In this document: one piece after another, positions 1-64,000 of the stretch | Layout: the number at the start of each line of letters is the position of its first letter | How positions within the stretch are numbered: position 1 is the stretch's first letter | From: Candidatus Freyarchaeum deiterrae | Lineage (GTDB): Archaea; Asgardarchaeota; Jordiarchaeia; Jordiarchaeales; Jordiarchaeaceae | Assembly: GCA_037305845.1 (NCBI GenBank) | Contig: CP147778.1 | Coordinates: forward strand, 2,240,001 to 2,304,000 | DNA length: 64,000 nt | Direction: 5' to 3' | The notes under the pieces: model-generated | What the model saw: only the letters and a program-made list of their open reading frames with translations | Databases searched by the model: none | Told to the model about the DNA's origin: nothing | Translations under genes and position numbers: made by a program

Positions 1-1
1 G

Positions 2-1354
2 GTTAATCAGGCGCCAATCACCGGGGAATCAATGCCTGTGGAGAAAAATTTGGGAGACACGGTTTTCGCGGGAACCATAAATGAAGTAGGTGTAATTCAA
101 GTAAGAGTTGAAAAGACCGGCGGTGACACCACAATCGGAAGAATTATCAGTTTGGTAGAGGAGGCTCAGGAGGGTAAAGCTTCAATACAGAAGTTAGCCG
201 ATAGATTCACCTCCTACTTCACTCCAGTGTTGCTCGCTATCTCTCTCCTAACCTATTTCTTAACTAATTACAACTTAATAACAGCAGTTACGGTTCTAAT
301 AGTCGCATGCCCCTGCTCAGTAGCTCTGGCAACGCCACTAGCGGTGGTAGCAACAATTGGAAAATCTTCAAAAAGAGGCGCTTTAGTAAAGGGTGGAAAC
401 TACTTGGAAGCTCTGGGGCGTGTGAATACAATCGCAATGGATAAAACCGGAACTCTGACCATGAACAAACCCCAAGTTATGGACGTAAAGGGATTTGACG
501 GCCACAGTGACGAAGAAATAATTCGACTAGCGGCAATAGCCGAAAAACGGTCAGAGCACCCTATGGCAATCGCGATAATGAAGAAGGCTGAAAGATACGG
601 AATAGATGTCCCAATACCTGACAAGTCAGAAATTGTACGGGGCGAAGGTGTAATAGTTAACACGGACGGTCAGAGGATAATACTCGGAAACAGGGAGCTA
701 ATGAAAAACAATAGTGTAGAAATCTCCAGCGAAGTGACGAAATACATGAGGGAGAAAGAAGAAGAGGGTAAGACCGCGCTACTCATATCTCACGATAGCT
801 ATGTTTGTGGAGTGATAACTGTAGCAGACACCCCCCGAAAAAACGCCAAGGAAGCCATAGCTGAGCTGAAAAAACTCGGAATAAAAACAATAATGTTAAC
901 TGGCGACAACCCCCGAACCGCCAGAGCCATGGCTGACCAGCTTGGTATAGATGAAGTAATAGCGGAAATGCTTCCCGAAGAAAAGACCAACAAAATAAGA
1001 GAGCTTGAAGACTCTGGACAAAGAGTAGCCATGGTAGGTGACGGAATAAACGACGCCCCAGCACTAGCCCAAGCCACCGTAGGAATAGCAATGGGTGCAG
1101 CAGGAACCGCAGCCGCCATGGAAGCCGCCAACATAGTACTAATGGCTGATGAACTAACAAAAATCCCAGAGATTATACGCGCCGGTAAAAAAACAAATCG
1201 AACAATAAAACAGAACATAACCATAGGAATACTATTCAACATTGTAGGGGTCAGTTTAGCTGCGTTCGGTTTTCTAACACCATTCTTAGCGGCAGCCGCA
1301 CACTTCCTACCAGACTTGGTTGTGTCCCTCAACTCCTCCAAACTAATCATCTGA
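2..1354 (+). CDS. Heavy-metal-translocating P1B-type ATPase (5' end outside window)
   Basis: Open frame from nt 2 with TGES (VNQAPITGESMPV), TM CPC motif, DKTGT phosphorylation site, SEHP, MLTGDN and GDGINDAP. Confidence 0.95.
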   Translation, partial: VNQAPITGESMPVEKNLGDTVFAGTINEVGVIQVRVEKTGGDTTIGRIISLVEEAQEGKASIQKLADRFTSYFTPVLLAISLLTYFLTNYNLITAVTVLIVACPCSVALATPLAVVATIGKSSKRGALVKGGNYLEALGRVNTIAMDKTGTLTMNKPQVMDVKGFDGHSDEEIIRLAAIAEKRSEHPMAIAIMKKAERYGIDVPIPDKSEIVRGEGVIVNTDGQRIILGNRELMKNNSVEISSEVTKYMREKEEEGKTALLISHDSYVCGVITVADTPRKNAKEAIAELKKLGIKTIMLTGDNPRTARAMADQLGIDEVIAEMLPEEKTNKIRELEDSGQRVAMVGDGINDAPALAQATVGIAMGAAGTAAAMEAANIVLMADELTKIPEIIRAGKKTNRTIKQNITIGILFNIVGVSLAAFGFLTPFLAAAAHFLPDLVVSLNSSKLII

Positions 1355-1418
1355 AAGAAAATATCTTCATTACCTTTCTACATTAAAATTGAAAAATATT
1401 ATTAAGTTCTAAATCTAA

Positions 1419-1955
1419 ATGTTAAATATGTCGAGCTTCTATGATGCGCACTTCTGTTTATTAATATTTGCACAAGACCAGTGGAAGGAAAGCTACACGG
1501 AGAAAATATCAAAAAACACAAGAGACCTCTTTTACCAGTATACTGGACATTCTAATTGTGACGTATGTAATACCTGCCCAATATGCAGAGCCCTTGTTGA
1601 AATGTTTGATCCAATGAATCCTGATGAATATATTATTGTATGTGATTTATGCAAGGCATTATATAAAATGATGGAAGAGATAAAAGGTCAAACCGATGGA
1701 ATGATTCTTTTTTCACATAGCTTCCCTCTAGAAATTCAATCCGTTACATATCTAACAAAACTTTTATTGCAAAGCGATAAAATAAAAAAAATTTACATTT
1801 TGGAAGTAGTAACCGAAAAAAATACTCAAGTTTCTGAAGTTATTGAAAAAATCAAAAAGATTAGATTGAAAAAATCCGAATTTATTAAGTTATTAGATTC
1901 CAATGAATTTAAAGACAAAGTTCTATATGAGATTTCCAAAGATAGCTATTTCTAA
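1419..1955 (+). CDS. Hypothetical protein with Cys clusters (CDVC, CPIC, CDLC)
   Basis: 178-aa AT-rich ORF; no family recognised. Confidence 0.55.
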   Translation: MLNMSSFYDAHFCLLIFAQDQWKESYTEKISKNTRDLFYQYTGHSNCDVCNTCPICRALVEMFDPMNPDEYIIVCDLCKALYKMMEEIKGQTDGMILFSHSFPLEIQSVTYLTKLLLQSDKIKKIYILEVVTEKNTQVSEVIEKIKKIRLKKSEFIKLLDSNEFKDKVLYEISKDSYF

Positions 1956-2143
1956 TCAGATAGAATCCAAACTAAAAGAGTCGGAAAAGTCAAAAGAAGA
2001 AATACTGCCCTCCTAAACATACCAGTAATTCAAAGTACCAAATTTTCTGGAGATGCTGAAACCTAGCGGTGTATATCCACAAAAAATTTATGTACCCCAA
2101 AGGTTAATTTTCTAACCGTCTAAATAAAAAGGAAACAAGAAGT

Positions 2144-2267
2144 GGGCTGCTAGCTCAGAAGAACGGATACACATCCATCTGAGAAATTAGGTAGAGCGCC
2201 AGGCTCTTAATCTCTATAAGAAAGAGAGACTTGGTGGTCGTGGGTCCGATTCCCACGCAGCCCGCCA
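2144..2267 (+). tRNA. tRNA-Lys(CTT) with two introns (D-loop ~2159-2186; canonical 37/38 at 2210-2228) and encoded CCA
   Basis: Acceptor GGGCTGC/GCAGCCC+G+CCA, D stem GCTC/GAGC, anticodon stem CCAGG/CTTGG with CTT at 2206-2208, T stem GTGGG/CCCAC. Both insertions form BHB-like structures. Confidence 0.9.
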
Positions 2268-2333
2268 AACTTAATATTTCGCTCTAACACTTTGTCTTCT
2301 ACTTTTCCAATTTTTGAAGGAGTTTTGGTTTCG

Positions 2334-3404
2334 TTGAAGAGTCTAGTGCCTTGTCTGGTGGTTTCTAAGAAGAGAGGACAGGATGCTAAGCTCCTTCTTT
2401 CGGAATTGAATCTTTTGGATGACAGGATGCGCGTTTCGAGTGATTCTGAGAAGATTTTTTGGCCGTTGGTCAGAGAGGTTTCAGAGGACGAGCGGTTAGC
2501 ACTAGAAGGTAAATTGGGTGATTTTGAGTTACTGTATGCTGAAGTTGAGCCTAGGAGCGGGCGGTTGAGGAGTATTTTAGAAGAGTTGGAGGGGAAACTC
2601 TCTCCCAGCCAATTAGCTTTGCTTCCTCACTCCTATGACATAGTAGGAGATATTGCAGTTTTAGAAATTCCTCCGGAACTACATGACCAACAGTTTCTAG
2701 TGGGAGAAGCTGTCCTGCGGGTTCACAAGAATATAAAGGTAGTTTTGGCAAAGGCTGGAAAAGTTGATGGCATTACTCGAGTTCGCAGATTTACTTATCT
2801 AGCGGGTGAAAATAGGACAACCACCCTGCATAGGGAGAATGATTGTGTTTTTCGAGTGGATTTAGCTACAGTTTATTTCAGCCCGCGCCTAGTGACCGAG
2901 CATGCAAGAGTGGCTCGTCAGGTCTTATCCGGAGAGGTTGTTGTGGATCTTTTCGCAGGGGTTGGACCCTTTTCTATTCTGATCGCTAAGATGGCGGATG
3001 CGCGAGTGTATGCTATTGATGTCAATAAGGATGCTGTGGAGTTGCTGAAGCAGAATATTCAACTCAACAAGGTTGATAATAGGGTTTTCCCCATTTTGGG
3101 TGACGCGCGAAATGTTGTCGAGGAGGAGAAACTCCATTCTCAAGCGGATCGGGTTATAATGAATCTCCCGGGAGAGGCTGAAAATTTTATAGACGTTGCG
3201 TGTCGCGTAATAAAACCTGAGGGGGGCATAATTCACTACTACCAATTTTCACCCTCGCTGGATATCACAGAGGAAGCGGTTGAGGCTCTGTCGAAGGGTG
3301 TGGAAGCGAATTCAAGAAGAGTGGTTAAAATTCTTACACTTAGAAGAGTGCGCCCGAGCGCACCCCGCGAATGGCAGGTTGTTGTGGACGCCCAAATCAG
3401 ATGA
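2334..3404 (+). CDS. trm5: Trm5/Met10-like tRNA (guanine-37-N1) methyltransferase family
   Basis: SYDIVGDIA, VYFSPRL, VVDLFAGVGPF SAM motif, RVIMNLP. TTG start estimated. Confidence 0.88.
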   Translation: MKSLVPCLVVSKKRGQDAKLLLSELNLLDDRMRVSSDSEKIFWPLVREVSEDERLALEGKLGDFELLYAEVEPRSGRLRSILEELEGKLSPSQLALLPHSYDIVGDIAVLEIPPELHDQQFLVGEAVLRVHKNIKVVLAKAGKVDGITRVRRFTYLAGENRTTTLHRENDCVFRVDLATVYFSPRLVTEHARVARQVLSGEVVVDLFAGVGPFSILIAKMADARVYAIDVNKDAVELLKQNIQLNKVDNRVFPILGDARNVVEEEKLHSQADRVIMNLPGEAENFIDVACRVIKPEGGIIHYYQFSPSLDITEEAVEALSKGVEANSRRVVKILTLRRVRPSAPREWQVVVDAQIR

Positions 3405-3414
3405 AACCATTTTT

Positions 3415-3849
3415 TTAAAGTGATTCCACTGTCAGTATTACTTCAACTTCCTTTTCTGGATTCTTCAGCAGTTCGACCAGTTTTCTGTTTAAATCTATTG
3501 CTGCTTTGTCGGCTTTTACCATAATTGTTCTGTCACTGTAATAACTGCTCCTCCTCGCCACCAGGTCATGGGGATGGCTGAAAGTCAAGCGTGGGCTTCC
3601 GAAGCCTCTGATGATTTCAGTTTGTTCGTCGACTTTTATAATCATGGTAATCTTCGAGTTTTCTTTTCTAGCAAGCTCCTTGAATGGCTCGCTGAGTTGG
3701 TAGGCTCCTTTATTAGAACCAACAGCTATTACACAATCCCCTCTAGTCGTCAAATCCTCTTCTGTTGTTATTTCAAGCGTTGTCCGGTGCTTAGAAGAAA
3801 TGTTTGGATGCCCACGGGCATAAAGTGTTTCCGTTACTTTTTCGTTCAA
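3415..3849 (-). CDS. DUF371 family protein
   Basis: ARGHPNI..KHRTTLEIT.E..LT.RGDCVIAV and RRSSY.SDRT motifs. Start moved to TTG at 3849 because the longer ORF overlaps pcm. Confidence 0.85.
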   Translation of the reverse strand: MNEKVTETLYARGHPNISSKHRTTLEITTEEDLTTRGDCVIAVGSNKGAYQLSEPFKELARKENSKITMIIKVDEQTEIIRGFGSPRLTFSHPHDLVARRSSYYSDRTIMVKADKAAIDLNRKLVELLKNPEKEVEVILTVESL

Positions 3850-3934
3850 ACCGTTTACACCGATACTTATTTTTGGCGATTTGCACTTAAAAGTTAGCAG
3901 AGGACACACTAAAAAATTTAGCGAGTGAAAATCC

Positions 3935-4656
3935 TTGGCAAAAGATAATTTTTTGACAGAAAAGAAAAAACTTTTAGAGAACCTGAAGCGCACCGGCTTT
4001 GTTACCAGAGAAAACGTAATGCAAGCGTTCCTCAGAGTTCCCCGAGAAGAATTCGTGCCAGAGAACCTCAGAGACAAAGCTTACGTTGACCACCCCCTAC
4101 CAATTCCAGGCGGTCAAACAATATCTGCGCCACGCGAAAAAGCATATCCCTGCTTTTCGGGCGAAACATGTGCGTTCTAATGTGCGACGTACTAGAATTG
4201 GAAAAGGGCATGAAAGTACTAGAAGTAGGCGGAGGTTCAGGTTATCACGCAGCGCTATGCGCTGAGATAATAGCACCCACAGGTTCCAAAAGCGAGGGCC
4301 ATGTCTACACCATAGAACGAATACCCGCGCTAGTCGATTTTGCCAACGAAAATCTGAAAAAAACTGGATACATTGACAGAGTAACCATCTACACAGGAGA
4401 CGGCTCGGAGGGATTCCCCGATATGGCTCCCTATGACGCCATACTTGTGACAGCTGCAGCGCCCAAGGTGCCCCAACCACTCATTGACCAATTAGCCGTG
4501 GGAGGAAAATTAGCCATTCCTCTCGGGAGCCTTTTCATGTATCAGGAATTGATAGTAGTTGAAAAATTAGAGGGCGGTCAGACGAAGAGGCACAGGTTCG
4601 GTGGTGTGGCCTTCGTTCCGCTATTGGGTCGTTGGGGGTATCGTAATAGTTGGTAA
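3935..4656 (+). CDS. pcm: Protein-L-isoaspartate O-methyltransferase, spliced: join(3935..4133,4166..4656), 229 aa
   Basis: The N-half (VPREEFVP..AYVDHPLPI..GQTISAP) and C-half (VLEVGGGSGYHAA, GDGSEG, APYDAILVTAA, FVPL) are in different frames. Removing 4134-4165 yields GQTISAPHM. Confidence 0.92.
4134..4165 (+). other. 32-nt BHB intron in pcm mRNA
   Basis: Central helix CGCC(4128-31)/GGCG(4160-63), bulges AC|G and AA|A, intron stem CGAAAAAGCA/TGCTTTTCG, exon pairs TG/CA. Confidence 0.88.
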
Positions 4657-4760
4657 GGTTTTTTGAGGTTCGTAAATGTAATTTATGCTGACCTGCGGAT
4701 ACGGTTATTGAGGATTCTAGTTTCGATTCTTTCTTCAATGTTTATTGATTCTAGTAGATA

Positions 4761-5789
4761 CTATGATTTGAAGAATTGTTCTAGGCGTGATTGGGCTTTT
4801 GTTCTGTCTTCTTCTCGTATGCGTTCCATCGCGTTTTGAACTCGGTCTCTGGAGAAGTCGTGGTCGTCGCAGAGTATTGAATACACTTGATTTCTGTCGA
4901 TGGGTTCCCATCTTATTTTGTAATTGTCAGTTGTTTTGGGTTTTAGGAATAGTTGTTTTATTTCTTCTACTGGGGGTTCTATTTCTAGTTTTCCTTCTTC
5001 TACCACCCTTTCGATGCTTTGTTTTTCCTTTATGAGTCTTATTGCGGTTTTCACTCCTATTCCCTTTACTCCTTCATTGTAATCGGTGCCCAGTAGGATG
5101 CCTATTCCTATAAGTTGTTCACGGGATATGCCGAGGTTCTCTAGATTCTCATCCAGCGATACTAGTTCGGGCTCTACTTTCACATAGGCGTCTTTTTTGG
5201 GTATTTTTCTTCTTCCTGATATTGTGAGATTTCGCACGAGGTTGGGCGAATTAAAAAGTAAAGAATCGTAGTCCTGGCTGGCGACCCCCCACGCGTCTCC
5301 ACGGCGTGCCATGTAGGAGGCTTGAGCTTCTCCCTCTGAAGGAGCCTGAACGTGTGGTACACCCATGGCTGCTAAGAGTCTCTTGCTCTCCTCAACCATT
5401 TCATCAGTTAATCTCGTGGAGGACTGGGCAAATTTTCTCGCTTCCTCCATATCTCCTTTCTCTAATGCTTCTTCCCACTTTTTGGAGGCTTCATTCCTAA
5501 TCTTTCTCCGCTCCTCAACAGTACCAGATTTCAGCTCAGGCGGCTCACCATCAAATACGTAAACCGGTTTTATCCCAGCTTCCAGTAAGTTAATCGTTCT
5601 GTAAAAAACACCACTGAGGTGAGAAGTTATATCACCCTTCCTGTCCATGAGGCTGGTGCCATCAGGCTGCCTAATTATAGACAAAAACTGGTAAAGTGTA
5701 TTCATAGCATCCACAGCAATTACGCGTCCCGAAAGATCCTTCAAACCTACCTGCTGAAAAGAAAGCAAATCCCTCAGATTCACTCCCAT
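4761..5789 (-). CDS. fen: Flap endonuclease 1
   Basis: MGVNL, DAMNTLYQFL, VFDG, APSEGEAQA, SQDYD, GTDYN and C-terminal PIP box QSRLEQFF. Confidence 0.97.
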   Translation of the reverse strand: MGVNLRDLLSFQQVGLKDLSGRVIAVDAMNTLYQFLSIIRQPDGTSLMDRKGDITSHLSGVFYRTINLLEAGIKPVYVFDGEPPELKSGTVEERRKIRNEASKKWEEALEKGDMEEARKFAQSSTRLTDEMVEESKRLLAAMGVPHVQAPSEGEAQASYMARRGDAWGVASQDYDSLLFNSPNLVRNLTISGRRKIPKKDAYVKVEPELVSLDENLENLGISREQLIGIGILLGTDYNEGVKGIGVKTAIRLIKEKQSIERVVEEGKLEIEPPVEEIKQLFLKPKTTDNYKIRWEPIDRNQVYSILCDDHDFSRDRVQNAMERIREEDRTKAQSRLEQFFKS

Positions 5790-5991
5790 AACCAAGCACC
5801 CAAACCAAACTCAATCCGTTCTCGAGAACAAAATAAACTTTAATAAATATACTTTCAGTTTTCATACTTAATCTTTATTCTCAAAATCAAAACATTTTAC
5901 AAAAAAATGGAAACTTAGTATAATTTAATTAAAAAATTAGAAAAAGTTGGAATCATTCCTGCTTGAATTAATTCCTTGGAAAGTTACTGTT

Positions 5992-6255
5992 CTAATCTTC
6001 TCCAATCGCGAGAAACTCTTGTCCAGGTCTGATTAGTTCAATTCTCCTCTTGGTTTTTGTTATTCTGGAAACATGGATAAGTCCCTCAATCTCAAGAGCC
6101 ATTAAAACCTCGTTGAGCTCCGATTCAGAAATCGTCATACCATCGTTGTCCAGACTAGTATTTAACTCATCATCCAAAACTATTCCCTGGCGCTTCATCA
6201 GAATATTAACTACCATATTCTTCAAAGGCGTTGTGTTCCACAGACTGTTACGCAA
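5992..6255 (-). CDS. Small winged-helix protein (conserved archaeal type)
   Basis: SELNEVLMALEIEGLIHV helix-wing pattern; GGAGG SD before the TTG start. Confidence 0.7.
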   Translation of the reverse strand: MRNSLWNTTPLKNMVVNILMKRQGIVLDDELNTSLDNDGMTISESELNEVLMALEIEGLIHVSRITKTKRRIELIRPGQEFLAIGED

Positions 6256-6358
6256 AAAGAATCCTCCTGAAAACTAATCACTGACTTGTTTAAATCGGTT
6301 ATAAAAAATTACATGTTAAATAAAACAGCTTGCACATTAAAACCTTTCTACACATAAT

Positions 6359-6429
6359 ACACTTCAATTTTGAGAATCTACCAGAGACCATGATGCCCAA
6401 AGGCGTTAGACACTCAAATTTTGAGAATC
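6359..6429. repeat. Two ~20-bp imperfect direct repeats with a palindromic core (CTCAAATTTTGAG), possible operator
   Basis: ACACTTCAATTTTGAGAATC (6359-6378) and ACACTCAAATTTTGAGAATC (6410-6429). Confidence 0.45.
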
Positions 6430-6540
6430 CTCAACCCATTTTTATCAAAAATAGCACTTGATATCGAAAGAATCTGTGATAACTATACTATACCTTAAAC
6501 TCCCAAAAGAATAATTTAAAAACGGCTTACAATGGATTAG

Positions 6541-6741
6541 CAAGAAAGCTCCAGTCCCTTTAGGGCGGGGATGAATTGCGGGGAGTTTAAATATCCAAAA
6601 AAGAGGAAAGAAAATAATAGGGCTTGCTCACCCGAAGAAGGTGCGGAAGCCGTTAACAGGGCGGTGACACGCCCCACACTTCTAACAACAATAACATAGA
6701 AGTGTAGAACCCCCAACCTTTCAAGGAGAGGAGTATGTCAG
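6541..6741 (+). mobile_element. Non-autonomous IS200/IS605-type mini-element (left end + omegaRNA-like right end, no ORF)
   Basis: TTAG followed by CAAGAAAGCTCCAGTCCCTTTAGGGCGGGGATGAATTG (LE-like hairpin); internal GGGGCG-GTGACA-CGCCCC hairpin; RE-like GAACCCCCAACCTTTCAAGGAGAGGAGTATGTCAG. Confidence 0.65.
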
Positions 6742-6781
6742 ATCAACACACAACAAAAAATGGAAAAAATAGGATGATTCC

Positions 6782-9055
<2,274 letters not shown>

Positions 9056-9289
9056 TTATTAGGTTTAAAAATATTGCTTTATTAACATGCATATTACTAA
9101 TAATTTTTTCTCTTAATGCTCTATGCATGCTTTCTTTGCTTTACTTATCTTTAATTGTTAATCACTTTTTGAAACAGCAGTGTCTAAATTAAAATAGTGA
9201 AAAGGAGTATATAAATCTAAATTAGAATTATTAATAAGCTTTCAATGACGTCGAATTCAATCCGTTAGGAGATTTATTGTAGGTTTTTC

Positions 9290-9976
9290 TTATTTTGCCC
9301 CGCCGGTTTTCTGCCACATGGGTTTCTCACTTATGTGTAGTGTTGTTTGGGGTTTAACAATAACTATTCCTTCGGGGGTTGTCTTCACTACTCCAAAGAG
9401 GATGACTCTACTTAAAACTCTGATACGAACTACGTCCCCCTGTGTTACAGGGTATCCTACCAGTTTTCTTTTTACGAAGCGTTCGAAGCGTTCTTCTACA
9501 GGGAACCTTACGCTGACAGGAGCTAAGATGACCGATTCGGCTTGTTTTTCGCTGGCTTTCTTAATTACCACCTTATCCCCTAGGCTTACGTTAGCGTTGT
9601 GCCTCAGGTATTCGTCCATCCGGACTAGTCCCTTGTCTTTGTCTTCAGGGTAGGCTGGCCAAGCAATGGCGGATGTAGCCTTTTCACCCTTTATTTCAAC
9701 GACGTCATCTTTTTGGACGCCTAGTTTTTCCATTGCGGCGTTATCTACTCGTACTATGAATCTTCCGGCGTCGCGCTTCTGCGCTTCTTCTACACGCAGT
9801 TCGATAATAGTCTCTTTCCCCTTCTCAAAAAATGCTTCTTCCGAAGAGATGCTTTCGTCATATACGTAATTTGGGTCAATCGGCTTGCCGCAATGTGGAC
9901 AGAATACGGCACCACTTGGAACTTGGGTGCCACAGTAAGAGCACCACCCCTTTTTGGAAATATTTCTTCCACTCAT
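9290..9976 (-). CDS. Zinc-ribbon (CSYC..CPHC) fused to a CDC48 N-domain copy; no ATPase domain
   Basis: Nt 9320-9805 is a colinear 486-bp paralog of cdc48 nt 8468-8953; intact ORF with its own ATG. Confidence 0.85.
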   Translation of the reverse strand: MSGRNISKKGWCSYCGTQVPSGAVFCPHCGKPIDPNYVYDESISSEEAFFEKGKETIIELRVEEAQKRDAGRFIVRVDNAAMEKLGVQKDDVVEIKGEKATSAIAWPAYPEDKDKGLVRMDEYLRHNANVSLGDKVVIKKASEKQAESVILAPVSVRFPVEERFERFVKRKLVGYPVTQGDVVRIRVLSRVILFGVVKTTPEGIVIVKPQTTLHISEKPMWQKTGGAK

Positions 9977-10106
9977 CTTATAACCCTCTACTACAAGTAG
10001 TACCCCCTTCTTTTAATTATTCTTTTTAATAAATGCAAAAACGCCGAATCCAATCCGTCAGGTAATTTGGTGGTGGGGGAGTTTCTTATCTTGTCTTGGA
10101 TTATAT

Positions 10107-10373
10107 CTATACTCGTCTGACCATTTCCATTTCTATGTTGCTTACTCCTTCTATTCCTGAGATTGCTTCTTCAATGTAATCTGTTCCTCCCTCGGCTTCG
10201 GGAACCAGTACATTGAGTCTTAAAGCCTTTAGGCCGAATGCTATTGGGACCTCTTCTGAGCTGGCTATCTTTGATCCCTTCGGGAGTTTCCTCTCTATTG
10301 CGGCCTTTAATTCATTTAAATCAACTTCCGTTGATTCCGGATATATTTTCACGGTTGCTACAACTTTTGCCAA
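10107..10373 (-). CDS. ef1b: Translation elongation factor aEF-1beta
   Basis: KIYPES.EVDL, EEVPIAFGLKAL and GGTD motifs. Confidence 0.93.
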   Translation of the reverse strand: MAKVVATVKIYPESTEVDLNELKAAIERKLPKGSKIASSEEVPIAFGLKALRLNVLVPEAEGGTDYIEEAISGIEGVSNIEMEMVRRV

Positions 10374-10396
10374 ATTCTGCACCTCTTAAACAATTT

Positions 10397-10573
10397 TTAG
10401 GGGCCTTCAAAATTGCATACGGGACATTTGTACATGTTTGAAAATTCTCTGCACCTCTGACAACGCCAGATCATGTGTTTGTTGCAACTCGGGCAGGAAA
10501 ATCTCACTGCACCTTTTTCGGGCGACACTACTTTGCCACAGCTTGCGCACAGTTGCGGTTTGATTTCAGTCAT
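10397..10573 (-). CDS. Small Zn-ribbon protein (DUF1610/HVO_2753-like), 58 aa, missed by the ORF track
   Basis: MTEIKPQLCASCGK...FSCPSC...IWRCQRCR...YKCPVCNFEGP; usual position upstream of EF-1beta. Confidence 0.9.
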   Translation of the reverse strand: MTEIKPQLCASCGKVVSPEKGAVRFSCPSCNKHMIWRCQRCREFSNMYKCPVCNFEGP

Positions 10574-10697
10574 GTTAGTTATCCTCCATCGCTAAATTTT
10601 TCGCTGCTCCACTTAAGATTTGGAAAGCTTTTAAATATTTGTTATTTCTGATTTAATAAATCTTCTATTTTTGCGTAATCTTGAACCATTTTTATTT

Positions 10698-11924
10698 TTA
10701 TTTTTTGGGTTCTTCTTTTTTTCCTATTATGAATGTTTCCAACAAGTTGAGGAGAACGCTGGCGGAAAGTTTGGGTTTAAAAACTAGTTTCTTAATCACC
10801 CCTGACTCAAAGTCCATGTCTCCTACTTCCTCTATGACTTCAGGAAAATCGTTTTTAATAATGGTTTTAAAAAGTTTATCCAGATTCCTATCGCTCATTC
10901 TGTTTAGAAGTCGTCTTGCCAGGCGCATTAAGTAAAATTCTCTGGAGAGTAATCTTCTCCATTCTTTTTGATAAGCACTCAGTCTTCCACTATTTACGTT
11001 TCCTTCAATAACAGCCTCTGCAGCAACTTCGCCAGCAACTTGAGCACACAGCCCACCCATTACCACACCTCCACCTGTTGTCGGTTTTACTTGACCAGCA
11101 GCGTCACCTACCACTAGAAAGCCATCGCTGTAAGTCTTTGGAATCGGCCCGCTTAGGATAATGCTACCTCCAAATTGTTTTATGGGCACCGCATCTGAGA
11201 GTCTTTTGGAAGCGATGGGATGGTTTTTAATAAATTCTCTTAGATACCTCAGGGCATGGTGATGCGCACCAACACCTATCCTTGCAGTATTCTCTCCCGT
11301 AGGAATTATCCAAGCAAAAAATCCAGGAGCCAGTTTGTTTCCGAAGAACATTTCCACTTGGTCTGGGTTAATCTGTGCATTATTCACTTCAATTTGAACT
11401 CCGGGTATAACTCCTCCTGAAACGGGGATTAATCCCATCTCTCGAACAAATTTTCCTCTTACTCCCTCTGCGTCGATAATGACCTGAGCATCGAAAAATG
11501 ATTCTTTTCCATGAAAAACCTTCAGCGTTTTCTTTTCACCACTTTTTAGAGATACGACTTTCGATTTGGGAAATAATGTCACATTTCCCTTTTGTGCCTC
11601 AGAGGCGAAGTACTGGTCAAGTCGGGGGCGGTCAATAACGTAGGCTTGAGGTTTCTTGCGCGAAACACTAAAAAAAGCACCAGAAGGAGAATAGAACGTA
11701 GCCCCCTTAACCCTATTCAGAATACAATCTGCGGGAACATTTACATTCAGTCTTCTTAATCCGGATACGCTTATCAGGCCCGCACAGTGTTGGGGCAACC
11801 CAACAGAGGGATGTTCCTCAAATAAAGCAATACTAACTCCCTTTCTAGCAGCGTTTCTGGCAGCTATAGCCCCGGAGGGCCCACAACCAATGACCGCAAT
11901 ATCAAAATCTTTCCTTTCAGAAAT
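10698..11924 (-). CDS. Geranylgeranyl reductase family flavoprotein
   Basis: The frame extends upstream of the called ORF through the FAD motif DIAVIGCGPSG; GDAAGQVKPTTGGG present. The only plausible start is ATT at 11924. Confidence 0.88.
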   Translation of the reverse strand: MSERKDFDIAVIGCGPSGAIAARNAARKGVSIALFEEHPSVGLPQHCAGLISVSGLRRLNVNVPADCILNRVKGATFYSPSGAFFSVSRKKPQAYVIDRPRLDQYFASEAQKGNVTLFPKSKVVSLKSGEKKTLKVFHGKESFFDAQVIIDAEGVRGKFVREMGLIPVSGGVIPGVQIEVNNAQINPDQVEMFFGNKLAPGFFAWIIPTGENTARIGVGAHHHALRYLREFIKNHPIASKRLSDAVPIKQFGGSIILSGPIPKTYSDGFLVVGDAAGQVKPTTGGGVVMGGLCAQVAGEVAAEAVIEGNVNSGRLSAYQKEWRRLLSREFYLMRLARRLLNRMSDRNLDKLFKTIIKNDFPEVIEEVGDMDFESGVIKKLVFKPKLSASVLLNLLETFIIGKKEEPKK

Positions 11925-12165
11925 ATTTCATCCCGCCTGTTGAGTCTTTTTGGTTGAAAAATGATTTAAGCTTAGTTACTTTTAAGGGTTACAAGAAAAT
12001 CCTTTAAATATAATTCATACAAACTGGAAAAGAAGCAAATGACGCCTTTTCAACAGTTTCGAAATAAGTAGGCTTAAATAGTCACATAAGAAATCCGTGT
12101 TGAAGGCTGCGGAATCAGCAAGGCCAATCGTTTTAAAGAAAGGAGAAGCTGAGGAGAAAAATAGG

Positions 12166-13407
12166 ATGATAAAAACCTACACCGTTCCCCACAACCTCCA
12201 GCTGGACCAATTCTTCTACGCCTACCTCACAGCTCTAAACAGCATGATCGGCGACATCTGGAAAAGCATCCAGTGGAAAGAAAAAACAATCAGGGGGAAA
12301 AAGCAGAAGCGGATACTGCCCACCATCCCCAACTACGCCTTCAAGAAGGAGATGAGAGACCAGTACCTAATGGACTGGGAGTACGCCAGGCACTGGATAG
12401 ACTCCGCCATAAAAACCGCGTTCTCCATAATAAACTCCTGGAAGAAAAACTACGTAAAGGGAAACCGCAAGAGGAAAAAACCAGTCGTCAAACGATGCTT
12501 CGTGAGAGTTAAACAAACACTGATGAAAATCAGCGGAGAAAAGCTACGCATCACCATCAAGCCAAGAGAATACGCAACCATCGATTTGTCGAAACGCTAC
12601 TTCAGCATAAAAGGAAGAAGAATAGGGGAGCCCATACTAACCCCCACCAAACTCCATTTACCCATAGAAACCAACCACGCGGAACAACAACAAGAGAAGC
12701 CCGCCGAGCGGATCGGTTGGGACTCCAACAAGCTCTCAGTGGACGGCTTCTCCCCCACCCACGGCTGGATAAAAATCGACCTAAAACCGCTGCACACCCT
12801 CCACACAACCTACGACAACAAGATGCGCAACATAAACCGAGTGTACTCAAAAAACCGGGGAAAGGGAAAAAAGCTCTACCAAAAATATGGGAAGCGGTGC
12901 CGGAACCGGGTGAAAAACTACCTACACCATGTCGCCAAGCGGATAACATCTTCCCACTTCCAGCAGGCACTGCACGGATTTGAAAAACTGGAAAAGCAGC
13001 GCATGAAAAAAGGGCACAAGCACCGGTGGAACCGGGAGCTGAACCACGCGGATTGGCGTCTGCTCGTTTCCCTGGCCCGAAACCGGGCACCAGTTGTCGA
13101 AGTCAGCCCCTTTTACACCTCGAAAACCTGCAGCAGATGCGGGGAAGTCCACAAAGCCCTAAGGAGCGAAAAGGTTTTCGAGTGCCCATTCTGCGGACTG
13201 ATTGTAGATCGACAGCTGAACGCCAGCATAAACATCTACCTAAGAATGAGAGGAGTTTCCCCGCGAAGGGAGTGGTTCGACGCCACATTCATCGCGGGTG
13301 GGTTTCCCTTGATCGGGGTGGAGACGAAGATTCCCGATGAACTCGCGAGGGAATTATATGACTCAATGAAACCCCAATACTACGTAAGTCTACCTCTGAC
13401 TACGTAG
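12166..13407 (+). mobile_element. tnpB: Solo TnpB (IS200/IS605/IS607 OrfB-type), no tnpA adjacent
   Basis: RuvC-I IGWDSN, RuvC-II FEKL, YTSKTCSRCG..CPFCG Zn finger, DRQLNASINI; base composition differs from the flanks. Confidence 0.88.
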
Positions 13408-13478
13408 TATAAAACCCTAGAAAATATTCAAATGTAATAAACCGGCTTCGTTCCTCTTCGCTCAGGAGTCGCTCAGGC

Positions 13479-13835
13479 ATGTTTGAGTATAAAATGGTGA
13501 TTTTGGTTCGAACGGACATAAAAATGAGTAAGGGAAAAATTGCAGTACAGGTAGCGCACGCCGCAGTTTCCGCATCAGAGGAGGCTAGGAAAAAGAATCC
13601 GGACTGGTTTAAAAAATGGATGAACGAGGGGCAGAAAAAAGCGGTTGTGAAGGTAAAATCTTTGGAGGAACTAGAAAAATTCGAGCATCAGGCTTTGAAA
13701 GACAAGATTCCTCACGCTTTAATTTCCGACAGAGGACTAACAGAACTACCTCCAGGGACAGTTACCGCTCTCGCTATTGGGCCAGGTCCAGAATCCCTGA
13801 TAGACAGTATTACCGGGGGGCTGACCCTACTCTAG
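13479..13835 (+). CDS. pth2: Peptidyl-tRNA hydrolase Pth2
   Basis: KMVILVRTDIKMSKGKIAVQVAHAAV, GQKKAVVK, D.GLTELPPGT.T. Confidence 0.96.
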   Translation: MFEYKMVILVRTDIKMSKGKIAVQVAHAAVSASEEARKKNPDWFKKWMNEGQKKAVVKVKSLEELEKFEHQALKDKIPHALISDRGLTELPPGTVTALAIGPGPESLIDSITGGLTLL

Positions 13836-13854
13836 TCAACTTTCGGTGAGGTTA

Positions 13855-15222
13855 ATGAGCGAGCTGGATAAACTCTTGGGAATAGACTTTTTTGTTACAA
13901 AGTCTGAGGGAATAGGGGGGTGCCTTAGAAAGAGATGGGAGGACTTTGTGGTTGAGGAAATAACTCCGGAAAGGGAGATAATTCCTGCCTTGGGTTCTAA
14001 AGCTCAGACAAATAACTCAAGTAGTAATTATGAAAGTGAGGAAGAGGGCGAGTACACCGTTTTCACTCTTGAGAGACATGCTATGTATGACGCTTTTGAA
14101 GCTTTGATTAAGATAGCTCGCAGTTTAGGCGTAGGCGTGAAAAGGTTATCCTATGCGGGGGTGAAAGATAAAAGAGCAGTTACCACTCAGAGGGTGAGTG
14201 CTTGGAGAGTTGATCCGGAAAGGTTGAAGAACTTGAATGTTAAAGGGCTCTACATAAGGGATGTACACAAGAGTAAAGATGCTGTTGAGCTTGGCGGTCT
14301 GTGGGGAAACCGCTTTAGTATAATGGTTAGAGAGATTAATCTGGACAAGTCGGAAGCGGAAGAAAGGGTTAAACAAACCTGTCGTGAAATAAAGGATTGG
14401 GGTGGGGTTCCCAACTTTTTTGGTTACCAAAGGTTTGGAATTCAAAGACCTTTAACTCATCTTGTGGGAATTAAGCTCCTTAGGAAGGAATTTAGAGAGG
14501 CTGCGATGCTATTCTTGGCAAAGGCTTATCCTCTGGAAGGGGAAGACGCCAAGGAGGCGCGTAATTACTTATCTGAAAAAGAAGACTTTGCTGGAGCTTT
14601 AGGAAAATTTCCAAGGCGTTTGACTTACGAAAGGATAATGCTAAAACACCTATCTCACTATCCCAACGATGTTATAGGTGCGTTCAGGCGGCTCCCCCGA
14701 GGTCTACTCAAAATGTTTGTACACGCTGTACAGTCTTATCTATTTAATAGAATCCTCAGCATGAGATTCAAATCCGGTTTTCCATTAAACCATGCGATCC
14801 CTGGAGATATAGTAACCTCGGTTGAAAATGTTTCACCAAATGATTATACACTAGTCACGGAAGAAACTGTTTCGAGAATAAATGAAGAGATTAAATCTGG
14901 AAGATTAGGTGTTTCAATACCCTTGATAGGATACGATTCAACTCTACCAACAAATCAACCTGGGGAATTGGTGGAAAAAATTTTACGAGAAGAGGAACTA
15001 AATCCAAACATGTTTAGACTCCAGTCCATACCTGAAATGAGTTCCAGAGGGATGGTTCATCTAGCACTTCTCGGGATATCAGATTTGAAAGTAATGGATA
15101 TTGACAAGGATGAATACAGCGAAAATGCACTTAAACTCACGATTTCATTCTCGCTCCCTAAAGGGAGCTATGCCACCATTGTTCTCAGAGAATTTATGAA
15201 AACAGATCCAATAAACTATTAA
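13855..15222 (+). CDS. truD: tRNA pseudouridine-13 synthase TruD
   Basis: EDFVVEE, AGVKDKRAVTTQ, GNRF, PNFFGYQRFG, FSLPKGSYAT. Confidence 0.96.
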   Translation: MSELDKLLGIDFFVTKSEGIGGCLRKRWEDFVVEEITPEREIIPALGSKAQTNNSSSNYESEEEGEYTVFTLERHAMYDAFEALIKIARSLGVGVKRLSYAGVKDKRAVTTQRVSAWRVDPERLKNLNVKGLYIRDVHKSKDAVELGGLWGNRFSIMVREINLDKSEAEERVKQTCREIKDWGGVPNFFGYQRFGIQRPLTHLVGIKLLRKEFREAAMLFLAKAYPLEGEDAKEARNYLSEKEDFAGALGKFPRRLTYERIMLKHLSHYPNDVIGAFRRLPRGLLKMFVHAVQSYLFNRILSMRFKSGFPLNHAIPGDIVTSVENVSPNDYTLVTEETVSRINEEIKSGRLGVSIPLIGYDSTLPTNQPGELVEKILREEELNPNMFRLQSIPEMSSRGMVHLALLGISDLKVMDIDKDEYSENALKLTISFSLPKGSYATIVLREFMKTDPINY

Positions 15223-15322
15223 AACAAGTAACACTTGAATTTGAATCGATAGATTAATTAGTAGTAGGTATTCTCTTTTTGACGACAGTGAATTAACTTG
15301 AACCGCGTCAATTTGTCGGAGG

Positions 15323-16642
15323 TTGAATCTATTGTCAGATGATGCACAGGATATTCATAAGACGCACTTTACCAGCGAAATTGGACCGGAACTTGACGGT
15401 CAGGTAGTGACTCTCGCTGGATGGGTAGAAAGCGTTCGAAAACTCGGTGGAATAAAATTCATTATCTTGAGAGATAAAGAGGGGCGGTCGCAGATTACGG
15501 TCCCTAAGAGCAAACCAGAGGTTTTTGAAGGGGTGGATAACCTAGGCAAGGAATATGTTGTATGGATTCGCGGAACAGTGAGGAAGATTGAAAAGGCTCC
15601 TCAGGGAGCTGAGATAGTCCCCGACGAAATAAAAATTCTTAATACCGCGATTTCTCCGCTGCCCTTAGACCCGTCGGGAAAAGTTGAGGCGAACCTTGAC
15701 ACCGAGTTAGATAACCGTGTGCTAGACCTTAGACGGCCAGAAAAAAATGCTATCTTCGTTATTCGCCATAAAACTGTTAGTGCTATTCGAGAATTCCTAA
15801 TTCCCAAAAGATTCGTTGAAATTAATACTCCTAAGATTATTGCTTCCGCCTCTGAAGGTGGAGCGGATCTCTTTCCCATCTCGTACTATGAGAAGGAAGC
15901 GTTTCTAAGCCAGTCAGCTCAACTTTACAAGGAGCAAATGTCCAGCGTTTTTGAAAAGGTCTTTGAGATCGCGCCTTGTTTTCGGGCTGAGTCCAGCCGT
16001 ACAGTCAGACACCTAAGCGAGTTATACACTGTAGATGTGGAAGTGGCGTTTAACAATTATGAGGATGTAATGAAACTACTCGAAGAATTGATTTCTCATG
16101 TATTCAAACAAATTAAGGAAAAGTGTTCCGAAGAATTAAAATCCCTAAACCAAAAACTTTCCGTTCCGAAGATACCTTTCCCTCGCTATACCTATAGCGA
16201 CATCATAGAGTTGCTTCATAGAGAAGAAGTTGAAATAAACTGGGGAGAAGATATCACTACACAGGCTTACCGCAAGCTCGGGGAGACGTTAAAAGGAACG
16301 TATTTCATTTCGGATTGGCCTACCGCTGAAAAACCCTTCTACATTTTACCGTGTAAAGATAATCCTAAAATATCTGAATCATTCGATTTAATGTACGGTT
16401 GGCTGGAACTGTCTTCCGGAGGAACAAGAATTTATAAAAAGGAGATGCTCATTGAAAGATTAAAAGAACAGAAATTAAGCCCTGAATCATTCACTTTCCA
16501 CCTAAAAACATTCGACTGGGGCATGCCGCCTCACGCAGGATGGGGACTGGGGCTGGACAGACTCGTGATGAGTATTACCGGATCAGAAAACATAAGAGAA
16601 TGCGTTTTATACCCCCGCGACAGAGACCGCCTCACTCCTTAA
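15323..16642 (+). CDS. aspS: Aspartyl-tRNA synthetase (archaeal type)
   Basis: OB fold LAGWV..R..G..FIILRD, FRAE, ELSSGG.R, GMPPHAGWGLGLDR, YPRD. Start may be TTG at 15332. Confidence 0.96.
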   Translation: MNLLSDDAQDIHKTHFTSEIGPELDGQVVTLAGWVESVRKLGGIKFIILRDKEGRSQITVPKSKPEVFEGVDNLGKEYVVWIRGTVRKIEKAPQGAEIVPDEIKILNTAISPLPLDPSGKVEANLDTELDNRVLDLRRPEKNAIFVIRHKTVSAIREFLIPKRFVEINTPKIIASASEGGADLFPISYYEKEAFLSQSAQLYKEQMSSVFEKVFEIAPCFRAESSRTVRHLSELYTVDVEVAFNNYEDVMKLLEELISHVFKQIKEKCSEELKSLNQKLSVPKIPFPRYTYSDIIELLHREEVEINWGEDITTQAYRKLGETLKGTYFISDWPTAEKPFYILPCKDNPKISESFDLMYGWLELSSGGTRIYKKEMLIERLKEQKLSPESFTFHLKTFDWGMPPHAGWGLGLDRLVMSITGSENIRECVLYPRDRDRLTP

Positions 16643-16704
16643 AAAAGAAAAAGTTACAGAAAATAAAACTGAACAACTCTATATGATAAAAGTCTCTAGG
16701 AGGA

Positions 16705-17211
16705 TCACTCGAGGACTATTCTTACTTTTTCTTTCGTTATTTTGTAAACTATATCCTCAAGATTGGGTACGCTCGAAGGGAGCCTTCTGCTGTCTGCTCT
16801 CTTAATTCTTATCTTTTTTTCAAGACTTCCGTCAGGAAGCCAAATCGTATTCACACCCAAAACTCCAACAGGGGACAAGATGTCCTCAATAGTTTTCTTG
16901 GTGGAGGAAGTTCCCTCTACGACTCTGACCTTTTTCTTTAACGCGTCACCCAGAACTTTAACGACTTTGCCTTTAGGTCCAATGAAGTTGGATATGTCAC
17001 CTGGACCAACGACAATTATGATTAGGCTATTGGTTTCGATGGCTCCTCTAAACTCCGCGTCCTTAAGATTGGGAAACCTGCTCTCAAGTTCTAAAAGCTG
17101 CTTAGCCACCTCTAAATCCAGAGGAGAAACTTCGCCTCTTTCTATTTTCTCTCTGCATGTTGAACAGTACATCCCACTTTTAAGACAAAAGGAACATACG
17201 GGGACCTTCAA
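16705..17211 (-). CDS. Archaeal NusA-like KH-domain protein with N-terminal Cys motif
   Basis: MKVPVCSFCLKSG.YC..C; KH motif IGPKGK; VLGVN..WLPDG. Confidence 0.75.
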   Translation of the reverse strand: MKVPVCSFCLKSGMYCSTCREKIERGEVSPLDLEVAKQLLELESRFPNLKDAEFRGAIETNSLIIIVVGPGDISNFIGPKGKVVKVLGDALKKKVRVVEGTSSTKKTIEDILSPVGVLGVNTIWLPDGSLEKKIRIKRADSRRLPSSVPNLEDIVYKITKEKVRIVLE

Positions 17212-17440
17212 TTTTCAAATCTCCAAATCAAAGTAATCATAAGCGGTAAATACCCTATAAAGCAGTTTCCCGCGAACAATAAACAATAATTTTGGTGTGC
17301 TTTCTATAAAAGAAATACTGCTTAAAAAACTTTTCTTTTTAATAATCCTAAATAATCTTCTACCAGATTAACTATAAAAAATTCAGGAAATGAACATAAC
17401 ATTAAAGAAAAAATTGGGAAATAAAAAAATTCTCATATTA

Positions 17441-17713
17441 CTATTTGCTCAATGTGATCTCAATGGTTGAGACATTTATCGTTGCGTCATGTTCCCCTTG
17501 TATGGCTTCTGTTCCAATCTTGATTCCACTAGCTGAAGCCTCTGATACGAATCTGTTTCTTACTATCTCCGCCACGTCTACAGCTCTGCTTATGGCGCGC
17601 CCACGAGCTTTCAAAACTACTTCATTCTTCCCATTGTGGAAAAGAGTTATGACTGCCAAAACATAATTCATTACAGGTTTACTGCCGATAAAGACTGTAT
17701 TTTCATCAGACAT
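17441..17713 (-). CDS. albA: DNA/RNA-binding protein Alba
   Basis: [36 protein letters not shown]. Confidence 0.97.
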
Positions 17714-18178
17714 AGTTGTTACCTCTTTTGCGTTTTTAGATTTAGTGTATCATTGGTTGTTGGCGTACTTACGGCGAGACATAATAAAAAGTTTTTGGTA
17801 AAAAGTAATACAAATTTTCATAACTTGGATAAATCACTTTTTCAACATTTTAAGTTTTAGAAGTCTTCACTTTGCGGGTTTAATACCCTGAAATTTATAA
17901 TTTGAATGATATAATAACAAACCGTAATTATCTCGGAAAACAAGCTCTAGAGTTAAAACTTGGACTATATCCTTCTTCCCTAAGTGTAGAACATTCCCAA
18001 GGTTTTTTCAAGTTAAAGCTTCTAAAATTCTAAAATTTTTGTCAGGTTTATAACTAACTAATTGGATGTGTTGGTGTCCACGTAGATGTATTTTTATATG
18101 GCAATTAAATATAACACTTTATAACGGCGTCGAATATGATAGATGCTTTCTTTATTCGACAACTGGGAATGGTTAAAA

Positions 18179-20224
18179 ATGATTAAAGCATACTATGTTC
18201 TTCTAAAAACTGGTGAGTCGCTTTTTCACAGAGTTTACGGTGGAAATCATGTTGACGAGTCGTTGTTCTCAGGGTTCTTAGGAGCTGTTTACACCTTTGC
18301 TCGGGAAATTGGACATGGAGATATTCAAACAATGGAGATGGGAGATGCAAAGGTTATATGCGAGGTTTCCGGTAATCTGATTTTCGTGGTCGTCGTTGAA
18401 AAAGATGATGATGAGCAAGAAATAAAAAATTTTCTCAGCTCTACCTCAAAAACTTTTGTTAACCGCTTTAGAAGCGAGATCGAGGGATGGCAGGGGAATG
18501 TAACTGTTTTCCGACCATTCGAGAAAGACCTAGATCACATAGCGGAAAACTATAATATGAAACGTCTTCCAGGCAAAGTTAAATTAGCACCCTTCCTTAG
18601 AGAGGATACTAGCGACTCCTCCGCTTGTCCCTTTGATGTAGAAATCGCCTCCGTCTTCTCGTTACTGGAAGATGTAAGAAACCGTGGCGGAGGTATCCTC
18701 AGAAAAAAGCCGGAGGAAGAATTAACCGGTATTATAAAAGTCTTATGGCCCTTTTGGATATTGCCCTATAAAGACGGAGACAATATCATTTTCGTGGATG
18801 CCATGAGTGCAGACTCTCTTAGAGTAAAAATTAAACATTCCCAAGCTATGGAGAATATTAAGAGCTTGCTTGAAATAAAGGATGCTGACACGTTTGTAAC
18901 CGCTTTTGAAAAACTACTGTTAGACTCAAAAAATGAGAAGTTAGAAGAACTTTCCCTATATGGCCTTTTGGACCCAGAACTGGTAAAAGATATGGAAATT
19001 AGTTTGTCCAAAGCGAAGCAGAGTGAGACCAAAGAATACGTTGTCCCCCGTCCACTCATAAATCCAAAACGAGCACTTGAGAGTAAAAATGTTTTCAGCG
19101 CACTTTTTGAGGAATTAAATAAACATTATCAAAAACTGGTAGAAAACGATAATTCGATCACATTAACCGCTGAAAAGTGGCTAAAGAAAATAAATGAAAA
19201 AGCTGTAAAGATTAAAGATATGTATCAGGTTAAAATAGTGGAAACCACCGAAGACGTTCAGAAGCAGATTGAAGATCTGCGGCAGCTTAGGGAAGAAGAA
19301 CTAAGAAATATTGATACTTGGTTAACGGAAGAGGACAAGAATCTGGTATTGGAAATAAAAAACCTATTCGGGCCTCTTTTAGAAGTTTTAGAAGACGTAG
19401 CACTGAAATCTACCGAAGTAATAGAAAAAAGTGTAGACCCTCAAAGCAGCATGTTAAAGCTCATAGAGGGGCGTATTGAAAAATTCGCTACTGTTTCCGA
19501 GTATATGGATAAGACTAAGAAAGTTGTTGAAAATATTTCTCATAGCATAAAGAAAATAGACACCACAATCGAAAAAACAACCAAAAAAACAGAAGCAGAT
19601 AAGAATCTCGTAATACAAAATTTTGACAAAAAAATTTGGGAGCAGGAATCCCGGATTGATAAGTTGAAAGAAGAAATAGAATCTGCTCTAAATGTGCAAC
19701 AGGAATTAATGAACAAAGTCACAACCACACTCAAAGATTTAAAAGAGTTATTTAAAATTAAATGTGGAGAAATAGAAGAGCAAATAAAAAGGTTAAACTC
19801 ACAGATAATAAAGTCACCAGAAAAAACATATTCCCCTACACTTTTTTACATACCTCTCTACCTTTCAAAATTCCAAGACCTGAAAAAAGAGCGGTTCTAT
19901 GTGGTGCCCCAATTACTTCTTTTAATATCAAGAGCTCCGATTTGTGACTTTGGACAGAAAACACTTCCCCTAGACCTACCAACCTCCCTGCTCTTTGAAA
20001 CGCTAAAAGAAAAGGTTGAAAACCTAGCTACTGAGAATAAAGAATTAAGAACTGAAATTGAAAAAGGTTTCAATAAGAAAAATCTCATAAATTCACCGCA
20101 GATTGAAAAAAGTATCTATGACGGCTTGGACAATCTCTTGCGTTTGAATATTCTAAATGAAAATAACTTTCATATACTTAAGGGTAGAGTCGCTGAAATT
20201 TTTAGAAAGGAGCAAAAAGCATAG
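18179..20224 (+). CDS. N-terminal longin-like domain plus long coiled coil (Asgard eukaryotic-signature type)
   Basis: YYVLLKTGESLFHR..LFSGFLGAVYTFAREI..F..RF....W.G....F..F longin pattern; heptad-rich middle region. Confidence 0.72.
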   Translation: MIKAYYVLLKTGESLFHRVYGGNHVDESLFSGFLGAVYTFAREIGHGDIQTMEMGDAKVICEVSGNLIFVVVVEKDDDEQEIKNFLSSTSKTFVNRFRSEIEGWQGNVTVFRPFEKDLDHIAENYNMKRLPGKVKLAPFLREDTSDSSACPFDVEIASVFSLLEDVRNRGGGILRKKPEEELTGIIKVLWPFWILPYKDGDNIIFVDAMSADSLRVKIKHSQAMENIKSLLEIKDADTFVTAFEKLLLDSKNEKLEELSLYGLLDPELVKDMEISLSKAKQSETKEYVVPRPLINPKRALESKNVFSALFEELNKHYQKLVENDNSITLTAEKWLKKINEKAVKIKDMYQVKIVETTEDVQKQIEDLRQLREEELRNIDTWLTEEDKNLVLEIKNLFGPLLEVLEDVALKSTEVIEKSVDPQSSMLKLIEGRIEKFATVSEYMDKTKKVVENISHSIKKIDTTIEKTTKKTEADKNLVIQNFDKKIWEQESRIDKLKEEIESALNVQQELMNKVTTTLKDLKELFKIKCGEIEEQIKRLNSQIIKSPEKTYSPTLFYIPLYLSKFQDLKKERFYVVPQLLLLISRAPICDFGQKTLPLDLPTSLLFETLKEKVENLATENKELRTEIEKGFNKKNLINSPQIEKSIYDGLDNLLRLNILNENNFHILKGRVAEIFRKEQKA

Positions 20225-20256
20225 CATGGCAAGGAAAGTATCTACGCCTTACTGCT

Positions 20257-21369
20257 TCAACCCAGCAGTTCATACACTGTAGTTCTCTGAACTGGAATAC
20301 GTCCACAGTCTTTAATCAACGCTATTATACTCTCAGGTGAAAGGTACTCCCCGCTAGGGGATCCCGCTATCCTCGAAATATTTTCCTCAAATAGAGTTCC
20401 ACCGAAATCGTTCGCACCTGCATTGAGCAAAAATTGGGCGAACTTTGTACCCAGCTTAACCCAGCTCACTTGAATATTATTGATAAGCCCATCGAACATT
20501 AGACGGGAAATTGCATACACTTTAGCATCTTCCATGCCTGTAGCGCCGGGCCTAGCAGAGAAATTCTTGTAAAGCTCTGTGTGTTGATGAATGAAACTAA
20601 GCGGTACGAATTCTGTAAAACCCTTAGTTCTTTTCTGAATGTTTCTCAGAATGTCCATGTGTACAGCTTTATCCCTATTACTTTCCAGATGCCCGTACAT
20701 CATGGTGCTTGAAGTAGGGATTCCCAAATTATGAGCTTCCTCAACTATCCTGATCCACTCACCCACTGATATTTTGTTGGGACATATAACTTCCCTTATT
20801 TTGTCCACTAGTATTTCTGCAGCTGTTCCGGGCATAGAGTCCAATCCAGTCTCCTTCAAAATCTTAAGGACTTCATATGTGCTTAACCCCTCCATTCTTG
20901 CAGCGTGTTGGATTTCCATGGGGCTGAAAGCGTGAATGTGTATGTCGGGGCTGACTCTCCTCACTGCTTTTATTATTTGCAAGTATAAGTCGAGATTAGC
21001 TTCGGGGTGCAGGCCTCCCTGAATGCAAACTTCCGTCGCTTTCACCTTTACTGCTTCCCGAGTTTTGTTTTCAATCTCTTCGGTCGATAATAGAAATTGG
21101 TTCGGCGAATCCTTATCTTCACGAAAGGCGCAGAAGGGGCACTTATTAACGCATACGTTTGTGAAGTTTATGTTCCGATTAATTATGTAAGTTACAATAT
21201 CTCCCACCGCTCTCTCCCTGACCTGATTAGCAACGAGAATCAATGACAGAAACTCTTGACCAGTACAACCAAACAGAAGCTCTGCCTCATCAAGTGAGGG
21301 AGGATGCCCATCAACGGCTCTATCCAATATGTGGGAAATTTCACCATCTATGCTATCCAGCAAGTTCAA
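20257..21369 (-). CDS. cofH: FO synthase subunit CofH (radical SAM)
   Basis: NINFTNVCVNKCPFCAF, SMPGTAAEIL, NIQVSWVKLG, GANDFGGTL.EENISR.AG. Confidence 0.93.
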   Translation of the reverse strand: MNLLDSIDGEISHILDRAVDGHPPSLDEAELLFGCTGQEFLSLILVANQVRERAVGDIVTYIINRNINFTNVCVNKCPFCAFREDKDSPNQFLLSTEEIENKTREAVKVKATEVCIQGGLHPEANLDLYLQIIKAVRRVSPDIHIHAFSPMEIQHAARMEGLSTYEVLKILKETGLDSMPGTAAEILVDKIREVICPNKISVGEWIRIVEEAHNLGIPTSSTMMYGHLESNRDKAVHMDILRNIQKRTKGFTEFVPLSFIHQHTELYKNFSARPGATGMEDAKVYAISRLMFDGLINNIQVSWVKLGTKFAQFLLNAGANDFGGTLFEENISRIAGSPSGEYLSPESIIALIKDCGRIPVQRTTVYELLG

Positions 21370-22534
21370 TCTTCACCTTCCTGTAACCTTTTTCGTCTGA
21401 CAATTCATGGATAAGTGGGGCAACGGTACTTGAAATATAGTTTTTTTGTATGTACTTCGGATAAATTGCTAATCTTTCTATTAGCTTGAAACCTGCTTCT
21501 CCGGTAATTTTTTCGAGGTTTTCTTTTGACGGCCAAGAATGGTTTGGATTGATTTCATCTAAGGTGACGGGAGAAATACCACCCCAGTCATTCATTCCTG
21601 ATGCAAGCAACTCACGCTCGTGTTGAATATTTAAATTTGGCGGAATTTGAATATTTATTTCTCCTTTAAAAACTAATCGCGTGATAGCCGCGGTTAACAT
21701 AATATCCTTCAAACTTGGAGATGAAGCATTTTCCATGGGTGTATTTGGTTTTGGATCAAAATTTTGAATTATAAGCTCCTGAACATGGCCATATTTTTCG
21801 TGGAGTTCTTTCAAAACATAGATACTCTCTATTCTCTCCTCTAGAGTTTCTCCTATTCCTATAAGGATACCGCTTGTAAATGGCACCTTTAACTCCCCTG
21901 CATATTTTATAGTTTTAATTCTTTGCTTGGGAAATTTTCCCGGGCTTTCTTCGTGAGGTCCTCCATTGTCGCATAGTCTTTCACTGCTGCTCTCCAGCAT
22001 GAGACCCATACTGGCATTTACTTGTTTTAACTTTTCAACCTCATTCCTTTCTAAAATTCCAGGGTTACTGTGAGGAAGAAGTCCTATTTCTAAGGCCATC
22101 AGGCAGAGATCGTATAGGTAATTAATTGTTGATGTATAACCCCACTCCTCCAAAAAATTTTTCACCTCGGAATACTTTTCCTCAGGTTTCTCCCCGAAGG
22201 TGAAAAGTGCCTCGGTGCATCCTGCTTCTTTGCCTCTAACCAAGATCTTTTTTACCTCATCCGGCTTCATAATACTTGCAAATGGGTCTCCTGGTTCACG
22301 CCGGAAACCACAGTAACCGCAACGGTTTCTGCAATAATTTGTTACTGGTATAAAAACATTTGAAGAAAATGTGGTGATGTTACCATAATATTTTCTCCTA
22401 ATACTGTCCGCTGCTTTACATATCTCTCTGAAGTTTCCTTCATTCGCCAGAGCTTGCGCTTCCTCAAAATCCAAGTCTTGCTCATGAATTTTATTAAGCA
22501 CCTTTCTGGACCTTCTTTTATATTTAAAAATCAA
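21353..22534 (-). CDS. cofG: FO synthase subunit CofG (radical SAM); true start probably slightly downstream
   Basis: FIPVTNYCRNRCGYCGF, LPHSNPG, SMGLMLE, IQIPPNL, DWGGISPVT.D.INP. Confidence 0.93.
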   Translation of the reverse strand: MIFKYKRRSRKVLNKIHEQDLDFEEAQALANEGNFREICKAADSIRRKYYGNITTFSSNVFIPVTNYCRNRCGYCGFRREPGDPFASIMKPDEVKKILVRGKEAGCTEALFTFGEKPEEKYSEVKNFLEEWGYTSTINYLYDLCLMALEIGLLPHSNPGILERNEVEKLKQVNASMGLMLESSSERLCDNGGPHEESPGKFPKQRIKTIKYAGELKVPFTSGILIGIGETLEERIESIYVLKELHEKYGHVQELIIQNFDPKPNTPMENASSPSLKDIMLTAAITRLVFKGEINIQIPPNLNIQHERELLASGMNDWGGISPVTLDEINPNHSWPSKENLEKITGEAGFKLIERLAIYPKYIQKNYISSTVAPLIHELSDEKGYRKVKIELAG

Positions 22535-22579
22535 GTTTTAGGGCGGGGTTTCTTAATAACTTTTCTTCAGTGGGGTAGT

Positions 22580-23707
22580 TTACTTTTTCCTTTTGGCTGA
22601 TGGGAAAGAGCCCATTATTCTGACTTCGCCTGCCTTTTTACTTATATTTTCTATAGCTTCCTTAACTTTAGGATTTTTTCTATGACCTTCCAAATCAACA
22701 AAAAAGATATAGTCTCCAAGAACTTTTTTGGAGGGTCTGGATTCAATCCTTGTGAGATTGATATTTCTGTCTCTGAATTCCTCCAAAACTTCGGCTAAGG
22801 CGCCTGGTCTGTCCTGCAGGAGAAATATCGCTATGGATGTTTTGTCGGAACTTGTTGGTTCGCTGTCTTTAGAGGCTATTATTGCAAATCGGGTTTCATT
22901 CGTCTGTTCATCTTGGATTCCCTCAGCTAGCACGGTCATTCCATACAATCTAGCAGCTGCCAAACTACCTATAGCTGCAATACTCGTATCCTCCTCCTCA
23001 GCAACCATCCTTACTGCTTCCGACGTGCTATGCGTCTCCGAGAGATACGCTTGGGGCAGTTTTTTGGCTAGGAACGTTCTACACTGAGCTAATGCTTGTG
23101 GGTGAGAGTAAACTTTAGTTATCTTATCCAGACTAATTTTTTCTTTCGTAATTAGATTATTGACAATCGGAAGGATAATCTCACCACAAATCTTTGCCTC
23201 ACTCCTCGCTAAGAGATCAAGAGTGATTGTAACAGCTCCCTCCACTGAATTCTCAATAGGAACAATCCCTATGTCAACATGTCCGTTTTCTACAGCAGAA
23301 ATGATACTCCCAAAAGTAGACATAGGAATCAATTCAGCCCCCGTTCCAGAAACATATTCTAAGGCCGCTTCCTCACTGTTGCTTCCTCTAGGCCCCAGAT
23401 AAGCAACTTTTTTAACTTCTCCTCTAACTTCACTCTCAATTCTTCTTCCATAATCAATTATCTCTGAAAAAATCTTGTTAATAAAATTTGGATCCAAACC
23501 CATTTCAGTAGCCGTTTTTTCACTGTTGGTAATTACCTGGGTCTCCCTTTTTTGATCTCGAATTTTTAATTTGAGATTTGACTTTACTTCTGCCAGGTCT
23601 CTGATCTTATCCTTCCTTCGTGATAGAAATTCCACTATCTGTTGGTCTATTTCATCGATTTCCTTTCTAATAGCCATTAATTTATCCCGATTGTTACCCG
23701 AATCCAC
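22580..23707 (-). CDS. pheA: Chorismate mutase / prephenate dehydratase
   Basis: AroQ-like N-terminus, YLGPRGSNSE, PIENSVEG, SHPQALAQC, NETRF, ACT domain with IESRP. Confidence 0.95.
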   Translation of the reverse strand: MDSGNNRDKLMAIRKEIDEIDQQIVEFLSRRKDKIRDLAEVKSNLKLKIRDQKRETQVITNSEKTATEMGLDPNFINKIFSEIIDYGRRIESEVRGEVKKVAYLGPRGSNSEEAALEYVSGTGAELIPMSTFGSIISAVENGHVDIGIVPIENSVEGAVTITLDLLARSEAKICGEIILPIVNNLITKEKISLDKITKVYSHPQALAQCRTFLAKKLPQAYLSETHSTSEAVRMVAEEEDTSIAAIGSLAAARLYGMTVLAEGIQDEQTNETRFAIIASKDSEPTSSDKTSIAIFLLQDRPGALAEVLEEFRDRNINLTRIESRPSKKVLGDYIFFVDLEGHRKNPKVKEAIENISKKAGEVRIMGSFPSAKRKK

Positions 23708-23881
23708 TTCCTACACCAGTTTATGATTTCTGAACGCAAATCCTTTTTATACTTTATTACTTTCTGTTAAGTAATATTAAACCTTAATTCAAAAATAACA
23801 TATTATGCTAAGTTTCTTTTCAATATTAAATATATCTCAGGGTTCATTAACTATCTGGATTAGCATAAATGGTGTCCGAAC

Positions 23882-24658
23882 ATGTGTAAATTACTGGTTC
23901 TGTCAGGGAACAGAGAAGAAGACATGAAAAGTGTATTGGATGTTTTCGTTAAAAAATTCGGTTCCGCAAACCCAGATGGTTGGGGAATAGCTTTTCTAGA
24001 CGAATCGACGAATTTGTACCATATTAAAAAAGTCTACGAAAAAGACCGGAAACTTCTAGAGGATACCTTCTTTCGATCCTTTAAAAAAATAAAAACCAAA
24101 ACATTAATCGCTCACTTGCGAAAAGCATCAATCGGCTCAAAATGTCTAGAAAACTGCCACCCCTTCGAAAACCAAATAGATGGGCACCAATTTATTTTTA
24201 TGCATAATGGCTCTGTGTGGCCAAGAAGGGTTCTTGAGTCCAAACTGGTTAACCATAAACCGAAGTCGATGGACCCAACGGATTCTGAGTTAATTTTTTG
24301 CCATATTCTGGACGTATTAGAAGAAAATGGAGTAAATCTGAACTCATGGCGGGATATGGTTGCGGCAATTAACGAAATAATTTTGGCAATCCGTTCGGAG
24401 TCTCTTATCACCAAACTAAATTTTGTACTAGCTGACAGGAATTACGTATACTGCTACAACTTCGATGAGCTGCAATATTCACAGATAGAAGGGAACATAG
24501 AAAGCAATTCTTTCAGTAAAAAACAGAATACCTTCTCTAAAGATGGGAAAATCGTTGTGTGTAGCAGACCATTATTCGAAAATATCCAATGGGAACCACT
24601 TCCTCAAAAGAGTAACATGGTTCTGCATAATGGTGAAATAATATTTATTTCAAGATAA
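23882..24658 (+). CDS. Class II glutamine amidotransferase (YafJ/EgtC-like)
   Basis: N-terminal Cys (MCKL), NPDGWGIA, HLRKAS, NCHPF, HNG, TDSE. Confidence 0.88.
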   Translation: MCKLLVLSGNREEDMKSVLDVFVKKFGSANPDGWGIAFLDESTNLYHIKKVYEKDRKLLEDTFFRSFKKIKTKTLIAHLRKASIGSKCLENCHPFENQIDGHQFIFMHNGSVWPRRVLESKLVNHKPKSMDPTDSELIFCHILDVLEENGVNLNSWRDMVAAINEIILAIRSESLITKLNFVLADRNYVYCYNFDELQYSQIEGNIESNSFSKKQNTFSKDGKIVVCSRPLFENIQWEPLPQKSNMVLHNGEIIFISR

Positions 24659-24822
24659 AAGGTTAAATTCTACGTGGCTTATATTTAAATTAAAATTACA
24701 AAAAATAATTATTATATGGATGAAACCTATATTTGTAATAACCGTTACTATAAATTGCTGATATTGAATTATCCATAAGCTGAATCACAATAAATAATCA
24801 ACATTTTAGGAGTGTAAAAAGT

Positions 24823-26109
24823 TTGAAAGCTCTGGTGCTGGCTGGAGGAGCAGGTAAAAGACTCTTTCCTATAACTGAAACTCTTGCTAAACCCATGATT
24901 CCACTGGCGGGAAAACCCATACTAGAATATGTAATACAGTACTTGGTTAATAACAACTTGAGGGATATTATACTCGTAGTGGGGCACAAAAAAGAGCAGA
25001 TCTTGGAACACTTCGGTTCCGGAAGGGAATTCGGAGCAAATATAACCTATGTTGAACAAAGCAAACCAATTGGAATTGAGGACGCAATTCTCACCGCTTC
25101 ACCCCAATTAGAAGATGAGAGCGAATTCTTAATTGCCCATGCTGATTTTGTTGCTTCTGATGAAATAATTAAAAGAGCTATAGAGTATCACAATGGTTTA
25201 GACTCGGATGCCACTATAGTGATAACATTAGTTGATGACCCAACTTTGTATGGGGCTGTACAAATTGATGAAAACGCCAAAATAAACAGGATTATTGAGA
25301 AACCTAAAAAAGATGAGGCTCCAAGCAACTATGCGGCTGCGGGAGTGTACATCTTTAAAGAGGGGTTCCTAAAGAAACTAAAAACAGAAAAAAAATTTGA
25401 CGAAGCTGTACAGTCAATGATTCGCGAGGGTAAAACCATATATGGTATGGTTTGGGAAAAGGATTGGACCCCGGTAACCTATCCTTGGGACATTCTGGAG
25501 GCTAACCGATTCTCCCTAGCTCAAAAACTTAAGGGCAAGGGATCCTTTATTGCGGAGAGCGCGCAAATTGATAGCACCGCAAAAATCGAGGCCCCCGTTT
25601 GGATCTCTGATGACGCCATAATACGACCAAGAGCAGTTATACGAGGGCCGAGCTTTATTGGTCGTGACAGCTTCGTCGGTGACGGGGCCTTAATAAGAGA
25701 CCATACCTCGATAGGAGAGCATGTTTCTATAGGATTCGGTGTGGAAGTAAAAAACAGTATAATCTTTGACAACACAGTCGTTGGAAGATTAAGCTACATA
25801 GGTGAAAGCATAATAGGAAAAAACGTTAAAATAGGCGCGGGAACCCAGACTTGGAACGTTAGAATGAGGGGAGGCCCACCAATTGAAATGAACCTTAATA
25901 ATGAAAAGGTTCCTGTACCTGTAGAACGGTTTGGTACAATTGTGGGAGAGAACACGGAAATAAGTATTAATGTATCAATATATCCCGGCAAAAAAATCGG
26001 TGCAGGATCAACGGTATTTCCAGGAGTGATAGTTAATCAAGATATTCCTTCGAATTCTGACGTTGTAGCCGAACAACAAATTAAAATCTCCACAAAAAAG
26101 AATCAATAA
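24823..26109 (+). CDS. Sugar-phosphate nucleotidyltransferase with left-handed beta-helix (archaeal GlmU-like)
   Basis: LAGGAGKRLFP.T..LAKPMIP, IEKP, hexapeptide repeats. Confidence 0.88.
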   Translation: MKALVLAGGAGKRLFPITETLAKPMIPLAGKPILEYVIQYLVNNNLRDIILVVGHKKEQILEHFGSGREFGANITYVEQSKPIGIEDAILTASPQLEDESEFLIAHADFVASDEIIKRAIEYHNGLDSDATIVITLVDDPTLYGAVQIDENAKINRIIEKPKKDEAPSNYAAAGVYIFKEGFLKKLKTEKKFDEAVQSMIREGKTIYGMVWEKDWTPVTYPWDILEANRFSLAQKLKGKGSFIAESAQIDSTAKIEAPVWISDDAIIRPRAVIRGPSFIGRDSFVGDGALIRDHTSIGEHVSIGFGVEVKNSIIFDNTVVGRLSYIGESIIGKNVKIGAGTQTWNVRMRGGPPIEMNLNNEKVPVPVERFGTIVGENTEISINVSIYPGKKIGAGSTVFPGVIVNQDIPSNSDVVAEQQIKISTKKNQ

Positions 26110-26118
26110 ACTGGTTAA

Positions 26119-26760
26119 TTGGAAACCAAAAATATTGTGATGCATATGTCGGTGTCTATGTTTTATCAAAAACTAGAGGAGGATGTCAAAAAGGTAAACG
26201 AACTGGAAAAAAAGGGTGATTTCAAAACTGCGGCGAAAAAGTGGGTCGAAATAGCCGAGTATTGTTTGTCATTTGCTAAATCCGAATATGCTTCTGAGGA
26301 AGTTAAAAAGAATCTTATTGAGAAATCCGAGGGTTACATAGAGCATGCTAAAATGCTTAGGCTAAAACCGGTTCCTCTAAAAGGAACCATAGAAGAAAGC
26401 TCATTTGGAATAGATTACATAGAAAAGGCTTTGGATGAAAAGTCGCAAGCCGATAAACAATGGATGGCATTTGACATAAGCTCCTATATAGTGACTATGT
26501 ACCGCGTAATAGAAAAGTTGCTTTTTCATGTTTACATTTCCAAAACGGGCAATCTCCCCCGCCTTGATGCCAAGTTTACGTCTCTCGCAAAATGGGCATA
26601 CCAAAATGGAATAATAAACGATCATCCGGATAACATGGAATTTGTCAGGCTACTTTATGAAAAAGTAACAAAAAAATCTCAAAAAGTAACTAATGAACAT
26701 GCTATGGAAGCGAGAGAGATAATGGAAAGAGTGTATAAGGAATTGTGTAAAAATATTTGA
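26119..26760 (+). CDS. MIT-domain protein with helical (HEPN-like) C-terminal domain
   Basis: VNELEKKGDFKTAAKKW.E..E......K......K..LIEKSEGYIEHAKML three-helix MIT pattern. Start uncertain. Confidence 0.65.
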   Translation: METKNIVMHMSVSMFYQKLEEDVKKVNELEKKGDFKTAAKKWVEIAEYCLSFAKSEYASEEVKKNLIEKSEGYIEHAKMLRLKPVPLKGTIEESSFGIDYIEKALDEKSQADKQWMAFDISSYIVTMYRVIEKLLFHVYISKTGNLPRLDAKFTSLAKWAYQNGIINDHPDNMEFVRLLYEKVTKKSQKVTNEHAMEAREIMERVYKELCKNI

Positions 26761-26777
26761 ACAAAAGTAGCTTATTT

Positions 26778-27482
26778 TTACTTCTTTTTCCAAGCTTTCT
26801 TCATTTCCTCTGAAGAGGCCAGTCTAAAGTTCTTTGTTTTCACATCTATAATTCCTATGTCTATATCCTCAGGATTAAGTTCTTCGGAAACTTCTCTCAG
26901 TGTGCTTATTGCGAGTTTCATCATTTCCTCTATAGGCATATCCTCTTTGTAACCTGCTTTTAGAAGGTCCATGGCCTTAGACTCGTTAGCTCCAACCGTT
27001 GAAGCTTTAGTTTTGGTTATCGCCCCTGAGGTGTCTAAAATAACTATCTCTGATTCGGAGTTTTCATTCACTCCTCCAAAAATTAATGAACACCCAAATG
27101 GACGCGTTCCTCCCTCTACCGTGAGGCGTTGCATAAGACGTCCTATTCTTTCTGCAAGGACACCAACATCAATGGTTTCGCTATAGGTCACTCTATAAGA
27201 CTGAGCTAAGGTTCGTGCTTTATCAATCAAAAATCTCGAATCCGACATATATCCTGCACTTGTTACTCCTATGTGGTCATCGATTTTGAAAACCTTTTCA
27301 TGAGACTCAAGTAACTTACTCTGAGTTTTTACCACCCCCGCTAATATAGCGCCCTTATCTGTTTTCATTCCCAGGGCTGGTGCTCCTTTCTTTACTGCTT
27401 CGCTGGCATACTCTACTTGAATTATACGGCCTTCGGGGGAGTACATGGTACTGCTTTTGTCATAATCTTCTCCTTCTGACAT
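26778..27482 (-). CDS. psmA: Proteasome alpha-type subunit
   Basis: YD...TMYSPEGRIIQVEYASEAV, KVFKIDDHIG, RPFGCSLIFGG. Confidence 0.9.
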   Translation of the reverse strand: MSEGEDYDKSSTMYSPEGRIIQVEYASEAVKKGAPALGMKTDKGAILAGVVKTQSKLLESHEKVFKIDDHIGVTSAGYMSDSRFLIDKARTLAQSYRVTYSETIDVGVLAERIGRLMQRLTVEGGTRPFGCSLIFGGVNENSESEIVILDTSGAITKTKASTVGANESKAMDLLKAGYKEDMPIEEMMKLAISTLREVSEELNPEDIDIGIIDVKTKNFRLASSEEMKKAWKKK

Positions 27483-27733
27483 TACCTGCTGCCTCCTACC
27501 TGTTAACTTAAACCTTATAGGAATTAAACGTTTCTAAATATTTCTCGTAAGCATTTACGATATCCTCCCCCTCCACTGTTTTTAATTTTTGTGGAAAAGG
27601 AATCCTCTTGGTGCGAAAGTTTTCTTGGGTGATATTCAGATAACCTATGGGTATGCTCTTCAACTCTACGTGGATAATAGTCACTAAGATAAATGCGCTT
27701 CGAGAGGTTCTTTTTAAAGGCGGTGGGATCAAT

Positions 27734-29245
27734 TTGATCTCCTCGGAAAGATTCAAGTGCATTTTTTGTGGGAATTCGGAAGTAGCTTATTATTGTGAAG
27801 AATGTAAAAGATCCTTTTGTATCAGCTGTGCTAAAGAGAAAAAAGAAGAATATTTCTTCTGCGGGTCTTGTGGTTCAAAAGAAATAAATCTAGAAGAAAA
27901 CAAAAATTCGAAGAAAGGTTGTCAAGATTGTGGTTCAATTTATATTAGGAAAGGTACTAAAAAATGGAAGTTATGTCCTAATTGTAATTCTAGTATAGTT
28001 AAAAGTATACAGGATAAGGCGACTGAACTTCAAAAGATTATTAATGAGAATGTTAACGCCTTAATTTATGGACATGAATTATTAAAAGATTTTTCGAGGA
28101 GACTTAAAGAAACTAGAAGTAAACTGGTTTTTCTAAGGCATAGAGGATATTTTCATTACCCACAAATGGAAGAAACTGTAATTTTCCTCTTTCAAGAAAT
28201 TGTTCCGATAAAAAAGAAGGTTGAAGCACGGGCTCAACAGGTCTTGAACGTGGTTAAGTCACAACTTATAGACTTTTCTTATCCCGACAATTGGAGTCCG
28301 CATAATTTTCCTCAAATACAGACAGCAATAGATAGGATATCCGCAGATGTCGAAGAGTATAAAACTTATGTAAAAGAACTTTTGGCTTTGCCTGAAAAAA
28401 ATCTAGAGTCTGTTACTTCTACCGTAAAACTACTAAATCATCATTTCAACTTTTTTGAAGAGCATAGAGAAAAAATAGACTTGGAAATCAGCGAAAGACC
28501 CGTGGCGGCCATACCCGGAGTAAAATATGTAGGCAGCTCTTTTCTAAGTTTAGATACGGCTAATGGTATACTTTTATTCACGGATAAAAGGTTGATATTC
28601 ATCAGAGAGAAGGGTATGCGAAACAAGTCCTATTTGAAGCATTTTGAATTTCCGCTAAAAGCTTTTCAAATTGGGAAGGAAGGATCTATTCGAAAAAAAG
28701 TCTTTTTCGAGAGTCTACAGGGAGACCTAAAATTCACTGCTCCCCAAAATATTCTTGAAGCAATTGAAAAGTATACGGAATTAGCTAAAAACTTTGATAA
28801 GAACTCTATAAATGAAAAGAATCAAACAAAGTTAGAAGGCCTAGAAATAATCCTTGACGACCTAAAAAAAGAGTTGAACAAAAAAATTCAGAGCATTTTC
28901 ACTCCAAGAGTTAAAGATTCAAGCCAAGAGTTAACCCCGAAACTGATTAATCCTGATTTAGCTAATAGACCTATTCAAAGAGCAAAAGGTAGATTGCCTG
29001 TATATAACAATTTTCAGGATCCCAGCATGGACGAATTGAGAAACAAGGAAATATCTCACTGGCAAAGTAAAAAATTTTCCGACGAGCAGCTTCTCAAAAA
29101 AAATGATGAACTATGGAAGCGTGGAGAAATCCCCGCGGAAGATTATTTTAAAAGAATAAAAACCATTCACGAGGAACTCTATCTCATAGATAAGAAATTG
29201 AAGGAACTTGGAATTCAAAATGAAACCATTGAAACAAGCTCTTGA
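27734..29245 (+). CDS. Multi-Zn-finger + coiled coil + PH-like domain + C-terminal steadiness-box-like helix pair
   Basis: Repeated CxxC pairs; GILLFTDKRLIF (PH-like); LWKRGEIPAEDYFKRIKTIHEELYL resembles the Vps23/TSG101 steadiness box. Start TTG after GGTGG. Confidence 0.6.
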   Translation: MISSERFKCIFCGNSEVAYYCEECKRSFCISCAKEKKEEYFFCGSCGSKEINLEENKNSKKGCQDCGSIYIRKGTKKWKLCPNCNSSIVKSIQDKATELQKIINENVNALIYGHELLKDFSRRLKETRSKLVFLRHRGYFHYPQMEETVIFLFQEIVPIKKKVEARAQQVLNVVKSQLIDFSYPDNWSPHNFPQIQTAIDRISADVEEYKTYVKELLALPEKNLESVTSTVKLLNHHFNFFEEHREKIDLEISERPVAAIPGVKYVGSSFLSLDTANGILLFTDKRLIFIREKGMRNKSYLKHFEFPLKAFQIGKEGSIRKKVFFESLQGDLKFTAPQNILEAIEKYTELAKNFDKNSINEKNQTKLEGLEIILDDLKKELNKKIQSIFTPRVKDSSQELTPKLINPDLANRPIQRAKGRLPVYNNFQDPSMDELRNKEISHWQSKKFSDEQLLKKNDELWKRGEIPAEDYFKRIKTIHEELYLIDKKLKELGIQNETIETSS

Positions 29246-29315
29246 ACGATTGCCTACTGAACAAGGATATAACATATTCTCCTCGTTTTCTGAAAATTAT
29301 GTAAAAGTGGTTTTT

Positions 29316-29558
29316 CTACTTCTCTTTTTCTTTGGGTTTCTTGGAACTGTCTAATTCTTTTTTCAGGTCTTCCAGTTCGGACGCTAACGATGATTTCTCT
29401 GCTATTGTATCGGTTTGTGGTACCTTGGGTTCTTCTACTCCTTCTAGAGCAATTTCTGCCTCAAGGCGGTTGAGTTCACGGTCAATATCTCCGGTTTCCT
29501 CTACACCCATTTCTGTGGGTGTTGCCAAAATCTCTGAGCTTCTCTCTATTTCATGCAA
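29316..29558 (-). pseudogene. Duplicated 3' fragment of the snf7 gene
   Basis: Colinear with 31448-31690; ~24 nt differences counted by eye, only 2 amino-acid changes; no 5' part. Confidence 0.8.
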
Positions 29559-29997
29559 TTACATAATGTTTTAACACTATTCTATAAAAACCTCCCACCA
29601 ATAAGTTGAGACTTTCACCCATTGTTCTATCTGGAGAATCTCTCTCGAGATATGTAATTTTTGACCGATTTTTTACACATTTTTTGCATACGATAATTTC
29701 ACAGTAAATCCCCCCTCTTTTTATACCAGGAAGCAAGAATCCCATAAAACTCTGAAATTGTATTTTCTTTCCAATTTTTCTTTAAACGTTAGATTACTAA
29801 TTTCATATTCGATTAAAATTATTACGGAAATGGAAACAATTAATAAAATTACAAGAGCCCCGGGCCATGGTTCTGGATTAGCAGGATCAAGGGCTTCATA
29901 GTTACTATTAATTTGATAATTGAGGAATATCGAAAGTATTTGATTTATTACTTCAAATCTAGCACACAAACATGAGACCAAGAGCTGACCACACGCG

Positions 29998-30438
29998 CTA
30001 GCCGTGGGTCGAGGACTCGTTCAGGCTAACAGCAGCTCGAATGAGGGTCGCGAAAGCCTTCTCATCGATTTCATCGTCCTCGTGGAAGTCGATTGCGCGC
30101 CGGGTGTTGCCTTTGAGGCTTGAGTTGAACAGTCCCGAAGGGTCCTTCAGCGAGGCCCCCTTGAAGAATGTAAGTTTCACGACGCTCTTGTACGTCTCGC
30201 CGGTGCAGATCGGACCTTGGTGAGACCACACCGGAACCCCTGGATGAGAAGGCTTTCTCCACTTCCACTCCTCCACCACCTCAGGGTCGGCTTGCTTGAT
30301 CAGAGCGCGAATCTGCGACAGCTTCTTTCCGCGCCAATCATCGAGCTCCCTTATCCTCGCGTCTATCAGCTGAGATGGAGACTCAACATCCGGCGAGCTA
30401 CCCTTCTTCTTCATTTTGCCATTCATTAGTATACCCAA
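29998..30438 (-). CDS. DUF1801 (YdhG-like) family protein, bacterial-like
   Basis: DWRG..L..IRALI..ADPEVVEEWKW..GVPVWS..G.ICTGETYK..VKLTF.KGA.L.DP.GLFNSSL.GNTRRAID; GC-richer than the flanks. Confidence 0.85.
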   Translation of the reverse strand: MGILMNGKMKKKGSSPDVESPSQLIDARIRELDDWRGKKLSQIRALIKQADPEVVEEWKWRKPSHPGVPVWSHQGPICTGETYKSVVKLTFFKGASLKDPSGLFNSSLKGNTRRAIDFHEDDEIDEKAFATLIRAAVSLNESSTHG

Positions 30439-30734
30439 AACCTACACGTAGTATACCCTTTTACGCCTTTCTAAAACCGATCGGTCGCATAACCTCCCTT
30501 GTCAGCCAGACCGCACCATTTACGCGTAACGTGCCTTTAGGCGCACGTTCAGTAGAAAACTACCTTAGAGACCCACCCCACGTTTAATGTGAAAATCCTC
30601 GTTAGTAGTAGTGTAGTTTTATTTTTAACTTTTATTTTATATGTTATGTTGTTTGATTTAGGTCATATATATAATAAGAGCCAAGTTCACGTAAAGTCTG
30701 CCCCCTCCCCCTTTCCTAATTGTTCCCCTGGCAC

Positions 30735-31106
30735 CCAGACCGTAGAATCACTCAAACAAACACTAAGGAACAAAAATAATCAGGTTACAAGAGAAGCGAT
30801 AGAAACCCTCGGAAACACAAAAGACCCCCAAGCAGTAAACCCCCTCCTCAGAATCGTCCTAAACCCCAACGAAAAAATGGAGACCAAAATAAAAGCAGTA
30901 GAAGCCCTCGGAAACATAGGAGACCAAAGAGCACTAGAACCACTATACGAAGTCCTAAACGAAGAATACGGTGAAACCCCAGAAGGAAAATACAACCCGG
31001 TATACCAATCGACCAGCAAACCGAAAAATGGAACGAAGAATTCCCAATACACGAAGAAATGGTGGAAACCATAAGAGAAGCCATACAGCGAATCGAAGAA
31101 CCATAA
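30735..31106 (+). pseudogene. HEAT/PBS-lyase repeat protein fragment with frameshift
   Basis: AIETLGN..DPQAVNPLL and AVEALGNIGDQRALEPL. Continues in another frame near 30998 (GIPIDQQ..EEMVETIREAIQRIEEP*); no clear start. Confidence 0.6.
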
Positions 31107-31447
31107 TAACCAACAATAAGAAAAAAATTAGTTACCATATAACAAACAAATCATCGATGCAACACCTAAAAATCCTTAAAATCCCTTTTTACAGTCGAAT
31201 GAACATAGAAACTAAACACAACACTCTTTAAACCTATTTCTTGCAGATTTGAGAACCCTTTCCTTTAGTGGGGTTGCGAAGCTTTCTATCATCACATTTC
31301 GAATTTTTGAGAGAAAAAGCATATTAAGCAAGTGAAAAATGCAATAACACTGTCGAATACATAAGAAAAACACAATTAATCAAATAGCCTCGTAGAATCT
31401 GCGAAATATCGGTTCGGTTTAAAAGAAAAGATGCAAAAATGGTTGCT

Positions 31448-32086
31448 CTACTTTTCTTTCTCCTTGGGTTTCTTGGAAGTATCTAACTCTTTTTTCAGGT
31501 CTTCTAGTTCAGATGCTAGCGATGATTTCTCCGCTATTGTATCGGTTTGTGGTACCTTGGGTTCTTCAACCCCTTCCAGGGCGATCTCCGCCTCAAGGCG
31601 GTTGAGTTCACGGTCAACATCTCCGGTTTCCTCTACACCCATTTCCGTGGGCGTTGCCAAAATCTCTGAGCTTCTCTCAATCTCGTGCATGTCTTCTTCT
31701 TGCTTGATCATCATTTCGAGTATCTCTTCTGAGTTAGCTAGTTTTCGCGCATTATCAAGTTCTACTCCTGCTAGTTGAAATGCGCCTTTGAGCTCTGAGA
31801 CATCATGAGCTTCCTCAATGGCAATCAGCCTAGTCTCAAGATTCTCTATGAACGCCGTGTACTTGCCCAGGAAGTTCTCGTATCTTCTATATTTTCTAAG
31901 AGAAAAGGTAGCCATATTCCTGTTACCCATTTTTAGGTACTGTTTCGCTTTAGTCCTCTCTTCAATCGCTTTTCTCTCATAGTTACGTGAACGCAAAGTT
32001 AGCCTGTTGATATTACCCCTTAGCGATGCGATTATCTCATCCTTGTCCTTTGGCCTTTTTCCAAAAAGTATATCCTTAAAGCTCAT
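31448..32086 (-). CDS. ESCRT-III Snf7/Vps20/32/60-like subunit
   Basis: LFGK N-terminus, AKQYLKMGNR..A...LRK, NLETRLIAIEEA, acidic C-terminus DVDRELNRLEAE. Confidence 0.85.
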   Translation of the reverse strand: MSFKDILFGKRPKDKDEIIASLRGNINRLTLRSRNYERKAIEERTKAKQYLKMGNRNMATFSLRKYRRYENFLGKYTAFIENLETRLIAIEEAHDVSELKGAFQLAGVELDNARKLANSEEILEMMIKQEEDMHEIERSSEILATPTEMGVEETGDVDRELNRLEAEIALEGVEEPKVPQTDTIAEKSSLASELEDLKKELDTSKKPKEKEK

Positions 32087-32180
32087 ATTATTCTCCTCTA
32101 TGCTAATTCACTCATAGATTTTCTACTAATATAATGATTTAAATCATTTATTAAATTCTCCCCTTTAGGCATTTCATATC

Positions 32181-33248
32181 CTATCCGTATATACGGCTTA
32201 TTTCTCTTTTTCTAGTCTCTATGAATTCGATAAATTCTTCTAGTGAGGGATCCTCCTCAGCCTCTTCAGAAACTAATTCCGCCATACTGATTAATGAAGC
32301 TGCTACATGTGTACGAGCAGGCTCAGATTTTATTTCAGGCTTAATAAGCGATACTATTCTTTTTTCGAAGTCTTTTAACGTAAGAACCTTATCCACAAGT
32401 AACATAAAAGATTCTGTTATTCCCTTCTCTAATTCCTGTTTCTCATCCAATACTCCATTCGCTGCAAGATTTTTAAGCGCGGGGCTCACAATATCCCTCC
32501 TAAACCAATCAAAGAGTACACCCTTTTTACTGGAAGGTGGAAGAAAGCTTGAAACAGGGGAACTAATGGTTTTTGGTTCTTTCTTAGCGTATTCCGCCAC
32601 TTTATTAGTATTTAAAGTTTTAATAGTTTCCATCGCAGCTAGTATTAGAGAGGTCACCCCTAAAACAACTTCTCTCCTACTGTAGTGTTCTAACATTTTT
32701 TTAAGAGCCTGTGAAGTTTCTTCAAAAGAAACGCCCCCCGATATAAACGATTTAAAAAGCTCCAAAATCATACCTCTTGTCTCAAGAGCTTCACTAAAGC
32801 TAACACTATCCAGAGTTAAAATTCGATACGCCGAGTCTAAAACCTGTTTATCAAACCATCTCACCACTATATACTCCTCTGTTAACCTCTTCAGATCTTC
32901 TGGAACAAGTTTCTCCTCGGTATCTTCTAAAGCGCTACATAGTTGCGAGGCGAAGGTTTCAAAAACTGAAGATACGTAAGCACGTAGCGTTTCATCCAGT
33001 TTAAGCCTTGATAACATCTTATCGACGTTTTTTTGAAACTGGGATTTGGAACCTTTTCTTTCTAAGTAGTTTTTGAAATGTGGGAATATTTCATCCTTCA
33101 TTAGTTGGGATTCTTCAGGAGTCAGATTAGTTGTGATGTTGTCTAGAACACCGAAAACTACATAGTCAAAAAACTCTCTTAAAATTTTCAAATTTTTTTC
33201 CGAATCAAAAATGGCGACCATGGTTGGCTTCACCGGAGGGTCATTCAA
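32181..33248 (-). CDS. Hypothetical all-alpha protein with three ~100-aa internal repeats
   Basis: 355-aa ORF overlapping the upstream ATPase stop; recurring F/W..(V)L and F..F.......F...(V/L)..(M/L)L segments. Confidence 0.7.
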   Translation of the reverse strand: MNDPPVKPTMVAIFDSEKNLKILREFFDYVVFGVLDNITTNLTPEESQLMKDEIFPHFKNYLERKGSKSQFQKNVDKMLSRLKLDETLRAYVSSVFETFASQLCSALEDTEEKLVPEDLKRLTEEYIVVRWFDKQVLDSAYRILTLDSVSFSEALETRGMILELFKSFISGGVSFEETSQALKKMLEHYSRREVVLGVTSLILAAMETIKTLNTNKVAEYAKKEPKTISSPVSSFLPPSSKKGVLFDWFRRDIVSPALKNLAANGVLDEKQELEKGITESFMLLVDKVLTLKDFEKRIVSLIKPEIKSEPARTHVAASLISMAELVSEEAEEDPSLEEFIEFIETRKREISRIYG

Positions 33249-36200
33249 TTAGTGATCTTTGCAGCTGCTCAATTTTTTCAATGGTTTTTCTTTTTAGAAA
33301 AATGTATTCGTCCTCAGCCATCCTGCCTAATTCATAGTATTCCTGCAAACTCTTTAGATATTTGTTGAATTTCTGTATCTCCTTAATGCTTTTTTCCTGT
33401 TCTATCTGCTTGTTAGTTTTCTCCTCTATCTCTGGTGTTTCCGTTTTCATAACCACTGGTGCTTCTAAAGGTTCCTGAAGTTCTGGTTCAATGTTTTCCT
33501 CGGCTTTAATACTGGGTCTGGGTGGTGGAGTGGGTAATTCCGGAAGTTTTTCAACCTTGGCTTTCTCTAGTAACTGTTTGGGTTTCGGCTTCGGATGCTT
33601 TCGGGGTGCTATTTTTAAATTATTAACTACGCTTTTTAGTGATGAAATTATACCTGTTGCTTCGCTCCTTTGAGCTGATGTAGATAAAATAAGAATTACT
33701 GTACTATCCTCGGTTTCTACAACTCCTAATGAAACCCGCGATTTGTCCTTGGAGCCTAAAATCACCGGTACACCCTTTGCAGCGTTTATTTGAGGTTGCC
33801 ATCCATCTTCCTTTAATTTGCTATAAACATCACGGATAACTTCAACGCTATCCGCTTGTGACAATATTTTTTCGACGGCGGTTTCCATTTTTGGGACTGG
33901 ATACAAATGATTGTAGAATCCATAGTCCAAAACCCGTTTTATGTAATTAGCGGCTAAATCGTTTGATAAACCGAGTACTGGTGGAGAAGGAATTGTTATA
34001 TCTGGGGCTATTTCAACCACTTCTTCTTCTACTACTACCCCCTCCGGAGACTCTGTGGCTTCTGTTTCGGATACTTTTTCTATTTTCTCAGTGGTCTCCT
34101 CAATTTTTTCCGGAGTAACGATAGATTTCGATGGAGTTGATGCAAGTTCCTCAACCATTTTGGGAAGCGCTTCCCGACCGGAATGCTGACTTAGTCTCGG
34201 CCTGATTTTAACCACGAGGGCACGGCTACTAGTGATTGATTCGTCTGAAACAATCGTGGTTCCAATTGGAATATTACGCAGAAATCCTGAGTCCTTTATC
34301 TCCTCAGGAATCTCTTTAGGTGATCTCTTTGTAAAAGCAATAATGTCTGGTTCATATGACAAATAATGTGTTATCAGTATATCTATTTGAGATAAAACTC
34401 GATTGTCTGTAGCTGAGGGTTGCTGGGTTACCAGTACCAAGCCACAACCCGGTTTTCTTCCGAGCTTGGTAAACTCGATTAGGGGATCAGAGGCTGCGGT
34501 GACCCCTCTGGAAGGAACGAGTAAGTGTGCTTCATCAATCATCAACCAGGTCACTGGAATCTCCGCTTCAACTTTCTCATTTGATGCTTCTCTCAGTTGG
34601 GCGGCTTCCTCTGTTCTTGAAATCTGTAACCTCACCCTGAGAATTCTTCGCGCCAGTATGCCAATAACTAGAGCACGCAAGCTATCATCTAGATTGCTTA
34701 CATCTATAACAGATATTTGATTTGGAACTGCCAATTGCATTAAGCTGGTTCCTTTATCTGAGAAAATTCCCCACTGTTTTGCCGAAGAGAATCTCGCAAC
34801 AAACGCTCTTCGTGTATCGCGTCTAAACCCTTTATCTTCGGATATAATCTCCGAAGAAGTTTCAACACATTTAATTAAATCATCTATAGTGTAGATGTCT
34901 CCCTTACCCGTAATGTTTAACTCTTGGTCATCGGTCATAGCCTTGTAGCCGTTTTTAACTTTTTCAATAACCTGTTCAGTTAAAAGGCCTAACGTGCTAA
35001 ATCTATCTATACTAAAGGTATGACACCAATCATCGGCCGATAGCTCCGAGGGCTTTAACGAGAAGGCGGCGTCTTTCGTTTGTTCTGGAACTCTATCATA
35101 GAAGCCTATAGGGACAAAAACCTTTACGTTACTAAAACCCTTAGTTGTGAGTTCCCATTTTTCAAGTGTTTCTAACTCTCTTTTATCCCAATTGGGGTAC
35201 TTCATGCTCCAAAATATTCCCATAGGGTCAACAATAATCGTCGCAATTCCTAATTCTGACTCCGCCAACTCTTCTGCGATAACACCCATAGTATAAGATT
35301 TTCCAGATCCTCTATGACCGCTTATAAATATGACATGGGGAGTCACTCCATCTAAGAGAACTTTACAACCAAGTAAGCCGTTATCTTCACTCCTTTTCTC
35401 TCCCACGCGGCCAATGTACATTGTTCCTTTACAGCCTAATTTAGTCTGGGTCACTTTGCTTCTTCCCAAAATAACCGATTCACCTAAACTATCCATAAGT
35501 ACACTAATTGGAGTATCCACTATTGTTGGTGATTCAACACTAGTACCTTTTTCAAAGTTTATTATACCTGCTTCACCATTAATGTAGGCTAGTGCTCGCC
35601 ACAAATCTTTCAAATTGTTCGGATCAGTTTGTTCGGCTATATGCTTTCTAAGATTAGGCTGTTTAGGGTATCTATCAGCATCAAAACCTGACAAGTCCCA
35701 TAATAGAAAATCAACAGTTTCTTTATTTGAGAACCCATTGTAGGGTTTTACTGCATTCAAAGCTTTTTCCAGGTATTCCATCCTATCGGTGGCCATGAGC
35801 AGAAGGAGAAATACCTCAACGCGTTTATCAACATCAATTAGGCTTACTAGTTCAACCATCTTGTCAAGAAGTTTATCATCCGCGTTGTATCTGTAACCTT
35901 CGTACAGAATTTTTATAATTTGGAAGTCTGGTGATTCCTGAGTCGAAGCGTATCTGACAGCGGAATCCAGAGATTTTTGAATCTCCCCCTTTTCGGTTTC
36001 TTTTAATATGGTTCGGAAGGCGTGAACGATTGAAGCAGCAGCTTCGTTGTCAATTTCGCCAGAGTCCGAAATCCAAGCTCCAGAATCTGACTGAATAGAA
36101 ACCAGTTGTCCAACGAGGCTGTCCACTTGTTCTAGAAAAGTTTTGTTTCCAGTAACCCTATTTGCGATAATATAACAGTTTAAAAGGTAGGCTTTTTCTC

Positions 36201-36282
36201 TGGTGGTGACTGGTTTCGCCAGAGAGACTTTCTGTAACATGTCCACTAGTGATGAACATAAAGGTCTTCCCCTACTTAACAA
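33241..36282 (-). CDS. HerA/FtsK-superfamily (DUF87) ATPase with helical N-domain, Pro/Glu linkers and short C-terminal helical domain
   Basis: Walker A GHRGSGKS, IIVDPMG, Walker B LMIDEAH, GRKPG, VTQQPS; 1013 aa. Confidence 0.88.
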   Translation of the reverse strand: MLSRGRPLCSSLVDMLQKVSLAKPVTTREKAYLLNCYIIANRVTGNKTFLEQVDSLVGQLVSIQSDSGAWISDSGEIDNEAAASIVHAFRTILKETEKGEIQKSLDSAVRYASTQESPDFQIIKILYEGYRYNADDKLLDKMVELVSLIDVDKRVEVFLLLLMATDRMEYLEKALNAVKPYNGFSNKETVDFLLWDLSGFDADRYPKQPNLRKHIAEQTDPNNLKDLWRALAYINGEAGIINFEKGTSVESPTIVDTPISVLMDSLGESVILGRSKVTQTKLGCKGTMYIGRVGEKRSEDNGLLGCKVLLDGVTPHVIFISGHRGSGKSYTMGVIAEELAESELGIATIIVDPMGIFWSMKYPNWDKRELETLEKWELTTKGFSNVKVFVPIGFYDRVPEQTKDAAFSLKPSELSADDWCHTFSIDRFSTLGLLTEQVIEKVKNGYKAMTDDQELNITGKGDIYTIDDLIKCVETSSEIISEDKGFRRDTRRAFVARFSSAKQWGIFSDKGTSLMQLAVPNQISVIDVSNLDDSLRALVIGILARRILRVRLQISRTEEAAQLREASNEKVEAEIPVTWLMIDEAHLLVPSRGVTAASDPLIEFTKLGRKPGCGLVLVTQQPSATDNRVLSQIDILITHYLSYEPDIIAFTKRSPKEIPEEIKDSGFLRNIPIGTTIVSDESITSSRALVVKIRPRLSQHSGREALPKMVEELASTPSKSIVTPEKIEETTEKIEKVSETEATESPEGVVVEEEVVEIAPDITIPSPPVLGLSNDLAANYIKRVLDYGFYNHLYPVPKMETAVEKILSQADSVEVIRDVYSKLKEDGWQPQINAAKGVPVILGSKDKSRVSLGVVETEDSTVILILSTSAQRSEATGIISSLKSVVNNLKIAPRKHPKPKPKQLLEKAKVEKLPELPTPPPRPSIKAEENIEPELQEPLEAPVVMKTETPEIEEKTNKQIEQEKSIKEIQKFNKYLKSLQEYYELGRMAEDEYIFLKRKTIEKIEQLQRSLIE

Positions 36283-36331
36283 GAGTGTTTCCCCACACCT
36301 TTTCTGTATTGAAATATGAAAAGAAGAAGCC

Positions 36332-36946
36332 TTAAAGTTCTTCTTTCAATTTCTTAATATCTTTTTCCAGTTCTTCAACTTTTCCGCTAGGTGCTGACGG
36401 GAGCTTTACTCCGGTTTCGACACTTATTTCTTGGTCGATCTCAGAGATAGTAGCTGCGACTTCTTGAGATGTGACTTCTGTGCTAACTGTCATCTTCTCC
36501 ATTCCAGCCTCAAGAACATCTTGACGAACGTCGAATTCTTGCATAATGCTGTCTATTTCCTCAGCGTTTTTAGCAATGTCTTCTGGGAGCTTGACAGCTT
36601 CTTCGAGTCCCTTAAGGGCTTCTCTTACACCCGATATTGTGCTGGCGACGTCAGCTACGGATTCGCTCTGACGGAGTCTAATTACCATACCCTGAATTTT
36701 GAGGCGATAAGAATCTGTTGCTAAAGCCCACTTATTGTACCTTATATAATGTTCGGCGTACATTTTGGCTCCTTCGGCGTTTCCTCTAAGCCTATATTTC
36801 TTAGCATCTTCTCTGTTTTTTCTGGCTTCTCTCTCCAGCTGTTTTTTCTGGTATTCAAGGCGGCGAGTGAAAACATCAAGTTTGTAAACCACTTCTTTTA
36901 TCTTCGGTCCTCCCTTAAGCCAACTTGAGAATTTTCTAAGCGCCAT
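36332..36946 (-). CDS. ESCRT-III Vps2/24/46 (CdvB-like) subunit
   Basis: AKKY...GN.EGAKMYAE, basic N-half and acidic C-half, C-terminal LPSAP...ELEKDIKKLK (MIM-like). Confidence 0.83.
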   Translation of the reverse strand: MALRKFSSWLKGGPKIKEVVYKLDVFTRRLEYQKKQLEREARKNREDAKKYRLRGNAEGAKMYAEHYIRYNKWALATDSYRLKIQGMVIRLRQSESVADVASTISGVREALKGLEEAVKLPEDIAKNAEEIDSIMQEFDVRQDVLEAGMEKMTVSTEVTSQEVAATISEIDQEISVETGVKLPSAPSGKVEELEKDIKKLKEEL

Positions 36947-37078
36947 ACAAAACACCAATCCCTTTTTTGATATTTTTCTAATTCTTTATTTTACCTAATA
37001 GAAGATTCCAGATGGTAGCATATAATACTTTCTTAATGTGCATTCCTCTGTTTTAAAAAGCAGTGAAAATTAAGCCGT

Positions 37079-37681
37079 TTAAAACCCGAAAATGCGGTCC
37101 AATTTCTCATGAACGAGAAAAATACAGTGGCTTCCCAAGTATTCCTTAGGCCCCAGACTTAAAGGCTTGATACCTTTTTCCTTCAAGTATTCAATATCAT
37201 TTTGACTAAACCCAATATGATCCCCCAGTATAAATACAAGCTGCGGCTTTTCTACATTTTGAAACTCGCTAAAAGTTTTGTTAAAATCAGCACCAGACTG
37301 GTGGAGATAGTAAATTTTGGATATAATCGCCTGTTCTTCTACCAGCTCTCGGAAGCCTTTGCTTATTAATCGAAATCCGGGAGGAAACAATTCTTTCTTG
37401 GGGTCTAACATATCTTTTAGTACTAAACCCACTTGAAGTTCATCTCTTGGCAACTCTTCAATTTTTCCTCCATTCACTTCAATCACGAGCGTTGGCCGTG
37501 GGGGGCCTTCAAGCACAGCATAAAAAACGGTGTCCACCCTGTGGGTATTTGATAGAAGCAGGGCGGATAGAATACATCTACAGACTAAATCCATTCTCCC
37601 TGATGTACCAGGTAAGTCCTTAATCGTGAACCTATTATCGGTATGGGCGATGCTCGCTTTAAGAATAAACACTCTCTTCAA
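37079..37681 (-). CDS. trmY: tRNA pseudouridine-54 N1-methyltransferase (SPOUT)
   Basis: DLPGTSGRMDLVCRC, FILGDHIG, SLGP..Y..SHCI. Confidence 0.93.
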   Translation of the reverse strand: MKRVFILKASIAHTDNRFTIKDLPGTSGRMDLVCRCILSALLLSNTHRVDTVFYAVLEGPPRPTLVIEVNGGKIEELPRDELQVGLVLKDMLDPKKELFPPGFRLISKGFRELVEEQAIISKIYYLHQSGADFNKTFSEFQNVEKPQLVFILGDHIGFSQNDIEYLKEKGIKPLSLGPKEYLGSHCIFLVHEKLDRIFGF

Positions 37682-37688
37682 AAGATTT

Positions 37689-38651
37689 TCACCCAAAAGC
37701 AATTATTGCCTCGTAAATCATTTGAACTGATATGAGGATTAGGACTAGACCAAAAATTTTTCTAAGAAGGTTGGGCGATATCCTCATCGCTATTCTAACG
37801 CCTATCTGAGCTCCAATTACCGCTCCAATCATCATAACAATGCCGATTTGCCAATTCACTTGTCCTAACATAACATGCTCGAAGGATCCAACTAATGACG
37901 TAAAAATAATTATGAACACCGAAGTAGCCACTGAGACAATCATGGGAACCCCGAGAGCAATATTCAATACCGGCACCTGAACAATTCCTCCCCCTATTCC
38001 TAATAGCCCAGATACAAGTCCCGCCACAAAAGAGAACGCTAAACCCAAAGGTACATTCACAAAGTACTCATAGCTTTCACCGTTTGCCACTTTAATCGTT
38101 CGTTTCCAACTCAGAATACCTCTCTTTATTATTTTCTTCTCTTCTTTAACGGCTTCCTGAGGACTATTCGGATTAGATCTTCTCCCACCACTTCTAAAAA
38201 GCATATTAATTCCAACTACAACAAGCGCCACCCCAAAAATTGCTTCGAGTATATTTCCTGGAACCCATCCGGTCAAATACGCTCCAAGGAAGCCACCGGG
38301 AACAGATGCTACTGCTAGCACCAAACCCAATTTATAATCTATAACTCTTTTACGAGCATATTCAACGGTACCAGAAGACGAAGTGAATACGATAATGAAT
38401 AAACTGGTTCCTATAGCCACATTTATTGGCTCATTTGCTACATACTGAATTGCTGGAACATTTAGAAATCCACCCCCAATACCAAACATGGGCCCAATTA
38501 TCCCAGTAAAAAAAGATGTTCCACCCAGCAGTGGATAAAGCCACCAGTTACTACCACTATTGAGAAGGAGGTACAAAAGCCACCAATCCAAGTTATCATA
38601 CTCCAAATAATTGAACCAACTAAGAGGAACCAGTATAAAACAATTTCTCAC
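37689..38651 (-). CDS. TauE/SafE (TSUP) family membrane protein
   Basis: Duplicated G..GIGGG...VP and A.GTSL/ATS motifs; multiple TM segments. Confidence 0.9.
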   Translation of the reverse strand: MRNCFILVPLSWFNYLEYDNLDWWLLYLLLNSGSNWWLYPLLGGTSFFTGIIGPMFGIGGGFLNVPAIQYVANEPINVAIGTSLFIIVFTSSSGTVEYARKRVIDYKLGLVLAVASVPGGFLGAYLTGWVPGNILEAIFGVALVVVGINMLFRSGGRRSNPNSPQEAVKEEKKIIKRGILSWKRTIKVANGESYEYFVNVPLGLAFSFVAGLVSGLLGIGGGIVQVPVLNIALGVPMIVSVATSVFIIIFTSLVGSFEHVMLGQVNWQIGIVMMIGAVIGAQIGVRIAMRISPNLLRKIFGLVLILISVQMIYEAIIAFG

Positions 38652-38819
38652 CTACTGTTTATGTAAAATATATCCGTAAAAACCCTCCCTAAAAACTGAA
38701 CGTTCTCCAAAAACATAATTTGGCTACAAGTAACTTTATTATGTGAGAGATAAGAATAAATAGTTCGTTTAGTTTTACTTGTCTAGATTCAAAATAAATG
38801 AATTAGTGAAGTGAGTATT

Positions 38820-39129
38820 TTGCCGCAAAAACGTAAAAGTCGTGGAAGAGCCAAAGGAAGCGCTGGAAAGAAATCACTCGTCCAATGCTCCGGGTGTGGG
38901 GCCATGGTGCCTCGCGATGTCAATTTGCTCAATTGAGCAAGTACGCGATAAGGCTAAGCGTGTGACCCGATACACCACATTGGTTGATCCAATGATCGGT
39001 CGAGAATTAAGACAGCAGGGAGCATACATTCCAAGAACTAGAGAAATCAAGGTATACTGCATCAACTGTGCTGTTCACAGAAAATTGACTCGGGTAAGAC
39101 CAAAGGAAGATAGAAGAGACAGAAGATAA
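38820..39129 (+). CDS. rps26e: Ribosomal protein eS26, spliced: join(38820..38918,38950..39129), 92 aa
   Basis: Exon 1 MPQKRKSRGRAKG..VQCSGCGAMVPRD plus exon 2 KAKRVT...YCINCAVHRK..RVR give a complete eS26 with all four Zn cysteines. Confidence 0.93.
38919..38949 (+). other. 31-nt BHB intron in rps26e mRNA
   Basis: Exon helix GCCT/AGGC, central helix CGCG/CGCG, bulges AT|G and AT|A, internal palindrome TTGCTCAATTGAGCAA; in-frame TGA within the intron. Confidence 0.9.
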
Positions 39130-39183
39130 ACAAGAAAATGTCGCTCTTAGGTAAAACCGGTTAACCCATTAAGGGGAGAGGCT

Positions 39184-40074
39184 TTGCTTAACCTAGTGGT
39201 TATTGGGCATATTGCAAAGGATACAATAATTCGAAATGGCTCCAAAACCTACTCGATTGGCGGGCCTCCTTTTTATGCTGGAATAGCTGCGAGAAAAATG
39301 GGGGGAAAAGTGGGTATAGTTTCTAAAATAGGCCGAGACTTGGATGACGCGTCTTTGTCCGTTTTTAAAGAAACGGGAATTCAAACATCTATAAAAAAAA
39401 CAAATGGTTTGACAACAAACTTCGAACTCGAGTACCTGCCTGAAGGCAGAAGATTAAAATTGAAAGAGAGATGCGAGCCTATCTTATTTGAAGACGTTCC
39501 CAAACACTTTTTACGAGCGGGCTCTCTACTCGTCAGCCCTATAGCAGGAGAAATTTCAACGGATTTTATGGAAAAAATCTCTCGAAAAACAGATTCCATA
39601 TTAGCCATTGACGCACAGGGCTTTGTTCGCAAGTTTGATGACCAAGGAAATGTGTATTTTGATGTTTGGAGGGAAGGCGAAGACATTCTTCCTCTTGTGG
39701 ATATTGCCAAATTTTCAAAACGTGAAGCACTAACCGCTATGGACTGCGATAGCATTCATGACGCTGCCCAAAAAATTTTGAATTTTGGCCCAGAAATCGT
39801 TATAATAACGCTTGGTGAGGAGGGAGTTCTGATAAGAGGAAAGGAAAACCTTTCCATCACTCCCAAGACTACCCCTGAAAAAGTAATAGACACTACCGGC
39901 GCAGGAGACATATTCTTCGGAGTATTTCTTCTTGAATATTCCCTGACAAAAAACGTAAAAACTTCTGGAAATATAGCGACCATCGCAGCCTCAAAATCTA
40001 CTGAGGGAAAGGGGATGTCACGGTTTATAACAAGAGATATGATTGAAAATGATTCATTCCAAAATGTAGACTAG
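39184..40074 (+). CDS. PfkB family carbohydrate/nucleoside kinase
   Basis: GGPPFYAG, IDAQGFVR, ITLGEEG, DTTGAGD. Confidence 0.9.
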   Translation: MLNLVVIGHIAKDTIIRNGSKTYSIGGPPFYAGIAARKMGGKVGIVSKIGRDLDDASLSVFKETGIQTSIKKTNGLTTNFELEYLPEGRRLKLKERCEPILFEDVPKHFLRAGSLLVSPIAGEISTDFMEKISRKTDSILAIDAQGFVRKFDDQGNVYFDVWREGEDILPLVDIAKFSKREALTAMDCDSIHDAAQKILNFGPEIVIITLGEEGVLIRGKENLSITPKTTPEKVIDTTGAGDIFFGVFLLEYSLTKNVKTSGNIATIAASKSTEGKGMSRFITRDMIENDSFQNVD

Positions 40075-40173
40075 AATTTTAATAGAAAAAAATTAGGGGA
40101 CTCCTATTCAATAAATTCAAGGAAAGGTTAATCGAATAATAAATGATTTTTAATTGCTGCTTTAGATGAGTCC

Positions 40174-41301
40174 TTATTCTACGGGTTGTATCTTGCCTAA
40201 TATTCCAAAAGCGGGGCATCCTGGAATAAAGATTCCCTTATCCTTATGTTCCTGTGTGCAGTCTCCTATGATGTACGTTCTACCCTCTAGTTTTTCTGGT
40301 ACTTTTGCATCCTGCCCTATTACCATATTAATTTTTCCCACTTTTTCTATGAGTCCATGTTTTCTAAGCCTATCCAGCTCTACTCTGGCCCAAGCCAAGC
40401 AACCTTCATTACACGCGCATCCAACGTAAACCTCTACGTTCGGATAAATGCCCATTACATCCGTTGATGGTCTCTTAAAATTCCTCCGGACTTCACTAAT
40501 ACTCGCTCCTCTTACTTCTATTTTATTCAAGTCCATTTCTCCCAGTCTCCGAAGGGCAGCCAGTCTTATATGAGGAATTTCACCAGGCTCAAAGCCCATG
40601 ATACTTGACGCTACAGCATCTACAGATACCACATCTGTTCCCGCAATAACCAGACCCATATCCAATGCATCTCCGTAGGTAGGTCCCTGTCCCTCAAACG
40701 CGATTAGACCGTCAATTATTGCTAGGGCGGGTTTTGCCGCTAGCGTTACGTCCACAACCTTCTGGTGGATATCCGTCCTGTGATAAATCTGTTTTTCTTC
40801 AGGGGTTAATAGACCGATCTGATTTTTAATCGCTAAGCTGACTCTGCACATGGTATGAGTTTTTAATTTTGGCACTGTTATGAACTTGTTGCAATCCAGT
40901 AGAACTTTTGGGAGTTTAATGGTGTTCATTAATTTTGCCTTGGGGGACTCTATCTCTAGATATTCCTCCTCGTCCAAGTAAACAGCCTCAGCGCCCTCCT
41001 CTTCCACTACCGTTTGCGTTCCTGTAACTTCGAAAGCTTTTCTGGACTTGTAAAAGAAGAAGGGAGCATCTCCAACTTTTATCTGGCTAGCTCCCGCCTC
41101 TCTCACCAGTTGAATCACCGCCCTAACTACTTCTGGGTCAGTGGTTGCACCGGATTCTTTGGCAAGGGGAACAACCAGGTTTGGTTTTATGAAAACCTTG
41201 TCTCCTTTTCTCACAATTTTTTTGATTCCGCCTATGAGGTCTACCGCATTTCGAACAGCATCTGCTGCTGTTTCACTCTTTACAATTGACACTACTGGCA
41301 T
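40174..41301 (-). CDS. DUF362 family protein (Fe-S associated)
   Basis: IKPNLV, ATTDPEVV, VPKLKTH, IKN..G, EGQGP, D.VSVD. Confidence 0.85.
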   Translation of the reverse strand: MPVVSIVKSETAADAVRNAVDLIGGIKKIVRKGDKVFIKPNLVVPLAKESGATTDPEVVRAVIQLVREAGASQIKVGDAPFFFYKSRKAFEVTGTQTVVEEEGAEAVYLDEEEYLEIESPKAKLMNTIKLPKVLLDCNKFITVPKLKTHTMCRVSLAIKNQIGLLTPEEKQIYHRTDIHQKVVDVTLAAKPALAIIDGLIAFEGQGPTYGDALDMGLVIAGTDVVSVDAVASSIMGFEPGEIPHIRLAALRRLGEMDLNKIEVRGASISEVRRNFKRPSTDVMGIYPNVEVYVGCACNEGCLAWARVELDRLRKHGLIEKVGKINMVIGQDAKVPEKLEGRTYIIGDCTQEHKDKGIFIPGCPAFGILGKIQPVE

Positions 41302-41577
41302 GGAGTTTCCCTCTAATTGTAGCTAATATATTACAAAGGGAAAACACTTAAAAAAAATTCGGTAAAAAGTCCCATTATATAATCCATTTTAATGGCGATG
41401 GAAAATAAAAATTTATATTAAACCCCAATGATTTAACTCCAACAAAAAGAAAGAGCTTAACAAGCGCTCATCAAATATTTAATTTATCAATTCAAAGCCC
41501 ATTTAGTTTATGTTGAATACTCTAAGCAAAAGATGTATTTTAAGTTGCAAAACTACTGAGTTTTAGCTGGTGATTGA

Positions 41578-43032
41578 ATGGTTGAAGATACTGAAACTCC
41601 CTTACCCGACAAGGAACAAAACTTCAGTGAATGGTATAACGAAATCGTCCAGAGGGCGGAGCTAGTAGATCTTCGCTACGGAGTGAAAGGATTTATAGTT
41701 TATCGCCCTAATATTTCAACTATCTTGAGGCAAACTTATCGCCTTTTCGAGGAAGCTCTAGATGCATATGGTCATTCAGTTTGCAACTTTCCAGTAGTAA
41801 TACCCTTGGAATTCTTTCAAAAAGAAGCTGACCACATAAAAGGATTTTCGGGAGAAGTTTTTTGGATAACAAAGGCAGGCGGTAGTGACCTCGATAAACC
41901 TATGTTACTGAGACCAACTTCTGAGACCGCTATGTATCCCCTTTACGCCTACTGGGTTCGAAGCTATCGCGATTTACCTTTGAAATTATACCAAAGCAAC
42001 ACCGTCTACCGATATGAAACCAAGGCAACAAAAGCTCTCATTCGGGGCAGAGAATTCTACTGGATAGAAGCGCACGATGTTCATAGAACGCCTGAAAACG
42101 CAATAAACCAAGTAAAAGAGGATATGGAAATAACGATTAACTCCCTACACGATCAGCTTGGTATTCCCTTTCTATTGATGGAAAGGCCTCCATGGGATAG
42201 GTTTGCAGGAGCAGACCAAACTTACGCCTTTGACGTACTTCTTCCCGATAAGAATGTCCTACAAATTGCCACCACTCACCTCCTAGGTGAGAATTTCTCT
42301 AAAGCCTTCGAGATTATGTTTGAGGATGAGGATGGAGTCAAAAAGTATGGTCAACAGACATGCTTTGGAATAGGCATCTCAAGAATAGTAGCTACCATTA
42401 TCAGTATGCATGGCGACAATTACGGACTAGTACTACCATTTCACGTCGCTCCCCTCCAAATCATAATAGTACCAATACCCAAAAAGGGAAAGAATGAACT
42501 CATAACTGAGAAGTGTGAGGAAGTTTACCAAAGACTCAAAGATAAAGGTTATCGAGTAAAATTTGATAACTCAGATGAACGCCCCGGAGCCAAATTTTAT
42601 CACTGGGAACTACTGGGTGTACCATTAAGACTCGAAATAGGTCCTAAAGACATAGAGCAAGGTGCGATAACTATTTTTAGAAGAGATAAAAGGGAACGCT
42701 TTCTGACAAAAGAAAGCCAACTAGTAGAAACTATCGAACAGCTGAGGGATGATATCTTAAAAGAATTAAGAACCCATAGAGAAAAAGACTTGGAAGAGGA
42801 CACCCGAGAAGCCAAAAGTAAAGAGGAATTTCTAGAAATCGCGAAAAACAAAGGGGGCTTTATAAAGATAGAGTTCTGTGATAACGTTAAGTGCGCGGAA
42901 ATAATTAAAGAAGAAACCGGAGGATACGAGGTAAGAGGCAAACTCTTTGGAGAAAAAGAAAAACCAAAGGGTAAATGCATAATCTGCGGCGAAAAAGCAA
43001 AATCAATAGTTTACGCAGCCAAGCCTTATTAA
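41578..43032 (+). CDS. proS: Prolyl-tRNA synthetase (archaeal/eukaryotic type)
   Basis: FSEWY, LRPTSETAMY, YRYETK, REFYW.EAH, QTCFGIG; C-terminal Zn domain ending AKPY. Confidence 0.96.
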   Translation: MVEDTETPLPDKEQNFSEWYNEIVQRAELVDLRYGVKGFIVYRPNISTILRQTYRLFEEALDAYGHSVCNFPVVIPLEFFQKEADHIKGFSGEVFWITKAGGSDLDKPMLLRPTSETAMYPLYAYWVRSYRDLPLKLYQSNTVYRYETKATKALIRGREFYWIEAHDVHRTPENAINQVKEDMEITINSLHDQLGIPFLLMERPPWDRFAGADQTYAFDVLLPDKNVLQIATTHLLGENFSKAFEIMFEDEDGVKKYGQQTCFGIGISRIVATIISMHGDNYGLVLPFHVAPLQIIIVPIPKKGKNELITEKCEEVYQRLKDKGYRVKFDNSDERPGAKFYHWELLGVPLRLEIGPKDIEQGAITIFRRDKRERFLTKESQLVETIEQLRDDILKELRTHREKDLEEDTREAKSKEEFLEIAKNKGGFIKIEFCDNVKCAEIIKEETGGYEVRGKLFGEKEKPKGKCIICGEKAKSIVYAAKPY

Positions 43033-43131
43033 AAACTATCTTCAAATAGAAATCCTTAAAAAAGATTATTCCCTTAGAAAGGTCTTCCCTATTTTCCATT
43101 TTGTAAATTACCTGAAAGTTTCCAAACAAGA

Positions 43132-44403
43132 GTGATTATGTTGAAAGATTTACAGATCCCTTACGGCAAAAAAGAAATCAGATTTAACCTACCAAACAAC
43201 TGGAATCTGCTAGGCGTTCTCTCACCAAAGATAACCAACAAGCAACTTGATCCTTACAAGGCGGTACTGAAAGCGGTGAGAAATCCAATAGGAACCGAAA
43301 GCCTGTATGATATAGCACACAGAAAAAGGAATGCAGTAATCCTCTCAGATGATAAAGCACGCCCTACCCCCTCAAACCTTATTATTCCTCCATTACTGGA
43401 CGAGTTAAATCGGGCTGGTATTCCCGATGGTAAAATTACTATTATCATAGGAAGGGGATTGCACGAATCTCTGAATGAAAAAGAACTTGAAAAGAAGCTA
43501 GGTGAGAATGTCTTAGAACGGGTTGCTGTCATTGATCATGAACCAGATAAAGATTTAATTAACGTTGGAAAAACTCCTCAAAACGTGCAGGTATTCATTA
43601 ATAAAAACGTTGTTGAGGCGGACCTAAAGATAGGTATAGGCAGCCTTACACCTCACGAATTATCTGGATTCACAGGAGGCGCAGGAATCGTTGTACCTGG
43701 CGTGGCTGGAAGGCGAACCATTAATCAAAACCATTCTCTTGTTAAAAGGTTCAAGGCAGAATTCGGAAAAATTGAAGGAAATCTCATACGCAAAGATATG
43801 GAAGACGCAGCCAAGTTGCTTGGATTAGACTTTTTGGTAAATGCTACTCTGGACGTTAACGATCAGATAGTAGATATATTTGCAGGAGATGTGGTTAAGG
43901 CTTCCCATGAAGCGGTTGAAAGTGCTAAGAACATTTACGGTGTGCACATCGATAAAAAGGCAGACGTAGTGATAGCCAGTTCTCATCCAAAAGATGATAC
44001 TTTCGGCAAATCAATGAAAGCCATTTTCGCTTCTTCACTGGCAGTCAAACCAGACGGCGTTATAATACATGTAGCGCCCTGCTGGGACGGGCTGTCGCAC
44101 AGTGAAATTTTCGAGAAAATGTTACTAGACAATCCTGGACTAGAAACATTATTCAAGATATTGGATAGAGGACAACTTCCTGGAGAAAGCTGTGTACTCT
44201 ACCTGTTTGCTTTAGTTAAAAATAAACTTAGAATCATAGTAGTTACCGACGGAATAGAAAAAGAGGTCGTAGAAAAAATGGGTTTAGAATACGCTGAAAA
44301 CATAGAAACCGCCTTAAAAAACACTGGAAAAGAAAAAGCGGATTGTACCGTGCTGCCCTGGGGCGCTGTCTCATTACCTATTCTAAATAATTCGAGTGAG
44401 TAA
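43132..44403 (+). CDS. larA: Nickel-pincer-dependent lactate racemase family protein (LarA-like)
   Basis: NPIG, D..RPTP, GRGLH, PHELSGFTGG, PGVAG. Confidence 0.85.
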   Translation: MIMLKDLQIPYGKKEIRFNLPNNWNLLGVLSPKITNKQLDPYKAVLKAVRNPIGTESLYDIAHRKRNAVILSDDKARPTPSNLIIPPLLDELNRAGIPDGKITIIIGRGLHESLNEKELEKKLGENVLERVAVIDHEPDKDLINVGKTPQNVQVFINKNVVEADLKIGIGSLTPHELSGFTGGAGIVVPGVAGRRTINQNHSLVKRFKAEFGKIEGNLIRKDMEDAAKLLGLDFLVNATLDVNDQIVDIFAGDVVKASHEAVESAKNIYGVHIDKKADVVIASSHPKDDTFGKSMKAIFASSLAVKPDGVIIHVAPCWDGLSHSEIFEKMLLDNPGLETLFKILDRGQLPGESCVLYLFALVKNKLRIIVVTDGIEKEVVEKMGLEYAENIETALKNTGKEKADCTVLPWGAVSLPILNNSSE

Positions 44404-44598
44404 TGTCCATTTTACATGTTTCAAAACTTATTCTATTCCCCTTTTCCTATATTTTCTTTTAAATTTCATTGGTATTTTTTATTAATTTCGAAACAAAATC
44501 TAAGTTTTATTATCCATCTCTTTTAAAAGCAAATATGTAACACTAAAATTAGTGAAATAATAGAATGGATAATATTGCATAAAGTGGAGGCTTTGTAA

Positions 44599-45926
44599 TT
44601 GCGCTTTTTTTCGGACTTGCACATACATAGCAAGTATAGTAGGGCCACCAGTGATAAAATGGATATTGAGAATTTGATAAAGCATGCCAAGGTTAAGGGA
44701 CTAAACCTGCTAAGTTCTGGAGACCTATCTCATCCAAAATGGTTATCCGAGTTGAAAAACAAACTGATAGAGATCGAGGATTCGGGATTTTTCAGGGCTG
44801 AGGGCGAAAATGATGTTTTCTTTGTTCTTTGCACCGAAGTGTCAACTGTCTTTAGACATGAAGGAACTTCAAAGAAGATTCATCATCTTTTGTTTGCTCC
44901 TAATTTCGAAGTAGCTGATAAAATGAACGAATTTTTAGCGAAATTCGGGAATCTGAAAGCAGACGGTAGACCAATGTTGAATATTACCCCCGCAGAACTC
45001 GTTGAGAATCTTATAAATATTGATGAAAGAATATTAATCGTTCCTGCACATTTATGGACCAGTTGGTTTGGTGCATTAGGTGAAAATGGTTTCGACAGTT
45101 TAGAAGACTGTTACGAAGATCAGCTAAAGCACATCTACTCTGTGGAAACAGGTTTATCCTCTGACCCGGCTATGAACTGGAGACTGAGCAAATTGGACAA
45201 ATACGTTTTAATGAGTAACAGCGACGCTCACAGCCCATGGGATTGGAGGCTTGGTAGGGAAGCAAACGTTTACGAACTAAAATCTCCATCCTACCGAGAA
45301 TTAACCGAGGCTATAAAAACAAAAGACAGGGAAAAAATTCTTATGACCATCGAAGTTGACCCCGCCTATGGAAACTAATTCGAAGTGAGTCCGAGTTAGC
45401 CATAAAATATCACTTCGATGGTCACCGCGCAGATAAACATCAAAGCGGTACGGACGTATACATGTCTCCAAAAGAGGCTATTAAAATAAGTAACATTTGT
45501 CCAATCTGTAGAAAGAAAATGACTATCGGAGTGCTACACAGAGTAGAAGAATTAGCTGATCGAGATGAAAATTATTTACCCAAAAATTATGTACCCTTCA
45601 AAAGATTAATTCCTTTGACAGAACTCATTGCGGCTGCTATGAGGATTGATGACTTGTACTCTAAGCAGATTTGGGAGATGTACTACCGACTTGTGAATTC
45701 TTTCGGTAACGAGTACAATATTTTAATTAATGTTCCCAAACCCGATATTGAGGCGGTGGTGGATCAGAAAATTGCTGATTTAATTATCAATAACCGAGAA
45801 GGAAGACTAAAGATTAGACCAGGTTTCGATGGGGTGTATGGAAAAGTTGTTTTAGACGAAAAAGAAGCTAAAGGTAAAGGCTTTAAACAGCTGGAGCAGA
45901 AAAGTCTGGATGGATATTTTAAATAA
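44599..45926 (+). CDS. endoQ: EndoQ-family PHP-domain endonuclease, spliced: join(44599..45373,45406..45926), 431 aa
   Basis: DLHIHSKYSRATS, PAHLWT.WF, ETGLSSDP, SNSDAHSP, GREAN; restored PAYGKYHFDGHR; CPIC..GVLHRVEELADR, PGFDGVYG, PIP-like QKSLDGYF. Confidence 0.9.
45374..45405 (+). other. 32-nt BHB/BHL intron in endoQ mRNA
   Basis: Central helix ATGG(45368-71)/CCAT(45400-03), bulges AA|A and AA|A, intron stem CTAATTCG/CGAGTTAG; in-frame TAA within the intron. Confidence 0.86.
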
Positions 45927-46171
45927 AAGACTAATTTAAATAACTCTTCATAAATTTAAGAATATAATTAGAGATTATTTAATGGAAAAATTTTTCCCGT
46001 CTTTAATAGTTAACCAAAACAAGATTACTTTTAAAAAGCCATAATAAAAAGAGTTATTATAAACTTATTCCCAAAATATGCTAAAGACAAATAAAAAACT
46101 CGAAAATCATAAATTTAAATACTAAAAATGCATTACTATTCCATGATACAGCCGTACAGGAGGAAAAAATA

Positions 46172-46426
46172 ATGCCCAAGGAAGATGAGAAGAAAGTATT
46201 CTCAGATAAAGTAAAAATCAAGGCAAAAGAAGAACGCGTACCCATAATAGCTCCAGCAGAGTTTAAAGAAGGCGGCGCAATATCAGCTAGAATCACCTTT
46301 AAGGGAGACGAACAAATATCCCCATTTCTAAAACTAGCGGTTCTATTCCGAAAACCGGTAGTTTTTTACAACGATGTCTTCTACATACCAAACAGCAGCG
46401 AACTTTATGAATTAAAATCCCGATAA
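46172..46426 (+). CDS. Small hypothetical protein
   Basis: GGAGG SD, ATG start, 84 aa, host-like codon usage. Confidence 0.65.
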   Translation: MPKEDEKKVFSDKVKIKAKEERVPIIAPAEFKEGGAISARITFKGDEQISPFLKLAVLFRKPVVFYNDVFYIPNSSELYELKSR

Positions 46427-46795
46427 GCTGGCAGCAATCAGAGTGAATTCATCAAGGGAAGAAGAAAATAAAATTTATTAAAACTCACCCTACTCTTCCT
46501 ATTTATTAATTATTTAACTACGTTCAAATTACTTTCTAAAAAATTAAAATAATAATTTAAAATTAATCTCTGGTTAAAAAGTACCCTATTTTTTTCAAAA
46601 CTAAACCTACTAGCATCTAACCAGCTTTAAATGCTATAACCTCAATCTAATTCATTAAATATAAAATCCCCATTTATCTACTTCTAATCCTCATTAAAAA
46701 ATAGTTTTACAAAGAATTACTAAAGAATATAACTCATAATATAAGGGGATAGGAGAAGCGCTAGGTAGAAACTTCTCCCTCGAAAAATTACCTAA

Positions 46796-47491
46796 CTATT
46801 CCTCCGAAGCAAACAGCTTCTTTAATCTACCAAGCTCTGTCATCATCGCATTCCTAAGATCCGTAATAGAGCCCGCATCCTGTTGAACCGCAGCTCCTAT
46901 CGCAGCCGAAGCGGCTACACCAGGTGCACCCATACTCGGCGGTCCACCTACTGCTGGTGTTCTACCCGCTACCGGCGGCATACCTGCTGGTGGTCTGCCT
47001 CCCGCTGATGGCGGTCCACCTATACTTGGCGGTGCGCCTGCTGATGGCGGCATACCTGCTGGTGGTCTGCCTCCCGCTGATGGCGGTGCGCCTGCTGATG
47101 GCGGCATACCTGCTGGTGGTCTGCCTCCCGCTGATGGGGGCATACCTGCCGCAGTTGCTGGTTGAGTGCCGGTTTTGGTAGAGAACATACCAAATACATC
47201 ATCTGGTGCGGTTCTACTACTTAATGATTCTAGTGGGACGGATGATGATGACGATACTATTGTTTCCTGCGTTCCCATTGCTGTAGATTGAGGCATAGCA
47301 AGTTCGGAAGCTCCGAGGTCGACCTCCATTCCTTTCGCCGCTTTTGCGAGGTCTTTTTGTAGACTTTCTACCGATTTAGAGTAGGCTTCTTGTGCTTTCT
47401 TTAGGGATTCGATATACTTATTAGAAAAACTGAGCAGGGAGGAACAAGCCTTTTGAACGAACCGTAATAGTTTCTCTTCTTTCTTGGGCAA
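46796..47491 (-). CDS. Coiled coil + Pro/Gly-rich repeat region + WH2-like C-terminal helix
   Basis: N-terminal heptads, (AGMPPSAGGRPP)-type repeats, tail DLRNAMMTELGRLKKLF. Confidence 0.75.
   Translation of the reverse strand: MPKKEEKLLRFVQKACSSLLSFSNKYIESLKKAQEAYSKSVESLQKDLAKAAKGMEVDLGASELAMPQSTAMGTQETIVSSSSSVPLESLSSRTAPDDVFGMFSTKTGTQPATAAGMPPSAGGRPPAGMPPSAGAPPSAGGRPPAGMPPSAGAPPSIGGPPSAGGRPPAGMPPVAGRTPAVGGPPSMGAPGVAASAAIGAAVQQDAGSITDLRNAMMTELGRLKKLFASEE
46925..47160. repeat. Coding tandem repeats built from 18-bp units (higher-order 54-bp blocks)
   Basis: GGCATACCTGCTGGTGGTCTGCCTCCCGCTGATGG occurs three times, with variant units between. Confidence 0.9.
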
Positions 47492-47742
47492 GTTTTAACC
47501 CTCTTATTATTTGTTTTTATATTGATGTTTCTTGTTTTTTTAATTCCCTATTATTAAGATATGTGTAACCCTTTTTAAAAACTCTTCGGCTAATGATTTT
47601 TACATTAGATGAAAAGTTTATTAGAGTATCGAACCTTTTAATTTTTTCACAGCTAATTTTTAATTTTTCTCTAATATTATATTCGCCTCGGTTTGTTATA
47701 TCTCTATTGTCTGAATTTTTATGTATATCTAGTTGGGTTTTG

Positions 47743-48801
47743 TTAATACAAGAAAATCCAGGCGCTAGAGATAAAGTATATTGATACTAGAATTATCATA
47801 TAAAACGCGTGGGCTGTTATTGTAGTGATTATTCGGTATTTTCTAACCTGAAGTAAGATACCCAGTGTAAACGAGAGAGCCAGATAAGAGGGTATGGCTA
47901 ATATGGCTGAAATTGATCCGACATACGGGGGAAATCCCAATCCACCTGCGTTTGTAGGGTACAGAAATATGTGTAAGGCTGAAAAGATTATTGCGGTAAC
48001 GATAAGTCCGGCCCATCTTCCAAAACCATTTTCCAGTCCTTGCTGTAGAAAGGCTCTGGTTGATATTTCCTCACAAGGCGCAACAAGTAGGATCATACTC
48101 AGCACGAGTAGTATGTACTGATAGAAGTAAATGCTCATAAAAGATGCATCATTTACACTGGAGAATAGTCTTGAGAGGTAGATGTCGATGGGCGAGTAAA
48201 GCCCTTCTAATGTGTAAGATGTTATCAACGACACTGCAAAAGAGATTATCATCATCAAACTTCCGCCGAGTGCTCCTACTATAACATCATTCCGAACTTC
48301 TTTCTTATCCTCAAAATCAAACCCAAGTTCCTTTATGGACCGACCTCTATATTTTAGAAGTAGAAGGGGTCCCACTAATAGACCGAGCTCAGCTAAGGTT
48401 ATAAAAACTAGAAACTCTGGACCTGCCACATAAATCGTTGAACCTAGAACCGGTAAAACTCTGTAGGCGGGTACCATGTATGATAGTATAGAAGCTGGTA
48501 GATCTCGAAAAATTAAAAGCACATTAAGTGCATCTGAGTATATGTATGATCCTATATAGGATAGTAGATTTTGAAGAAGGAAGAGCAGAAGAATTGAGGC
48601 TGTATATACTACTATAGCAGCGACCCAGCCCCAGGATGCATAGGTTCTCTGTTCACTTCTTTTAGAAGGTTTCCCCTCATAAGAAGCAACTTTGCCATTA
48701 GGATAATCCTCAAGTTTTCCTCCACAGTACCTACAAAACTCAAAACTGGTTGATTTGTACTTTACTTGACACCTGGGGCAGAAAAGGTCTTTCTTTATCA
48801 A
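47743..48801 (-). CDS. CPBP/Abi (type II CAAX) intramembrane protease with N-terminal Zn ribbon
   Basis: CPRC..CRYCG; APCEE...RAFL, FSALH, AHAFY motifs. Confidence 0.87.
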   Translation of the reverse strand: MIKKDLFCPRCQVKYKSTSFEFCRYCGGKLEDYPNGKVASYEGKPSKRSEQRTYASWGWVAAIVVYTASILLLFLLQNLLSYIGSYIYSDALNVLLIFRDLPASILSYMVPAYRVLPVLGSTIYVAGPEFLVFITLAELGLLVGPLLLLKYRGRSIKELGFDFEDKKEVRNDVIVGALGGSLMMIISFAVSLITSYTLEGLYSPIDIYLSRLFSSVNDASFMSIYFYQYILLVLSMILLVAPCEEISTRAFLQQGLENGFGRWAGLIVTAIIFSALHIFLYPTNAGGLGFPPYVGSISAILAIPSYLALSFTLGILLQVRKYRIITTITAHAFYMIILVSIYFISSAWIFLY

Positions 48802-49093
48802 TTTTGGACACCCTGAAACTATTTTTAAGATATTACCTATTAAAAAGGCAACTCTTCTACTTTTGAATTAAGCTGAGTTCGAAAACTTATTTGACATAGG
48901 AAGAACGGGTTTTTCAATATTTCGAAAAAGCTATCCAGTACCAATTTAACCTTATTTTTTCTCAGAGAATAGTGCGGATTTTCTTTTTCCTATTTAGAAA
49001 GAAATTTAAGATAGTACTTGTTAGTCTCGGTTGCTAACGGTCGTGCAAAAAGCAACCATATTCTCTTTAGATTATTTTTAGGAGGGACGCTTA

Positions 49094-49900
49094 TTGCAGG
49101 AAAATTTCGATAATGTTCTCAGCAACAATGAACAAGATGTTCACTTGGATGAGAATTATCTACAATTAAACGACTCTTTATCCGAAGCTACTAATTTGAG
49201 CGTTCCTGAGATGGAGGTTTTGTTACTCTTTAATAGTGATGATGCTAAATTGAGGGGTTTTTCTTTTGGTTTTCAGGGAATAAGAAGACGGCTGGATATT
49301 CATCAGCAAACTCTAGCCATAGCGTTAAGAAGACTTTTGAGAAAGAGAATAATAGCAAAAAATGATGATCAAGAATACTTTTTAACTAAACAGGGAGGAA
49401 ACCTAGTCTCAACCTTGTTTAATAATGATGAAGATGAATTAAGACCACTTCCTAATTCTGAGAAGAATGGATTGCCATCTTATGAAATCGAAATGAAAGT
49501 GAACCCAAAAAGGATGGAGCATAAAAAACTCGCAAAAGGACTTAAAGGAAAATGGTTTTCACACTATCGCTATGTCGGAAGCCTACTTAACGAGGATAAG
49601 TCAATGCTGGAATGGATTACCGACGATGCTCATTACTCTGCTCGAGTTAGCGCTAATGAGGATGGAGATGTTAGAGTAGGCGTTTCTGCATTCAAATTCT
49701 TTGAGGATATGAAATTAAGAGAGGAAACAATTAGGGTTTCATCGTTTATAGAAAAAAATATCAGAGAACTGTTTGGTGAGTCTCTAATTTATAAGAGTGA
49801 AATCGAAAGCACTAAGAACCAGCCTAGTTTAAATCCCACTCTACTGAACAAGTGGATAGAGGAAATCTACAAGTCTCAAATGTTGCAAAACTACTCGTAA
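49094..49900 (+). CDS. Winged-helix domain protein
   Basis: FQGIRRRLDIHQQTLAIALRRL......K....Y.LTKQG. Confidence 0.7.
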   Translation: MQENFDNVLSNNEQDVHLDENYLQLNDSLSEATNLSVPEMEVLLLFNSDDAKLRGFSFGFQGIRRRLDIHQQTLAIALRRLLRKRIIAKNDDQEYFLTKQGGNLVSTLFNNDEDELRPLPNSEKNGLPSYEIEMKVNPKRMEHKKLAKGLKGKWFSHYRYVGSLLNEDKSMLEWITDDAHYSARVSANEDGDVRVGVSAFKFFEDMKLREETIRVSSFIEKNIRELFGESLIYKSEIESTKNQPSLNPTLLNKWIEEIYKSQMLQNYS

Positions 49901-49904
49901 AAAA

Positions 49905-51653
49905 TTAGATTAAAACATTAGTTACTTCTTGATTTATAACATCTATTAATCCTTTTTCTGTAATTTTTAAATCTGGAATAACAGGTAGAGATAGGAAGGA
50001 CATTGTCATAAAGGGTGATTCAAGTTCACAACCCATTTCCATTGCCGCTTTTTTGAGCTTCTTTCTTTTTTCGATGACTTTTTCAATGGATTCTGTGCTC
50101 ATCAGGCCAGCAAAGTTTAGTGCTATTTGGGCAATAACTTTTCCCTTGTTTACTACTACTATCCCTCCCTGCATTTCGAATATTTCATTAACCGCTTTAG
50201 CCATATCATTCCAATTCGTCCCGACTATTACAATGTTGTGTGAATCATGAGCAACAGTAGATGCGATGCTTCCTTCTTTCAAACCGAATCCTCTTACAAA
50301 TCCTTTTCCGATTTCTCCAGTAGCATGGTGCCTTTCAACAACCGCTACCTGAAGTATATCCTTCCGAGGGTCTGGCGTAACTCTACCATTTTCGACTCTT
50401 AGTTGCTCAGTTTCAGAAGTGGTAAGAAGCGAGCCTTCAGATATTCCAATCACTCTAACTTTCTGATTTTCTTTTTTATTGGTTTTAATGAGAAACTTAT
50501 CTGATTCTGGTAGTTTTCCGACATTTACACTTTTTTGTATCTCTGAAGAATACTCATAATCTGGAACATTAACTTCAAGCCTTTCATTAACTACAACGGG
50601 CACCCCTGAAACAATTGTCGTGACAACTTTCACTTTTTCAAGATCTTCGAGTAAAACTATGTCTGCACTTTTTCCCGGCGTTATGCTCCCTAACCGGTTA
50701 TCCACTCCAAGGTAACAGGCGGGATTAAGAGTCGCCATCTGGTAAGCTTTCACTGGTTCTAAGCCTTCCTCGATAGACCTCCGAATAAGAAAGTCAACTT
50801 CTCCCTTCTCCTTTAAATCCTCAGGGCTTTTATCATCAGTTGCTAGTAGACAGTTTCTTGTATCTAACCTCATTTCAATAATGGGCTTGATTAAAACAGC
50901 CAAATTTTTGGATGCTGATCCCTCCCTAATCATAAGGAAGACTCCCCTTCTCAACTTCTCAACCCCTTCATCCCCAGAAACTGATTCATGGTCTGAGCGA
51001 ATGCCGGTTGAGAAATAGGCGCAGAGCTTTTCAGCCCTAAGCCCTGGGGCATGGCCGTCTATTGCTCTAAATCTCTCCGCTGCTTTTATTTTAGCTAAAA
51101 CCTCCCTGTCACAGCTTAATACTCCGGGAAAATTCATAACTTCCGCTAGACCTGATACTCCCTTTTCATCTGCTAGTGCTAGAATATCTTTAACACTAAT
51201 TACTGCTCCCGAACTTCCCAGCTTCGGCGAGGCAGCGGGAACACTGCTTGGTATCATAACAAAAACATTAAGTGGAAGGTTTCTAGACTCCGCCAAAATC
51301 TCTCTTATTCCTCTTATTCCTCTTACATTTGCTATTTCATGGGGATCCCAAATTATCGAGGTGGTTCCGTGAAGAAGGCAGGTTTTGGTGAATTCTGTAA
51401 TCGTAATCTCACTAGATTCAACATGTATGTGAGAATCAAAAAATCCGGGTGAGGCAAATTTATTCTCTCCCTTTATTATCCTTGTTTTCTCTCCAATAGT
51501 GTGAGAGGAATCACCCACTAAGGCAATTTTATTGGATTTTAATGCAATATCTCCTGTTTCGATTTCGCCGGTACAAACATTAATTATGTTAGTGTCTTTT
51601 ATCACAATGTCTGCTTTTTTTTCTCCCAGAGCAGTCTTTATTATTTCCTCCAA
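49905..51653 (-). CDS. ade: Adenine deaminase
   Basis: DSHIHVESS, DPHEIANV, EVMNFPGV, DGHAP, SDHE, TDD, VAHDSHN, LSLPVIP. Confidence 0.95.
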   Translation of the reverse strand: MEEIIKTALGEKKADIVIKDTNIINVCTGEIETGDIALKSNKIALVGDSSHTIGEKTRIIKGENKFASPGFFDSHIHVESSEITITEFTKTCLLHGTTSIIWDPHEIANVRGIRGIREILAESRNLPLNVFVMIPSSVPAASPKLGSSGAVISVKDILALADEKGVSGLAEVMNFPGVLSCDREVLAKIKAAERFRAIDGHAPGLRAEKLCAYFSTGIRSDHESVSGDEGVEKLRRGVFLMIREGSASKNLAVLIKPIIEMRLDTRNCLLATDDKSPEDLKEKGEVDFLIRRSIEEGLEPVKAYQMATLNPACYLGVDNRLGSITPGKSADIVLLEDLEKVKVVTTIVSGVPVVVNERLEVNVPDYEYSSEIQKSVNVGKLPESDKFLIKTNKKENQKVRVIGISEGSLLTTSETEQLRVENGRVTPDPRKDILQVAVVERHHATGEIGKGFVRGFGLKEGSIASTVAHDSHNIVIVGTNWNDMAKAVNEIFEMQGGIVVVNKGKVIAQIALNFAGLMSTESIEKVIEKRKKLKKAAMEMGCELESPFMTMSFLSLPVIPDLKITEKGLIDVINQEVTNVLI

Positions 51654-52044
51654 TCACATAAGCCACCTTTAATTTTCTACATAACTCCTCTGCAACGCAA
51701 TTTTAAAACAATTCGCCTTTCTTGGATTACTCCATTAAAAATTATTTGTATTCAGTTGACACACTTCTTTTTTTTAGAATTTCGAATTCATTACAGATGT
51801 TTCATTTAGCGTTTCAATTAGTAATTATTTATCTAATAACTCATATTAAATGAATCAAAATAATATATAATTAAGAATCATTCCTCATTAAAAAACCAAT
51901 CATGTATGTTAACTACCTTTTTTTCATAAATAGTTTAAAAAAATAAAAGTAAGACTTTAAAGAATTATTAGTCTAATTATAATTATAACACTCTAAAAAC
52001 TTACTTAGACTAAAGAGGAAGTAAAAGCGACGGTGAGCTGAGAA

Positions 52045-52407
52045 ATGGGAACCACTGAAATCCGCAAACAACTGAAAGAGGAGCTAACAACACTAGGAAA
52101 AGAAATATCGAATATTCTTAGTGAACAGAATATTTCATCGGAACAGATTAGATGTGTGATAGCCGACATAGACCGGTGCTACATTCTTCTAGATAGATTT
52201 GAGGATGTCTGTAAAGATTTATCCTACTACTTCACCCTACGAAAAGACCTCTGCCGTTCACTAACTCCTCTCATCATCGCTTTAGAAGCATTTGAGGCTG
52301 GAGCCATTGATCTCCCCTCACTAAAATCTGCAGCAGAGAAATCAAATGCTACAGCGAGCATAGAAAGGGCAATAGAAAAACTGGAAGAAACTTTGATTGA
52401 TGCATAA
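52045..52407 (+). CDS. Hypothetical helical protein
   Basis: GGTGA SD plus ATG, 120 aa. Confidence 0.6.
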   Translation: MGTTEIRKQLKEELTTLGKEISNILSEQNISSEQIRCVIADIDRCYILLDRFEDVCKDLSYYFTLRKDLCRSLTPLIIALEAFEAGAIDLPSLKSAAEKSNATASIERAIEKLEETLIDA

Positions 52408-52548
52408 AACTCATTTTAATAGTCTACTATGAGACGCTCGTTTCACATTCAGCCGTTAAAGGTATCTAAAAAAATTACCGCGCTAGGAGTTATGAACTCA
52501 TTTTGAAAGTATCCTGAAAAAGTGCTTCATCTGTCTTGATGTTTCTTT

Positions 52549-53694
52549 CTAACCATGTATGAGTGGACCCACAAGGAATGCGATTAATCCAAACAAAGCC
52601 CCTAGTTTAACGAATAAGCTAGCCCATTTCTGCGCCCTTTGTGATTCATACTTCCAGAGAATTAGTGTAATCGAAATGGCTACAGATATGATTCCTGCGA
52701 AATAGAAAGGAATGAACCAGAAGCCGAGCAGTTTTGGAATGTACCATGGAGAAGGCATGTCGATTACCCAAAACGATGTAAAAATTATCATCCCCGTAAA
52801 ATTAAACGAAGAACCTGCGATACCAAATATATTCAGAATATACCACGGTGAGAACGCATTCATTGTCAACCATGGTGCAAAGGTTGTTATCCCAGTAAAG
52901 TTAAGCACCGAACCTAAGAGACCGGGTAGGATTGGGGAGTACCACAGTGAAGGCATATCTAGTATCCAACACGCTGTAAAAGATATTATTCCAATAGCAT
53001 TGCACACGGAACCCGCGATACCCGCTCTTTTTAAACCATAAACACAAGCTATTGTTTTTGCATTTCTGCATTTGTCACCCTCGACATCCTCCATACCCTT
53101 AATGATTTCCCGCCCTTGAAGCACCATAAATGCTGTAATGAAAAACAGCAAAGTCATCAGTGGAAATCTCAAAATACCCCTCTCCATAGAGGTAATAAAA
53201 GATCCGTAGATATAACCAAAAGCGAAACTAAAAGCAACTACAAAATTACCAAGAAGCCCTGAAACCTTGACTCGAGCTGCATACAAAAGCCCTATGCCCG
53301 AAAAAATCAAGGCAAGTATACCTGAAGCAACGCTTATCCAAAAGGCTAATGCTACACCTGAAGCCCAGAGAACCACTGTATATGCTACTGCCTGTTTAAC
53401 CGTTAAAGCTCCTCTCGGAAGAGGGCGATTCGGTTTATTAATCTTATCAACCTCTAGATCAAAAATATCATTTATCACCATACCCGCAGCAGCAATGAGA
53501 AAGTACACGAAATAGGATATAAAAGCAATCTCAAAAAATCTATTAGGGAAAATCCAGAATTTTGACCAAAAGAATTGTAAATTGAGATTATCGAAAACAT
53601 TCGCTACCAGCACTGCAGATAATACAGTAAGGCCTCCCATTACACAATTTACTGGCCTTATAATTTCAACGCAAGCCTTAAACTCCATGAGCAA
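52549..53694 (-). CDS. UbiA family prenyltransferase, DGGGP synthase-like, with internal triplication
   Basis: IRPVNC, NDIFDLEVDKINKPNRPLPRG, REIIKGMEDVEGD. Confidence 0.88.
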   Translation of the reverse strand: MLMEFKACVEIIRPVNCVMGGLTVLSAVLVANVFDNLNLQFFWSKFWIFPNRFFEIAFISYFVYFLIAAAGMVINDIFDLEVDKINKPNRPLPRGALTVKQAVAYTVVLWASGVALAFWISVASGILALIFSGIGLLYAARVKVSGLLGNFVVAFSFAFGYIYGSFITSMERGILRFPLMTLLFFITAFMVLQGREIIKGMEDVEGDKCRNAKTIACVYGLKRAGIAGSVCNAIGIISFTACWILDMPSLWYSPILPGLLGSVLNFTGITTFAPWLTMNAFSPWYILNIFGIAGSSFNFTGMIIFTSFWVIDMPSPWYIPKLLGFWFIPFYFAGIISVAISITLILWKYESQRAQKWASLFVKLGALFGLIAFLVGPLIHG

Positions 53695-54183
53695 TCACCG
53701 GTGTTTTAACATTTTTAATACGGTAAATGGGATCTACTTGTTCCAACGAATCTAAAGTACGCCTTACTATGCGACTATGAAATATTAAAATCTTACATAA
53801 ACTAATCCAATTGCACAGTACGTGTTAACTGGCGCCTATATAAAACTAATCAAACCATAAAATGGTTGCTCTAAACAAATATGTCCTTATATTTTTAATG
53901 TTGAACTCCATTCTAAAGTTAAATATCATTTATATAACACAGTAAACCTCATTATTACAACACTAGTTAATTCCAAAAAAGGATGCAAATTAATGATTTT
54001 CAATACAAAAACCCGCCATTAACTTTCTTTATGTAAGAAATTACAATTTTTTTCTTTCAAAAAAATAGAAAAAATAAAAAGGATTATAAATATCGAAAAA
54101 GAATATATTAAACTTAGGTAACTTTTTATTTAGTAACCAATTAACAGGTCGAAAATCAAGAATAATATTGAAAGGTGTTTAAG

Positions 54184-54345
54184 ATGTCAGAAAGCACATC
54201 ATCTGTGAGAGTAAAATGCCCCAAATGTGGTGGAATTAATATAAAACAGGTACAAGATAAAGGAAAGGTAATAAGCTACGCCGGACAAACACCGATCTAC
54301 AAAAAAGTCTGGAAATGCAAAGATTGCGGAGCCAGCTGGGAATAG
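54184..54345 (+). CDS. Small C4 zinc-ribbon protein, 53 aa, missed by the ORF track
   Basis: KCPKCGG...WKCKDCGASWE*, GGTG SD upstream. Confidence 0.8.
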   Translation: MSESTSSVRVKCPKCGGINIKQVQDKGKVISYAGQTPIYKKVWKCKDCGASWE

Positions 54346-54684
54346 GAACCTCTCCGAAATTTCATAAATACAAAAAATCAAAAGCCTACTCCATAAATCT
54401 CCTTACAGGTTCCTAACCAATATCTAAGACCTTTCCCCTCTTTCCAAACCCAAGCCTACCAAAACAGCGAAATGTATCCGACTAAACGTTGAGAGGGAAA
54501 GAATAGAAAGCTAACATTTGCCGGTTCTCCTCTTTTTTTTCCAACAAACCCAGTGATGCTTTACCTTTATTCAATACTTTTTGATATCCGACATTTGAAA
54601 TTTTTTTTTAATATGAAATGATATTAGTGAAAAACTTTATATGTCGCCAAAAGGCTAATTTCATTAGTTGAGGAGCTATTCATT

Positions 54685-55155
54685 ATGGCAGACGAGTTTA
54701 GTGAGCTACTTGCCGATTTTGGCAATGATAAAAAAGTAAAAGAACTAGCCGAAATTATTCAAGGAGTGGTAAAAATACTCCTGAATGCAGTCGACATGCT
54801 TGAGGGAAGAATGAACCAAATAGATAACCGAATGAATGGCCTGGAAAAATACGTTAATAGTAGAATGGACGATTTACAAAGGTTTGGCGGATCCGCCGAT
54901 CCTAGAGGAGAAAAACGAAAAGCCTCTGCAGATTCTGATAGAGATGATTCGGACTATAAGTCAGGTAGCAGGGAAACTGGTCCATATTCCCGTCCAACAC
55001 CTGCACCTGCATACGGAGCACCAGGAGGAACTGCTACAGCAAGCGGTCCCGGTCCAGCGCCTGGAGGCGGAACCGGAGGCCCCATGACTGCAAGGATGCA
55101 ACTACAAGGCGAATTAAAAGATCTCTTTTCTAGGATGCGCTCAAGAAGAGGCTAA
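54685..55155 (+). CDS. Coiled coil + Gly/Pro-rich linker + C-terminal amphipathic helix
   Basis: GAGGAG SD; heptads; PGPAPGGG linker; tail ARMQLQGELKDLFSRMR. Confidence 0.72.
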   Translation: MADEFSELLADFGNDKKVKELAEIIQGVVKILLNAVDMLEGRMNQIDNRMNGLEKYVNSRMDDLQRFGGSADPRGEKRKASADSDRDDSDYKSGSRETGPYSRPTPAPAYGAPGGTATASGPGPAPGGGTGGPMTARMQLQGELKDLFSRMRSRRG

Positions 55156-55346
55156 ATAACAGTAAATAGATTTTCAGCCAGCACTACTATTATTGAACTT
55201 AATCACTCCCTCTATCCTTAATTACTGGACAGTATAAATGAAGTCTGATTCGGCTTGGTTTTTGATTGTACTTTAAAAATTAGAAAACCTAATTTTAAGT
55301 AAAATAAACTAATATTTTGAGTATATATAAGAAAAAAGGAGGAGTA

Positions 55347-56660
55347 TTAATTTTTACTCTTGAGCTTTTTGACCTCCGCCAATAGAGCTTCCAGAATCTC
55401 TTTGTCTGATAAGCAGCCCTCTGGCGCGTCTATAACCTTTCTTAATCTAATTGGGACGTGATCCATTCGATAGGCGGTTCCTTCACATTCTATACCTGCT
55501 ATAGCTGGAGGCAAAATTACAGAAGCAACCTCGGTGGTCGGGTTTATGTGAGGTTCAATGGCAATTACGGGTAGTTTAGCCATATAAAATATGCTGCTGG
55601 CAGGAAAGTGTGAGACTGGATCCGAAGCTATTGCCAAAACTGCGTCTGCTTCTTCTCTCTGAAGAACATCGTTAGAAGTAGTTTCTCCCGGATTATAATA
55701 CGGGTAACCTCTCTGATAGTCTACACCGAATGGGTAACCCGATTGCCAACATGCAACCTGACTAAAGCCTGCAACGTTATAATGACCTCTCATCGCCATT
55801 ATAACCCATTTAGAGTACTTATTCAAGTCGATGGTTAGACTGATTGCGTTTTCGATGTTTCTATGCTTACCTCGGGACATGGTTAATCCTAAACCGAAGA
55901 AGATTACGCCGAATCCCGCGTTTTTCATTAGTTCCGCAACTTCCTGAATCTTGGAAACAGGCACCCCACCCACATCTTCTCCTCGGACGGGCAGTCCCTT
56001 TATTGCGGCTCTAAAAGCATCAAAAAGCTCGTAATCATACCCCGGCTTAATCTGTAGGAAATGATCCGCAAGCCTCGCAGTATCCGTGTTACGTGTATCA
56101 ATTACTATAAGTGTTCGATCCTTTTTTCCTTGTTCTCTGAAAAATCCTCTAACAAAAGTGGTGTATCTCGCCATGTGTCTCGGGTGTGCGTGGGCAGGGT
56201 TGCATCCCCAATAAACTATGACGTCCGCCCTGTTCTTTACCTGTCCTAAAGTGCATCCCGGAATACCCACCTCTTCCACTGCAATGGTGGAAGGACCATG
56301 GCAAACACTCGCCGTATCATCTATAACCGCGTTGAGTTCTTCAGCTAACTCAAATCCAACGCGGTCAGCTTCGCATTCCGTTGAGGCCCACCCGTAGAGA
56401 AGCGGTCTCTCCGATTTTACAAGGATTTCAGCCGCCTTTTTGATAGCCTCCTCAAAAGTTGTTTCTTTAAGCTCACCCTTTTCCCTAATCATCGGTTTAG
56501 TAATTCTATGATGTTCCTGAGCATTCATGAACTTCGCGGTACCAATGGTACAGAGATTCCTAGTTTCAACTATTTTCTCATCCTCAAGGATTACTTCTCC
56601 ATCATCACAGAGTGAACCGCAAAACGGACAAACAATATCTGTCAAAACTTCTCGAGCCAA
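55347..56660 (-). CDS. fwdB: Formylmethanofuran dehydrogenase subunit B (Cys-type)
   Basis: VCPFCGSLCDD, ASVCHGP, TLGQVKNRAD, HPRH, MRGHYNV, GTAYRMD. Confidence 0.95.
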   Translation of the reverse strand: MAREVLTDIVCPFCGSLCDDGEVILEDEKIVETRNLCTIGTAKFMNAQEHHRITKPMIREKGELKETTFEEAIKKAAEILVKSERPLLYGWASTECEADRVGFELAEELNAVIDDTASVCHGPSTIAVEEVGIPGCTLGQVKNRADVIVYWGCNPAHAHPRHMARYTTFVRGFFREQGKKDRTLIVIDTRNTDTARLADHFLQIKPGYDYELFDAFRAAIKGLPVRGEDVGGVPVSKIQEVAELMKNAGFGVIFFGLGLTMSRGKHRNIENAISLTIDLNKYSKWVIMAMRGHYNVAGFSQVACWQSGYPFGVDYQRGYPYYNPGETTSNDVLQREEADAVLAIASDPVSHFPASSIFYMAKLPVIAIEPHINPTTEVASVILPPAIAGIECEGTAYRMDHVPIRLRKVIDAPEGCLSDKEILEALLAEVKKLKSKN

Positions 56661-56688
56661 ACTTATTTCCTCCTAGAATATTCTTCAG

Positions 56689-56800
56689 CTGTTTTAACTT
56701 TTGCCATGTAGAATGTTCTAACTTCTACTAAGACAAATGCTACAGTAATATAAATGTATCACCATGTCAAAACGGTATTAAAAAATAGTTTATAAAAATT
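56689..56800 (-). promoter_or_regulatory. Repeated promoter/leader cassette, copy 1 (upstream of fwdB), with 14-aa uORF at 56663-56707
   Basis: Near-identical to 57379-57448 and 58147-58260; TTTATAT TATA-like box on the minus strand. Confidence 0.8.
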
Positions 56801-56933
56801 AGAATAAAAAACCCCGAGACTTATCCAGAGATTATTCCTTAGTACCTGAATTTGTACCTAGTTCTTGTAATGCAAAGAAATAATTAGTTAACACTAAAAA
56901 AAGAGAAGGATTACACCTAACTTCTTTTCCATT

Positions 56934-57338
56934 CTATTTTACCAAAAATTTTCTTGCTATTTCGATAGCGCTTAGAATAGGCTTACCTGGAGCTGGCTCA
57001 ACGGTAACATCTACTCCTTTAAAGGAAGGCATGCCCGTAGAGTCTGTATATGGATTTATAACTTGATTAGCCCAAATTCCCATAGGTATGTAAGCAATTC
57101 CTTGATGTGGCGCATCCGGTGACTTCTCAGCTCTGACTATAACTTCGCCAAATTTTGATTTAACTAGAACAGTGTCCCCACTTAGAATTTTTAGCTTCTT
57201 CATGTCTTCAGGGTCTAGAAAGCATTTTCCGCAAGCCCTAGTATTTATGTCTCCTGACTTATCGGTCTCAATTGCTACACCCTGATCTACAGTTCTACCC
57301 GTATTCAAAATTAATTTAAGAGCGCTACTTTTGGACAT
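56934..57338 (-). CDS. fwdD: Formylmethanofuran dehydrogenase subunit D
   Basis: LNTGRTVDQG, IPMGIWAN, TDSTGMPSFKG. Confidence 0.93.
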   Translation of the reverse strand: MSKSSALKLILNTGRTVDQGVAIETDKSGDINTRACGKCFLDPEDMKKLKILSGDTVLVKSKFGEVIVRAEKSPDAPHQGIAYIPMGIWANQVINPYTDSTGMPSFKGVDVTVEPAPGKPILSAIEIARKFLVK

Positions 57339-57378
57339 TTCATTTTCCTCCTGTCACAACATTAGCATATTTTCCAGT

Positions 57379-57448
57379 CTGTTTACTCTTGCCATGTACA
57401 ACATCCTAACTACTACTAAGACAAATGCTACCATCATATAAATTTATC
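57379..57448 (-). promoter_or_regulatory. Repeated promoter/leader cassette, copy 2 (upstream of fwdD), with 13-aa uORF at 57354-57395
   Basis: Shared core TTGCCATGTA.AA..(C/T)CTAACT.CTA..A.ACAAATGCTAC....ATATAAAT.TATC. Confidence 0.78.
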
Positions 57449-57569
57449 TTCATTTAGTTTAACTCTTGGAACCATTTTTTGATATATTCCTATCTCAAAC
57501 ACAAAATGAATTAACTAAAGAAATGAGAAGTTTAATCCCAGAAAACTATAACGATTTTATTAAAGTAAT

Positions 57570-57900
57570 GCTTCGAATACAAGAACTTCGTAATCTTCGG
57601 AGATATCAAAAAATTTAGACACTCCAGAATAAGGGGAAAAACTAGAGAAGTAAAAACAACTTGAAGATACGTAATGCATCTTCACATGAGGTAAAAATAA
57701 ACGGAATCTGAATGGAGCCATCAATATCAGAAAAAGAATTTTATGTCACATGCTTAGGAGCATAGCTGTGCCAGCTGTCCGTGACCTCACGAGATGAGAA
57801 GTGAACCACCCTCAAACCTCTTCGGTGTAAGCCGCTCTAAAAGGAGACCAAATCATGATTTAGAGTGAGAGTAAGGGAGCCTCTCAAGTATCGCTAGGGG
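57570..57900 (+). pseudogene. Degraded tnpB relic with probable omegaRNA remnant
   Basis: Broken frames encode VIFGDIKKFRHSRIRGK (RuvC-II-like) and NLNGAINIRKR (RuvC-III-like); hairpin-rich 3' segment (GCTCTAAA/TTTAGAGT). Confidence 0.55.
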
Positions 57901-57907
57901 AAATAGT

Positions 57908-58168
57908 TCACTTTCTTTCAGATGTTTCAATTTTAATTGCCCCACTGGGGCAGACCTTAACGCAATCTATGTATTTACATTTTGAGCATAATTCTGGTTT
58001 AAGCACACACGCTACACCGTTAACCACACAAATAACTTCATCTGCTTTCTCAACTTGGCAAGATTCAAATCCACTCTCGTACAGTCTTCTCTCTACCCCA
58101 TAAGGACAGACAATAACACAATTGCCACATCCTTGGCATATTTCCCTGTTGATTTTCACTCTTGCCAT
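57908..58168 (-). CDS. 4Fe-4S ferredoxin (FwdG/H-like)
   Basis: CQGCGNCVIVCP and CSKC...C...CP; ATG at 58168. Confidence 0.82.
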   Translation of the reverse strand: MARVKINREICQGCGNCVIVCPYGVERRLYESGFESCQVEKADEVICVVNGVACVLKPELCSKCKYIDCVKVCPSGAIKIETSERK

Positions 58169-58260
58169 GTAGAACACCCTAACTTCTATAGAAACAAATG
58201 CTACCATAATATAAATGTATCACTAGACAAAAACGATATTCAAAACTAGTCTATAAAAAT
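58147..58260 (-). promoter_or_regulatory. Repeated promoter/leader cassette, copy 3 (native start of the ferredoxin gene)
   Basis: In this copy the conserved ATG GCA AGA GTG is the ferredoxin start codon. Confidence 0.78.
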
Positions 58261-58566
58261 TTGCAAAAATAATGAGTCCCCCTTCTCTCAAAAACAAGCT
58301 GCAACATAACCAAGAAATAAGGGAACATCTCAAGGTAAGTCCAAGTTGACACCATCAATACACCCTTCAAAAACAAAAACCTCATTTAAGAAAAAGAATT
58401 ATTAAAGCTATAAATTTAAAAGTAATTGAGAATATGTTCTAACGTAAAACTCAAACATATAATGTTATTGATGGGCTGATGGAAAAACTTCCAAGCCTCA
58501 AAACAAACCCAAACAAATTAATAAATAACCAAATACACCATAAAACTCTAAACGAGGTAGCCCTTT

Positions 58567-58818
58567 ATGGAAACCGCTAAAAACGTTTATAGAATCCATA
58601 TAAGAACCCGAATCTGCAACGGCTGCGGAGACTGTGTCACGTCATGTCCCGTGAACGCTCGATTAAGAATGGAAGGTAACACCGACGAAGAAAAATATAC
58701 GGTTGTCGTAAATAACGGAAAATGCCGAGTAGTAAACATAGACGCTTGTGATGGATGCGGCGTCTGCGTAGAATCCTGCTCAATGAAAGCCTTAAAACTG
58801 GAGCAAGCCGAAAGGTGA
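58567..58818 (+). CDS. 2[4Fe-4S] ferredoxin (FwdG-like)
   Basis: CNGCGDCVTSCPVN and CDGCGVCVESC. Confidence 0.85.
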   Translation: METAKNVYRIHIRTRICNGCGDCVTSCPVNARLRMEGNTDEEKYTVVVNNGKCRVVNIDACDGCGVCVESCSMKALKLEQAER

Positions 58819-58823
58819 GAGAA

Positions 58824-59498
58824 ATGTATCCACATTACGAGCAACAGATTAAAAAGGATAAAATAGTCACCGAAATGAAAATGTTAGATGTTGACGCGAA
58901 ACTCACACTAGACCGAGATAAATGCACGGGATGCGGAATATGCATAACCGTATGCCCCAAAGAAGCAATCGAGCGAGGACCGGTTGGAGCTGCCGATAAA
59001 AAGTTGTCCGATGTTCCTGCGGTTCTCGTTGACGAGAAGAAATGCAGTTTCTGTGGAGTTTGCGCACATCTCTGTCCCTTTGACGCTCTTGAACTCAGAA
59101 TCAACGATCAACCAAAGCTTCTGGTCGTCGAAGGAGGAGCTTTACCCCAACTAAAATACGAAGAAGTAAAACGAACTAGCGACGAAGGTAAGACTGCAAA
59201 AAAATTCTTTGAAGGGGAACTCAAAGTCCATCCTGAAAAATGTCCTGGAGGATGCGCCACCTGCACACTTATCTGCCCCACTGGAGCTTTATCAATTCCC
59301 AAGCGTGAACACCCCTGGGATAAGCCGCCAAAAATAGAGGTAGACCAAGACAAGTGTATACTTTGCGGAGTATGCGTATCCGGTTGCCCGGGTGAAGGAG
59401 CCCTCGAACTAGTAAGGACCAATGTGCTCTCGGAGGGTGAACACACAGAAATCTGGGACAAAATTGTTGAAAAATTAAAAACTCCGAAAACTTCCTAA
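58824..59498 (+). CDS. fwdF: Polyferredoxin FwdF-like (four cluster motifs)
   Basis: CTGCGICITVCP, CSFCGVCAHLCPF.AL, CP.GC.TC..ICP, CILCGVC...CP. Confidence 0.8.
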   Translation: MYPHYEQQIKKDKIVTEMKMLDVDAKLTLDRDKCTGCGICITVCPKEAIERGPVGAADKKLSDVPAVLVDEKKCSFCGVCAHLCPFDALELRINDQPKLLVVEGGALPQLKYEEVKRTSDEGKTAKKFFEGELKVHPEKCPGGCATCTLICPTGALSIPKREHPWDKPPKIEVDQDKCILCGVCVSGCPGEGALELVRTNVLSEGEHTEIWDKIVEKLKTPKTS

Positions 59499-59718
59499 TT
59501 TTCCATTCTTTTTATCTTAGGGTTAGTAATTCTCGGTTTTTCTGGGTTGCAGTTTTTTGATTTGTTTACTCACGTTAGGCACTTGGATAAAATTCGGAAG
59601 GTTCATATGTTTGTGTTCATTTCTTTTCTCAATGTTTTCTGGTTTAAAATGAAGCTAAAAATTTTTATATAAATTTGGGTATTTTTAATATTAAATAGTT
59701 ATAAGAGGAGGATGTGAA

Positions 59719-60153
59719 ATGTCAGAAGAATCCAAGCGTAAGGCATTTAAGAAGCTTGAGGAAGCCTACAAAGGGAAATTAGATGCACTCGAGGAAGTTT
59801 ACACCGCCGACTGTATCGTCCACCGAGCGCCGGGTCCCGTTTATAAAGGTCTGGAGTCCTTAAAAAAGGCCATTGCCGAATGGCGCAAAGCCTTCCCCGA
59901 CACCCAAATGACAGTAGACGAGTTAATCATCGCAGGCGACAAAGGCGCTGCTCTCTTTACCATTCAGGGCACACATAAAGCGCAAACGGAGGGCTTCCCC
60001 TTTCCACCCACCGGCAAGAAGGTGAAATTCAGGGAAGCCAGCATACTTCGTTTTAAGGGAGATAAAGTCGCCGAAGAGATTAGCTTTGGCGATAATTTGG
60101 GCTTGTTGCAACAGCTCGGCGTTATCCAGCGCGGCGTTTTACCACCAAGATAA
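59719..60153 (+). CDS. SnoaL-like ester cyclase family protein
   Basis: AFPD, GDK, GTH...F..PPTGKKV, LGLLQQLG. Confidence 0.88.
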   Translation: MSEESKRKAFKKLEEAYKGKLDALEEVYTADCIVHRAPGPVYKGLESLKKAIAEWRKAFPDTQMTVDELIIAGDKGAALFTIQGTHKAQTEGFPFPPTGKKVKFREASILRFKGDKVAEEISFGDNLGLLQQLGVIQRGVLPPR

Positions 60154-60732
60154 TATAACTATCAAAAATGAGATTTGCAATAAACAGAATTTAATAAAGC
60201 AGGAATAAAAGCCGTATAAGGTGTTATGCGAGTCTTGTGCCAAAGAAGTAATAAAAGATGAAAATCGGCATACTTAAATTTCAGAACTCTTTTTGAGTTA
60301 GAAAGCAAGGGAATAATTGATGAAAAGTTAGAAAACACTCGCTACCAAAGCTCGTGAAGCTACTAGAAGTCGAAGACATGTGTCGGTACACGGGGTGGGC
60401 CCTCGGTCAGTTAGACGCGGTTCGAAGAAACACAGCATAGGCTCTCAGAAAAATACTATTTTAATCAAAGGGACTTGAGCTTTCTCGCTAATCTTCTGTG
60501 AAGTAACCTGCCCTGCAAAGGCAAATGATTAAGCTAACCAAAAATTTTCGACTTCAATTTCTATTCAGTCAAAACAACAACCAGTTTTAAAATAAGATTC
60601 TTGAATTGGATTTATTTAAATACATAATCTCTCAACTGTTATAAAGAATAAAGGTAGATAAATCAACGAAAAAAGATAAATAATAACATGGAATATGTTG
60701 TGAAAGCTAATAAAGTACTTGAGGGACGCTTG

Positions 60733-62442
60733 ATGGCTGAACTTCTAATAAAAAACGGTTATGTTTATGACCCCACCAACAAAATTGATGGTGAAAAAAT
60801 AGATATCGCAATCAAGAACGGAAAAGTAGTAGAGGCAAGCAAACTTTCAAAAAAAGCCCAAGTTATAGAAGCTACTGGCATGGTTGTAATGCCCGGCGGA
60901 GTGGATATTCACACACATATTGCGGGACCCAAAGTAAACACTGGACGCCAGCTAAGACCCGAAGACCACAGAAAAGATGTGGTACCCAAGGCTCCAGGAT
61001 TGAGATCTGGAACAGGTTACTCGGTTCCAACCACCTTTGTAACCGGTTACAGATATGCTGCTATGGGCTATACAACCTGTATCGAACCAGCAGTGCCACC
61101 CCTCGAAGCACGACACACACATGAAGAATTGAACGATATTCCAATAATTGATAAAGCTTGCTTTCCACTTTTTGGAAACAACTGGTTTGTTTTTGATTAC
61201 ATATCTAACCATGAACCCGATAAATTGGTAGCCTTTGTAGGCTGGCTACTGAGAGCCGCAAAAGGATACGCGGTGAAAATAGTTAACCCCGGCGGCGACG
61301 AAAATTGGGGATGGGGCAAAAACGTAAACAGCCTAGACGAGCCCATAACCCATTTTGAACTCTCACCAAGAGAAATATTAGAAGGACTCGCCTACGCGAA
61401 CGAAAAACTAGGACTACCACACACTATACACGTACACGGTAACAACCTAGGACACCCCGGAAACTATGAAATAACACTCGAAACATTTGAAACCATGAGA
61501 AAAATAAACGCAGCTACAGGAAGAAAAAGTGTAATGCACTTCACACACTGCCAGTTTAACGCATATGCTGGAGAGGATTGGAACACATTCGCATCAGGCG
61601 CAGAACCAATAATAGAATACATAAACACACACGACCACATTACAGTAGACTCAGGCCAAGTCCTCTTCGGAGACACAACCACAATGACCGCAGACGCTCC
61701 CTGGGAATTCGCTCTACACGGAATTAACCATCAAAAGTGGACGAATGCTGATATAGAGTTGGAGACCAGTTCTGGTGTTGTGCCATATGACTTTAGACGT
61801 AAGAACCCTGTTAATGCTGTTCAGTGGGCGATAGGGCTAGAACTCCTGCTGGGTATCACTGATCCTTGGAAAATTTGTACTACTACTGATCATCCAAATG
61901 GTGGGCCATTCTTCAAGTATCCAACATTCTTCACTTGGCTCATGAGCAAGAATGCTCGTAAAGAGATGCTTGAAAAAGCTCACGCCAACGCGTCTCAGAA
62001 AACTAAACTACCTGATTATGATAGAGAATACACTTTCGGTGAGCTTGCTGTAGTTTCGAGGGCTGGAGTTGCAAAGCTTCTGAGTTTGAAGGATAAGGGG
62101 CATCTCGGCGTTGGTGCCGACGGGGATGTTGCAATTTACAACTTTAACCCTGAAACGATGAATCCCTCAACAGACTTCAAAAAATTAGAGAAGGCTCTTG
62201 GAAACGCAGCTTACACGATAAAAGATGGAGCAATCGTAGTTAAGGATGGCAAGGTGGTTTCTTCACCCTTCGGTAAAACCATATGGGCTGACGTTCACTT
62301 GCCCAAGGACCAAGAAGAATCCATCCTTGAGGACATAAAATACAGGTTTACTTACCAGTATAGTGTAACTCTGAGAAACTATCCAGTTCAGACTGAATAT
62401 TTGCCAAAATCCATGGCGATAACAGTGGGTGATTCTAACTAA
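60733..62442 (+). CDS. fwdA: Formylmethanofuran dehydrogenase subunit A
   Basis: GGVDIHTHIAG.KVN.GR..RPEDH, KIVNPGG, HVHGNNLG.PGN, TTDHPNGGPF. Confidence 0.96.
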   Translation: MAELLIKNGYVYDPTNKIDGEKIDIAIKNGKVVEASKLSKKAQVIEATGMVVMPGGVDIHTHIAGPKVNTGRQLRPEDHRKDVVPKAPGLRSGTGYSVPTTFVTGYRYAAMGYTTCIEPAVPPLEARHTHEELNDIPIIDKACFPLFGNNWFVFDYISNHEPDKLVAFVGWLLRAAKGYAVKIVNPGGDENWGWGKNVNSLDEPITHFELSPREILEGLAYANEKLGLPHTIHVHGNNLGHPGNYEITLETFETMRKINAATGRKSVMHFTHCQFNAYAGEDWNTFASGAEPIIEYINTHDHITVDSGQVLFGDTTTMTADAPWEFALHGINHQKWTNADIELETSSGVVPYDFRRKNPVNAVQWAIGLELLLGITDPWKICTTTDHPNGGPFFKYPTFFTWLMSKNARKEMLEKAHANASQKTKLPDYDREYTFGELAVVSRAGVAKLLSLKDKGHLGVGADGDVAIYNFNPETMNPSTDFKKLEKALGNAAYTIKDGAIVVKDGKVVSSPFGKTIWADVHLPKDQEESILEDIKYRFTYQYSVTLRNYPVQTEYLPKSMAITVGDSN

Positions 62443-62457
62443 GATGAGGTGGTGTGG

Positions 62458-63285
62458 ATGGCAACAATTGAGTTGACTCCTCTTGAACAAACTAAAATTC
62501 CAATTGAAGCTGAGGCTATAAGCCCTGATAATTTTGCAGGTAAAACCGTTGAGGAAATCAAAAAACTTGATGTTTGGAGAGGTAACCGCAAGAAGAAACT
62601 TGGAGAATTATTCAAGATTGCTGGTGAAACCGCAAAGTCTGCAGGGGAAATATCTATAGTAATTAATGGGGATGTGCCCAGCTTGAAACGTATAGGGCAG
62701 GGCATGACTGCAGGAGAAATTATTATCAAGGGTAAAGTTGGCATGCATGTGGGTGCAATGATGAAGGGTGGTAAAATCACGGTGGAAAAGGATGCGGATC
62801 ACTGGGCTGGAGCTGAGATGCAGGCAGGAGAGATACATATTAAGGGTAATGCTGGGAATTATCTGGGTGCAGCTTATCGTGGTTCTTACGAGGGAATGAC
62901 ACGGCTTGAGAAGGGTGTTCAGGGAAATATAATAGTTGATGGTAACGCGGGAAGCGAAGCAGCATCACGCATGACTGATGGAAAAGTAATAATAAAAGGA
63001 AATATTGGTGCTTTTGCAGGTCTCCATATGTCAGGTGGATACATGATAATCTATGGCAATGCTCAGGAGCGAGCCGGTGGAGAGATGACCAAGGGAAAAA
63101 TCGTCGTACTTGGAAAATTATCCGAGCTACTACCTACTTTTAAATTCGAGGAAGAGGTTCCCGAAGTAGAGCTAGACGGTGAGAAGGTTAAAGGGCCTTT
63201 CCTAAGGTTCTCCGGTGACCTTTCGGAAGAAGGTAAAGGATCACTCTACGTGTCAAAGAAAAACAACACCAATTTCGCAACCTAA
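62458..63285 (+). CDS. fwdC: Formylmethanofuran dehydrogenase subunit C
   Basis: IEAE.ISPD.FAGK, G..M..G.I repeats, GAAYRG. Confidence 0.94.
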   Translation: MATIELTPLEQTKIPIEAEAISPDNFAGKTVEEIKKLDVWRGNRKKKLGELFKIAGETAKSAGEISIVINGDVPSLKRIGQGMTAGEIIIKGKVGMHVGAMMKGGKITVEKDADHWAGAEMQAGEIHIKGNAGNYLGAAYRGSYEGMTRLEKGVQGNIIVDGNAGSEAASRMTDGKVIIKGNIGAFAGLHMSGGYMIIYGNAQERAGGEMTKGKIVVLGKLSELLPTFKFEEEVPEVELDGEKVKGPFLRFSGDLSEEGKGSLYVSKKNNTNFAT

Positions 63286-63309
63286 AATGAGAGAATGTGA
63301 GGGAGGAGA

Positions 63310-64000
63310 ATGGTTATCAGCGTGAATCAGCAAGCAAAGTTACTTGTAGACAGAATGATAGAAAACGCTCAATTGATACAAGTAGAAGCAACCGAAACTG
63401 GGAACGGTGCACATATAATCGATGCCGGAATTAAAGCCAAGGGAAGCATCAATGCGGGAGAGTCTGTTACGAAGACATGTCTGGGAGGGTTGGGAAAAGC
63501 TAAGGTTGTCACAGCGCAGTACGGCGATGTTCTTCTTCCGTCTGTGATGGTTTCAACAAACTATCCTCCTATATCTACACTTGGATCTCAGTTTGCTGGT
63601 TGGAGAATCACTGACAAGGCAGAGAAATTTTTCGGTATGGGTTCAGGACCGGCGAGAGCTCTTTCATTAAAGCCCAAGAAAATATACGAGGAAATAGATT
63701 ACCAGGACGAGTCGGATGTTGCAGTACTGTTTCTTGAAGCTGACAAAATGCCAAACGACGAAATTGTGGAAGTCATTGCTGAAGGATGCAAAGTTGAACC
63801 TAGTCAGGTATACCTGGTAGTTGCCCCTACAAGCAGTATGGTTGGATCAATCCAAATCTCTGGAAGAGTGGTCGAAACAGGAATACACAAAATATCGGAG
63901 TCCGGTTTAGATCCCAAGAAAATCATATACGCCAATGGAAGTGCACCCATAGCGCCCATTCATCCTGACAACACAAAGGCTATGGGAAGAACTAACGACA
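63310..64000 (+). CDS. mch: Methenyltetrahydromethanopterin cyclohydrolase (3' end outside window)
   Basis: SVN, IDAG, CLGGLG, LGSQFAGW, GMGSGPARAL, APTSS.VGSIQISGRVVETG.HK, AMGRTND. Confidence 0.95.
   Translation, partial: MVISVNQQAKLLVDRMIENAQLIQVEATETGNGAHIIDAGIKAKGSINAGESVTKTCLGGLGKAKVVTAQYGDVLLPSVMVSTNYPPISTLGSQFAGWRITDKAEKFFGMGSGPARALSLKPKKIYEEIDYQDESDVAVLFLEADKMPNDEIVEVIAEGCKVEPSQVYLVVAPTSSMVGSIQISGRVVETGIHKISESGLDPKKIIYANGSAPIAPIHPDNTKAMGRTND

Follow-up and report, generated by a model that had tools for sequence, protein, structure and literature searches.

Short bulge-helix-bulge inserts in pcm, rps26e and endoQ of the Asgard archaeon Candidatus Freyarchaeum deiterrae are very probably pre-mRNA introns

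The genes pcm, rps26e and endoQ of Candidatus Freyarchaeum deiterrae, all on the + strand of a 64-kb stretch of contig CP147778.1 (the window; positions count from its first nucleotide), are each broken by an insert of 31 or 32 nt, which raises the question whether and by what means full-length proteins are still made from them. We hold with high confidence that the three inserts are pre-mRNA introns which are removed by the tRNA-splicing system. A first-pass annotation had proposed introns of the bulge-helix-bulge (BHB) type in a probable Asgard archaeon, and the assignment of the host as well as the coordinates, the 4-bp helices and the restoration of the reading frames proved correct.

In pcm, encoding protein-L-isoaspartate O-methyltransferase, exon 1 (3935..4133; PCMT 2-59 of 210, PRK13942 5-63) ends after base 1 of the His codon in ISAPHM and is followed by an intron of 32 nt (4134..4165) and by exon 2 (4166..4656; PCMT 61-208), which begins at ATG and is deposited alone as a protein of 158-162 aa. 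Exon 1 of rps26e (38820..38918; PF01283 1-33, PRK09335 1-33) holds codons 1-33 of eS26 with a TTG start at 38820, and it is separated by an intron of 31 nt (38919..38949), inside which lies a perfect 16-nt palindrome, from exon 2 (38950..39129; PRK09335 34-91). The endoQ-like gene of the TIGR00375 family consists of exon 1 (44599..45373; TIGR00375 3-236), a 32-nt intron with an in-frame TAA (45374..45405) and exon 2 (45406..45926; TIGR00375 250-374). All three are single-copy genes, and after the standard cut at the BHB their frames are open over 229, 92 and 431 aa, respectively. The profile halves adjoin at the junctions of pcm (PRK13942 5-63 and 65-214) and rps26e (PRK09335 1-33 and 34-91), and those of endoQ cover TIGR00375 3-236 and 250-374.

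Each insert shows a central 4-bp helix with a 3-nt bulge on each side and flanking helices, of which the outer ones have 1-4 bp, while rps26e has a relaxed inner helix in which 1 bp and 8 bp are separated by an internal loop. The central helices are all Watson-Crick at 4/4 pairs (CGCC/GGCG in pcm, CGCG/CGCG in rps26e, ATGG/CCAT in endoQ), and a helix of this strength occurs in about 5e-5 of random cut pairs; the z scores of the local folds against shuffles are -2.0, -3.2 and -4.0 for pcm, rps26e and endoQ. When the best-aligning deletion was searched against Odin-type orthologues with no use of the motif, the BHB cut was among the top-scoring placements in 3/3 genes. The first-pass statement that no adjustment is needed stands for pcm, where the placement is unique, but is less informative for rps26e and endoQ, which allow 7 and 4 equivalent placements. 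Pairwise comparison bore out that the inserts have no primary sequence in common, and no fourth intron was found within the 64-kb window. Group I/II introns or other structured RNAs were considered and rejected, inserts of 31-32 nt being below ribozyme size.

Comparison of orthologues showed that the pcm insert occurs at the identical base position in 15 other genomes or contigs, with a length of 25-32 nt, and its site is present in 10/10 genomes of the same order and in 4 genomes from 3 other Asgard families. The endoQ insert is found at the same site in 10/10 same-order genomes, where it has 24-29 nt (24, 28, 29 and 32 overall), and is absent at 14/14 inspected loci from other classes; the BHB motif is relaxed in four orthologues, and a second endoQ break in one relative (G031) has no BHB at the positions checked. 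A shared intron site may also reflect rare loss. In both genes the structure is kept among relatives while the sequence varies. In the pcm intron, 94.6% of cells are paired and 9/14 pairs show compensatory change, a level reached by 0/500 shuffles. Intron arms pair at 0.98/0.88 with their own partner versus 0.62/0.72 across species. Purifying selection acts on both exons of pcm and endoQ as compared with relatives (pcm exon 1 versus congeners: pN 0.06-0.08, pS 0.73-0.85). The rps26e insert is a single instance, seen in this species and in none of the 29 relatives compared, of which 5 are congeners; it is identical (4166/4166) in the Logan assembly of SRR15677223, a run possibly from the same site. 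The pcm intron is thus old and the rps26e intron young, and the three window introns differ greatly in age.

More such introns had been predicted elsewhere in the genome, and 18 inserts in 16 genes were checked, corresponding to about 1% of conserved genes; the first pass overstated the frequency, as three per 64 kb exceeds the genome average (18 known in 3.58 Mb). Besides the ribosomal protein gene rps26e, the hosts include tyrS, gatE, alba, ahcY with two introns, the ligase gene rtcB, which itself carries a BHB insert, and cbf5, where the insert interrupts the codon of the catalytic Asp at the crenarchaeal splice site. Among 549 homology-covered loci there are 9 clear frame-breaking insertions, and in 9/9 the best deletion placed with no use of the motif contains a perfect BHB; of about 150 gaps that keep the frame and have no stop, almost none has a strong BHB. 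In the short, strict structure class, frame-restoring hits are enriched (6:1 and 7:1, where about 1:2 is expected), while chance hits dominate the structure-only and the loose structure-plus-coding genome scans. Since the scans are mostly noise outside that class, no ab initio intron count is given. No inserts were recovered in kae1, ychF and RLP with the thresholds used. The expected mis-annotation is evident in databases: without exception, the 17 pcm sequences nearest to this one (64-100% identity) are entered as truncations of 158-167 aa, and exon 2 of alba, which also begins at ATG, is listed as a short protein. This supports systematic mis-annotation of BHB-interrupted genes.

Handling by EndA and RtcB, as assumed in the first pass, is supported by the genome, which encodes RtcB and a two-subunit EndA, with a beta subunit and an alpha subunit that has the catalytic Tyr/His/Lys and is closest to Aeropyrum/Sulfolobus-type structures. 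The genes of the EndA pair lie near genome positions 1.921 and 1.733 Mb. Introns are present in 92-95% of the tRNA genes here (PMC11291895). No spliced junction of pcm, rps26e or endoQ was seen: exact search of JGI contigs gave no match for the spliced endoQ and alba junctions, and protein searches gave neither a full-length close pcm nor a spliced copy of eS26 of this species. For alba, which lies outside the window, contigs of SRR28530378/79 are without exactly 30 nt that a contig of SRR28530383 keeps. The two forms belong to one population (0 mismatches over 13 kb); the intron-less contigs, which may stem from RNA or from DNA, span genes on both strands, and the same precise deletion occurs in a second species of the same run. 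Two relatives have lost the alba intron precisely at the genome level, and no published paper naming the SRR28530 runs was found. We infer that the pcm, rps26e and endoQ RNAs are cut and joined in the cell. In the proposed mechanism, the transcript would fold a local BHB, the two-subunit EndA would cut after base 2 of each 3-nt bulge, and RtcB would ligate the exons, so that Pcm, eS26 and the EndoQ-like protein are made at full length. The genome would have at least 18 introns of this kind, those of the window included, most of which are passengers that the cell tolerates and not switches, and which come and go in the course of evolution.

It is very improbable that the inserts are instead bridged by translational recoding, in which the ribosome shifts, hops or reads through an uncut RNA. 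Recoding signals typically have a hairpin beside the frame break, and the cbf5 introns were formerly read as frameshifts (PMC2738675), but the length mod 3 of orthologous inserts at a given site varies between 0, 1 and 2, as the lengths given above for endoQ and pcm show, so that no single shift works. Furthermore, a conserved slippery run is absent, the sequence of the insert is free while its pairing is kept, and the alba locus also occurs without the insert. Pseudogenes, or split genes whose separately made halves reassemble, are no more credible, even though exon 2 of both pcm and alba starts at ATG and databases list the short proteins. Neither intact paralogues nor decay was found, eS26 is present in 37/41 Asgard genomes searched, both exons are under purifying selection, the breaks lie inside conserved motifs, the unspliced tails vary by species, and a conserved BHB would be without a role. 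An assembly artefact is hardly conceivable; the rps26e insert was seen only in this species and is flanked by a direct repeat, but the inserts occur in independent assemblies, those of pcm and endoQ in 15 and 10 others and that of rps26e in the Logan contig perhaps from the same site.

A regulated switch, in which splicing would gate expression as in HAC1/XBP1, would add to splicing rather than replace it. An on/off role, as suggested in the first pass, would fit the truncation of the unspliced forms, the retention of the pcm site in several Asgard families and the interruption of rtcB itself. However, the host genes are functionally unrelated, and comparison of close relatives shows gain of introns in rps26e and ahcY and loss in alba; we therefore regard regulation as unlikely. 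HAC1/XBP1 splicing by IRE1 and a tRNA ligase is likewise a non-spliceosomal cutting and ligation of mRNA, and RtcB is the ligase in animals. IRE1 reads stem-loops, not BHB, and is a nuclease unrelated to EndA, which leaves the ligase as the only common step, and the link to HAC1/XBP1 drawn in the first pass is not supported; moreover, regulation is established for HAC1/XBP1, while for the introns here it is a suggestion.

One route by which such introns arise is indicated by the two ahcY introns (56 and 191 nt), whose sites are empty in relatives and whose terminal inverted repeats are common with a multi-copy, ORF-less MITE family of about 185 bp, with 18-50 ends in 4/5 congeners. An exact 7-bp target duplication occurs in 23/53 end pairs, any other length in at most 3; in ahcY it is perfect for the 56-nt intron and 4/7 for the 191-nt intron. 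Both ahcY introns are of MITE origin, and a 7-bp duplication, comprising a 4-bp helix and a 3-nt bulge, can build a BHB. No autonomous transposase with MITE ends was found in the loci fetched, Rfam gave no match for the ahcY and MITE loci, and an apparent second coding copy (G003) was a false match. The rps26e insert lies in a 6/7-nt duplication, with CGCGATG (38913..38919, +), a palindromic half-helix plus bulge, as its 5' copy and CGCGATA (38944..38950, +) as its 3' copy; no related element was found. The pcm and endoQ introns are compatible with a MITE origin; the genome-wide remnant test was not significant (p = 0.10-0.33), and neither was a test for self-pairing exon half-helices left over from a duplication. 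In the birth model, an element copy that inserts at a self-pairing tetramer would be a spliceable intron at once, which would later shrink to a hairpin of about 30 nt while repair turns the duplication into a perfect helix; recent birth would then be exemplified by rps26e, and older cases by pcm and endoQ. That Asgard archaea routinely splice dozens of mRNAs via EndA/RtcB, with 7-bp-duplication transposons as the main intron source, is a tentative proposal that we consider possible but somewhat doubtful.

Reviews list two archaeal spliced mRNAs (PMC10485636). The cbf5 intron of Desulfurococcales and Sulfolobales (PMC2738675; PMC10485636) is likewise a short BHB insert that has no ORF and interrupts a coding region, cut after bulge base 2 by a two-subunit EndA, and the cbf5 insert of this genome lies in the same Asp codon. 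The difference is that at least 16 unrelated genes with inserts of very different ages are interrupted in one Asgard genome, and that they are known from sequence, whereas crenarchaeal cbf5 splicing was shown by cDNA (PMC2738675). The intron of HVO_1309 in Haloferax volcanii (PMC7714728) is also an EndA-cut BHB intron in an mRNA, but it is a single case in the 5' untranslated region with a homodimeric enzyme. The non-canonical tRNA introns of Freyarchaeia and Atabeyarchaeia (PMC11291895; bioRxiv 10.64898/2026.10.13.758758) share lineages, motif, size class and repeated gain with those here, although their hosts are tRNAs; a term search of these two reports found no mRNA introns. Neither Asgard mRNA splicing at BHB motifs nor transposon-born BHB introns were found in print. 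As in introners (PMC12130899), an element with terminal inverted repeats and its target duplication supply the splice signal in ahcY, and insertion can therefore be silent at the protein level; introners are eukaryotic and spliceosomal, while the signal here is a structure read by EndA.

In this cell, about 1% of the conserved genes thus very probably give rise to mRNA that is spliced. If these RNAs are spliced, at least 16 interrupted genes would make mRNA splicing routine in relatives of the eukaryotes without a spliceosome, and Asgard protein sets are therefore systematically truncated in databases, which affects inferences on gene content and metabolism. The arrival route of BHB introns was called open after tests with annotated mobile elements (bioRxiv 10.64898/2026.10.13.758758), and the MITE geometry is a concrete and testable route for what that 2026 preprint terms the central open problem. 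If true, the birth model would give archaea an equivalent of introners that works without a spliceosome, and would answer how BHB introns arise.

The inserts that the first-pass annotation placed in pcm (window 4134-4165), rps26e (38919-38949) and endoQ (45374-45405) are real and correctly located. Each consists of a central helix with all four pairs Watson-Crick, two 3-nt bulges and an inner hairpin, the inner helix of rps26e being relaxed, and their excision leaves open frames of 229, 92 and 431 amino acids, respectively, with exon halves that adjoin on the family profiles. To escape circularity, the best-aligning deletion against orthologues was searched without reference to a BHB (bulge-helix-bulge) motif, and in each of the three genes the placements with the top score included the BHB cut; an equally strong helix occurs in about 5e-5 of random cut pairs. 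The earlier statement that cutting restores the frame with no adjustment holds for the frame in the three genes, but the cut is unique only in pcm, since seven equivalent placements exist in rps26e and four in endoQ. The pcm insert (25-32 nt) lies at the same base in all ten genomes of the order, in three further Asgard families (four genomes) and in one JGI contig, and is absent in 15 other Asgard loci. In the alignment of its 16 instances, 94.6% of the cells are paired, 9 of the 14 pairs have changes in both partners, and neither shuffling nor sliding came near the pairing score, a value inflated by the kinship of the sequences; moreover, a G-C to A-U change in the central helix tracks a synonymous exon change. 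The endoQ insert (24-32 nt) is found at the same base in 11/11 genomes of the order, with a relaxed G-A pair in four genomes, and not in the 14 loci of other classes inspected. A frame break near codon 40-47 was seen in the endoQ orthologue of another genome, G031 (locus L022), with no BHB in the region inspected. The rps26e insert is identical in a Logan assembly and was not found in 29 relatives, five congeners included. By these distributions, the introns differ greatly in age. All three genes are single-copy, and pN is far below pS in the exons of pcm and endoQ. One fixed frameshift as the explanation is ruled out, because the insert length modulo 3 varies between orthologues.

The genome encodes two paralogues of the tRNA-splicing endonuclease EndA and one RtcB ligase. 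The Tyr, His and Lys residues are all present in the EndA alpha subunit, whose nearest structures are endonucleases of the crenarchaeal type; the two-subunit type of this enzyme splices cbf5 mRNA and tolerates relaxed motifs (PMC10485636, PMC2738675). In the host, cbf5 carries a 32-nt BHB insert (genome 1483415-1483446, minus strand, L154) between bases 1 and 2 of the catalytic Asp codon, a position identical to that published for Crenarchaeota, which could reflect either shared ancestry or repeated gain. The rtcB gene is itself interrupted inside the DAHQGYGFP motif by a 29-nt insert with a relaxed BHB (genome 1452796-1452824, minus strand, L108), so that the ligase would need itself. Introns in 92-95% of tRNA genes are given in PMC11291895, with which the low number of 17 tRNA candidates predicted by ARAGORN in the host genome agrees. 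We infer that the transcripts of pcm, rps26e and endoQ are very probably cut by EndA and their exons joined by RtcB.

No spliced form of these three genes was found, for pcm and rps26e in protein searches and for endoQ in an exact junction search of JGI contigs, which gave nothing for alba either. A candidate comes from alba, located outside the window: in each of the six genomes of the host genus this gene contains a BHB insert of 30 nt, and full-length Alba proteins were found in databases. In one species, exactly these 30 nt are missing from contigs of the runs SRR28530378 and SRR28530379, a deletion that fits the BHB cut, and are retained in a contig of SRR28530383, the contigs being otherwise identical over 13,157 nt. 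In a second species, the intron is precisely missing in SRR28530378 and kept in SRR28530379 (three mismatches elsewhere). An identical exact deletion in two species of one run would be expected from spliced RNA. On the side of genomic loss, the intron-less contigs span genes on both strands, and the intron is precisely absent from the genomes of two relatives (G007 and G008; L175 and L176), while the sister species G006 and G010 carry it; for these reasons the contigs are strong but indirect candidates for spliced RNA.

The ahcY gene (genome 1875701-1877700, minus strand, L158) contains three BHB introns of 56, 29 and 191 nt. The 29-nt intron is common to the order, and the congeners checked lack the other two (at 1.876-1.877 Mb). 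Two intergenic elements of the congener G005 match the 191-nt intron at 70-73% identity, and their inverted ends are carried by both it and the 56-nt intron; the pair are derivatives of a miniature transposon (MITE). This ORF-less family of about 185 bp (L243-L258 and L275-L330 in G001, G003, G004 and G005; ends CCATATGTTTA) has 18-50 ends in four of the five congeners and reaches about 25 copies in a genome, which are nested at times. It was not found in G002 or in the other family of the order; no transposase for it was found, and no coding context was seen for copies other than those in ahcY. Its target duplication of 7 bp is perfect in 23 of the 53 end pairs (any other length, at most three), exact around the 56-nt intron (CCGGAAT on both sides) and decayed around the 191-nt one (4/7). 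A half-helix of 4 bp together with a bulge of 3 nt likewise takes up seven bases. Judging from this geometry, where the first four bases of the target are self-pairing, the central helix could be formed by the two duplication copies and the inner one by the inverted ends, so that cutting in the standard way would excise the element with one copy and restore the target. The rps26e intron matches this pattern (young, palindromic CGCG, 6/7 duplication). No matching element was found for rps26e, the endoQ intron (one family has ACGG/ACGT) and the pcm intron (five genomes have AC^A in each bulge) are no more than compatible with such an origin, and the test over all 18 introns was not significant, so that the route is shown for one or two introns and may apply to the rest. 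Elsewhere in the window, positions 6640-6700, adjoining the cdc48 3' end, hold one of six near-identical hairpin-containing repeats of about 60 bp in the genome, possibly a transposon end. There are also a TnpB/Cas12f-like ORF of the IS200/IS605 family (12097-13407), an ORF of 693 amino acids without a Pfam match at E 1e-5 (18143-20224) and a Snf7 (ESCRT-III) gene (31448-32086, minus strand), which fits an Asgard host.

The expectation of more introns genome-wide was borne out, with 18 inserts in 16 genes checked in the host, including the output of a strict scan. A homology census based on a sample of about 1 Mb from four relatives covered 549 host loci. Clear insertions that break the frame numbered nine, spread over seven genes, and at the best cut every one of them had a perfect BHB, while an insertion in ppsA had a relaxed one; some 150 in-frame gaps were taken as the control. 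Eight more stop hits were rejected as weak alignment edges without the motif. Once the three genes that were included by design are set aside, interruptions affect 5 of 546 loci (~1%). In reciprocal samples, interrupted genes numbered 2/360 in the Odin-type G011, 1/139 in G006, 1/116 in G021 and 0/53 in G034. In G011, from a different Asgard class, protein genes hold BHB introns at L120:18043-18065 and L101:15635-15661; one has MITE-like inner ends (CCATAT/ATATGG) and the other a duplicated palindromic GTAC. All 18 host introns fall within genome 1.12-2.29 Mb, one third of the chromosome, overlapping the region with most detected tRNAs, a clustering which may partly stem from the discovery route. 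A few dozen introns per genome is a fair guess, as an estimate rather than a count.

The proposal that the introns act as a regulatory switch found no support and appears improbable to us, and neither was a bearing on the ancestry of HAC1/XBP1 splicing supported; the nuclease there, IRE1, is unrelated to EndA. Published archaeal mRNA splicing concerns cbf5 (PMC2738675) and the HVO_1309 5' UTR (PMC7714728), and introns in further archaeal genes are 'predicted'. Searches of the open-access literature turned up no account of mRNA introns in multiple genes of Asgard archaea. A term search found no mRNA introns in two Asgard tRNA-intron papers (PMC11291895; bioRxiv 10.64898/2026.10.13.758758), and the route of intron arrival is left open in the latter, a 2026 preprint. 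As anticipated, mis-annotation is evident: the 17 closest pcm relatives in databases are all fragments of 158-167 amino acids, and close Alba entries are mostly of 73-86 amino acids. Gene callers also translate the TAG of unspliced alba as Gln, giving 118-aa products (L198, L260). Introns which contain a stop and have a length of 3n are able to mimic recoding.

What the first reader, a model, noticed from the sequence alone, without database searches (positions are those of the whole stretch)
4121..4175. pcm intron splits the His codon of the conserved QTISAPHM motif
The unspliced frame diverges after ISAP and stops at 4180. The BHB has CGCC/GGCG, bulges AC|G and AA|A, and a 9-bp intron stem. 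Excision joins C+AC to give His and a 229-aa enzyme. A protein-repair enzyme gated by splicing could be stress-regulated (speculative).
Basis: partly seen in the sequence, partly recalled or inferred. Interest (0 to 1): 0.85.

Follow-up and report, generated by a model that had tools for sequence, protein, structure and literature searches.

The report
tRNA-type intron splitting Asgard pcm gene
The only protein-repair methyltransferase gene (pcm) of this Asgard archaeon is broken by a 32-base insert shaped like a tRNA intron, so its mRNA very probably has to be cut and rejoined by the tRNA-splicing enzymes; the papers I could search report this inside a coding sequence for only one other archaeal gene (cbf5).

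Summary
Exon 1 (3935-4133) matches Pfam PCMT positions 2-59 and exon 2 (4166-4656) matches 61-208, so exactly the His of QTISAPHM is missing. Joining C + AC restores it and gives 229 aa.

The 32-nt insert has bulge-helix-bulge geometry:
- a 4-bp helix CGCC/GGCG
- 3-nt bulges AC|G and AA|A
- a 9-bp stem with one bulged A
- a weak outer helix

The same insert (23-34 nt, any phase) sits at the same codon in 18 of 400 sampled Asgard genomes and 17 of 201 sampled Thermoproteota genomes. Across 20 distinct Asgard-side sequences the central helix is 100% paired, with one GC-to-AU double change. All 7 counted stem pairs covary.

Both exons are under strong purifying selection (dN/dS 0.03-0.12). This is the genome's only pcm. 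Two EndA paralogues and RtcB are present. Three other genes of this genome (kae1, gatE-like, cbf5) are split the same way.

No RNA evidence was found.

This scan had already noted pcm introns in other genomes, and mRNA introns elsewhere in this genome. The papers I searched report only cbf5.

The parts
3935..4133 (+). pcm exon 1: TTG start, 66 codons ending ...GQTISAP, plus C4133, the first base of the His codon
   Evidence: Matches Pfam PCMT profile 2-59 and NCBIfam Pcm equivalogs 5-63 / 8-66. dN/dS is 0.03-0.12 against genus relatives.
4134..4165 (+). 32-nt BHB intron; predicted cuts after 4133 and after 4165
   Evidence: The same site is occupied in 18 of 400 Asgard genomes and 17 of 201 Thermoproteota genomes.
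4166..4656 (+). pcm exon 2: AC (completing the His codon), then ATG 4168 and 162 codons, with the stop at 4654-4656
   Evidence: Matches Pfam PCMT profile 61-208 and NCBIfam 65-214. dN/dS is 0.04-0.07.
4128..4131 (+). Central 4-bp helix H, 5' strand (CGCC; exon 1, Ala/Pro codons). It pairs with 4160-4163.
   Evidence: Paired in 20 of 20 sequences. G15-C48 changes to A-U in 2 sequences: a synonymous GCG-to-GCA change matched by GGCG-to-GGTG in the intron.
4160..4163 (+). Central helix H, 3' strand (GGCG; intron)
4132..4134 (+). Bulge 1 (A C | G); the 5' splice site lies after its second nucleotide
   Evidence: Read from the sequence. Bulge 1 is AC|N (TC|T in G023 copy 2) in all relatives.
4164..4166 (+). 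Bulge 2 (A A | A); the 3' splice site lies after its second nucleotide
   Evidence: Read from the sequence. Bulge 2 is NN|A in all relatives.
4135..4159 (+). Intron stem-loop h': 4135-4140/4154-4159 and 4142-4144/4151-4153, with A4141 bulged and loop 4145-4150
   Evidence: 95.7% of cells are paired, and all 7 counted pairs show changes on both sides.
4123..4127 (+). Weak outer exon-exon helix, 5' strand; pairs with 4167-4171 (G4127-C4167, T4126-A4168, mismatch, T4124-G4170, A4123-T4171)
   Evidence: Only the pair next to the bulge is kept in all 20 sequences. The helix as a whole is 66% paired, and it is energetically unfavourable.
4178..4180 (+). TAA that ends the unspliced exon-1 frame (81-aa product)

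Best explanation
Positions 4134-4165 are an archaeal bulge-helix-bulge (BHB) intron inside the coding sequence of pcm (protein-L-isoaspartate O-methyltransferase).

Proposed mechanism:
1. In the pre-mRNA, the Ala-Pro codons of exon 1 (CGCC) pair with GGCG near the 3' end of the insert.
2. This presents two 3-nt bulges on opposite strands of a 4-bp helix, next to a 9-bp intron hairpin.
3. The tRNA splicing endonuclease cuts after the second nucleotide of each bulge (after 4133 and after 4165). The genome has two EndA paralogues, consistent with a heteromeric enzyme of relaxed specificity.
4. RtcB joins the exons. The 32-nt intron is probably released as a circle.
5. The ligated mRNA reads ...ISAP-H-MCVLM... 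and encodes a 229-aa Pcm.

Unspliced mRNA gives only an 81-aa fragment, and possibly a 162-aa C-terminal fragment from ATG 4168 that lacks the QTISAPH motif.

What is shown: the geometry, the frame restoration, conservation with covariation, selection on both exons, and the presence of the enzymes. What is inferred: the cleavage, the ligation and the circular intron.
For: - One residue missing: Pfam PCMT matches exon 1 at profile 2-59 and exon 2 at 61-208. NCBIfam Pcm equivalogs match 5-63 and 65-214.
- Same junction everywhere: all 15 intron-bearing loci of the first set have a 4/4-paired H helix, a 3-nt bulge 1 (AC|N) and bulge 2 (NN|A), and a 7-11 bp stem. Excision always rebuilds CAC or CAT.
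- Covariation on 20 distinct sequences: H is 100% paired with a GC-to-AU double change; the stem is 95.7% paired with double changes at all 7 pairs; 0 of 500 shuffles reach the observed score; slid controls are far lower.
- Intron length varies from 23 to 34 nt in all three phases. The 30-nt in-frame versions carry a TAG.
- dN/dS is 0.03-0.12 for exon 1 and 0.04-0.07 for exon 2, with saturated dS.
- There is no other pcm in the 3.58-Mb one-contig genome. The next PCMT-like hits are generic or arsenite-type methyltransferases.
- Two EndA paralogues are present, one closest to the Aeropyrum pernix chain 3p1z_B, plus one RtcB.
- The same kind of insert splits kae1/tsaD (profile 8-61 | 64-264), a gatE/gatB-like gene (2-34 | 47-277) and cbf5 (DKCLD | TruB_N 17-) in this genome.
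- The BHB conformer is within 0.4 kcal/mol of the MFE.
Against: - There is no RNA evidence. No spliced junction was found in JGI metagenome contigs; all 5 hits carry the insert.
- Every close protein homologue in the 5.8-billion-protein collection is an exon-2-only gene call of 158-167 aa. None is a full-length spliced form.
- The outer exon-exon helix is weak, so the motif is relaxed (HBh') rather than strict hBHBh'.
- Folding energy is not better than that of shuffled sequence (z = -0.13).
- My own genome-wide scan gave no enrichment of frame-restoring BHB candidates over shifted-junction controls. The genome-wide count therefore rests on individually checked genes, not on that statistic.
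Confidence: 0.88

Rival explanations
1. Split gene. The insert is an intercistronic hairpin, and Pcm is made as two polypeptides that assemble non-covalently: an 81-aa N-fragment and a 162-aa C-fragment started at ATG 4168.
For: An ATG follows the insert directly in all relatives, and GGTG/GGCG a few bases upstream is faintly Shine-Dalgarno-like. Public gene callers call exon 2 alone.
Against: That ATG is simply the conserved Met of QTISAPHM, which intronless genes also have. A split gene has no reason to keep C before the insert and AY after it, so that exactly His is rebuilt in about 35 genomes. It also has no reason to keep 3-nt bulges around a covarying 4-bp helix that involves coding bases. 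The catalytic motif would be cut in two.
Confidence: 0.05
2. Decaying pseudogene: an old frameshifting insertion in a gene that is no longer needed.
For: The frame is broken, and annotation pipelines truncate the gene.
Against: dN/dS is 0.03-0.12 in both exons with saturated synonymous change. The insert is kept at one site across two phyla with compensatory changes. This is the sole pcm copy in a complete genome.
Confidence: 0.03
3. Translational bypass or programmed frameshift: the ribosome hops over the hairpin, as in phage T4 gene 60.
For: A stable hairpin sits in the gap, and a stop lies shortly after it in the unspliced frame.
Against: The insert lengths of 23-34 nt fall in all three phases. 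There are no matched take-off and landing codons. The conserved features are exactly those of an EndA substrate (4-bp helix, two 3-nt bulges), not of a bypass signal.
Confidence: 0.02

Closest known systems
cbf5 pre-mRNA BHB intron of Crenarchaeota (Watanabe et al. 2002; Yokobori et al. 2009, PMC2738675)
   Same: Both are short BHB-type introns inside the coding sequence of an archaeal housekeeping gene. Both are removed by the tRNA splicing endonuclease and ligase, and both show patchy gain and loss among relatives. PMC7714728 states that cbf5 was the only such mRNA example besides a 5'-UTR case in Haloferax.
   Different: It is a different gene (pcm), found in Asgard and in one Thermoproteota pcm clade, not only in Desulfurococcales and Sulfolobales. 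The site is a codon of the catalytic motif. Splicing has not been shown experimentally here. This genome's own cbf5 also carries a 32-nt BHB insert.
Non-canonical tRNA introns with relaxed HBh' motifs, abundant in Freyarchaeia and Atabeyarchaeia tRNA genes (PMC11291895; bioRxiv 10.64898/2026.10.13.758758; review PMC4090602)
   Same: The motif is the same, the size range is similar, and the predicted enzymes are the same. The lineage is reported to have introns in 92-95% of its tRNA genes.
   Different: The host RNA is an mRNA, so the exon half of the motif is made of codons under protein constraint. Neither paper reports introns in protein genes.
HVO_1309 5'-UTR BHB intron of Haloferax volcanii (PMC7714728)
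   Same: EndA processes an mRNA, shown in vivo and in vitro.
   Different: That intron lies in the untranslated leader. The pcm intron interrupts the reading frame.
HAC1/XBP1 unconventional mRNA splicing in eukaryotes (Ire1 cleavage, tRNA ligase/RtcB joining; from established knowledge)
   Same: Both are non-spliceosomal, protein-catalysed excisions of a short intron from an mRNA, followed by joining with a tRNA ligase. In both, the frame after the junction changes.
   Different: The endonuclease differs (Ire1 rather than EndA), and so do the stem-loop signals. That system is a proven stress switch, whereas nothing here shows regulation.

Membership tests
Archaeal BHB intron (substrate of the tRNA splicing endonuclease EndA) | [quoted passage not shown] | tested here: met
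   CGCC 4128-4131 pairs with GGCG 4160-4163, with bulges 4132-4134 and 4164-4166. The same geometry is found in all relatives.
Archaeal BHB intron (substrate of the tRNA splicing endonuclease EndA) | Flanking helices: intron-side h' and exon-side h (the strict hBHBh' form) | tested here: inconclusive
   h' is strong (9 bp with one bulged A; 95.7% paired; covaries). h is weak: only the first pair is always kept, and the helix is 66% paired overall. The motif is therefore the relaxed HBh' form.
Archaeal BHB intron (substrate of the tRNA splicing endonuclease EndA) | Cutting after the second nucleotide of each bulge yields a functional joined RNA | tested here: met
   The join gives C+AC = His. 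The Pfam and NCBIfam profiles then become continuous with one residue filled in. This holds for every intron-bearing relative.
Archaeal BHB intron (substrate of the tRNA splicing endonuclease EndA) | Structure kept by compensatory change among relatives | tested here: met
   9 pairs have changes on both sides. The covariation score is 0.441 against 0.175 in shuffles (0 of 500 reach it), and slid controls give at most 0.18.
Archaeal BHB intron (substrate of the tRNA splicing endonuclease EndA) | Endonuclease and ligase encoded by the host | tested here: met
   There are two PF01974 genes (98.9 and 70.8 bits) and one RtcB (571 bits). The PDB relatives of the endonuclease genes are archaeal EndA chains.
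Archaeal BHB intron (substrate of the tRNA splicing endonuclease EndA) | Cleavage and ligation observed in RNA (spliced junction, circular intron) | not testable with these tools
Pcm / PIMT (protein-L-isoaspartate O-methyltransferase, PF01135) | Full-length match to the family profile, including the QTISAPHM and SAM-binding (VLEVGGGSGY) motifs | tested here: met
   Exon 1 scores 55.7 bits and exon 2 scores 152.4 bits on PF01135. The summed bits exceed the cut-offs of NF001453 and TIGR00080. The motifs were read. The His exists only after the join.
Pcm / PIMT (protein-L-isoaspartate O-methyltransferase, PF01135) | Methyl transfer to isoaspartyl residues | not testable with these tools
   This needs an enzyme assay of the spliced product.

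The most novel reading that the evidence does not exclude
The pcm intron is an old intron position shared by Asgard archaea and a Thermoproteota lineage. It would be either inherited from before the two groups diverged or moved between them together with the gene. It belongs to a routine mRNA-splicing regime in Freyarchaeia and Jordarchaeia, in which expression of housekeeping proteins (Pcm, Kae1, GatE-like, Cbf5) depends on EndA and RtcB. That would put protein-catalysed splicing of many mRNAs in the closest prokaryotic relatives of eukaryotes. It could also act as a checkpoint that couples protein repair to the state of the RNA-repair and ligation machinery, in the manner of HAC1/XBP1.
Probability: 0.12. 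Interest if true: 0.85.

Novelty: new member of a known kind. Interest (0 to 1): 0.66.

Why it matters
The papers I could search report endonuclease-type splicing inside an archaeal coding sequence for cbf5 only. No paper in the library holds both 'isoaspartate' and 'bulge-helix-bulge'.

A second gene family with a conserved, covarying intron at one codon, present in both Asgardarchaeota and Thermoproteota, would have several consequences:
- mRNA splicing by the tRNA machinery would not be a cbf5 oddity.
- It gives a clean test substrate for EndA on mRNA.
- It exposes a systematic annotation error. Public pipelines call a 158-167-aa exon-2 fragment, or read into the insert.
- It bears on how split genes could arise in the lineage nearest to eukaryotes.

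Tried and rejected
1. Thermodynamics as evidence. The MFE z-score is -0.13, so stability alone does not single the region out.
2. Genome-wide BHB scan.
   - The first control (mirror pairing) was flawed by low-complexity runs.
   - With shifted-junction controls, with or without a codon-usage filter, frame-joining candidates were no more frequent at the true junction (169 and 170 against 158-192; 15 and 20 against 15-23). Neighbouring genes in different frames pass the filter.
   - The scan therefore gives leads only. Five leads were checked by Pfam. kae1, gatE-like and cbf5 are convincing. The SAH-hydrolase and aconitase candidates are inconclusive because exon 1 had no hit.
3. Direct evidence of splicing.
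   - A degenerate spliced-junction pattern found nothing in JGI metagenome contigs.
   - A pattern that allowed either form found 5 contigs, all with the insert.
4. A genome-contig scan with exon 2 returned only intronless pcm from other phyla, and the window's own lineage was left out.
5. Rfam found no family match in 3800-4800.
6. The protein search over 300 Asgard genomes truncated its match table, so it could not map split genes. A site-specific DNA pattern replaced it.
7. Pseudogene, split-gene and ribosome-bypass readings were considered and rejected, as set out under the rival explanations.

Full report
**What is in the sequence**

The + strand carries an ORF from TTG 3935 that reads ...PLPIPGGQTISAP. 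It then diverges (REKAYPCFSGETCAF) and stops at TAA 4178-4180. A second ORF starts at ATG 4168 in another frame: MCVLMCDVLELEKGMKVLEVGGGSGYH..., 162 aa, with its stop at 4654-4656.

- Pfam PCMT (PF01135) matches the first piece at profile positions 2-59 and the second at 61-208.
- The NCBIfam Pcm equivalogs match 5-63 and 65-214, or 8-66 and 68-212.
- So exactly one residue is missing between the pieces: the His of the conserved QTISAPHM motif.
- Removing 4134-4165 (32 nt) joins C4133 to A4166 C4167. This gives CAC, followed in frame by ATG 4168, and a 229-aa protein.
The '9-bp stem' has one bulged A (A4141).

**Anatomy**

The parts are as follows:

| Part | Positions |
|---|---|
| Central helix H | CGCC 4128-4131 (Ala and Pro codons) pairs with GGCG 4160-4163 |
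| Bulge 1 | A4132 C4133 \| G4134, on the 3' side of the first strand |
| Bulge 2 | A4164 A4165 \| A4166, on the 3' side of the second strand |
| Intron hairpin h' | 4135-4140/4154-4159 plus 4142-4144/4151-4153, loop 4145-4150 |
| Outer exon-exon helix h | G4127-C4167, T4126-A4168, a mismatch, then T-G and A-T |

This is the geometry of the archaeal bulge-helix-bulge motif, with both predicted cuts after the second nucleotide of a bulge. Because the outer helix is weak, the motif is the relaxed HBh' form.

- Without the outer helix, the BHB conformer is -13.4 kcal/mol against an MFE of -13.8 for 4123-4171.
- The region does not fold better than shuffled sequence (z = -0.13).
- The case therefore rests on comparison, not on energy.
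- Rfam has no match in the region.

**Comparative evidence**

The genome is one 3.58-Mb contig. Its nearest pcm homologues are labelled Candidatus Freyarchaeota (79% identity) and Jordarchaeales (about 61-64%). It is probably, by inference only, the complete wetland-soil Freyarchaeia genome of PMC11291895.

In 40 relatives, the gap between the Pro codon and the Met codon is either 3 nt (a plain CAC or CAT; 15 loci) or 28-35 nt (15 loci including the window's own). In every one of the 15, the H helix is 4/4 paired, bulge 1 is AC|N, bulge 2 is NN|A, and the insert folds into a 7-11 bp stem. Cutting at the BHB positions rebuilds CAC or CAT.

A site-specific pattern run over 400 Asgard genomes found the insert in 18:
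- family f1, 5 of 5
- family f2, 5 of 5 (same order as f1)
- family f13, 2 of 3
- family f8, 1 of 1
- family f15, 3 of 4
- a second pcm copy in G023

Two further matches were intronless read-throughs.

Two metagenome contigs added new variants. On the resulting 20 distinct sequences (alignment A1), the named structure gave these results:
- H is 100% paired. One pair changes from G-C to A-U in two sequences: a synonymous GCG-to-GCA change in the Ala codon is matched by GGCG-to-GGTG in the intron.
- The stem is 95.7% paired, with changes on both sides at all 7 counted pairs.
- The covariation score is 0.441 against 0.175 in shuffles (0 of 500 reach it). With slid partners it is at most 0.18.
- Only the first outer pair is always kept.

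Insert lengths run from 23 to 34 nt in all three phases. The 30-nt in-frame versions of f15 contain a TAG.

**The gene is alive**

Against genus relatives, exon 1 has dN/dS of 0.03-0.12 and exon 2 has 0.04-0.07, with synonymous sites saturated. No other pcm exists in the genome. The next PCMT-like hits score about 40 bits on Pcm equivalogs, against cut-offs of 159-282, and are generic or arsenite-type methyltransferases. A sole, strongly constrained gene whose two halves lie in different frames needs a mechanism that joins them.

**The machinery**

The genome has two EndA-family genes (PF01974, 98.9 and 70.8 bits) and one RtcB (571 bits).
- One EndA is closest to chain B of the Aeropyrum pernix enzyme (3p1z, 3ajv) and to other crenarchaeal EndA chains.
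- The other is closest to the Methanocaldococcus jannaschii enzyme.

Two paralogues fit the two-subunit architecture. According to PMC5829648 and the Asgard tRNA-intron preprint, that architecture goes with relaxed motif specificity. I did not test which paralogue is catalytic.

**Not a one-off in this genome**

My strict BHB scan could not prove enrichment statistically, because adjacent genes pass the frame-joining filter as often at shifted junctions. It did yield candidates, which I checked exon by exon:

| Gene | Insert | Genome position (- strand) | Profile match of exon 1 \| exon 2 |
|---|---|---|---|
| kae1/tsaD | 28 nt | 2203715-2203742 | TsaD 8-61 \| 64-264 |
| gatE/gatB-like | 30 nt | 1472160-1472189 | GatB_N 2-34 \| 47-277 |
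| cbf5 | 32 nt | 1483415-1483446 | DKCLD in exon 1; TruB_N from position 17 in exon 2 |

Two further candidates (SAH hydrolase, aconitase) were inconclusive. Earlier notes of this scan claim 19-25 such genes in this genome. I verified only these three plus pcm.

**Beyond Asgard**

The same pattern run over 201 evenly drawn Thermoproteota genomes found 17 with a BHB insert at the same codon. The H helix is the same (CRCC/GGYG, once with a G-U pair), as are the bulges (AC|N or TC|T, and NN|A).

In a Pcm tree of 64 rows:
- The intron-bearing Thermoproteota genes form one strongly supported clade (SH-aLRT 99).
- That clade sits inside the Asgard pcm radiation, apart from the intronless Sulfolobales and Desulfurococcales genes.
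- All 35 intron-bearing rows lie within one 45-row clade (support 89).
- The intron label needs 3 changes on the tree, but strongly supported branches force only 1.
- A single origin followed by losses and a transfer between phyla is therefore possible, but not shown.

The second pcm copy of the Asgard MAG G023 falls inside the Thermoproteota clade. Its insert is nearly identical to that of G542. It is most likely a contaminant contig or a recent transfer.

**What is missing**

No RNA-level evidence was found.
- A spliced-junction pattern found nothing in JGI metagenome contigs.
- A pattern allowing either form found five contigs, all with the insert.
- All close homologues in the 5.8-billion-protein collection are exon-2-only calls of 158-167 aa. 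One 190-aa call reads into the insert.

**Interpretation**

The best explanation is a BHB intron that EndA excises from the pcm pre-mRNA and RtcB ligates (confidence 0.88). The rivals are a two-polypeptide split gene (0.05), a pseudogene (0.03) and ribosomal bypass (0.02). All three fail to explain why C...AY and the two 3-nt bulges around a covarying helix are kept in about 35 genomes.

The non-conserved loops and the presence of like introns in other housekeeping genes make a switch specific to pcm less likely.

**Comparison with what is known**

- The closest precedent is the cbf5 pre-mRNA intron of Desulfurococcales and Sulfolobales (PMC2738675).
- PMC7714728 states that, apart from the Haloferax 5'-UTR case it reports, cbf5 was the only mRNA example.
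- The Freyarchaeia genome paper reports introns in 92-95% of tRNA genes, used Prodigal for gene calls, and does not mention introns in protein genes.
- The 2026 Asgard tRNA-intron preprint does not mention them either.
- No paper in the library holds both 'isoaspartate' and 'bulge-helix-bulge'.

This scan, however, had already noted pcm BHB introns in other Asgard, Bathyarchaeia and DPANN genomes, and mRNA introns elsewhere in this genome. I class the finding as a new member of a known kind.

Noticed in passing
L110:1-297:- and L111:1-780:- (G000:C1:1483415-1483446, minus strand, outside the window): This genome's cbf5 is itself split by a 32-nt BHB-type insert between the DKCLD domain and TruB_N position 17. 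cbf5 is the gene whose intron is the published precedent in Crenarchaeota. I did not compare whether the site is the same as the crenarchaeal one.
   Followed up: partly
L104/L105 (G000:C1:2203715-2203742, -) and L108/L109 (G000:C1:1472160-1472189, -): kae1/tsaD has a 28-nt BHB-type insert and a gatE/gatB-like gene has a 30-nt one. In both, the Pfam profile coordinates of the two exons abut.
   Followed up: partly
L103:1492-1554:- (G023 contig C126): The second, intron-bearing pcm copy of an Asgard MAG clusters with the Thermoproteota pcm genes, and its insert is almost identical to that of G542. It is probably a contaminant contig or a recent inter-phylum transfer.
   Followed up: partly
Proteins P0002-P0016, P0025, P0026, P0076 and others: Public gene calls for pcm in these lineages are systematically truncated to exon 2 (158-167 aa). 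In one case the call is extended N-terminally by reading through the insert in the wrong frame (P0025, 190 aa).
   Followed up: partly
L088:1492-1554:- and L090:1492-1554:- (family f15): In these genomes the pcm insert is 30 nt, so it is in frame, yet it carries an in-frame TAG. Read-through would still be blocked.
   Followed up: no
window 3415-4077 (-): Only residues 86-217 of the listed 220-aa DUF371 ORF match the family. A TTG near 3858 giving MNEKVTETLYARGH... is the more likely start. That would leave a divergent intergenic region of about 76 bp before pcm, and would remove the apparent overlap with pcm exon 1.
   Followed up: no
L079 (G000:C1:1451548-1452798, -): The single RtcB matches its Pfam profile only from position 20, within a 442-aa open frame. 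I did not examine this.
   Followed up: no

Follow-up and report, generated by a model that had tools for sequence, protein, structure and literature searches.

The ESCRT-III locus

The window analyzed here is a whole stretch of 64,000 nucleotides of the genome of the Asgard archaeon Candidatus Freyarchaeum deiterrae (Freyarchaeia/Jordarchaeia; contig CP147778.1, positions 2,240,001 to 2,304,000), and all coordinates are counted from its first letter. Between 36958 and 31448, on the minus strand, we found four open reading frames in the same orientation. The features of the locus, including the domains of the ATPase and two genes of the plus strand, are the following:

36332..36958, minus strand: ESCRT-IIIA (Vps2/24/46 class), 208 aa, Pfam Snf7 1.9e-15
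33241..36282, minus strand: HerA-clade ring ATPase, 1013 aa, Pfam DUF87 4.6e-14 and HerA_C 1.4e-06
35542-36282 (aa 1-247): helical N-domain of the ATPase
34183-35535 (aa 250-700): HAS-barrel and RecA-like core of the ATPase
aa 702-761: acidic disordered linker of the ATPase
33604-33990 (aa 765-893): alpha/beta domain of the ATPase
aa 895-950: Pro-rich disordered linker of the ATPase
33247-33432 (aa 951-1012): C-terminal helical hairpin of the ATPase
32181..33248, minus strand: all-helical partner protein, 355 aa, in three helical bundles (aa 17-108, 116-223 and 242-354), AlphaFold2 pLDDT 82
31448..32086, minus strand: ESCRT-IIIB (Vps20/32/60 - Snf7 class), 212 aa, Pfam Snf7 3.8e-18
27647..29245, plus strand: probable ESCRT-I-like adaptor (Znr_PH_CC_SB type) in convergent orientation to ESCRT-IIIB, recognized by sequence features
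26119..26760, plus strand: small protein, 213 aa, whose N-terminus weakly resembles MIT (Pfam MIT E 0.008, under the cut-off)

The gaps are 49 nt between the ESCRT-IIIA and ATPase genes and 94 nt between the helical partner and ESCRT-IIIB. The ATPase and partner genes are tightly coupled, with an 8-nt overlap (33241-33248) that requires a TTG start; the homologues start at an ATG 27 nt inward, which leaves a 19-nt gap instead. The four co-oriented genes and short gaps described in an earlier note on this DNA are thus present, with the overlap depending on the start codon chosen. The true start of ESCRT-IIIA is probably the ATG at 36946. Reading of the intergenic sequence revealed a TATA-like AT-rich stretch upstream of ESCRT-IIIB and a T-rich one past its stop codon. 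As for expression, one metatranscriptomic contig of 384 nt (100% identity) covers 36394-36777, in ESCRT-IIIA only, and contigs of this kind cannot reveal operon structure.

Both ESCRT-III proteins matched Pfam Snf7 (PF03357, cut-off 27.3 bits), ESCRT-IIIA (P0001) with 57.4 bits and ESCRT-IIIB (P0004) with 66.2 bits. We assigned them to the A and B classes by their PDB matches, reciprocal scores and operon position. The matches of the upstream protein include CHMP1B, CHMP2A and CHMP3, its top one being an Asgard Vps20/32/60-like chain (1.3e-08), and its gene holds the IIIA position of the canonical Asgard pairs, in which IIIA precedes IIIB. The best match of the downstream protein was the Heimdallarchaeota ESCRT-IIIB 9ftl (3.1e-13), followed by yeast Snf7. 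This agrees with the Vps2/24/46-like and Snf7-like calls made before. Of 14 canonical Asgard pairs, 13 showed agreement of reciprocal scores and operon position for IIIA; in the other, from the genome L104, both genes scored as IIIA. Judging from the sequence, MIM-like C-terminal helices are kept in both proteins, that of ESCRT-IIIA being a MIM1-like helix, EELEKDIKKLKEEL. We saw no distinctive ESCRT-III tail in the lineages that bear the ATPase, the tails being alike with and without it. These two Snf7 genes, with the ATPase between them, are the only ones in the complete 3.58-Mb genome, so the label of a non-canonical ESCRT-III given to them earlier has to be withdrawn.

The HerA-clade ATPase

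The 1013-aa protein scored above the Pfam cut-offs for both the DUF87/HerA central domain (53.5 bits versus 23.2) and HerA_C (27.7 versus 22), so that a HerA/FtsK-family ATPase does lie sandwiched between the two ESCRT-III classes. Its AlphaFold2 model (pLDDT 79 overall) retrieved by Foldseek the HerA hexamers 9x1m (4.5e-15) and 4d2i (target TM 0.59). Among 18 distant homologues about 100 columns are invariant, and so are the Walker A motif GSGKS (325-329) and the Walker B DE (583-584). By its sequence it would be a catalytically intact, presumably hexameric, HerA-clade motor.

The regions outside the core are less easy to place. For the N-domain, weak leads pointed to alpha/alpha-toroid proteins (squalene-cyclase-like Atlas clusters at 0.83-0.85; GH76 and epimerases at E 0.02-0.1), and we treat such a repeat as a lead, not as an assignment. 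Profile and fold searches with this domain detected no MIT, Vta1 or Bro1 similarity, and profile searches with the alpha/beta domain (aa 765-893) returned coiled-coil noise only. Neither the ATPase nor its helical partner showed a recognisable NurA, nuclease, DNA-binding or membrane-anchor domain.

The tail of the ATPase had been described as a short helical hairpin resembling SHOCT or steadiness-box motifs. The hairpin itself is borne out by AlphaFold2 (residues 951-1012, block pLDDT 78-91) and is restricted to Jordarchaeia. The resemblance is statistically unsupported: Pfam gave no SHOCT or steadiness-box match at E up to 5, BLASTP of this tail with that of the neighbouring Znr_PH_CC_SB-type protein, which is of steadiness-box type, was not significant, and hhalign between both tails aligned an 18-residue motif with an E of 0.13, a result on a par with a control (0.27).

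The helical partner protein

In a set of 1.84 billion proteins, the family of the partner has no more than 26 representative clusters. No Pfam family was found for it, including when all 16 family members were run, and Foldseek against the PDB produced nothing at E <= 0.001. A wide VIA-align search retrieved only generic helical bundles (best Z 7.9), the PDB sequence profile and both Atlas searches gave nothing usable, and fold and family searches detected no Bro1, Vta1 or MIT match. Orthologues are found after the ATPase in the Jordarchaeia, Hodarchaeales and Heimdallarchaeia loci; three distant relatives (P0149, P0153 and P0156) have no adjoining HerA gene. A complex prediction with HerA residues 1-250, the partner and ESCRT-IIIA (scored partner) gave scores of 0.36, 0.00 and 0.00.

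Vps4 is retained elsewhere in the genome

The operon was correctly reported to contain no Vps4. The sole Vps4_C match of the genome (G000:C1:1523994-1524113) belongs to a gene at G000:C1:1523982-1525148, beside Vps25 and about 750 kb from the ESCRT-III locus, in a neighbourhood that also includes SepF and RadA. Vps4 was kept in every lineage checked, and in Hodarchaeales, Helarchaeales and the family f18 it is divergently adjacent to the IIIA-HerA module. The suggestion that the ATPase stands here instead of Vps4 does not hold: it adds to the standard Asgard ESCRT-III/Vps4 set and replaces nothing in it.

Distribution of the arrangement

We searched 201 genomes for the ATPase, and 20 genomes of a GTDB sample carry its long form. 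Eighteen of the 20 allowed a judgement on adjacency, and in 17 of them, over six GTDB families, the ATPase adjoins ESCRT-III genes. The gene order recorded at this locus is conserved over distantly related Asgard lineages, and the pairing of a HerA/FtsK-type ring ATPase with ESCRT-III is genuine, exceeding by far what chance would give. The linkage was seen again in Jordarchaeia, another family of Jordarchaeales, Helarchaeales, Hodarchaeales, Heimdallarchaeia and two unnamed families, with the ATPase between or beside the ESCRT-III genes (in our labels Jord, f2 with genomes G070, G006, G017 and G047, f4, f18, Hel, Hod and Heimdall). Every sampled member of f1 (5/5), f20 (3/3), f4 (2/2) and f27 (3/3) has the module, as a single copy and in synteny. 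In the Hodarchaeales locus IIIA, HerA and partner are kept beside Vps4, Vps25 and ubiquitin genes, and in that of Heimdallarchaeia HerA, partner and IIIB are kept; the survival of the arrangement through such rearrangements suggests selection on the linkage.

We also examined 14 Asgard genomes from families in which the 201-genome search had no ATPase match. IIIA and IIIB were directly adjacent in 13 of them, and in the fourteenth (L104) a 139-aa gene lies between the two Snf7 genes that scored as IIIA. Six of the 14 have a gene of about 380 aa beside the pair, and the one tested was Vps4. Since IIIA and IIIB are immediate neighbours where the ATPase was not found, the ATPase, with or without the partner, appears as an insertion into the canonical pair.

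In Thorarchaeia and at every non-Asgard locus examined, the same ATPase family had no Snf7 gene within 8 kb; at two Bathyarchaeia loci (L004 and L074) there was none within 6-8 kb. The family occurs throughout the archaea and in most cases has no link to ESCRT-III, which indicates that its core activity is independent of it. In a quick tree the ESCRT-linked ATPases did not form one clean clade, and Hodarchaeales grouped with Jordarchaeia and Helarchaeales, not with Heimdallarchaeia, a pattern that would allow transfer of the module between Asgard lineages; the alternative history would be a single ancestral insertion, followed by losses in Loki, Odin and Atabey and a relocation in Thor.

Comparison with known systems

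The canonical Asgard cluster contains ESCRT-IIIA, ESCRT-IIIB and Vps4 with Vps25, ESCRT-I-like proteins and ubiquitin genes, and HerA or FtsK are not mentioned in the three papers describing it (Hatano, 2022, PMC9192718; Makarova, 2024, PMC11188069; Souza, 2025, PMC11804906). Nor did any other ESCRT paper that could be searched describe the arrangement of ESCRT-III with HerA. Our locus resembles this cluster in having one IIIA followed by one IIIB, MIM-like tails, a Znr_PH_CC_SB-type neighbour and Vps4 and Vps25 in the genome. It departs from it by the HerA-clade ATPase and the 355-aa helical protein located between IIIA and IIIB, and by the distance of about 750 kb to Vps4 and Vps25. As with Vps4, an ATPase with an N-terminal helical domain before the motor shares an operon with ESCRT-III subunits. 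However, Vps4 is an AAA+ protein, while the motor found here is of the additional-strand RecA-like HerA/FtsK class, has no MIT domain and co-exists with Vps4.

With the HerA of HerA-NurA, which resects DNA ends (4d2i, 9x1m), the protein shares the HAS-barrel and RecA-like core (Foldseek E 1e-13 to 1e-15), intact Walker A and B motifs and, presumably, the hexameric state. The identity is only about 16-18%, NurA, Mre11 and Rad50 are not among the neighbours, and there are an extra helical N-domain of about 250 aa and a C-terminal alpha/beta domain, to which Jordarchaeia add the linker and hairpin. An assignment to HerA sensu stricto, the helicase of double-strand break repair, was rejected, with about 40 bits versus NCBIfam equivalog cut-offs of 800-970 and no NurA, Mre11 or Rad50 in the neighbourhood. 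We also rejected HerA-based anti-phage systems (SIR2-HerA, DUF4297-HerA): PADLOC gave partial HerA matches of up to 60 bits and no match for the partner.

FtsK at the bacterial divisome is a ring translocase of the same superfamily, tied genetically and functionally to a membrane-scission machine. It offers the nearest parallel to the mechanism proposed below, with the coupling here deduced from gene order only. Unlike FtsK, the ATPase has neither a transmembrane anchor nor an FtsK gamma domain, and the machine that it accompanies is ESCRT-III, not FtsZ.

Possible function of the ATPase

We read the locus as the single canonical IIIA/IIIB pair of this genome, into which the ATPase and its helical partner have been inserted, with the ATPase acting as an accessory motor beside Vps4; the function is taken from genomic context, and we give this reading a probability of roughly 0.55. 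Parts of the ring translocase that are non-catalytic and specific to the lineage would recruit it to ESCRT-III assemblies at membrane necks; the candidates are the helical domain at its N-terminus, the alpha/beta domain toward its C-terminus, the partner protein and, in Jordarchaeia, also the C-terminal hairpin. At the neck it may use ATP to thread a polymer, which by family precedent (HerA, FtsK and pumps of the VirB4/CedD type) would most probably be double-stranded DNA. This DNA could be cleared from the neck, or pumped through it, before ESCRT-III cuts, by analogy with FtsK at the bacterial septum. Against the accessory motor count the occurrence of most of the family away from ESCRT-III, the TATA-like stretch of ESCRT-IIIB, the negative results for NurA, nuclease, DNA-binding and membrane-anchor domains, and the scatter of the linked ATPases in the tree. 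Packaging of DNA or protein into vesicles was one of the roles suggested in the earlier note.

Among the alternatives, the one that survives best, although we consider it improbable, is that the ATPase acts on protein, either as a second engine remodelling or disassembling ESCRT-III polymers or as a translocase of cargo proteins at the necks, with the partner and N-domain reading ESCRT-III tails like the MIT domain of Vps4. The FtsK-HerA superfamily does take in protein translocases of the EssC/EccC type, the place between both polymer subunits echoes the usual Vps4-IIIA-IIIB arrangement, and MIM-like helices are kept in both ESCRT-III proteins. However, neither the N-domain nor the partner has MIT, Vta1 or Bro1 similarity, the leads for the N-domain favour an alpha/alpha-toroid-like repeat, and ESCRT-III tails do not differ between lineages with and without the ATPase. 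Besides, the retention of Vps4 in all the lineages checked leaves no disassembly gap to fill.

Still less probable, in our estimation, is co-regulation without physical coupling, by which a motor of chromosome segregation or repair would sit in the ESCRT-III operon in order to be expressed at the same stage of the cell cycle. Its points in favour are a Micrarchaeota homologue adjoining a Hel308-type helicase, the match of the family core to DNA translocases, and the location of Vps4/Vps25 next to SepF and RadA, which implies that division and DNA genes cluster loosely in this genome. Against it, a motor placed exactly between IIIA and IIIB, in several gene orders, and kept beside a lone ESCRT-III gene in Hodarchaeales and Heimdallarchaeia reflects a tighter association than the loose clustering of a regulon, and there is no Mre11, Rad50 or NurA linkage. 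The least likely case is a HerA cassette of a selfish or defensive kind (comparable to SIR2-HerA or DUF4297-HerA) that landed in the operon without functional link and was then inherited or transferred: the partial HerA matches in PADLOC and NCBIfam (anti-phage HerA models included), a tree that permits inter-Asgard transfer and a locus that tolerates insertions are compatible with it, but these matches are at superfamily level, with partial coverage and 40 bits versus cut-offs of 800-970, the partner matches no defence effector in PADLOC, the ATPase is highly conserved even among distant homologues, and a syntenic single copy in all sampled members of several families is unlike patchy defence islands.

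Going beyond the accessory motor beside Vps4, we put forward only tentatively, and as rather unlikely in its full extent, a component newly recognized in the Asgard ESCRT system: a hexameric translocase of HerA type that, with a helical adaptor of its own, would bind physically to ESCRT-III filaments and, prior to scission, drive DNA or some other polymer through the necks or out of them. Membrane cutting by ESCRT would then have become linked to the handling of nucleic acids among the archaea related to eukaryotes, possibly as early as the Asgard ancestor, and the component would have been lost on the way to eukaryotes. Asgard ESCRT-III is now described as a minimal two-subunit, Vps4-driven system and serves as a model for the origin of the eukaryotic machinery. 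A second, unrelated motor conserved in the ESCRT-III operon of several Asgard classes, including Hodarchaeales and Heimdallarchaeia, would make the published parts list incomplete. It would also provide a handle on the cell role of Asgard ESCRT-III, which might be the loading of vesicles, the severing of cell bridges or protrusions, or the transfer of DNA. The idea is testable with recombinant proteins, since in vitro reconstitution of ESCRT-IIIA/B filaments from Asgard archaea has already been achieved.

Other genes around the locus

The plus-strand protein at 27647..29245 combines three zinc ribbons (CxxC...CxxC) with a coiled coil, a region resembling PH and a helical hairpin at the C-terminus. 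It gave a weak bPH_3 match (0.0036), and an orthologue gave a weak double zinc ribbon match. The Znr_PH_CC_SB family has been described (PMC11188069), and a gene of this type is conserved beside IIIB in Jordarchaeia. For the 213-aa protein at 26119..26760, the L001 orthologue matched MIT at 0.0037 and HEPN at 0.07, and whether the 213-aa protein belongs to the system is uncertain. The genes around the ATPase in this genome are ESCRT-III, TrmY and TauE; at the other Asgard loci it is flanked by ESCRT-III genes or the helical partner. The ESCRT-III locus also takes insertions, such as one of 2.1 kb after IIIB.

The ESCRT-III locus in the genome

The genome is complete in one contig of 3,576,204 bp, of which the window covers positions 2,240,001-2,304,000, and metagenome DNA runs from wetland and freshwater sediment contain DNA matching this stretch. 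As the earlier note had proposed, the locus consists of four consecutive genes on the minus strand:

36958-36332, minus: P0001, ESCRT-IIIA (Vps2/24/46 class), 208 aa; Pfam Snf7 above threshold
36282-33241, minus: P0002, HerA-type ATPase, 1013 aa; DUF87/HerA-central and HerA_C thresholds passed
33248-32181, minus: P0003, helical partner, 355 aa; without family
32086-31448, minus: P0004, ESCRT-IIIB (Vps20/32/60 or Snf7 class), 212 aa; Pfam Snf7 above threshold

The class assignments were borne out, with CHMP1B, CHMP2A and CHMP3 among the matches of P0001, and the solved Heimdallarchaeota ESCRT-IIIB (9ftl, 3.1e-13) as the closest to P0004, which also matched yeast Snf7. The overlap of the ATPase and partner genes stands (8 nt) with a TTG start and becomes a 19-nt gap with the ATG of the homologues. 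An AT-rich, TATA-like sequence of its own lies upstream of IIIB, and a single contig from a metatranscriptome matches a portion of IIIA.

The locus had also been taken for a non-canonical system without Vps4, and neither claim survived. In a six-frame search of the whole genome, P0001 and P0004 were the only Snf7 genes above threshold, and the supplement of the genome paper (Valentin-Alvarado et al.) gives one copy of each of the two ESCRT-III asCOGs. A single Vps4 (MIT, AAA and Vps4_C, 388 aa) is encoded elsewhere, at 1,523,982-1,525,148 of the genome, adjoining a Vps25/ESCRT-II gene and SepF. The locus is therefore the standard IIIA/IIIB pair of this organism with a HerA-type ATPase as an extra, and the former description should be replaced by that of a canonical pair with an inserted motor, Vps4 being retained. 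Below the threshold, one more Snf7 match (E 9.6e-4, 19.8 bits) was seen within a long ORF (680-917 aa) at G000:C1:919428-919706 of the same genome (locus L009).

Distribution and gene order in archaea

Profiles made from the proteins of the window were run against the ORFs that we called in 97 fetched loci. Homologues of P0002 were found in other Jordarchaeia (66-83% identity) and, at 33-44% identity, in Hod-, Hel-, Heimdall- and Thorarchaeia, as well as in Bathyarchaeia, Methanofastidiosa, Thermoplasmatota, Hadarchaeota and DPANN lineages. The linkage to ESCRT-III recurs in several Asgard lineages, and in none of the non-Asgard loci examined was there a Snf7 gene within 8 kb of the ATPase.

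Gene orders around the ATPase (arrows, gene direction)
Jordarchaeia: IIIA > HerA (~1015 aa) > partner (~350 aa) > IIIB
Second Jordarchaeales family, Helarchaeales, families f4 and f18 of the GTDB sample: IIIA > HerA > IIIB, partner absent
Hodarchaeales: Vps25 < Vps4 < / IIIA > HerA > partner
Heimdallarchaeia: conserved gene of 1040-1085 aa <, HerA > partner > IIIB

A divergent Vps4 was present upstream of the module in both Helarchaeales loci and the one f18 locus tested. In Hodarchaeales, genes for a small GTPase, RING, ubiquitin, E2 and E1 come after the partner. The ATPase of Thorarchaeia is shorter (~730 aa, without the N-domain), and the ORF and profile search of their fetched loci found no ESCRT-III gene near it.

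We also analyzed 14 Asgard genomes from families without a match to the ATPase. IIIA and IIIB were immediate neighbours, in that order, in 13 of them; in the fourteenth (L104) a 139-aa gene lies between two Snf7 genes, both scored as IIIA. A gene of ~380 aa adjoins the pair in six of the 14, the one tested being Vps4. Since IIIA and IIIB are adjacent in all but one of these genomes, the ATPase, with or without the partner, looks like something inserted between the canonical two genes. The long form was found in 20 of the 201 genomes of a GTDB sample of the phylum, with an ESCRT-III gene adjacent in 17 (six GTDB families), not adjacent in one, and adjacency not judgeable in two owing to contig ends, a count that is descriptive and not a statistic because the genomes are related. 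A stronger argument is that the linkage outlasts different rearrangements, Hodarchaeales retaining only IIIA beside the ATPase and Heimdallarchaeia only IIIB.

The 1040-1085-aa protein of Heimdallarchaeia is always encoded next to the ATPase in divergent orientation (L005:2632-5742; L030, L033, L035, L039, L040); it had no match in a Pfam search and may be a further, lineage-specific component. The shorter Thorarchaeia paralogue (L081-L097, e.g. L090:3591-10551) has a different but conserved neighbourhood with TrmI, a 779-aa TPR protein weakly matching DUF87 and two ~125-aa proteins, one of which has a winged helix and weakly matches EAP30/Vps36. Two contigs, L022 under the label of a bacterial 'Deferrimicrobium' MAG and L039 under that of 'Bathyarchaeia', have typical modules of Helarchaeales and Heimdallarchaeia type, respectively; both are probably mis-binned. 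In an uncultured archaeon (L024:966-1614), the IIIA upstream of the ATPase is broken into two overlapping ORFs by a frameshift or assembly error.

A full-text literature search, unlabelled arrows in synteny figures lying outside its reach, found no link of ESCRT or ESCRT-III to HerA, HerA-like, DUF87 or FtsK proteins. Neither HerA nor FtsK occurs in Makarova 2024 (PMC11188069), Hatano 2022 (PMC9192718), Souza 2025 (PMC11804906), Eme 2023 or a 2025 Current Opinion review. Makarova 2024 used Vps4 as the scaffold of its survey, and the HerA-type ATPase may have been missed for that reason. This variant of the Asgard ESCRT-III locus is real, conserved and apparently undescribed.

Structure of the ATPase and its partner

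P0002 was modelled with AlphaFold2 on an 18-sequence alignment (pLDDT 79), and the helical hairpin previously read at its end was reproduced:

aa 1-247: N-domain, helical
aa 250-700: core, beta-barrel and RecA-like
aa 702-761: linker 1, acidic, disordered
aa 765-893: compact alpha/beta domain
aa 895-950: linker 2, proline-rich, disordered
aa 951-1012: tail, helical hairpin

HerA hexamers superpose on the core (9x1m, 4.5e-15; 4d2i, target TM 0.59). Walker A, Walker B and some 100 further columns are invariant in 18 distant homologues, so that P0002 is predicted to be an active enzyme under strong constraint. We rejected its assignment as the HerA of double-strand break repair, the NCBIfam equivalog scores being ~40 bits against cut-offs of 800-970; NurA, Mre11 or Rad50 genes were not found near P0002.

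The N-domain is common to the Asgard forms, except that of Thorarchaeia, and to those of Bathyarchaeia. Its leads were alpha/alpha-toroid proteins, all weak, and no test run gave a likeness to MIT. The partner P0003 was confidently modelled as three helical bundles (pLDDT 82) with nothing matching in PDB, ESM Atlas or Pfam; its family is rare, with 26 representative clusters in a set of 1.84 billion proteins.

Only in Jordarchaeia were the linker and the hairpin tail found. The tail motif YELGRMAEDEY resembles the tail of a neighbouring 532-aa protein (LWKRGEIPAEDY), a likeness that was not significant by profile comparison (E 0.13 vs 0.27 for the control), and the ATPase had no SHOCT or Vps23-core match in Pfam. 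A Jordarchaeia-specific docking contact might be read from these tails, as a lead and no more.

27647-29245, plus: zinc-ribbon gene, probable adaptor, 532 aa; convergent with the ESCRT-IIIB gene; found conserved in Jordarchaeia

The protein combines three zinc ribbons with a coiled coil and a C-terminal hairpin, shows a weak PH-like match, and fits Znr_PH_CC_SB (cog.011556), an ESCRT-I-like family of Makarova 2024 (PMC11188069).

Possible function and evolution

What was observed is a conserved gene order, the fold, and motifs that are intact; from these we infer, with a probability of about 0.55, a role for the ATPase as an accessory motor of the ESCRT-III machinery, beside Vps4. More tentatively, its substrate could be DNA. 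Relatives of this fold that have been characterised pump nucleic acids, and FtsK solves the problem of DNA at the division site in the bacterial septum. ESCRT-III cutting a neck with DNA inside would meet the same problem, and the ATPase would clear the DNA from the neck or pump it through; this parallel, together with the fold relatives, is why DNA is favoured. That the ATPase remodels protein or the ESCRT-III polymer seems considerably less probable than the main reading, and co-regulation with ESCRT-III without physical coupling is improbable. Least credible is an unrelated or defence-type cassette, against which stand a single-copy, syntenically conserved module, its presence in every sampled member of several families and the lack of any effector match.

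In a maximum-likelihood tree quickly built from the core of the ATPase (midpoint-rooted, without clade tests), Jordarchaeia, Hodarchaeales and Helarchaeales came together and Thorarchaeia far off, with the Heimdallarchaeia clade nearby, amid sequences of Bathyarchaeia, Hadarchaeota and Thermoplasmatota. As Hodarchaeales go with Jordarchaeia and Helarchaeales and not with Heimdallarchaeia, both an ancestral module with losses and movement between Asgard lineages are allowed.

Other features beside the locus

26119-26760, plus: 213-aa protein, MIT match below threshold (E 0.008)
29294-29557 and 31426-31689: 264-nt direct repeat, 89% identity, mostly synonymous differences
29998-30438, minus: DUF1801 gene, in the insert after ESCRT-IIIB
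30589-31074, plus: HEAT-repeat gene, in the same insert

The 213-aa protein, whose gene is separated from the ESCRT genes by a proteasome-alpha gene, has an orthologue in L001, a close relative, with an MIT match (E 0.0037) and a faint HEPN match; it may be an ESCRT-III tail reader. The repeat is a duplicated 3' end of ESCRT-IIIB and flanks a 2.1-kb insert (29558-31425), at which no integrase was seen. In L001 the zinc-ribbon adaptor gene comes directly after IIIB. The arrangement in the window looks like an insertion carrying its own replacement gene end.

What the first reader, a model, noticed from the sequence alone, without database searches (positions are those of the whole stretch)
38820..39129. 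Ribosomal protein eS26 can only be made by removing a 31-nt intron
The ORF track shows only a chimeric ORF. Exon 1 ends VPRD, the unspliced frame hits TGA at 38934-38936, and exon 2 starts KAK. Both exons are otherwise intact, with all Zn ligands. The BHB has a 4-bp exon helix GCCT/AGGC and a 4-bp central helix. Undegraded ribosomal-protein exons argue strongly against a pseudogene, and splicing could support autoregulation.
Basis: partly seen in the sequence, partly recalled or inferred. Interest (0 to 1): 0.9.

Follow-up and report, generated by a model that had tools for sequence, protein, structure and literature searches.

The report
tRNA-type intron in Asgard ribosomal gene
The only gene for ribosomal protein eS26 in this Asgard archaeon is broken by a 31-base insert shaped like a tRNA intron, so its message is very probably repaired by the tRNA-splicing enzymes, something documented so far inside only one archaeal protein-coding sequence (cbf5).

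Summary
Confirmed. The genome is the curated Freyarchaeia genome of PMC11291895, an Asgard archaeon. Its single rps26e carries a 31-nt insert at 38919-38949, also present in an independent assembly, so it is not an assembly error. Cutting by the standard bulge-helix-bulge (BHB) rule joins profile positions 33 and 34 exactly and gives a 92-aa eS26 with four Zn cysteines. All five congeners lack the insert, so it is a recent gain. The genome encodes two EndA subunits and RtcB and has many tRNA introns of the same size and shape. A motif-free comparison with a congener found seven species-specific frame-breaking inserts (including nadE and ribosomal protein eL42), all with a BHB central helix. 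A distant Promethearchaeota clade independently gained a 29-nt BHB intron 4 nt upstream in the same gene, with exons still under purifying selection. Best reading: EndA/RtcB mRNA splicing (about 0.9). Autoregulation is unsupported. I found no paper on Asgard mRNA introns of this kind. The scan had noted such introns elsewhere in this genome and a 29-nt rps26e intron in another genome.

The parts
38820..38918 (+). rps26e exon 1 (TTG start, 33 codons, CxxC at C23/C26, ends VPRD)
   Evidence: NCBIfam PRK09335 positions 1-33
38919..38949 (+). 31-nt BHB-type intron candidate, phase 0, between D33 and K34; frame-shifting, holds the in-frame TGA
   Evidence: exact 31-nt insertion against five congeners; identical in Logan contig of SRR15677223
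38950..39129 (+). rps26e exon 2 (KAK..., C70/C73, TAA)
   Evidence: PRK09335 positions 34-91
38909..38912 (+). 5' strand of exon-exon helix GCCU, pairs with 38951-38954 (AGGC)
   Evidence: sequence; pair probabilities
38913..38916 (+). exon strand of 4-bp central helix (CGCG), pairs with intron 38944-38947
38917..38919 (+). 5' bulge AU^G, predicted cut between 38918 and 38919
   Evidence: BHB rule (PMC2738675) applied to the sequence
38923..38942 (+). 8-bp inner hairpin of the intron (contains a 16-nt palindrome, 38925-38940)
   Evidence: inner fold -9.3 kcal/mol
38948..38950 (+). 3' bulge AU^A, predicted cut between 38949 and 38950
   Evidence: BHB rule applied to the sequence
38934..38936 (+). 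premature TGA of the unspliced reading frame (38-aa product)
38917..39129 (+). 70-aa ORF from an ATG at the junction; this is the public gene call for the genome (P0001), probably a mis-call
4134..4165 (+). 32-nt BHB insert in pcm (ISAP^HM), same window
45374..45405 (+). 32-nt BHB insert in a TIGR00375-family (EndoQ-like) gene; 28 nt at the same site in two congeners

Best explanation
The insert is a pre-mRNA intron removed by the tRNA-splicing pathway. The transcript folds locally into a BHB (shown by prediction only). The two-subunit splicing endonuclease EndA cuts after the second base of each 3-nt bulge, and RtcB joins the exons to give the PRD^KAK junction and a normal 92-aa eS26 (cutting and joining are inferred from the established mechanism). 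The intron was gained recently on this species' branch, at a site that already forms a small stem with a 7-nt loop in several intron-less congeners. It is one of a set of 28-39-nt BHB introns that keep arriving in protein genes of this lineage, which is also overloaded with tRNA introns. It is most likely tolerated because it is spliced, not kept for regulation.
For: Single rps26e in a closed genome. eS26 found in 364 of 400 Asgard genomes, so the gene is expected to be needed. Exact profile abutment. Insert present in an independent assembly, 0 differences over 3,288 nt. BHB far beyond chance. Exon differences to the closest relative are mostly synonymous: 9 synonymous against 4 replacement codons in exon 1, 19 against 7 in exon 2. 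Two intact EndA genes and RtcB. 42 of 60 published tRNA introns of this genome have the same 4-bp helix, median 28 nt. Motif-free census: 7 of 7 well-aligned species-specific frame-breaking inserts have the central helix, joint chance about 3e-9. Shared inserts differ in length modulo 3 between species (32/28/28 and 28/33) yet keep the junction. An independent 29-nt BHB intron in Promethearchaeota rps26e keeps its helix while the hairpin varies and the exons stay under selection.
Against: The central helix comes automatically from a duplication of a palindromic CGCG site, so for this one insert it is weaker evidence than it looks. A recent gain leaves little time for decay, so intact exons do not exclude recent loss of function. 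My motif-first genome scan did not beat its decoys.
Confidence: 0.9

Rival explanations
1. Translational recoding without splicing: ribosomes take off at the GAT codon and land on the matching GAT 31 nt on (gene 60 or byp-like bypass over a hairpin), or shift frame inside the insert.
For: The 6-nt direct repeat gives matched take-off and landing codons around a strong hairpin.
Against: The other inserts in the genome have junction repeats of only 0-4 nt and often interrupt a codon, yet all but rtcB (3 of 4 pairs) have the full BHB helix. A frameshift would add about 10 residues inside a motif that has no insertion in about 115 homologous loci.
Confidence: 0.03
2. Split protein: a 38-aa N-terminal piece and the 70-aa ORF starting at ATG 38917 are made separately and assemble around the zinc ion.
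For: An ATG opens the exon-2 frame at the junction, and this is the public gene call.
Against: The PRD-KAK motif would be broken and both ends would carry junk residues. In two of the Promethearchaeota genomes the exon-2 frame has a stop inside the intron and no start at its 5' end. It does not explain the BHB.
Confidence: 0.02
3. Recent pseudogene: a hairpin element inserted with a 6-bp target-site duplication knocked out eS26, and the BHB is a by-product of duplicating a palindromic site.
For: Perfect CGCGAT repeat flanking a 25-nt hairpin; the insert is found in one species only.
Against: No second copy and near-universal retention of eS26 in the phylum. The exon-exon helix is independent of the duplication. 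Other core genes (nadE, rtcB, gatE, eL42) carry the same kind of insert without such a repeat. No other copy of the element in the genome or in genome contigs. The duplication may explain how the intron arose without making the gene dead.
Confidence: 0.04
4. Assembly artefact.
For: A hairpin with a direct repeat can arise from library or assembly errors.
Against: An independent Logan contig from SRR15677223 is identical over 3,288 nt; the genome was curated and its topology checked with long reads (PMC11291895).
Confidence: 0.01

Closest known systems
cbf5 pre-mRNA BHB intron of Desulfurococcales and Sulfolobales (PMC2738675, citing Watanabe 2002 and Yoshinari 2006)
   Same: Short intron (16-44 nt there, 31 nt here) inside a conserved motif of a protein-coding sequence; BHB-like junction cut between the second and third bulge bases; two-subunit EndA.
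   Different: cbf5 is one gene with one old insertion and cDNA proof.
Non-canonical tRNA introns of Freyarchaeia and Atabeyarchaeia (PMC11291895; bioRxiv 10.64898/2026.10.13.758758)
   Same: Same genome, same size class (median 28 nt), same BHB geometry, repeated terminal-branch gains, no identifiable donor.
   Different: Those papers cover tRNA genes; my term searches in them found no mention of mRNA introns. Here the host is an mRNA.
HVO_1309 5'-UTR BHB intron of Haloferax volcanii (PMC7714728)
   Same: EndA acting on an mRNA.
   Different: It lies in the untranslated leader and does not break a reading frame.
XBP1/HAC1 non-spliceosomal mRNA splicing (own knowledge, not checked here)
   Same: A short frame-shifting intron removed by a protein nuclease and a tRNA ligase.
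   Different: Cut by IRE1 at two separate stem-loops, stress-regulated; no BHB.
Ribosomal-protein autoregulation by splicing, e.g. human rpS26 in vitro (cited in PMC2095825)
   Same: Same protein family with an intron in its own gene.
   Different: Spliceosomal. Nothing here shows eS26 binding its own message.

Membership tests
Archaeal BHB (EndA-spliced) intron | 4-bp central helix between the end of exon 1 and the end of the intron | tested here: met
   CGCG/CGCG, four Watson-Crick pairs, probability 0.84-0.90
Archaeal BHB (EndA-spliced) intron | Two 3-nt bulges on opposite strands, flanked by outer helices | tested here: met
   3' bulge closed by a 4-bp exon helix; 5' bulge closed by 1 bp and then an 8-bp hairpin after a 2-nt bulge, i.e. 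relaxed on the intron side
Archaeal BHB (EndA-spliced) intron | Cutting after the second base of each bulge restores the host sequence | tested here: met
   Profile positions 33|34 abut; gap-free alignment to congeners
Archaeal BHB (EndA-spliced) intron | Host encodes EndA and an RNA ligase | tested here: met
   Two PF01974 genes without stops; RtcB, itself carrying a 29-nt insert
Archaeal BHB (EndA-spliced) intron | Spliced RNA seen in vivo, or cleavage by EndA in vitro | not testable with these tools
Ribosomal protein eS26 | Family profile match and four Zn cysteines | tested here: met
   PF01283 and PRK09335; C23, C26, C70, C73; the closest intact relative matches solved eS26 chains
Translational bypass element (gene 60 / byp) | Matched take-off and landing codons around a hairpin | tested here: met
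   GAT...GAT in this insert, but not in the sister inserts
Translational bypass element (gene 60 / byp) | Stop or unused codon directly after the take-off codon (from own knowledge) | tested here: not met
   Next codon is GTC; the stop comes five codons later
MITE or transposon footprint | Terminal inverted repeats and several genomic copies | tested here: not met
   The ends of the 25-nt core are not inverted repeats; no second copy

The most novel reading that the evidence does not exclude
Asgard archaea of more than one class routinely gain tRNA-type introns in essential protein genes, ribosomal-protein genes included, and splice them with EndA and RtcB. That would be a general, still-spreading, non-spliceosomal mRNA-splicing system in the closest prokaryotic relatives of eukaryotes, with the rps26e R32-K34 region hit twice independently.
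Probability: 0.75. Interest if true: 0.88.

Novelty: new variant of a known kind. Interest (0 to 1): 0.78.

Why it matters
Archaeal mRNA splicing inside a coding sequence is documented for cbf5 only (PMC2738675, PMC7714728). A short essential ribosomal-protein gene that needs splicing, in a closed Asgard genome with deposited metatranscriptomes, makes wider archaeal mRNA splicing directly testable with a single junction search. Species-specific gains against intron-less congeners, and a second gain 4 nt away in another class, give before-and-after pairs for the open question of how BHB introns are born. It also means Asgard genes are being mis-annotated: the public call for this gene is a 70-aa fragment, and genes could be scored as missing or broken.

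Tried and rejected
I did not type the spliced protein into an exact look-up, because it has no reference; the homologue search showed no full-length form from this species, which says little for a rare organism.

A motif-first genome scan for introns shared with a congener timed out once, was too permissive, and in its tight form gave 12 sites against 7-14 for decoy geometries. It yields no genome-wide count; I use only individual cases where the junction lies inside a recognisable motif. The seven-insert statistic uses a junction-quality cut chosen after looking and leaves out weakly aligned cases, one tandem duplication and one hit on the antisense strand of a tRNA gene.

No donor for the intron: best local score against 60 tRNA introns was 18, null mean 18.7; no copy in the genome or in genome contigs. 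Short eS26 proteins in the database (P0043, P0046, P0050, P0062) were mis-called starts of intact genes. The split in G339 is a 1-nt indel. Target-site duplication as a general birth mark was rejected: only eS26 has a 6-nt repeat, the other eight have 0-4. A universal empty-site stem was not supported: 19% of 115 homologous sites have one, similar to several neighbouring offsets. Intron-less Promethearchaeota proteins close to the spliced 29-nt form came from contigs I could not show to be RNA. The promoter and terminator scan was uninformative.

Full report
Observation. A TTG at 38820 opens 33 codons of eS26 ending VPRD. Read on, the frame stops at TGA 38934-38936. Removing 38919-38949 gives 92 residues with cysteines at 23, 26, 70 and 73. 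NCBIfam PRK09335 matches the two exons at profile positions 1-33 and 34-91, with no gap or overlap. tblastn and PF01283 find no other rps26e in the closed 3,576,204-base genome.

The organism. tRNA coordinates found here match Supplementary Data 4 of PMC11291895 for the curated circular Freyarchaeia genome, given there as 3.58 Mbp. That paper reports introns in 92-95% of tRNA genes. A Logan contig from run SRR15677223 is identical to the window over 3,288 bases, insert included, which removes the assembly-error reading. The public gene call for this contig is a 70-aa fragment starting at the ATG at the junction.

Structure. The exon helix GCCU/AGGC and the central helix CGCG/CGCG frame a 3' bulge AU^A. 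The 5' bulge AU^G is followed by one pair, a 2-nt bulge and an 8-bp hairpin. The BHB form is within 0.3 kcal/mol of the minimum; the 96-nt region folds at z = -2.2. Random sites give both helices and such a hairpin in 4 of 400,000 trials. One caution: CGCG is its own complement, so the central helix coincides with a 6-nt direct repeat. Any insertion that duplicated this site would create that helix for free. The exon helix and the other inserts below are not open to this objection.

History. All five congeners, and all other genomes of the first 61 with a hit, have an uninterrupted gene; so do 80 metagenomic loci and the closest protein relative, P0002. The intron is therefore a gain on this species' branch. 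Several congeners carry the same empty site, which folds as a 3-bp stem with a 7-nt loop. Differences from the closest relative are mostly synonymous in both exons.

Machinery. Two intact EndA genes are present. One has the Tyr, His and Lys pattern of a catalytic subunit and the other lacks the His (assignment from established motifs), which fits the two-subunit type that accepts relaxed motifs. RtcB is present and has its own 29-nt insert in the PD^AHQG motif. Of 60 published tRNA introns parsed from this genome, 42 have a full 4-bp helix; their median length is 28 nt. None resembles the eS26 intron more than chance.

Not an isolated case. I compared about 1,340 orthologues with 2.09 Mb of congener DNA without using the motif. 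Well-aligned frame-breaking inserts of 20-60 nt found only in this genome number three: nadE (33 nt), rps26e (31) and an unnamed gene (31). Those found only in congener G003 number four: ribosomal protein eL42 (33), an ArsA-family ATPase (29), a roadblock protein (31) and a ferredoxin-like gene (30). All seven have the central helix in the BHB register. With a background of 0.022 per site and allowing for equivalent registers, the joint chance is about 3e-9, with the caveat that the quality cut was set after looking. Shared inserts in the EndoQ-like gene (32/28/28 nt) and a pyruvate:ferredoxin oxidoreductase-family alpha subunit gene (28/33 nt) change length by non-multiples of three and keep the junction, as expected if they are removed from the RNA. 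My motif-first scan did not beat decoys, so I give no genome-wide count.

A second gain in the same gene. Among 400 Asgard genomes, three of one distant genus carry a 29-nt insert inside the R32 codon, 4 nt upstream of this site. One record is named Promethearchaeota, and more than 20 chimeric gene calls show the clade is widespread. The central helix UGCA/UGUA is kept while the inner hairpin varies, and the exons differ mostly at synonymous sites, e.g. 13:1 and 25:4. The eS26 tree separates the two intron groups by a fully supported branch, and no bootstrap tree joins them. Earlier scan notes describe a 29-nt rps26e intron and say spliced RNA was seen from close relatives of that genome. I confirmed such an intron in DNA but could not check the RNA claim, and I do not count it as evidence.

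Mechanism. Shown: the insert, its fold by prediction, exact restoration by the BHB rule, single copy, machinery, recurrence. Inferred: EndA cleavage, RtcB ligation and translation of the spliced message. I put splicing at about 0.9. Bypass, split protein, recent pseudogene and artefact share the rest. Autoregulation has a precedent in human rpS26 in vitro (PMC2095825) but no support here; a recent gain among many unrelated hosts fits tolerance better. How the intron arrived is open; the 6-nt repeat is not shared by the other inserts.

Known versus new. It works like the cbf5 intron (PMC2738675) and meets every sequence-level criterion of a BHB intron; the RNA-level criterion could not be tested. 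PMC7714728 lists cbf5 and one 5'-UTR case as the known mRNA substrates. A 2026 preprint on Asgard tRNA introns does not mention mRNA. Nine library searches turned up no report of Asgard mRNA introns of this kind; the library lacks most subscription journals. I class it as a new variant of a known kind: known chemistry, but a new host class, a new lineage and ongoing gain.

Noticed in passing
L267, L269, L273, L278-L280 (G202, G196, G199 and metagenome contigs): Promethearchaeota clade with a 29-nt BHB intron in rps26e, 4 nt upstream of the site studied here; independent gain.
   Followed up: yes
L081:8859-8891 (G003): 33-nt BHB insert in ribosomal protein eL42 (L44e) of a congener; Pfam positions 1-36 and 38-76; absent from this genome.
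   Followed up: partly
L120, L044, L085 (G003): 29-31-nt BHB inserts in an ArsA-family P-loop, a roadblock protein and a ferredoxin-like gene, absent from this genome.
   Followed up: partly
genome C1:1619887 (+), outside the window: 33-nt BHB insert with an in-frame stop in NAD synthetase (nadE), absent from congener G003.
   Followed up: partly
genome C1:2434719 (-), outside the window: 31-nt BHB insert in a gene with no Pfam match, absent from G003.
   Followed up: partly
   Followed up: partly
window 4134-4165 and 45374-45405: 32-nt BHB inserts in pcm and in a TIGR00375-family gene in the same window.
   Followed up: yes
all new gains seen: Recently gained inserts fall in a narrow 29-33-nt range and mostly end in AA; unexplained, may reflect how they are made or an EndA size preference.
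   Followed up: no
window 38917-39129: The public annotation calls a 70-aa eS26 fragment from an ATG at the junction; similar chimeric calls exist for the Promethearchaeota clade.
   Followed up: yes
window 33241-36958: By sequence appearance, an ESCRT-III-like gene (36332-36958) next to a 1013-aa HerA-like ATPase gene (33241-36282); not searched.
   Followed up: no
L266 (G339): rps26e split by a single extra base, probably a sequencing error.
   Followed up: yes
whole genome: ARAGORN finds only 17 tRNA genes, several mis-called, and none in this window although the published table lists tRNA-Lys at window 2144-2267; multi-intron tRNAs defeat it.
   Followed up: partly

What the first reader, a model, noticed from the sequence alone, without database searches (positions are those of the whole stretch)
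45361..45420. endoQ intron interrupts the conserved GKYH motif
The unspliced frame reads PAYGN*. The structure has ATGG/CCAT, bulges AA|A on both sides and an 8-bp intron stem. Excision makes A+AA = Lys and PAYGKYHFDGHR, fusing two ORFs into a 431-aa DNA-repair nuclease. The outer exon helix is only 1 bp, a relaxed BHL-like substrate. Two of the three intron hosts (Pcm, EndoQ) repair spontaneous damage.
Basis: partly seen in the sequence, partly recalled or inferred. Interest (0 to 1): 0.83.

Follow-up and report, generated by a model that had tools for sequence, protein, structure and literature searches.

The report
tRNA-type intron in Asgard endoQ
The only copy of a DNA-repair gene (endoQ) in this Asgard archaeon is broken by a 32-base insert shaped like a tRNA intron, so its messenger RNA very probably has to be cut and re-joined by the tRNA-splicing enzymes, a process published for only one other archaeal coding sequence.

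Summary
Confirmed. A 32-nt insert (45374-45405) with an in-frame TAA splits the Lys codon of endoQ's GKYH motif. Cutting after the second base of each bulge gives a 431-aa EndoQ; that Lys matches PfuEndoQ K243, needed for activity. All 11 genomes of this Asgard class, plus two metagenome contigs, carry a 24-32-nt insert at this codon, with covarying stems and lengths in all three frames; 107 other homologues are uninterrupted there. Both exons are under purifying selection, and DNA from another study keeps the insert. The genome encodes a two-subunit EndA and RtcB. The repair-gene link is not supported: cbf5, tyrS, porA, leuC/hacA, alba and rps26e carry such inserts too. No RNA run was available, so splicing is inferred. 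It works like the crenarchaeal cbf5 intron. This scan already found the endoQ intron in a Ca. Jordarchaeum genome and many similar Asgard introns; I found no paper reporting them.

The parts
44586..44590 (+). GGAGG Shine-Dalgarno-like site 8 nt before the TTG start
   Evidence: sequence
44599..45373 (+). endoQ exon 1: PHP nuclease domain (residues 1-258) plus the first base of the Lys259 codon
   Evidence: aligns to PfuEndoQ 5-242, E 5e-38; metal ligands invariant
45344..45356 (+). 5' arm of a 13-bp exon-exon helix (codons M-T-I-E-V)
   Evidence: synonymous-recoding test
45368..45374 (+). central helix 5' strand ATGG (45368-71) and 5' bulge AAA (45372-74); predicted cut between 45373 and 45374
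45374..45405 (+). 32-nt BHB/BHL-type intron; in-frame TAA at 45376-78; 8-bp inner stem 45375-82/45392-99, 9-nt loop 45383-91
   Evidence: present in DNA contigs of runs X4, X5, X9
45400..45406 (+). central helix 3' strand CCAT (45400-03) and 3' bulge AAA (45404-06); predicted cut between 45405 and 45406
45406..45926 (+). endoQ exon 2: last two bases of Lys259, Zn-binding domain and C-terminal helical domain, stop at 45924-26
   Evidence: PfuEndoQ 259-390, E 2e-14; dN/dS 0.10-0.15
45412..45424 (+). 3' arm of the 13-bp exon-exon helix (codons H-F-D-G-H)

Best explanation
endoQ is one gene with a tRNA-type intron. The transcript folds into a 4-bp central helix with a 3-nt bulge on the 5' side, an 8-bp intron hairpin and a loose 3' bulge or loop, clamped in this genus by a 13-bp exon-exon helix. 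The cell's two-subunit splicing endonuclease EndA cuts after the second base of each bulge (45373|45374 and 45405|45406), the 32-nt intron leaves, and RtcB joins the exons. A+AA restores Lys259 and the frame, giving a 431-aa endonuclease Q that nicks DNA at deaminated bases. Unspliced mRNA gives a 259-aa stub without the Zn-binding and helical domains. Shown here: the break, the fold prediction, position conservation, covariation, selection on both exons, presence of EndA and RtcB. Inferred: cleavage by EndA, ligation by RtcB, the exact cut register, and the enzyme's activity. The intron was gained once at the base of this class and is one of many such mRNA introns in the genome, most likely kept because it is removable and not because it regulates repair.
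For: Removal restores a motif that is contiguous in 107 other homologues, with Lys in 106. Insert at the same codon in 11 of 11 genomes of the class plus 2 metagenome contigs; lengths 24, 28, 29, 32 (all three frames), each with an in-frame stop. Pair counts: 91.7% paired, 5 pairs with two-sided changes, central helix ATGG/CCAT vs ACGG/CCGT, slid controls 21-49%. dN/dS 0.03-0.15 in both exons. Single endoQ copy. Lys259/Tyr260 match Pfu K243/Y244, whose Ala mutants lose activity (PMC5961232). EndA alpha and beta and RtcB are present; the alpha subunit's best match keeps the crenarchaeal loop Lys linked to relaxed substrates (PMC12397907). The same cut rule rebuilds this genome's tRNA-Tyr and tRNA-Ile. 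The insert is real DNA in several runs. Intron-bearing proteins form one branch, SH-aLRT 100.
Against: No spliced RNA was seen or could be sought. A strict BHB costs about 7 kcal/mol against the lowest-energy fold; the open BHL-like form costs 1.5, so the 3' site is relaxed. In four genomes of genus g2 the frame-restoring register has a G-A mismatch in the central helix, and a register slipped by one base is about 2.5 kcal/mol more stable and would give a frameshift. Covariation rests on 13 related sequences, with few independent events.
Confidence: 0.92

Rival explanations
1. Ribosomal bypass or frameshift: the ribosome takes off at AAC before the TAA in the hairpin (as in T4 gene 60), lands on AAA and continues, with no RNA cutting.
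For: In the own genus a stop codon follows at once at the foot of a hairpin (GGA AAC TAA), and AAA is a 2-of-3 match to AAC.
Against: Insert lengths fall in all three frames; in family f2 the first frame runs 2-9 more codons and has no matched landing codon. The product would carry Asn for the nearly invariant Lys that matters for activity. The central helix covaries as a BHB helix.
Confidence: 0.03
2. Split gene: two separately translated polypeptides (259 aa and 154 aa from ATG 45462) that assemble into EndoQ.
For: The break lies near the PHP / Zn-domain boundary (Pfu 238/239), and an ATG-initiated ORF exists.
Against: That ORF would lack 19 residues including K259, Y260 and H261-R265, yet these codons are conserved in frame upstream of the ATG in all carriers. 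No ATG, GTG or TTG lies in that frame between the upstream TGA (45357) and AAA 45405. It does not explain the conserved BHB.
Confidence: 0.03
3. Dead gene or assembly error.
For: The frame is broken by a stop, and one Zn-ligand Cys of relatives is Tyr in this genome.
Against: The insert is in DNA contigs of several runs, one from another study with a loop substitution; same site in 13 loci; dN/dS at most 0.15 in both exons; catalytic ligands intact; no second copy.
Confidence: 0.01
4. The intron is spliced but serves as a regulated switch that gates DNA repair, for example through the 9-bp pairing of the intron loop (45380-88) with exon 2 (45410-18) or through temperature-dependent folding.
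For: endoQ gained introns twice independently; pcm has one at a shared site in three Asgard lineages; the intron has been kept across a whole class; the 9-bp complement exists in this genome.
Against: Hosts are functionally mixed. The alternative pairing folds at -19.2 against -31.9 kcal/mol with probability near 0, is cut to 7 bp in the nearest relatives (G45387A) and is absent from the 28-nt introns.
Confidence: 0.1

Closest known systems
BHB intron of cbf5 pre-mRNA in Desulfurococcales and Sulfolobales (Watanabe 2002; Yoshinari 2006; Yokobori 2009, PMC2738675)
   Same: Short intron in a coding sequence; relaxed BHB; cut between the 2nd and 3rd bulge bases; splits the codon of a functionally critical residue after its first base; variable interior with conserved junction pairing; host has a two-subunit EndA.
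   Different: Other host gene (endoQ) and lineage (Asgard); one of many such introns per genome; a long flanking exon-exon helix in this genus; splicing shown for cbf5 but only inferred here.
HVO_1309 BHB intron of Haloferax volcanii (PMC7714728; reviewed in PMC10485636)
   Same: EndA-cut BHB intron in an mRNA.
   Different: That intron lies in the 5' UTR and does not break a frame; Haloferax has a homodimeric EndA.
Non-canonical tRNA introns of Freyarchaeia and Atabeyarchaeia (PMC11291895; bioRxiv 10.64898/2026.10.13.758758)
   Same: Same lineages, motif and enzyme; repeated independent gains in the two classes, as seen here for endoQ.
   Different: The passages I searched report tRNA introns only, none in protein-coding genes.
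Endonuclease Q of Pyrococcus furiosus (PDB 5ZB8, 7K30; PMC5961232; TIGR00375)
   Same: PHP + Zn-binding + helical domain order; metal ligands and K243/Y244 equivalents kept.
   Different: The Pyrococcus protein is one contiguous chain; the C4 zinc site is altered here (only the CPIC pair is clearly kept).

Membership tests
Archaeal BHB/BHL (EndA-type) intron | 4-bp central helix between exon 1 end and intron end | tested here: met
   ATGG/CCAT, pair probability 0.98-0.99; compensatory ACGG/CCGT; one G-A mismatch in genus g2
Archaeal BHB/BHL (EndA-type) intron | 3-nt bulge at the 5' site closed by an intron helix | tested here: met
   AAA 45372-74 followed by an 8-bp stem; four stem pairs with two-sided changes
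Archaeal BHB/BHL (EndA-type) intron | 3-nt bulge at the 3' site closed by an exon helix (strict BHB) | tested here: not met
   Only 1 bp (2 bp in most relatives); strict form 7 kcal/mol above the minimum. Fits the relaxed BHL-like class: internal loop closed by a 13-bp exon helix
Archaeal BHB/BHL (EndA-type) intron | Cut after the 2nd base of each bulge restores the functional product | tested here: met
   431-aa frame with GKYH here and full frames in all 13 loci; the rule also rebuilds tRNA-Tyr and tRNA-Ile of this genome
Archaeal BHB/BHL (EndA-type) intron | Host encodes an EndA able to take relaxed substrates, and an RNA ligase | tested here: met
   Two EndA subunits and RtcB; loop with conserved Lys in the alpha subunit. 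Substrate range itself not assayed
Archaeal BHB/BHL (EndA-type) intron | Spliced RNA exists in vivo, or EndA cleaves in vitro | not testable with these tools
   No RNA holder listed; needs RNA-seq, RT-PCR or an assay
Endonuclease Q (TIGR00375 / PfuEndoQ) | PHP domain metal ligands H8, H10, E76, H84, H139, D193 | tested here: met
   H8, H10, E80, H95, H151, D209 invariant (ligands from PMC5961232)
Endonuclease Q (TIGR00375 / PfuEndoQ) | K243/Y244 and the Zn-binding and C-terminal helical domains in one chain | tested here: met
   After splicing only
Endonuclease Q (TIGR00375 / PfuEndoQ) | C4 zinc site (C249, C252, C268, C271) | tested here: inconclusive
   CPIC kept; first pair replaced (His; Tyr where most relatives have Cys)
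Endonuclease Q (TIGR00375 / PfuEndoQ) | Score above the curated TIGR00375 cut-off (326.6 bits) | tested here: inconclusive
   Halves score 111 and 80 bits, summing below the cut-off; the joined protein was not scanned
Endonuclease Q (TIGR00375 / PfuEndoQ) | Nicks DNA 5' of deaminated bases | not testable with these tools
   Needs an enzyme assay
Group I / group II self-splicing introns | Catalytic RNA core of hundreds of bases | tested here: not met
   32 nt; no Rfam match at E up to 1 in 44000-47000

The most novel reading that the evidence does not exclude
Splicing of endoQ is a regulated checkpoint: Asgard archaea use EndA/RtcB-dependent removal of a mini-intron to tune DNA-repair capacity, an IRE1/XBP1-like control in the closest prokaryotic relatives of eukaryotes. 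The two independent intron gains in endoQ and the clamping exon helix would then be products of selection for control.
Probability: 0.1. Interest if true: 0.88.

Novelty: new member of a known kind. Interest (0 to 1): 0.68.

Why it matters
In the literature I could search, endonuclease-type splicing of an archaeal coding sequence is documented for cbf5 alone (plus one 5' UTR). This intron, kept across a whole Asgard class and accompanied by at least seven more in the same genome, says that protein-coding messages are routinely spliced by the tRNA machinery in close relatives of eukaryotes. It bears on how introns arise and spread before a spliceosome, gives a short, exactly predicted substrate for an EndA assay, and means that automatic annotation splits or truncates genes (endoQ, pcm, tyrS, porA, rps26e) in these genomes.

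Tried and rejected
RNA evidence: no RNA holder listed; four runs laid were all contigs guessed to be DNA and showed no joint over the intron; this is no evidence on splicing. A first genome-wide BHB scan timed out; loose versions were unspecific (591 hits vs 591-662 for shifted cuts; 20 vs 13-20); only the short, stable class was enriched (10 vs 1-2), and it misses known cases such as rps26e, so I give no census. In one search the distal helix was mis-registered and three energies are invalid; one search corrects them. Rows L038 and L044 are pattern artefacts (intronless genes). Six short open frames in other Asgard endoQ genes were checked for further introns: five are contig ends or contiguous at GKY, and one (L185) lacks a match over residues 82-181 and was not followed. 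The intron-loop/exon-2 9-bp switch was rejected. Rfam: nothing. The sigma-70 promoter scan was at chance level and is not suited to archaea. The EndoQ-DNA complex paper (PNAS 2021) is not held. The genome-contig scan returned no named member of this class, so the organism name is inferred. No structure was predicted, since the spliced protein cannot be given by reference.

Full report
Observation. The frame from TTG 44599, which has a GGAGG 8 nt upstream, ends ...PAYGN* at TAA 45376-78. Removing 32 nt (45374-45405; three other registers in the A-runs give the same result) yields a 431-aa frame reading PAYGKYHFDGHR. The two halves match consecutive parts of TIGR00375 and of Pyrococcus EndoQ (residues 5-242 and 259-390).

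Organism. The window lies in a single-contig genome of 3,576,204 bases, 40.7% G+C, from wetland or freshwater sediment. Size and habitat match the complete genome of Ca. Freyarchaeum deiterrae (3.58 Mbp), whose tRNA genes nearly all carry introns (PMC11291895); the name is my inference. The insert is not an assembly error: contigs of runs X4 and X5 span it with no difference, and a contig from another study carries it with six substitutions, one in the intron loop (G45387A), none in the stems.

Relatives. All 11 genomes of the class (two families, three genera) and two metagenome contigs have an insert at the same Gly|Lys junction. Lengths are 24, 28, 29 and 32 nt, so all three frames occur, and every one has a stop in the first frame. 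In 107 other homologues, among them 19 Asgard loci, the motif is contiguous, with Lys in 106. The 13 carriers form one branch (SH-aLRT 100, quick tree, midpoint root), consistent with one gain. On their alignment 91.7% of cells pair; the central helix changes from ATGG/CCAT to ACGG/CCGT, and four inner-stem pairs change on both sides, while slid controls pair at 21-49%. The sequences are related, so these are few independent events. Both exons are under purifying selection (dN/dS 0.03-0.13 and 0.10-0.15) and the genome has no second endoQ.

What the break would cost. The six PHP metal ligands of PfuEndoQ are invariant. The split codon is Lys259, the match of Pfu Lys243; K243A strongly lowers activity and Y244A lowers it (PMC5961232). 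An unspliced message gives a stub without the Zn-binding and helical domains. A second polypeptide from ATG 45462 would lack 19 conserved residues, and no common start codon lies upstream in that frame. Bypass or frameshifting fails on the three different frames and the lack of a matched landing codon.

Machinery. The genome encodes two EndA subunits and RtcB. The catalytic subunit's best solved match (3P1Z/3AJV, Aeropyrum pernix by my knowledge) shares the loop ending in Lys44; such loops are linked to cleavage of relaxed motifs (PMC12397907; PMC2724299). Cutting after the second bulge base rebuilds this genome's tRNA-Tyr and tRNA-Ile, so the rule fits locally. The substrate is relaxed: the lowest-energy fold has a 5-bp central helix (-31.9 kcal/mol), the open BHL-like form is at -30.4 and the strict BHB at -24.9. 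The distal exon helix is present in all eight sequences of the own genus branch (z -4.3 to -7.6), absent from intronless homologues (z above -1.8) and from family f2. It is stronger than most synonymous recodings give (P 0.0003-0.045 in the genus, 0.09-0.70 in f2), so codon choice appears selected to close the structure. One puzzle remains: in genus g2 the frame-restoring register has a G-A mismatch, and a slipped register that would frameshift is 2.5 kcal/mol more stable.

A second gain in the same gene. Three genomes of another Asgard family (two complete at 2.8 Mb, probably Atabeyarchaeia) have 41-, 53- and 54-nt inserts in the GTGD|F motif of endoQ, with GGAG/CTCC or GGGG/CTCC helices; only the canonical cut fits both helix and frame. 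They are contiguous at GKYH and form a separate branch.

Repair link. The pcm insert is shared by the whole class and by one genome each of two other families, with a compensatory helix change; the rps26e insert is found only in this genome. A genome scan for short stable motifs gave 10 frame-restoring hits against 1-2 for shifted cuts. Halves of four of them match consecutive parts of Cbf5, TyrRS, PorA and LeuC/HacA; for Alba only the second half scored. Two repair genes among at least eight mixed hosts do not show enrichment.

Comparison and novelty. It works like, and meets the testable features of, the relaxed BHB intron of crenarchaeal cbf5 (PMC2738675). A 2023 review lists only cbf5 and the Haloferax HVO_1309 5' UTR intron as spliced archaeal mRNAs. 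Papers on Asgard introns cover tRNAs only in the passages found, and four searches found none on Asgard mRNA introns; subscription journals are not covered. This scan has already noted the endoQ intron in a Ca. Jordarchaeum genome and many similar Asgard introns, some with RNA support; I did not test that RNA support. Verdict: a real intron with about 92% confidence, a new member of a rare known kind, splicing inferred and not shown; interest 0.68.

Noticed in passing
window 4134-4165 (+): pcm carries a 32-nt BHB intron in TISAP|HM; same site in all 11 genomes of the class and in G021 and G016 of two other families (CGCC/GGCG vs CACC/GGTG), absent from 11 other Asgard loci read.
   Followed up: yes
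window 38919-38949 (+): rps26e carries a 31-nt insert in VPRD|K found only in this genome, not in five congeners: a recent gain in a single-copy ribosomal protein gene.
   Followed up: yes
L026, L028, L029 (endoQ of G031, G021, G041): Independent 41-54-nt BHB introns at GTGD|F in endoQ of another Asgard family.
   Followed up: yes
G000:C1:1483415-1483446 (-), L182: cbf5 has a 32-nt intron after the first base of the catalytic Asp codon (GTL|D|PK), the position described for crenarchaeal cbf5: shared ancestry or parallel gain.
   Followed up: partly
G000:C1 1873137-1873166 (-), 1589354-1589381 (-), 2636158-2636190 (-), 1125569-1125598 (+), 987065-987095 (+), 1877011-1877066 (-): Frame-restoring BHB inserts in tyrS, porA, leuC/hacA, alba, an HD-domain gene and probably ahcY.
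   Followed up: partly
L008-L011 (genus g2), endoQ intron: Central helix has a G-A mismatch in the frame-restoring register; a slipped, more stable register would give a frameshift. Unexplained.
   Followed up: partly
window 45380-45388 vs 45350-45359 and 45410-45418: The intron's 5' part resembles the exon-1 helix arm and is complementary to exon 2 over 9 bp; not favoured energetically and not conserved, but it may hint that the four extra bases came by local templating.
   Followed up: yes
   Followed up: no
window 46796-47491 (-): 231-aa ORF with a Pro/Gly/Ala-rich repeat region (PPAGMPP...); function not examined.
   Followed up: no
whole genome: ARAGORN finds only 17 tRNA genes, several with odd long introns, as expected if most tRNAs carry multiple non-canonical introns.
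   Followed up: partly
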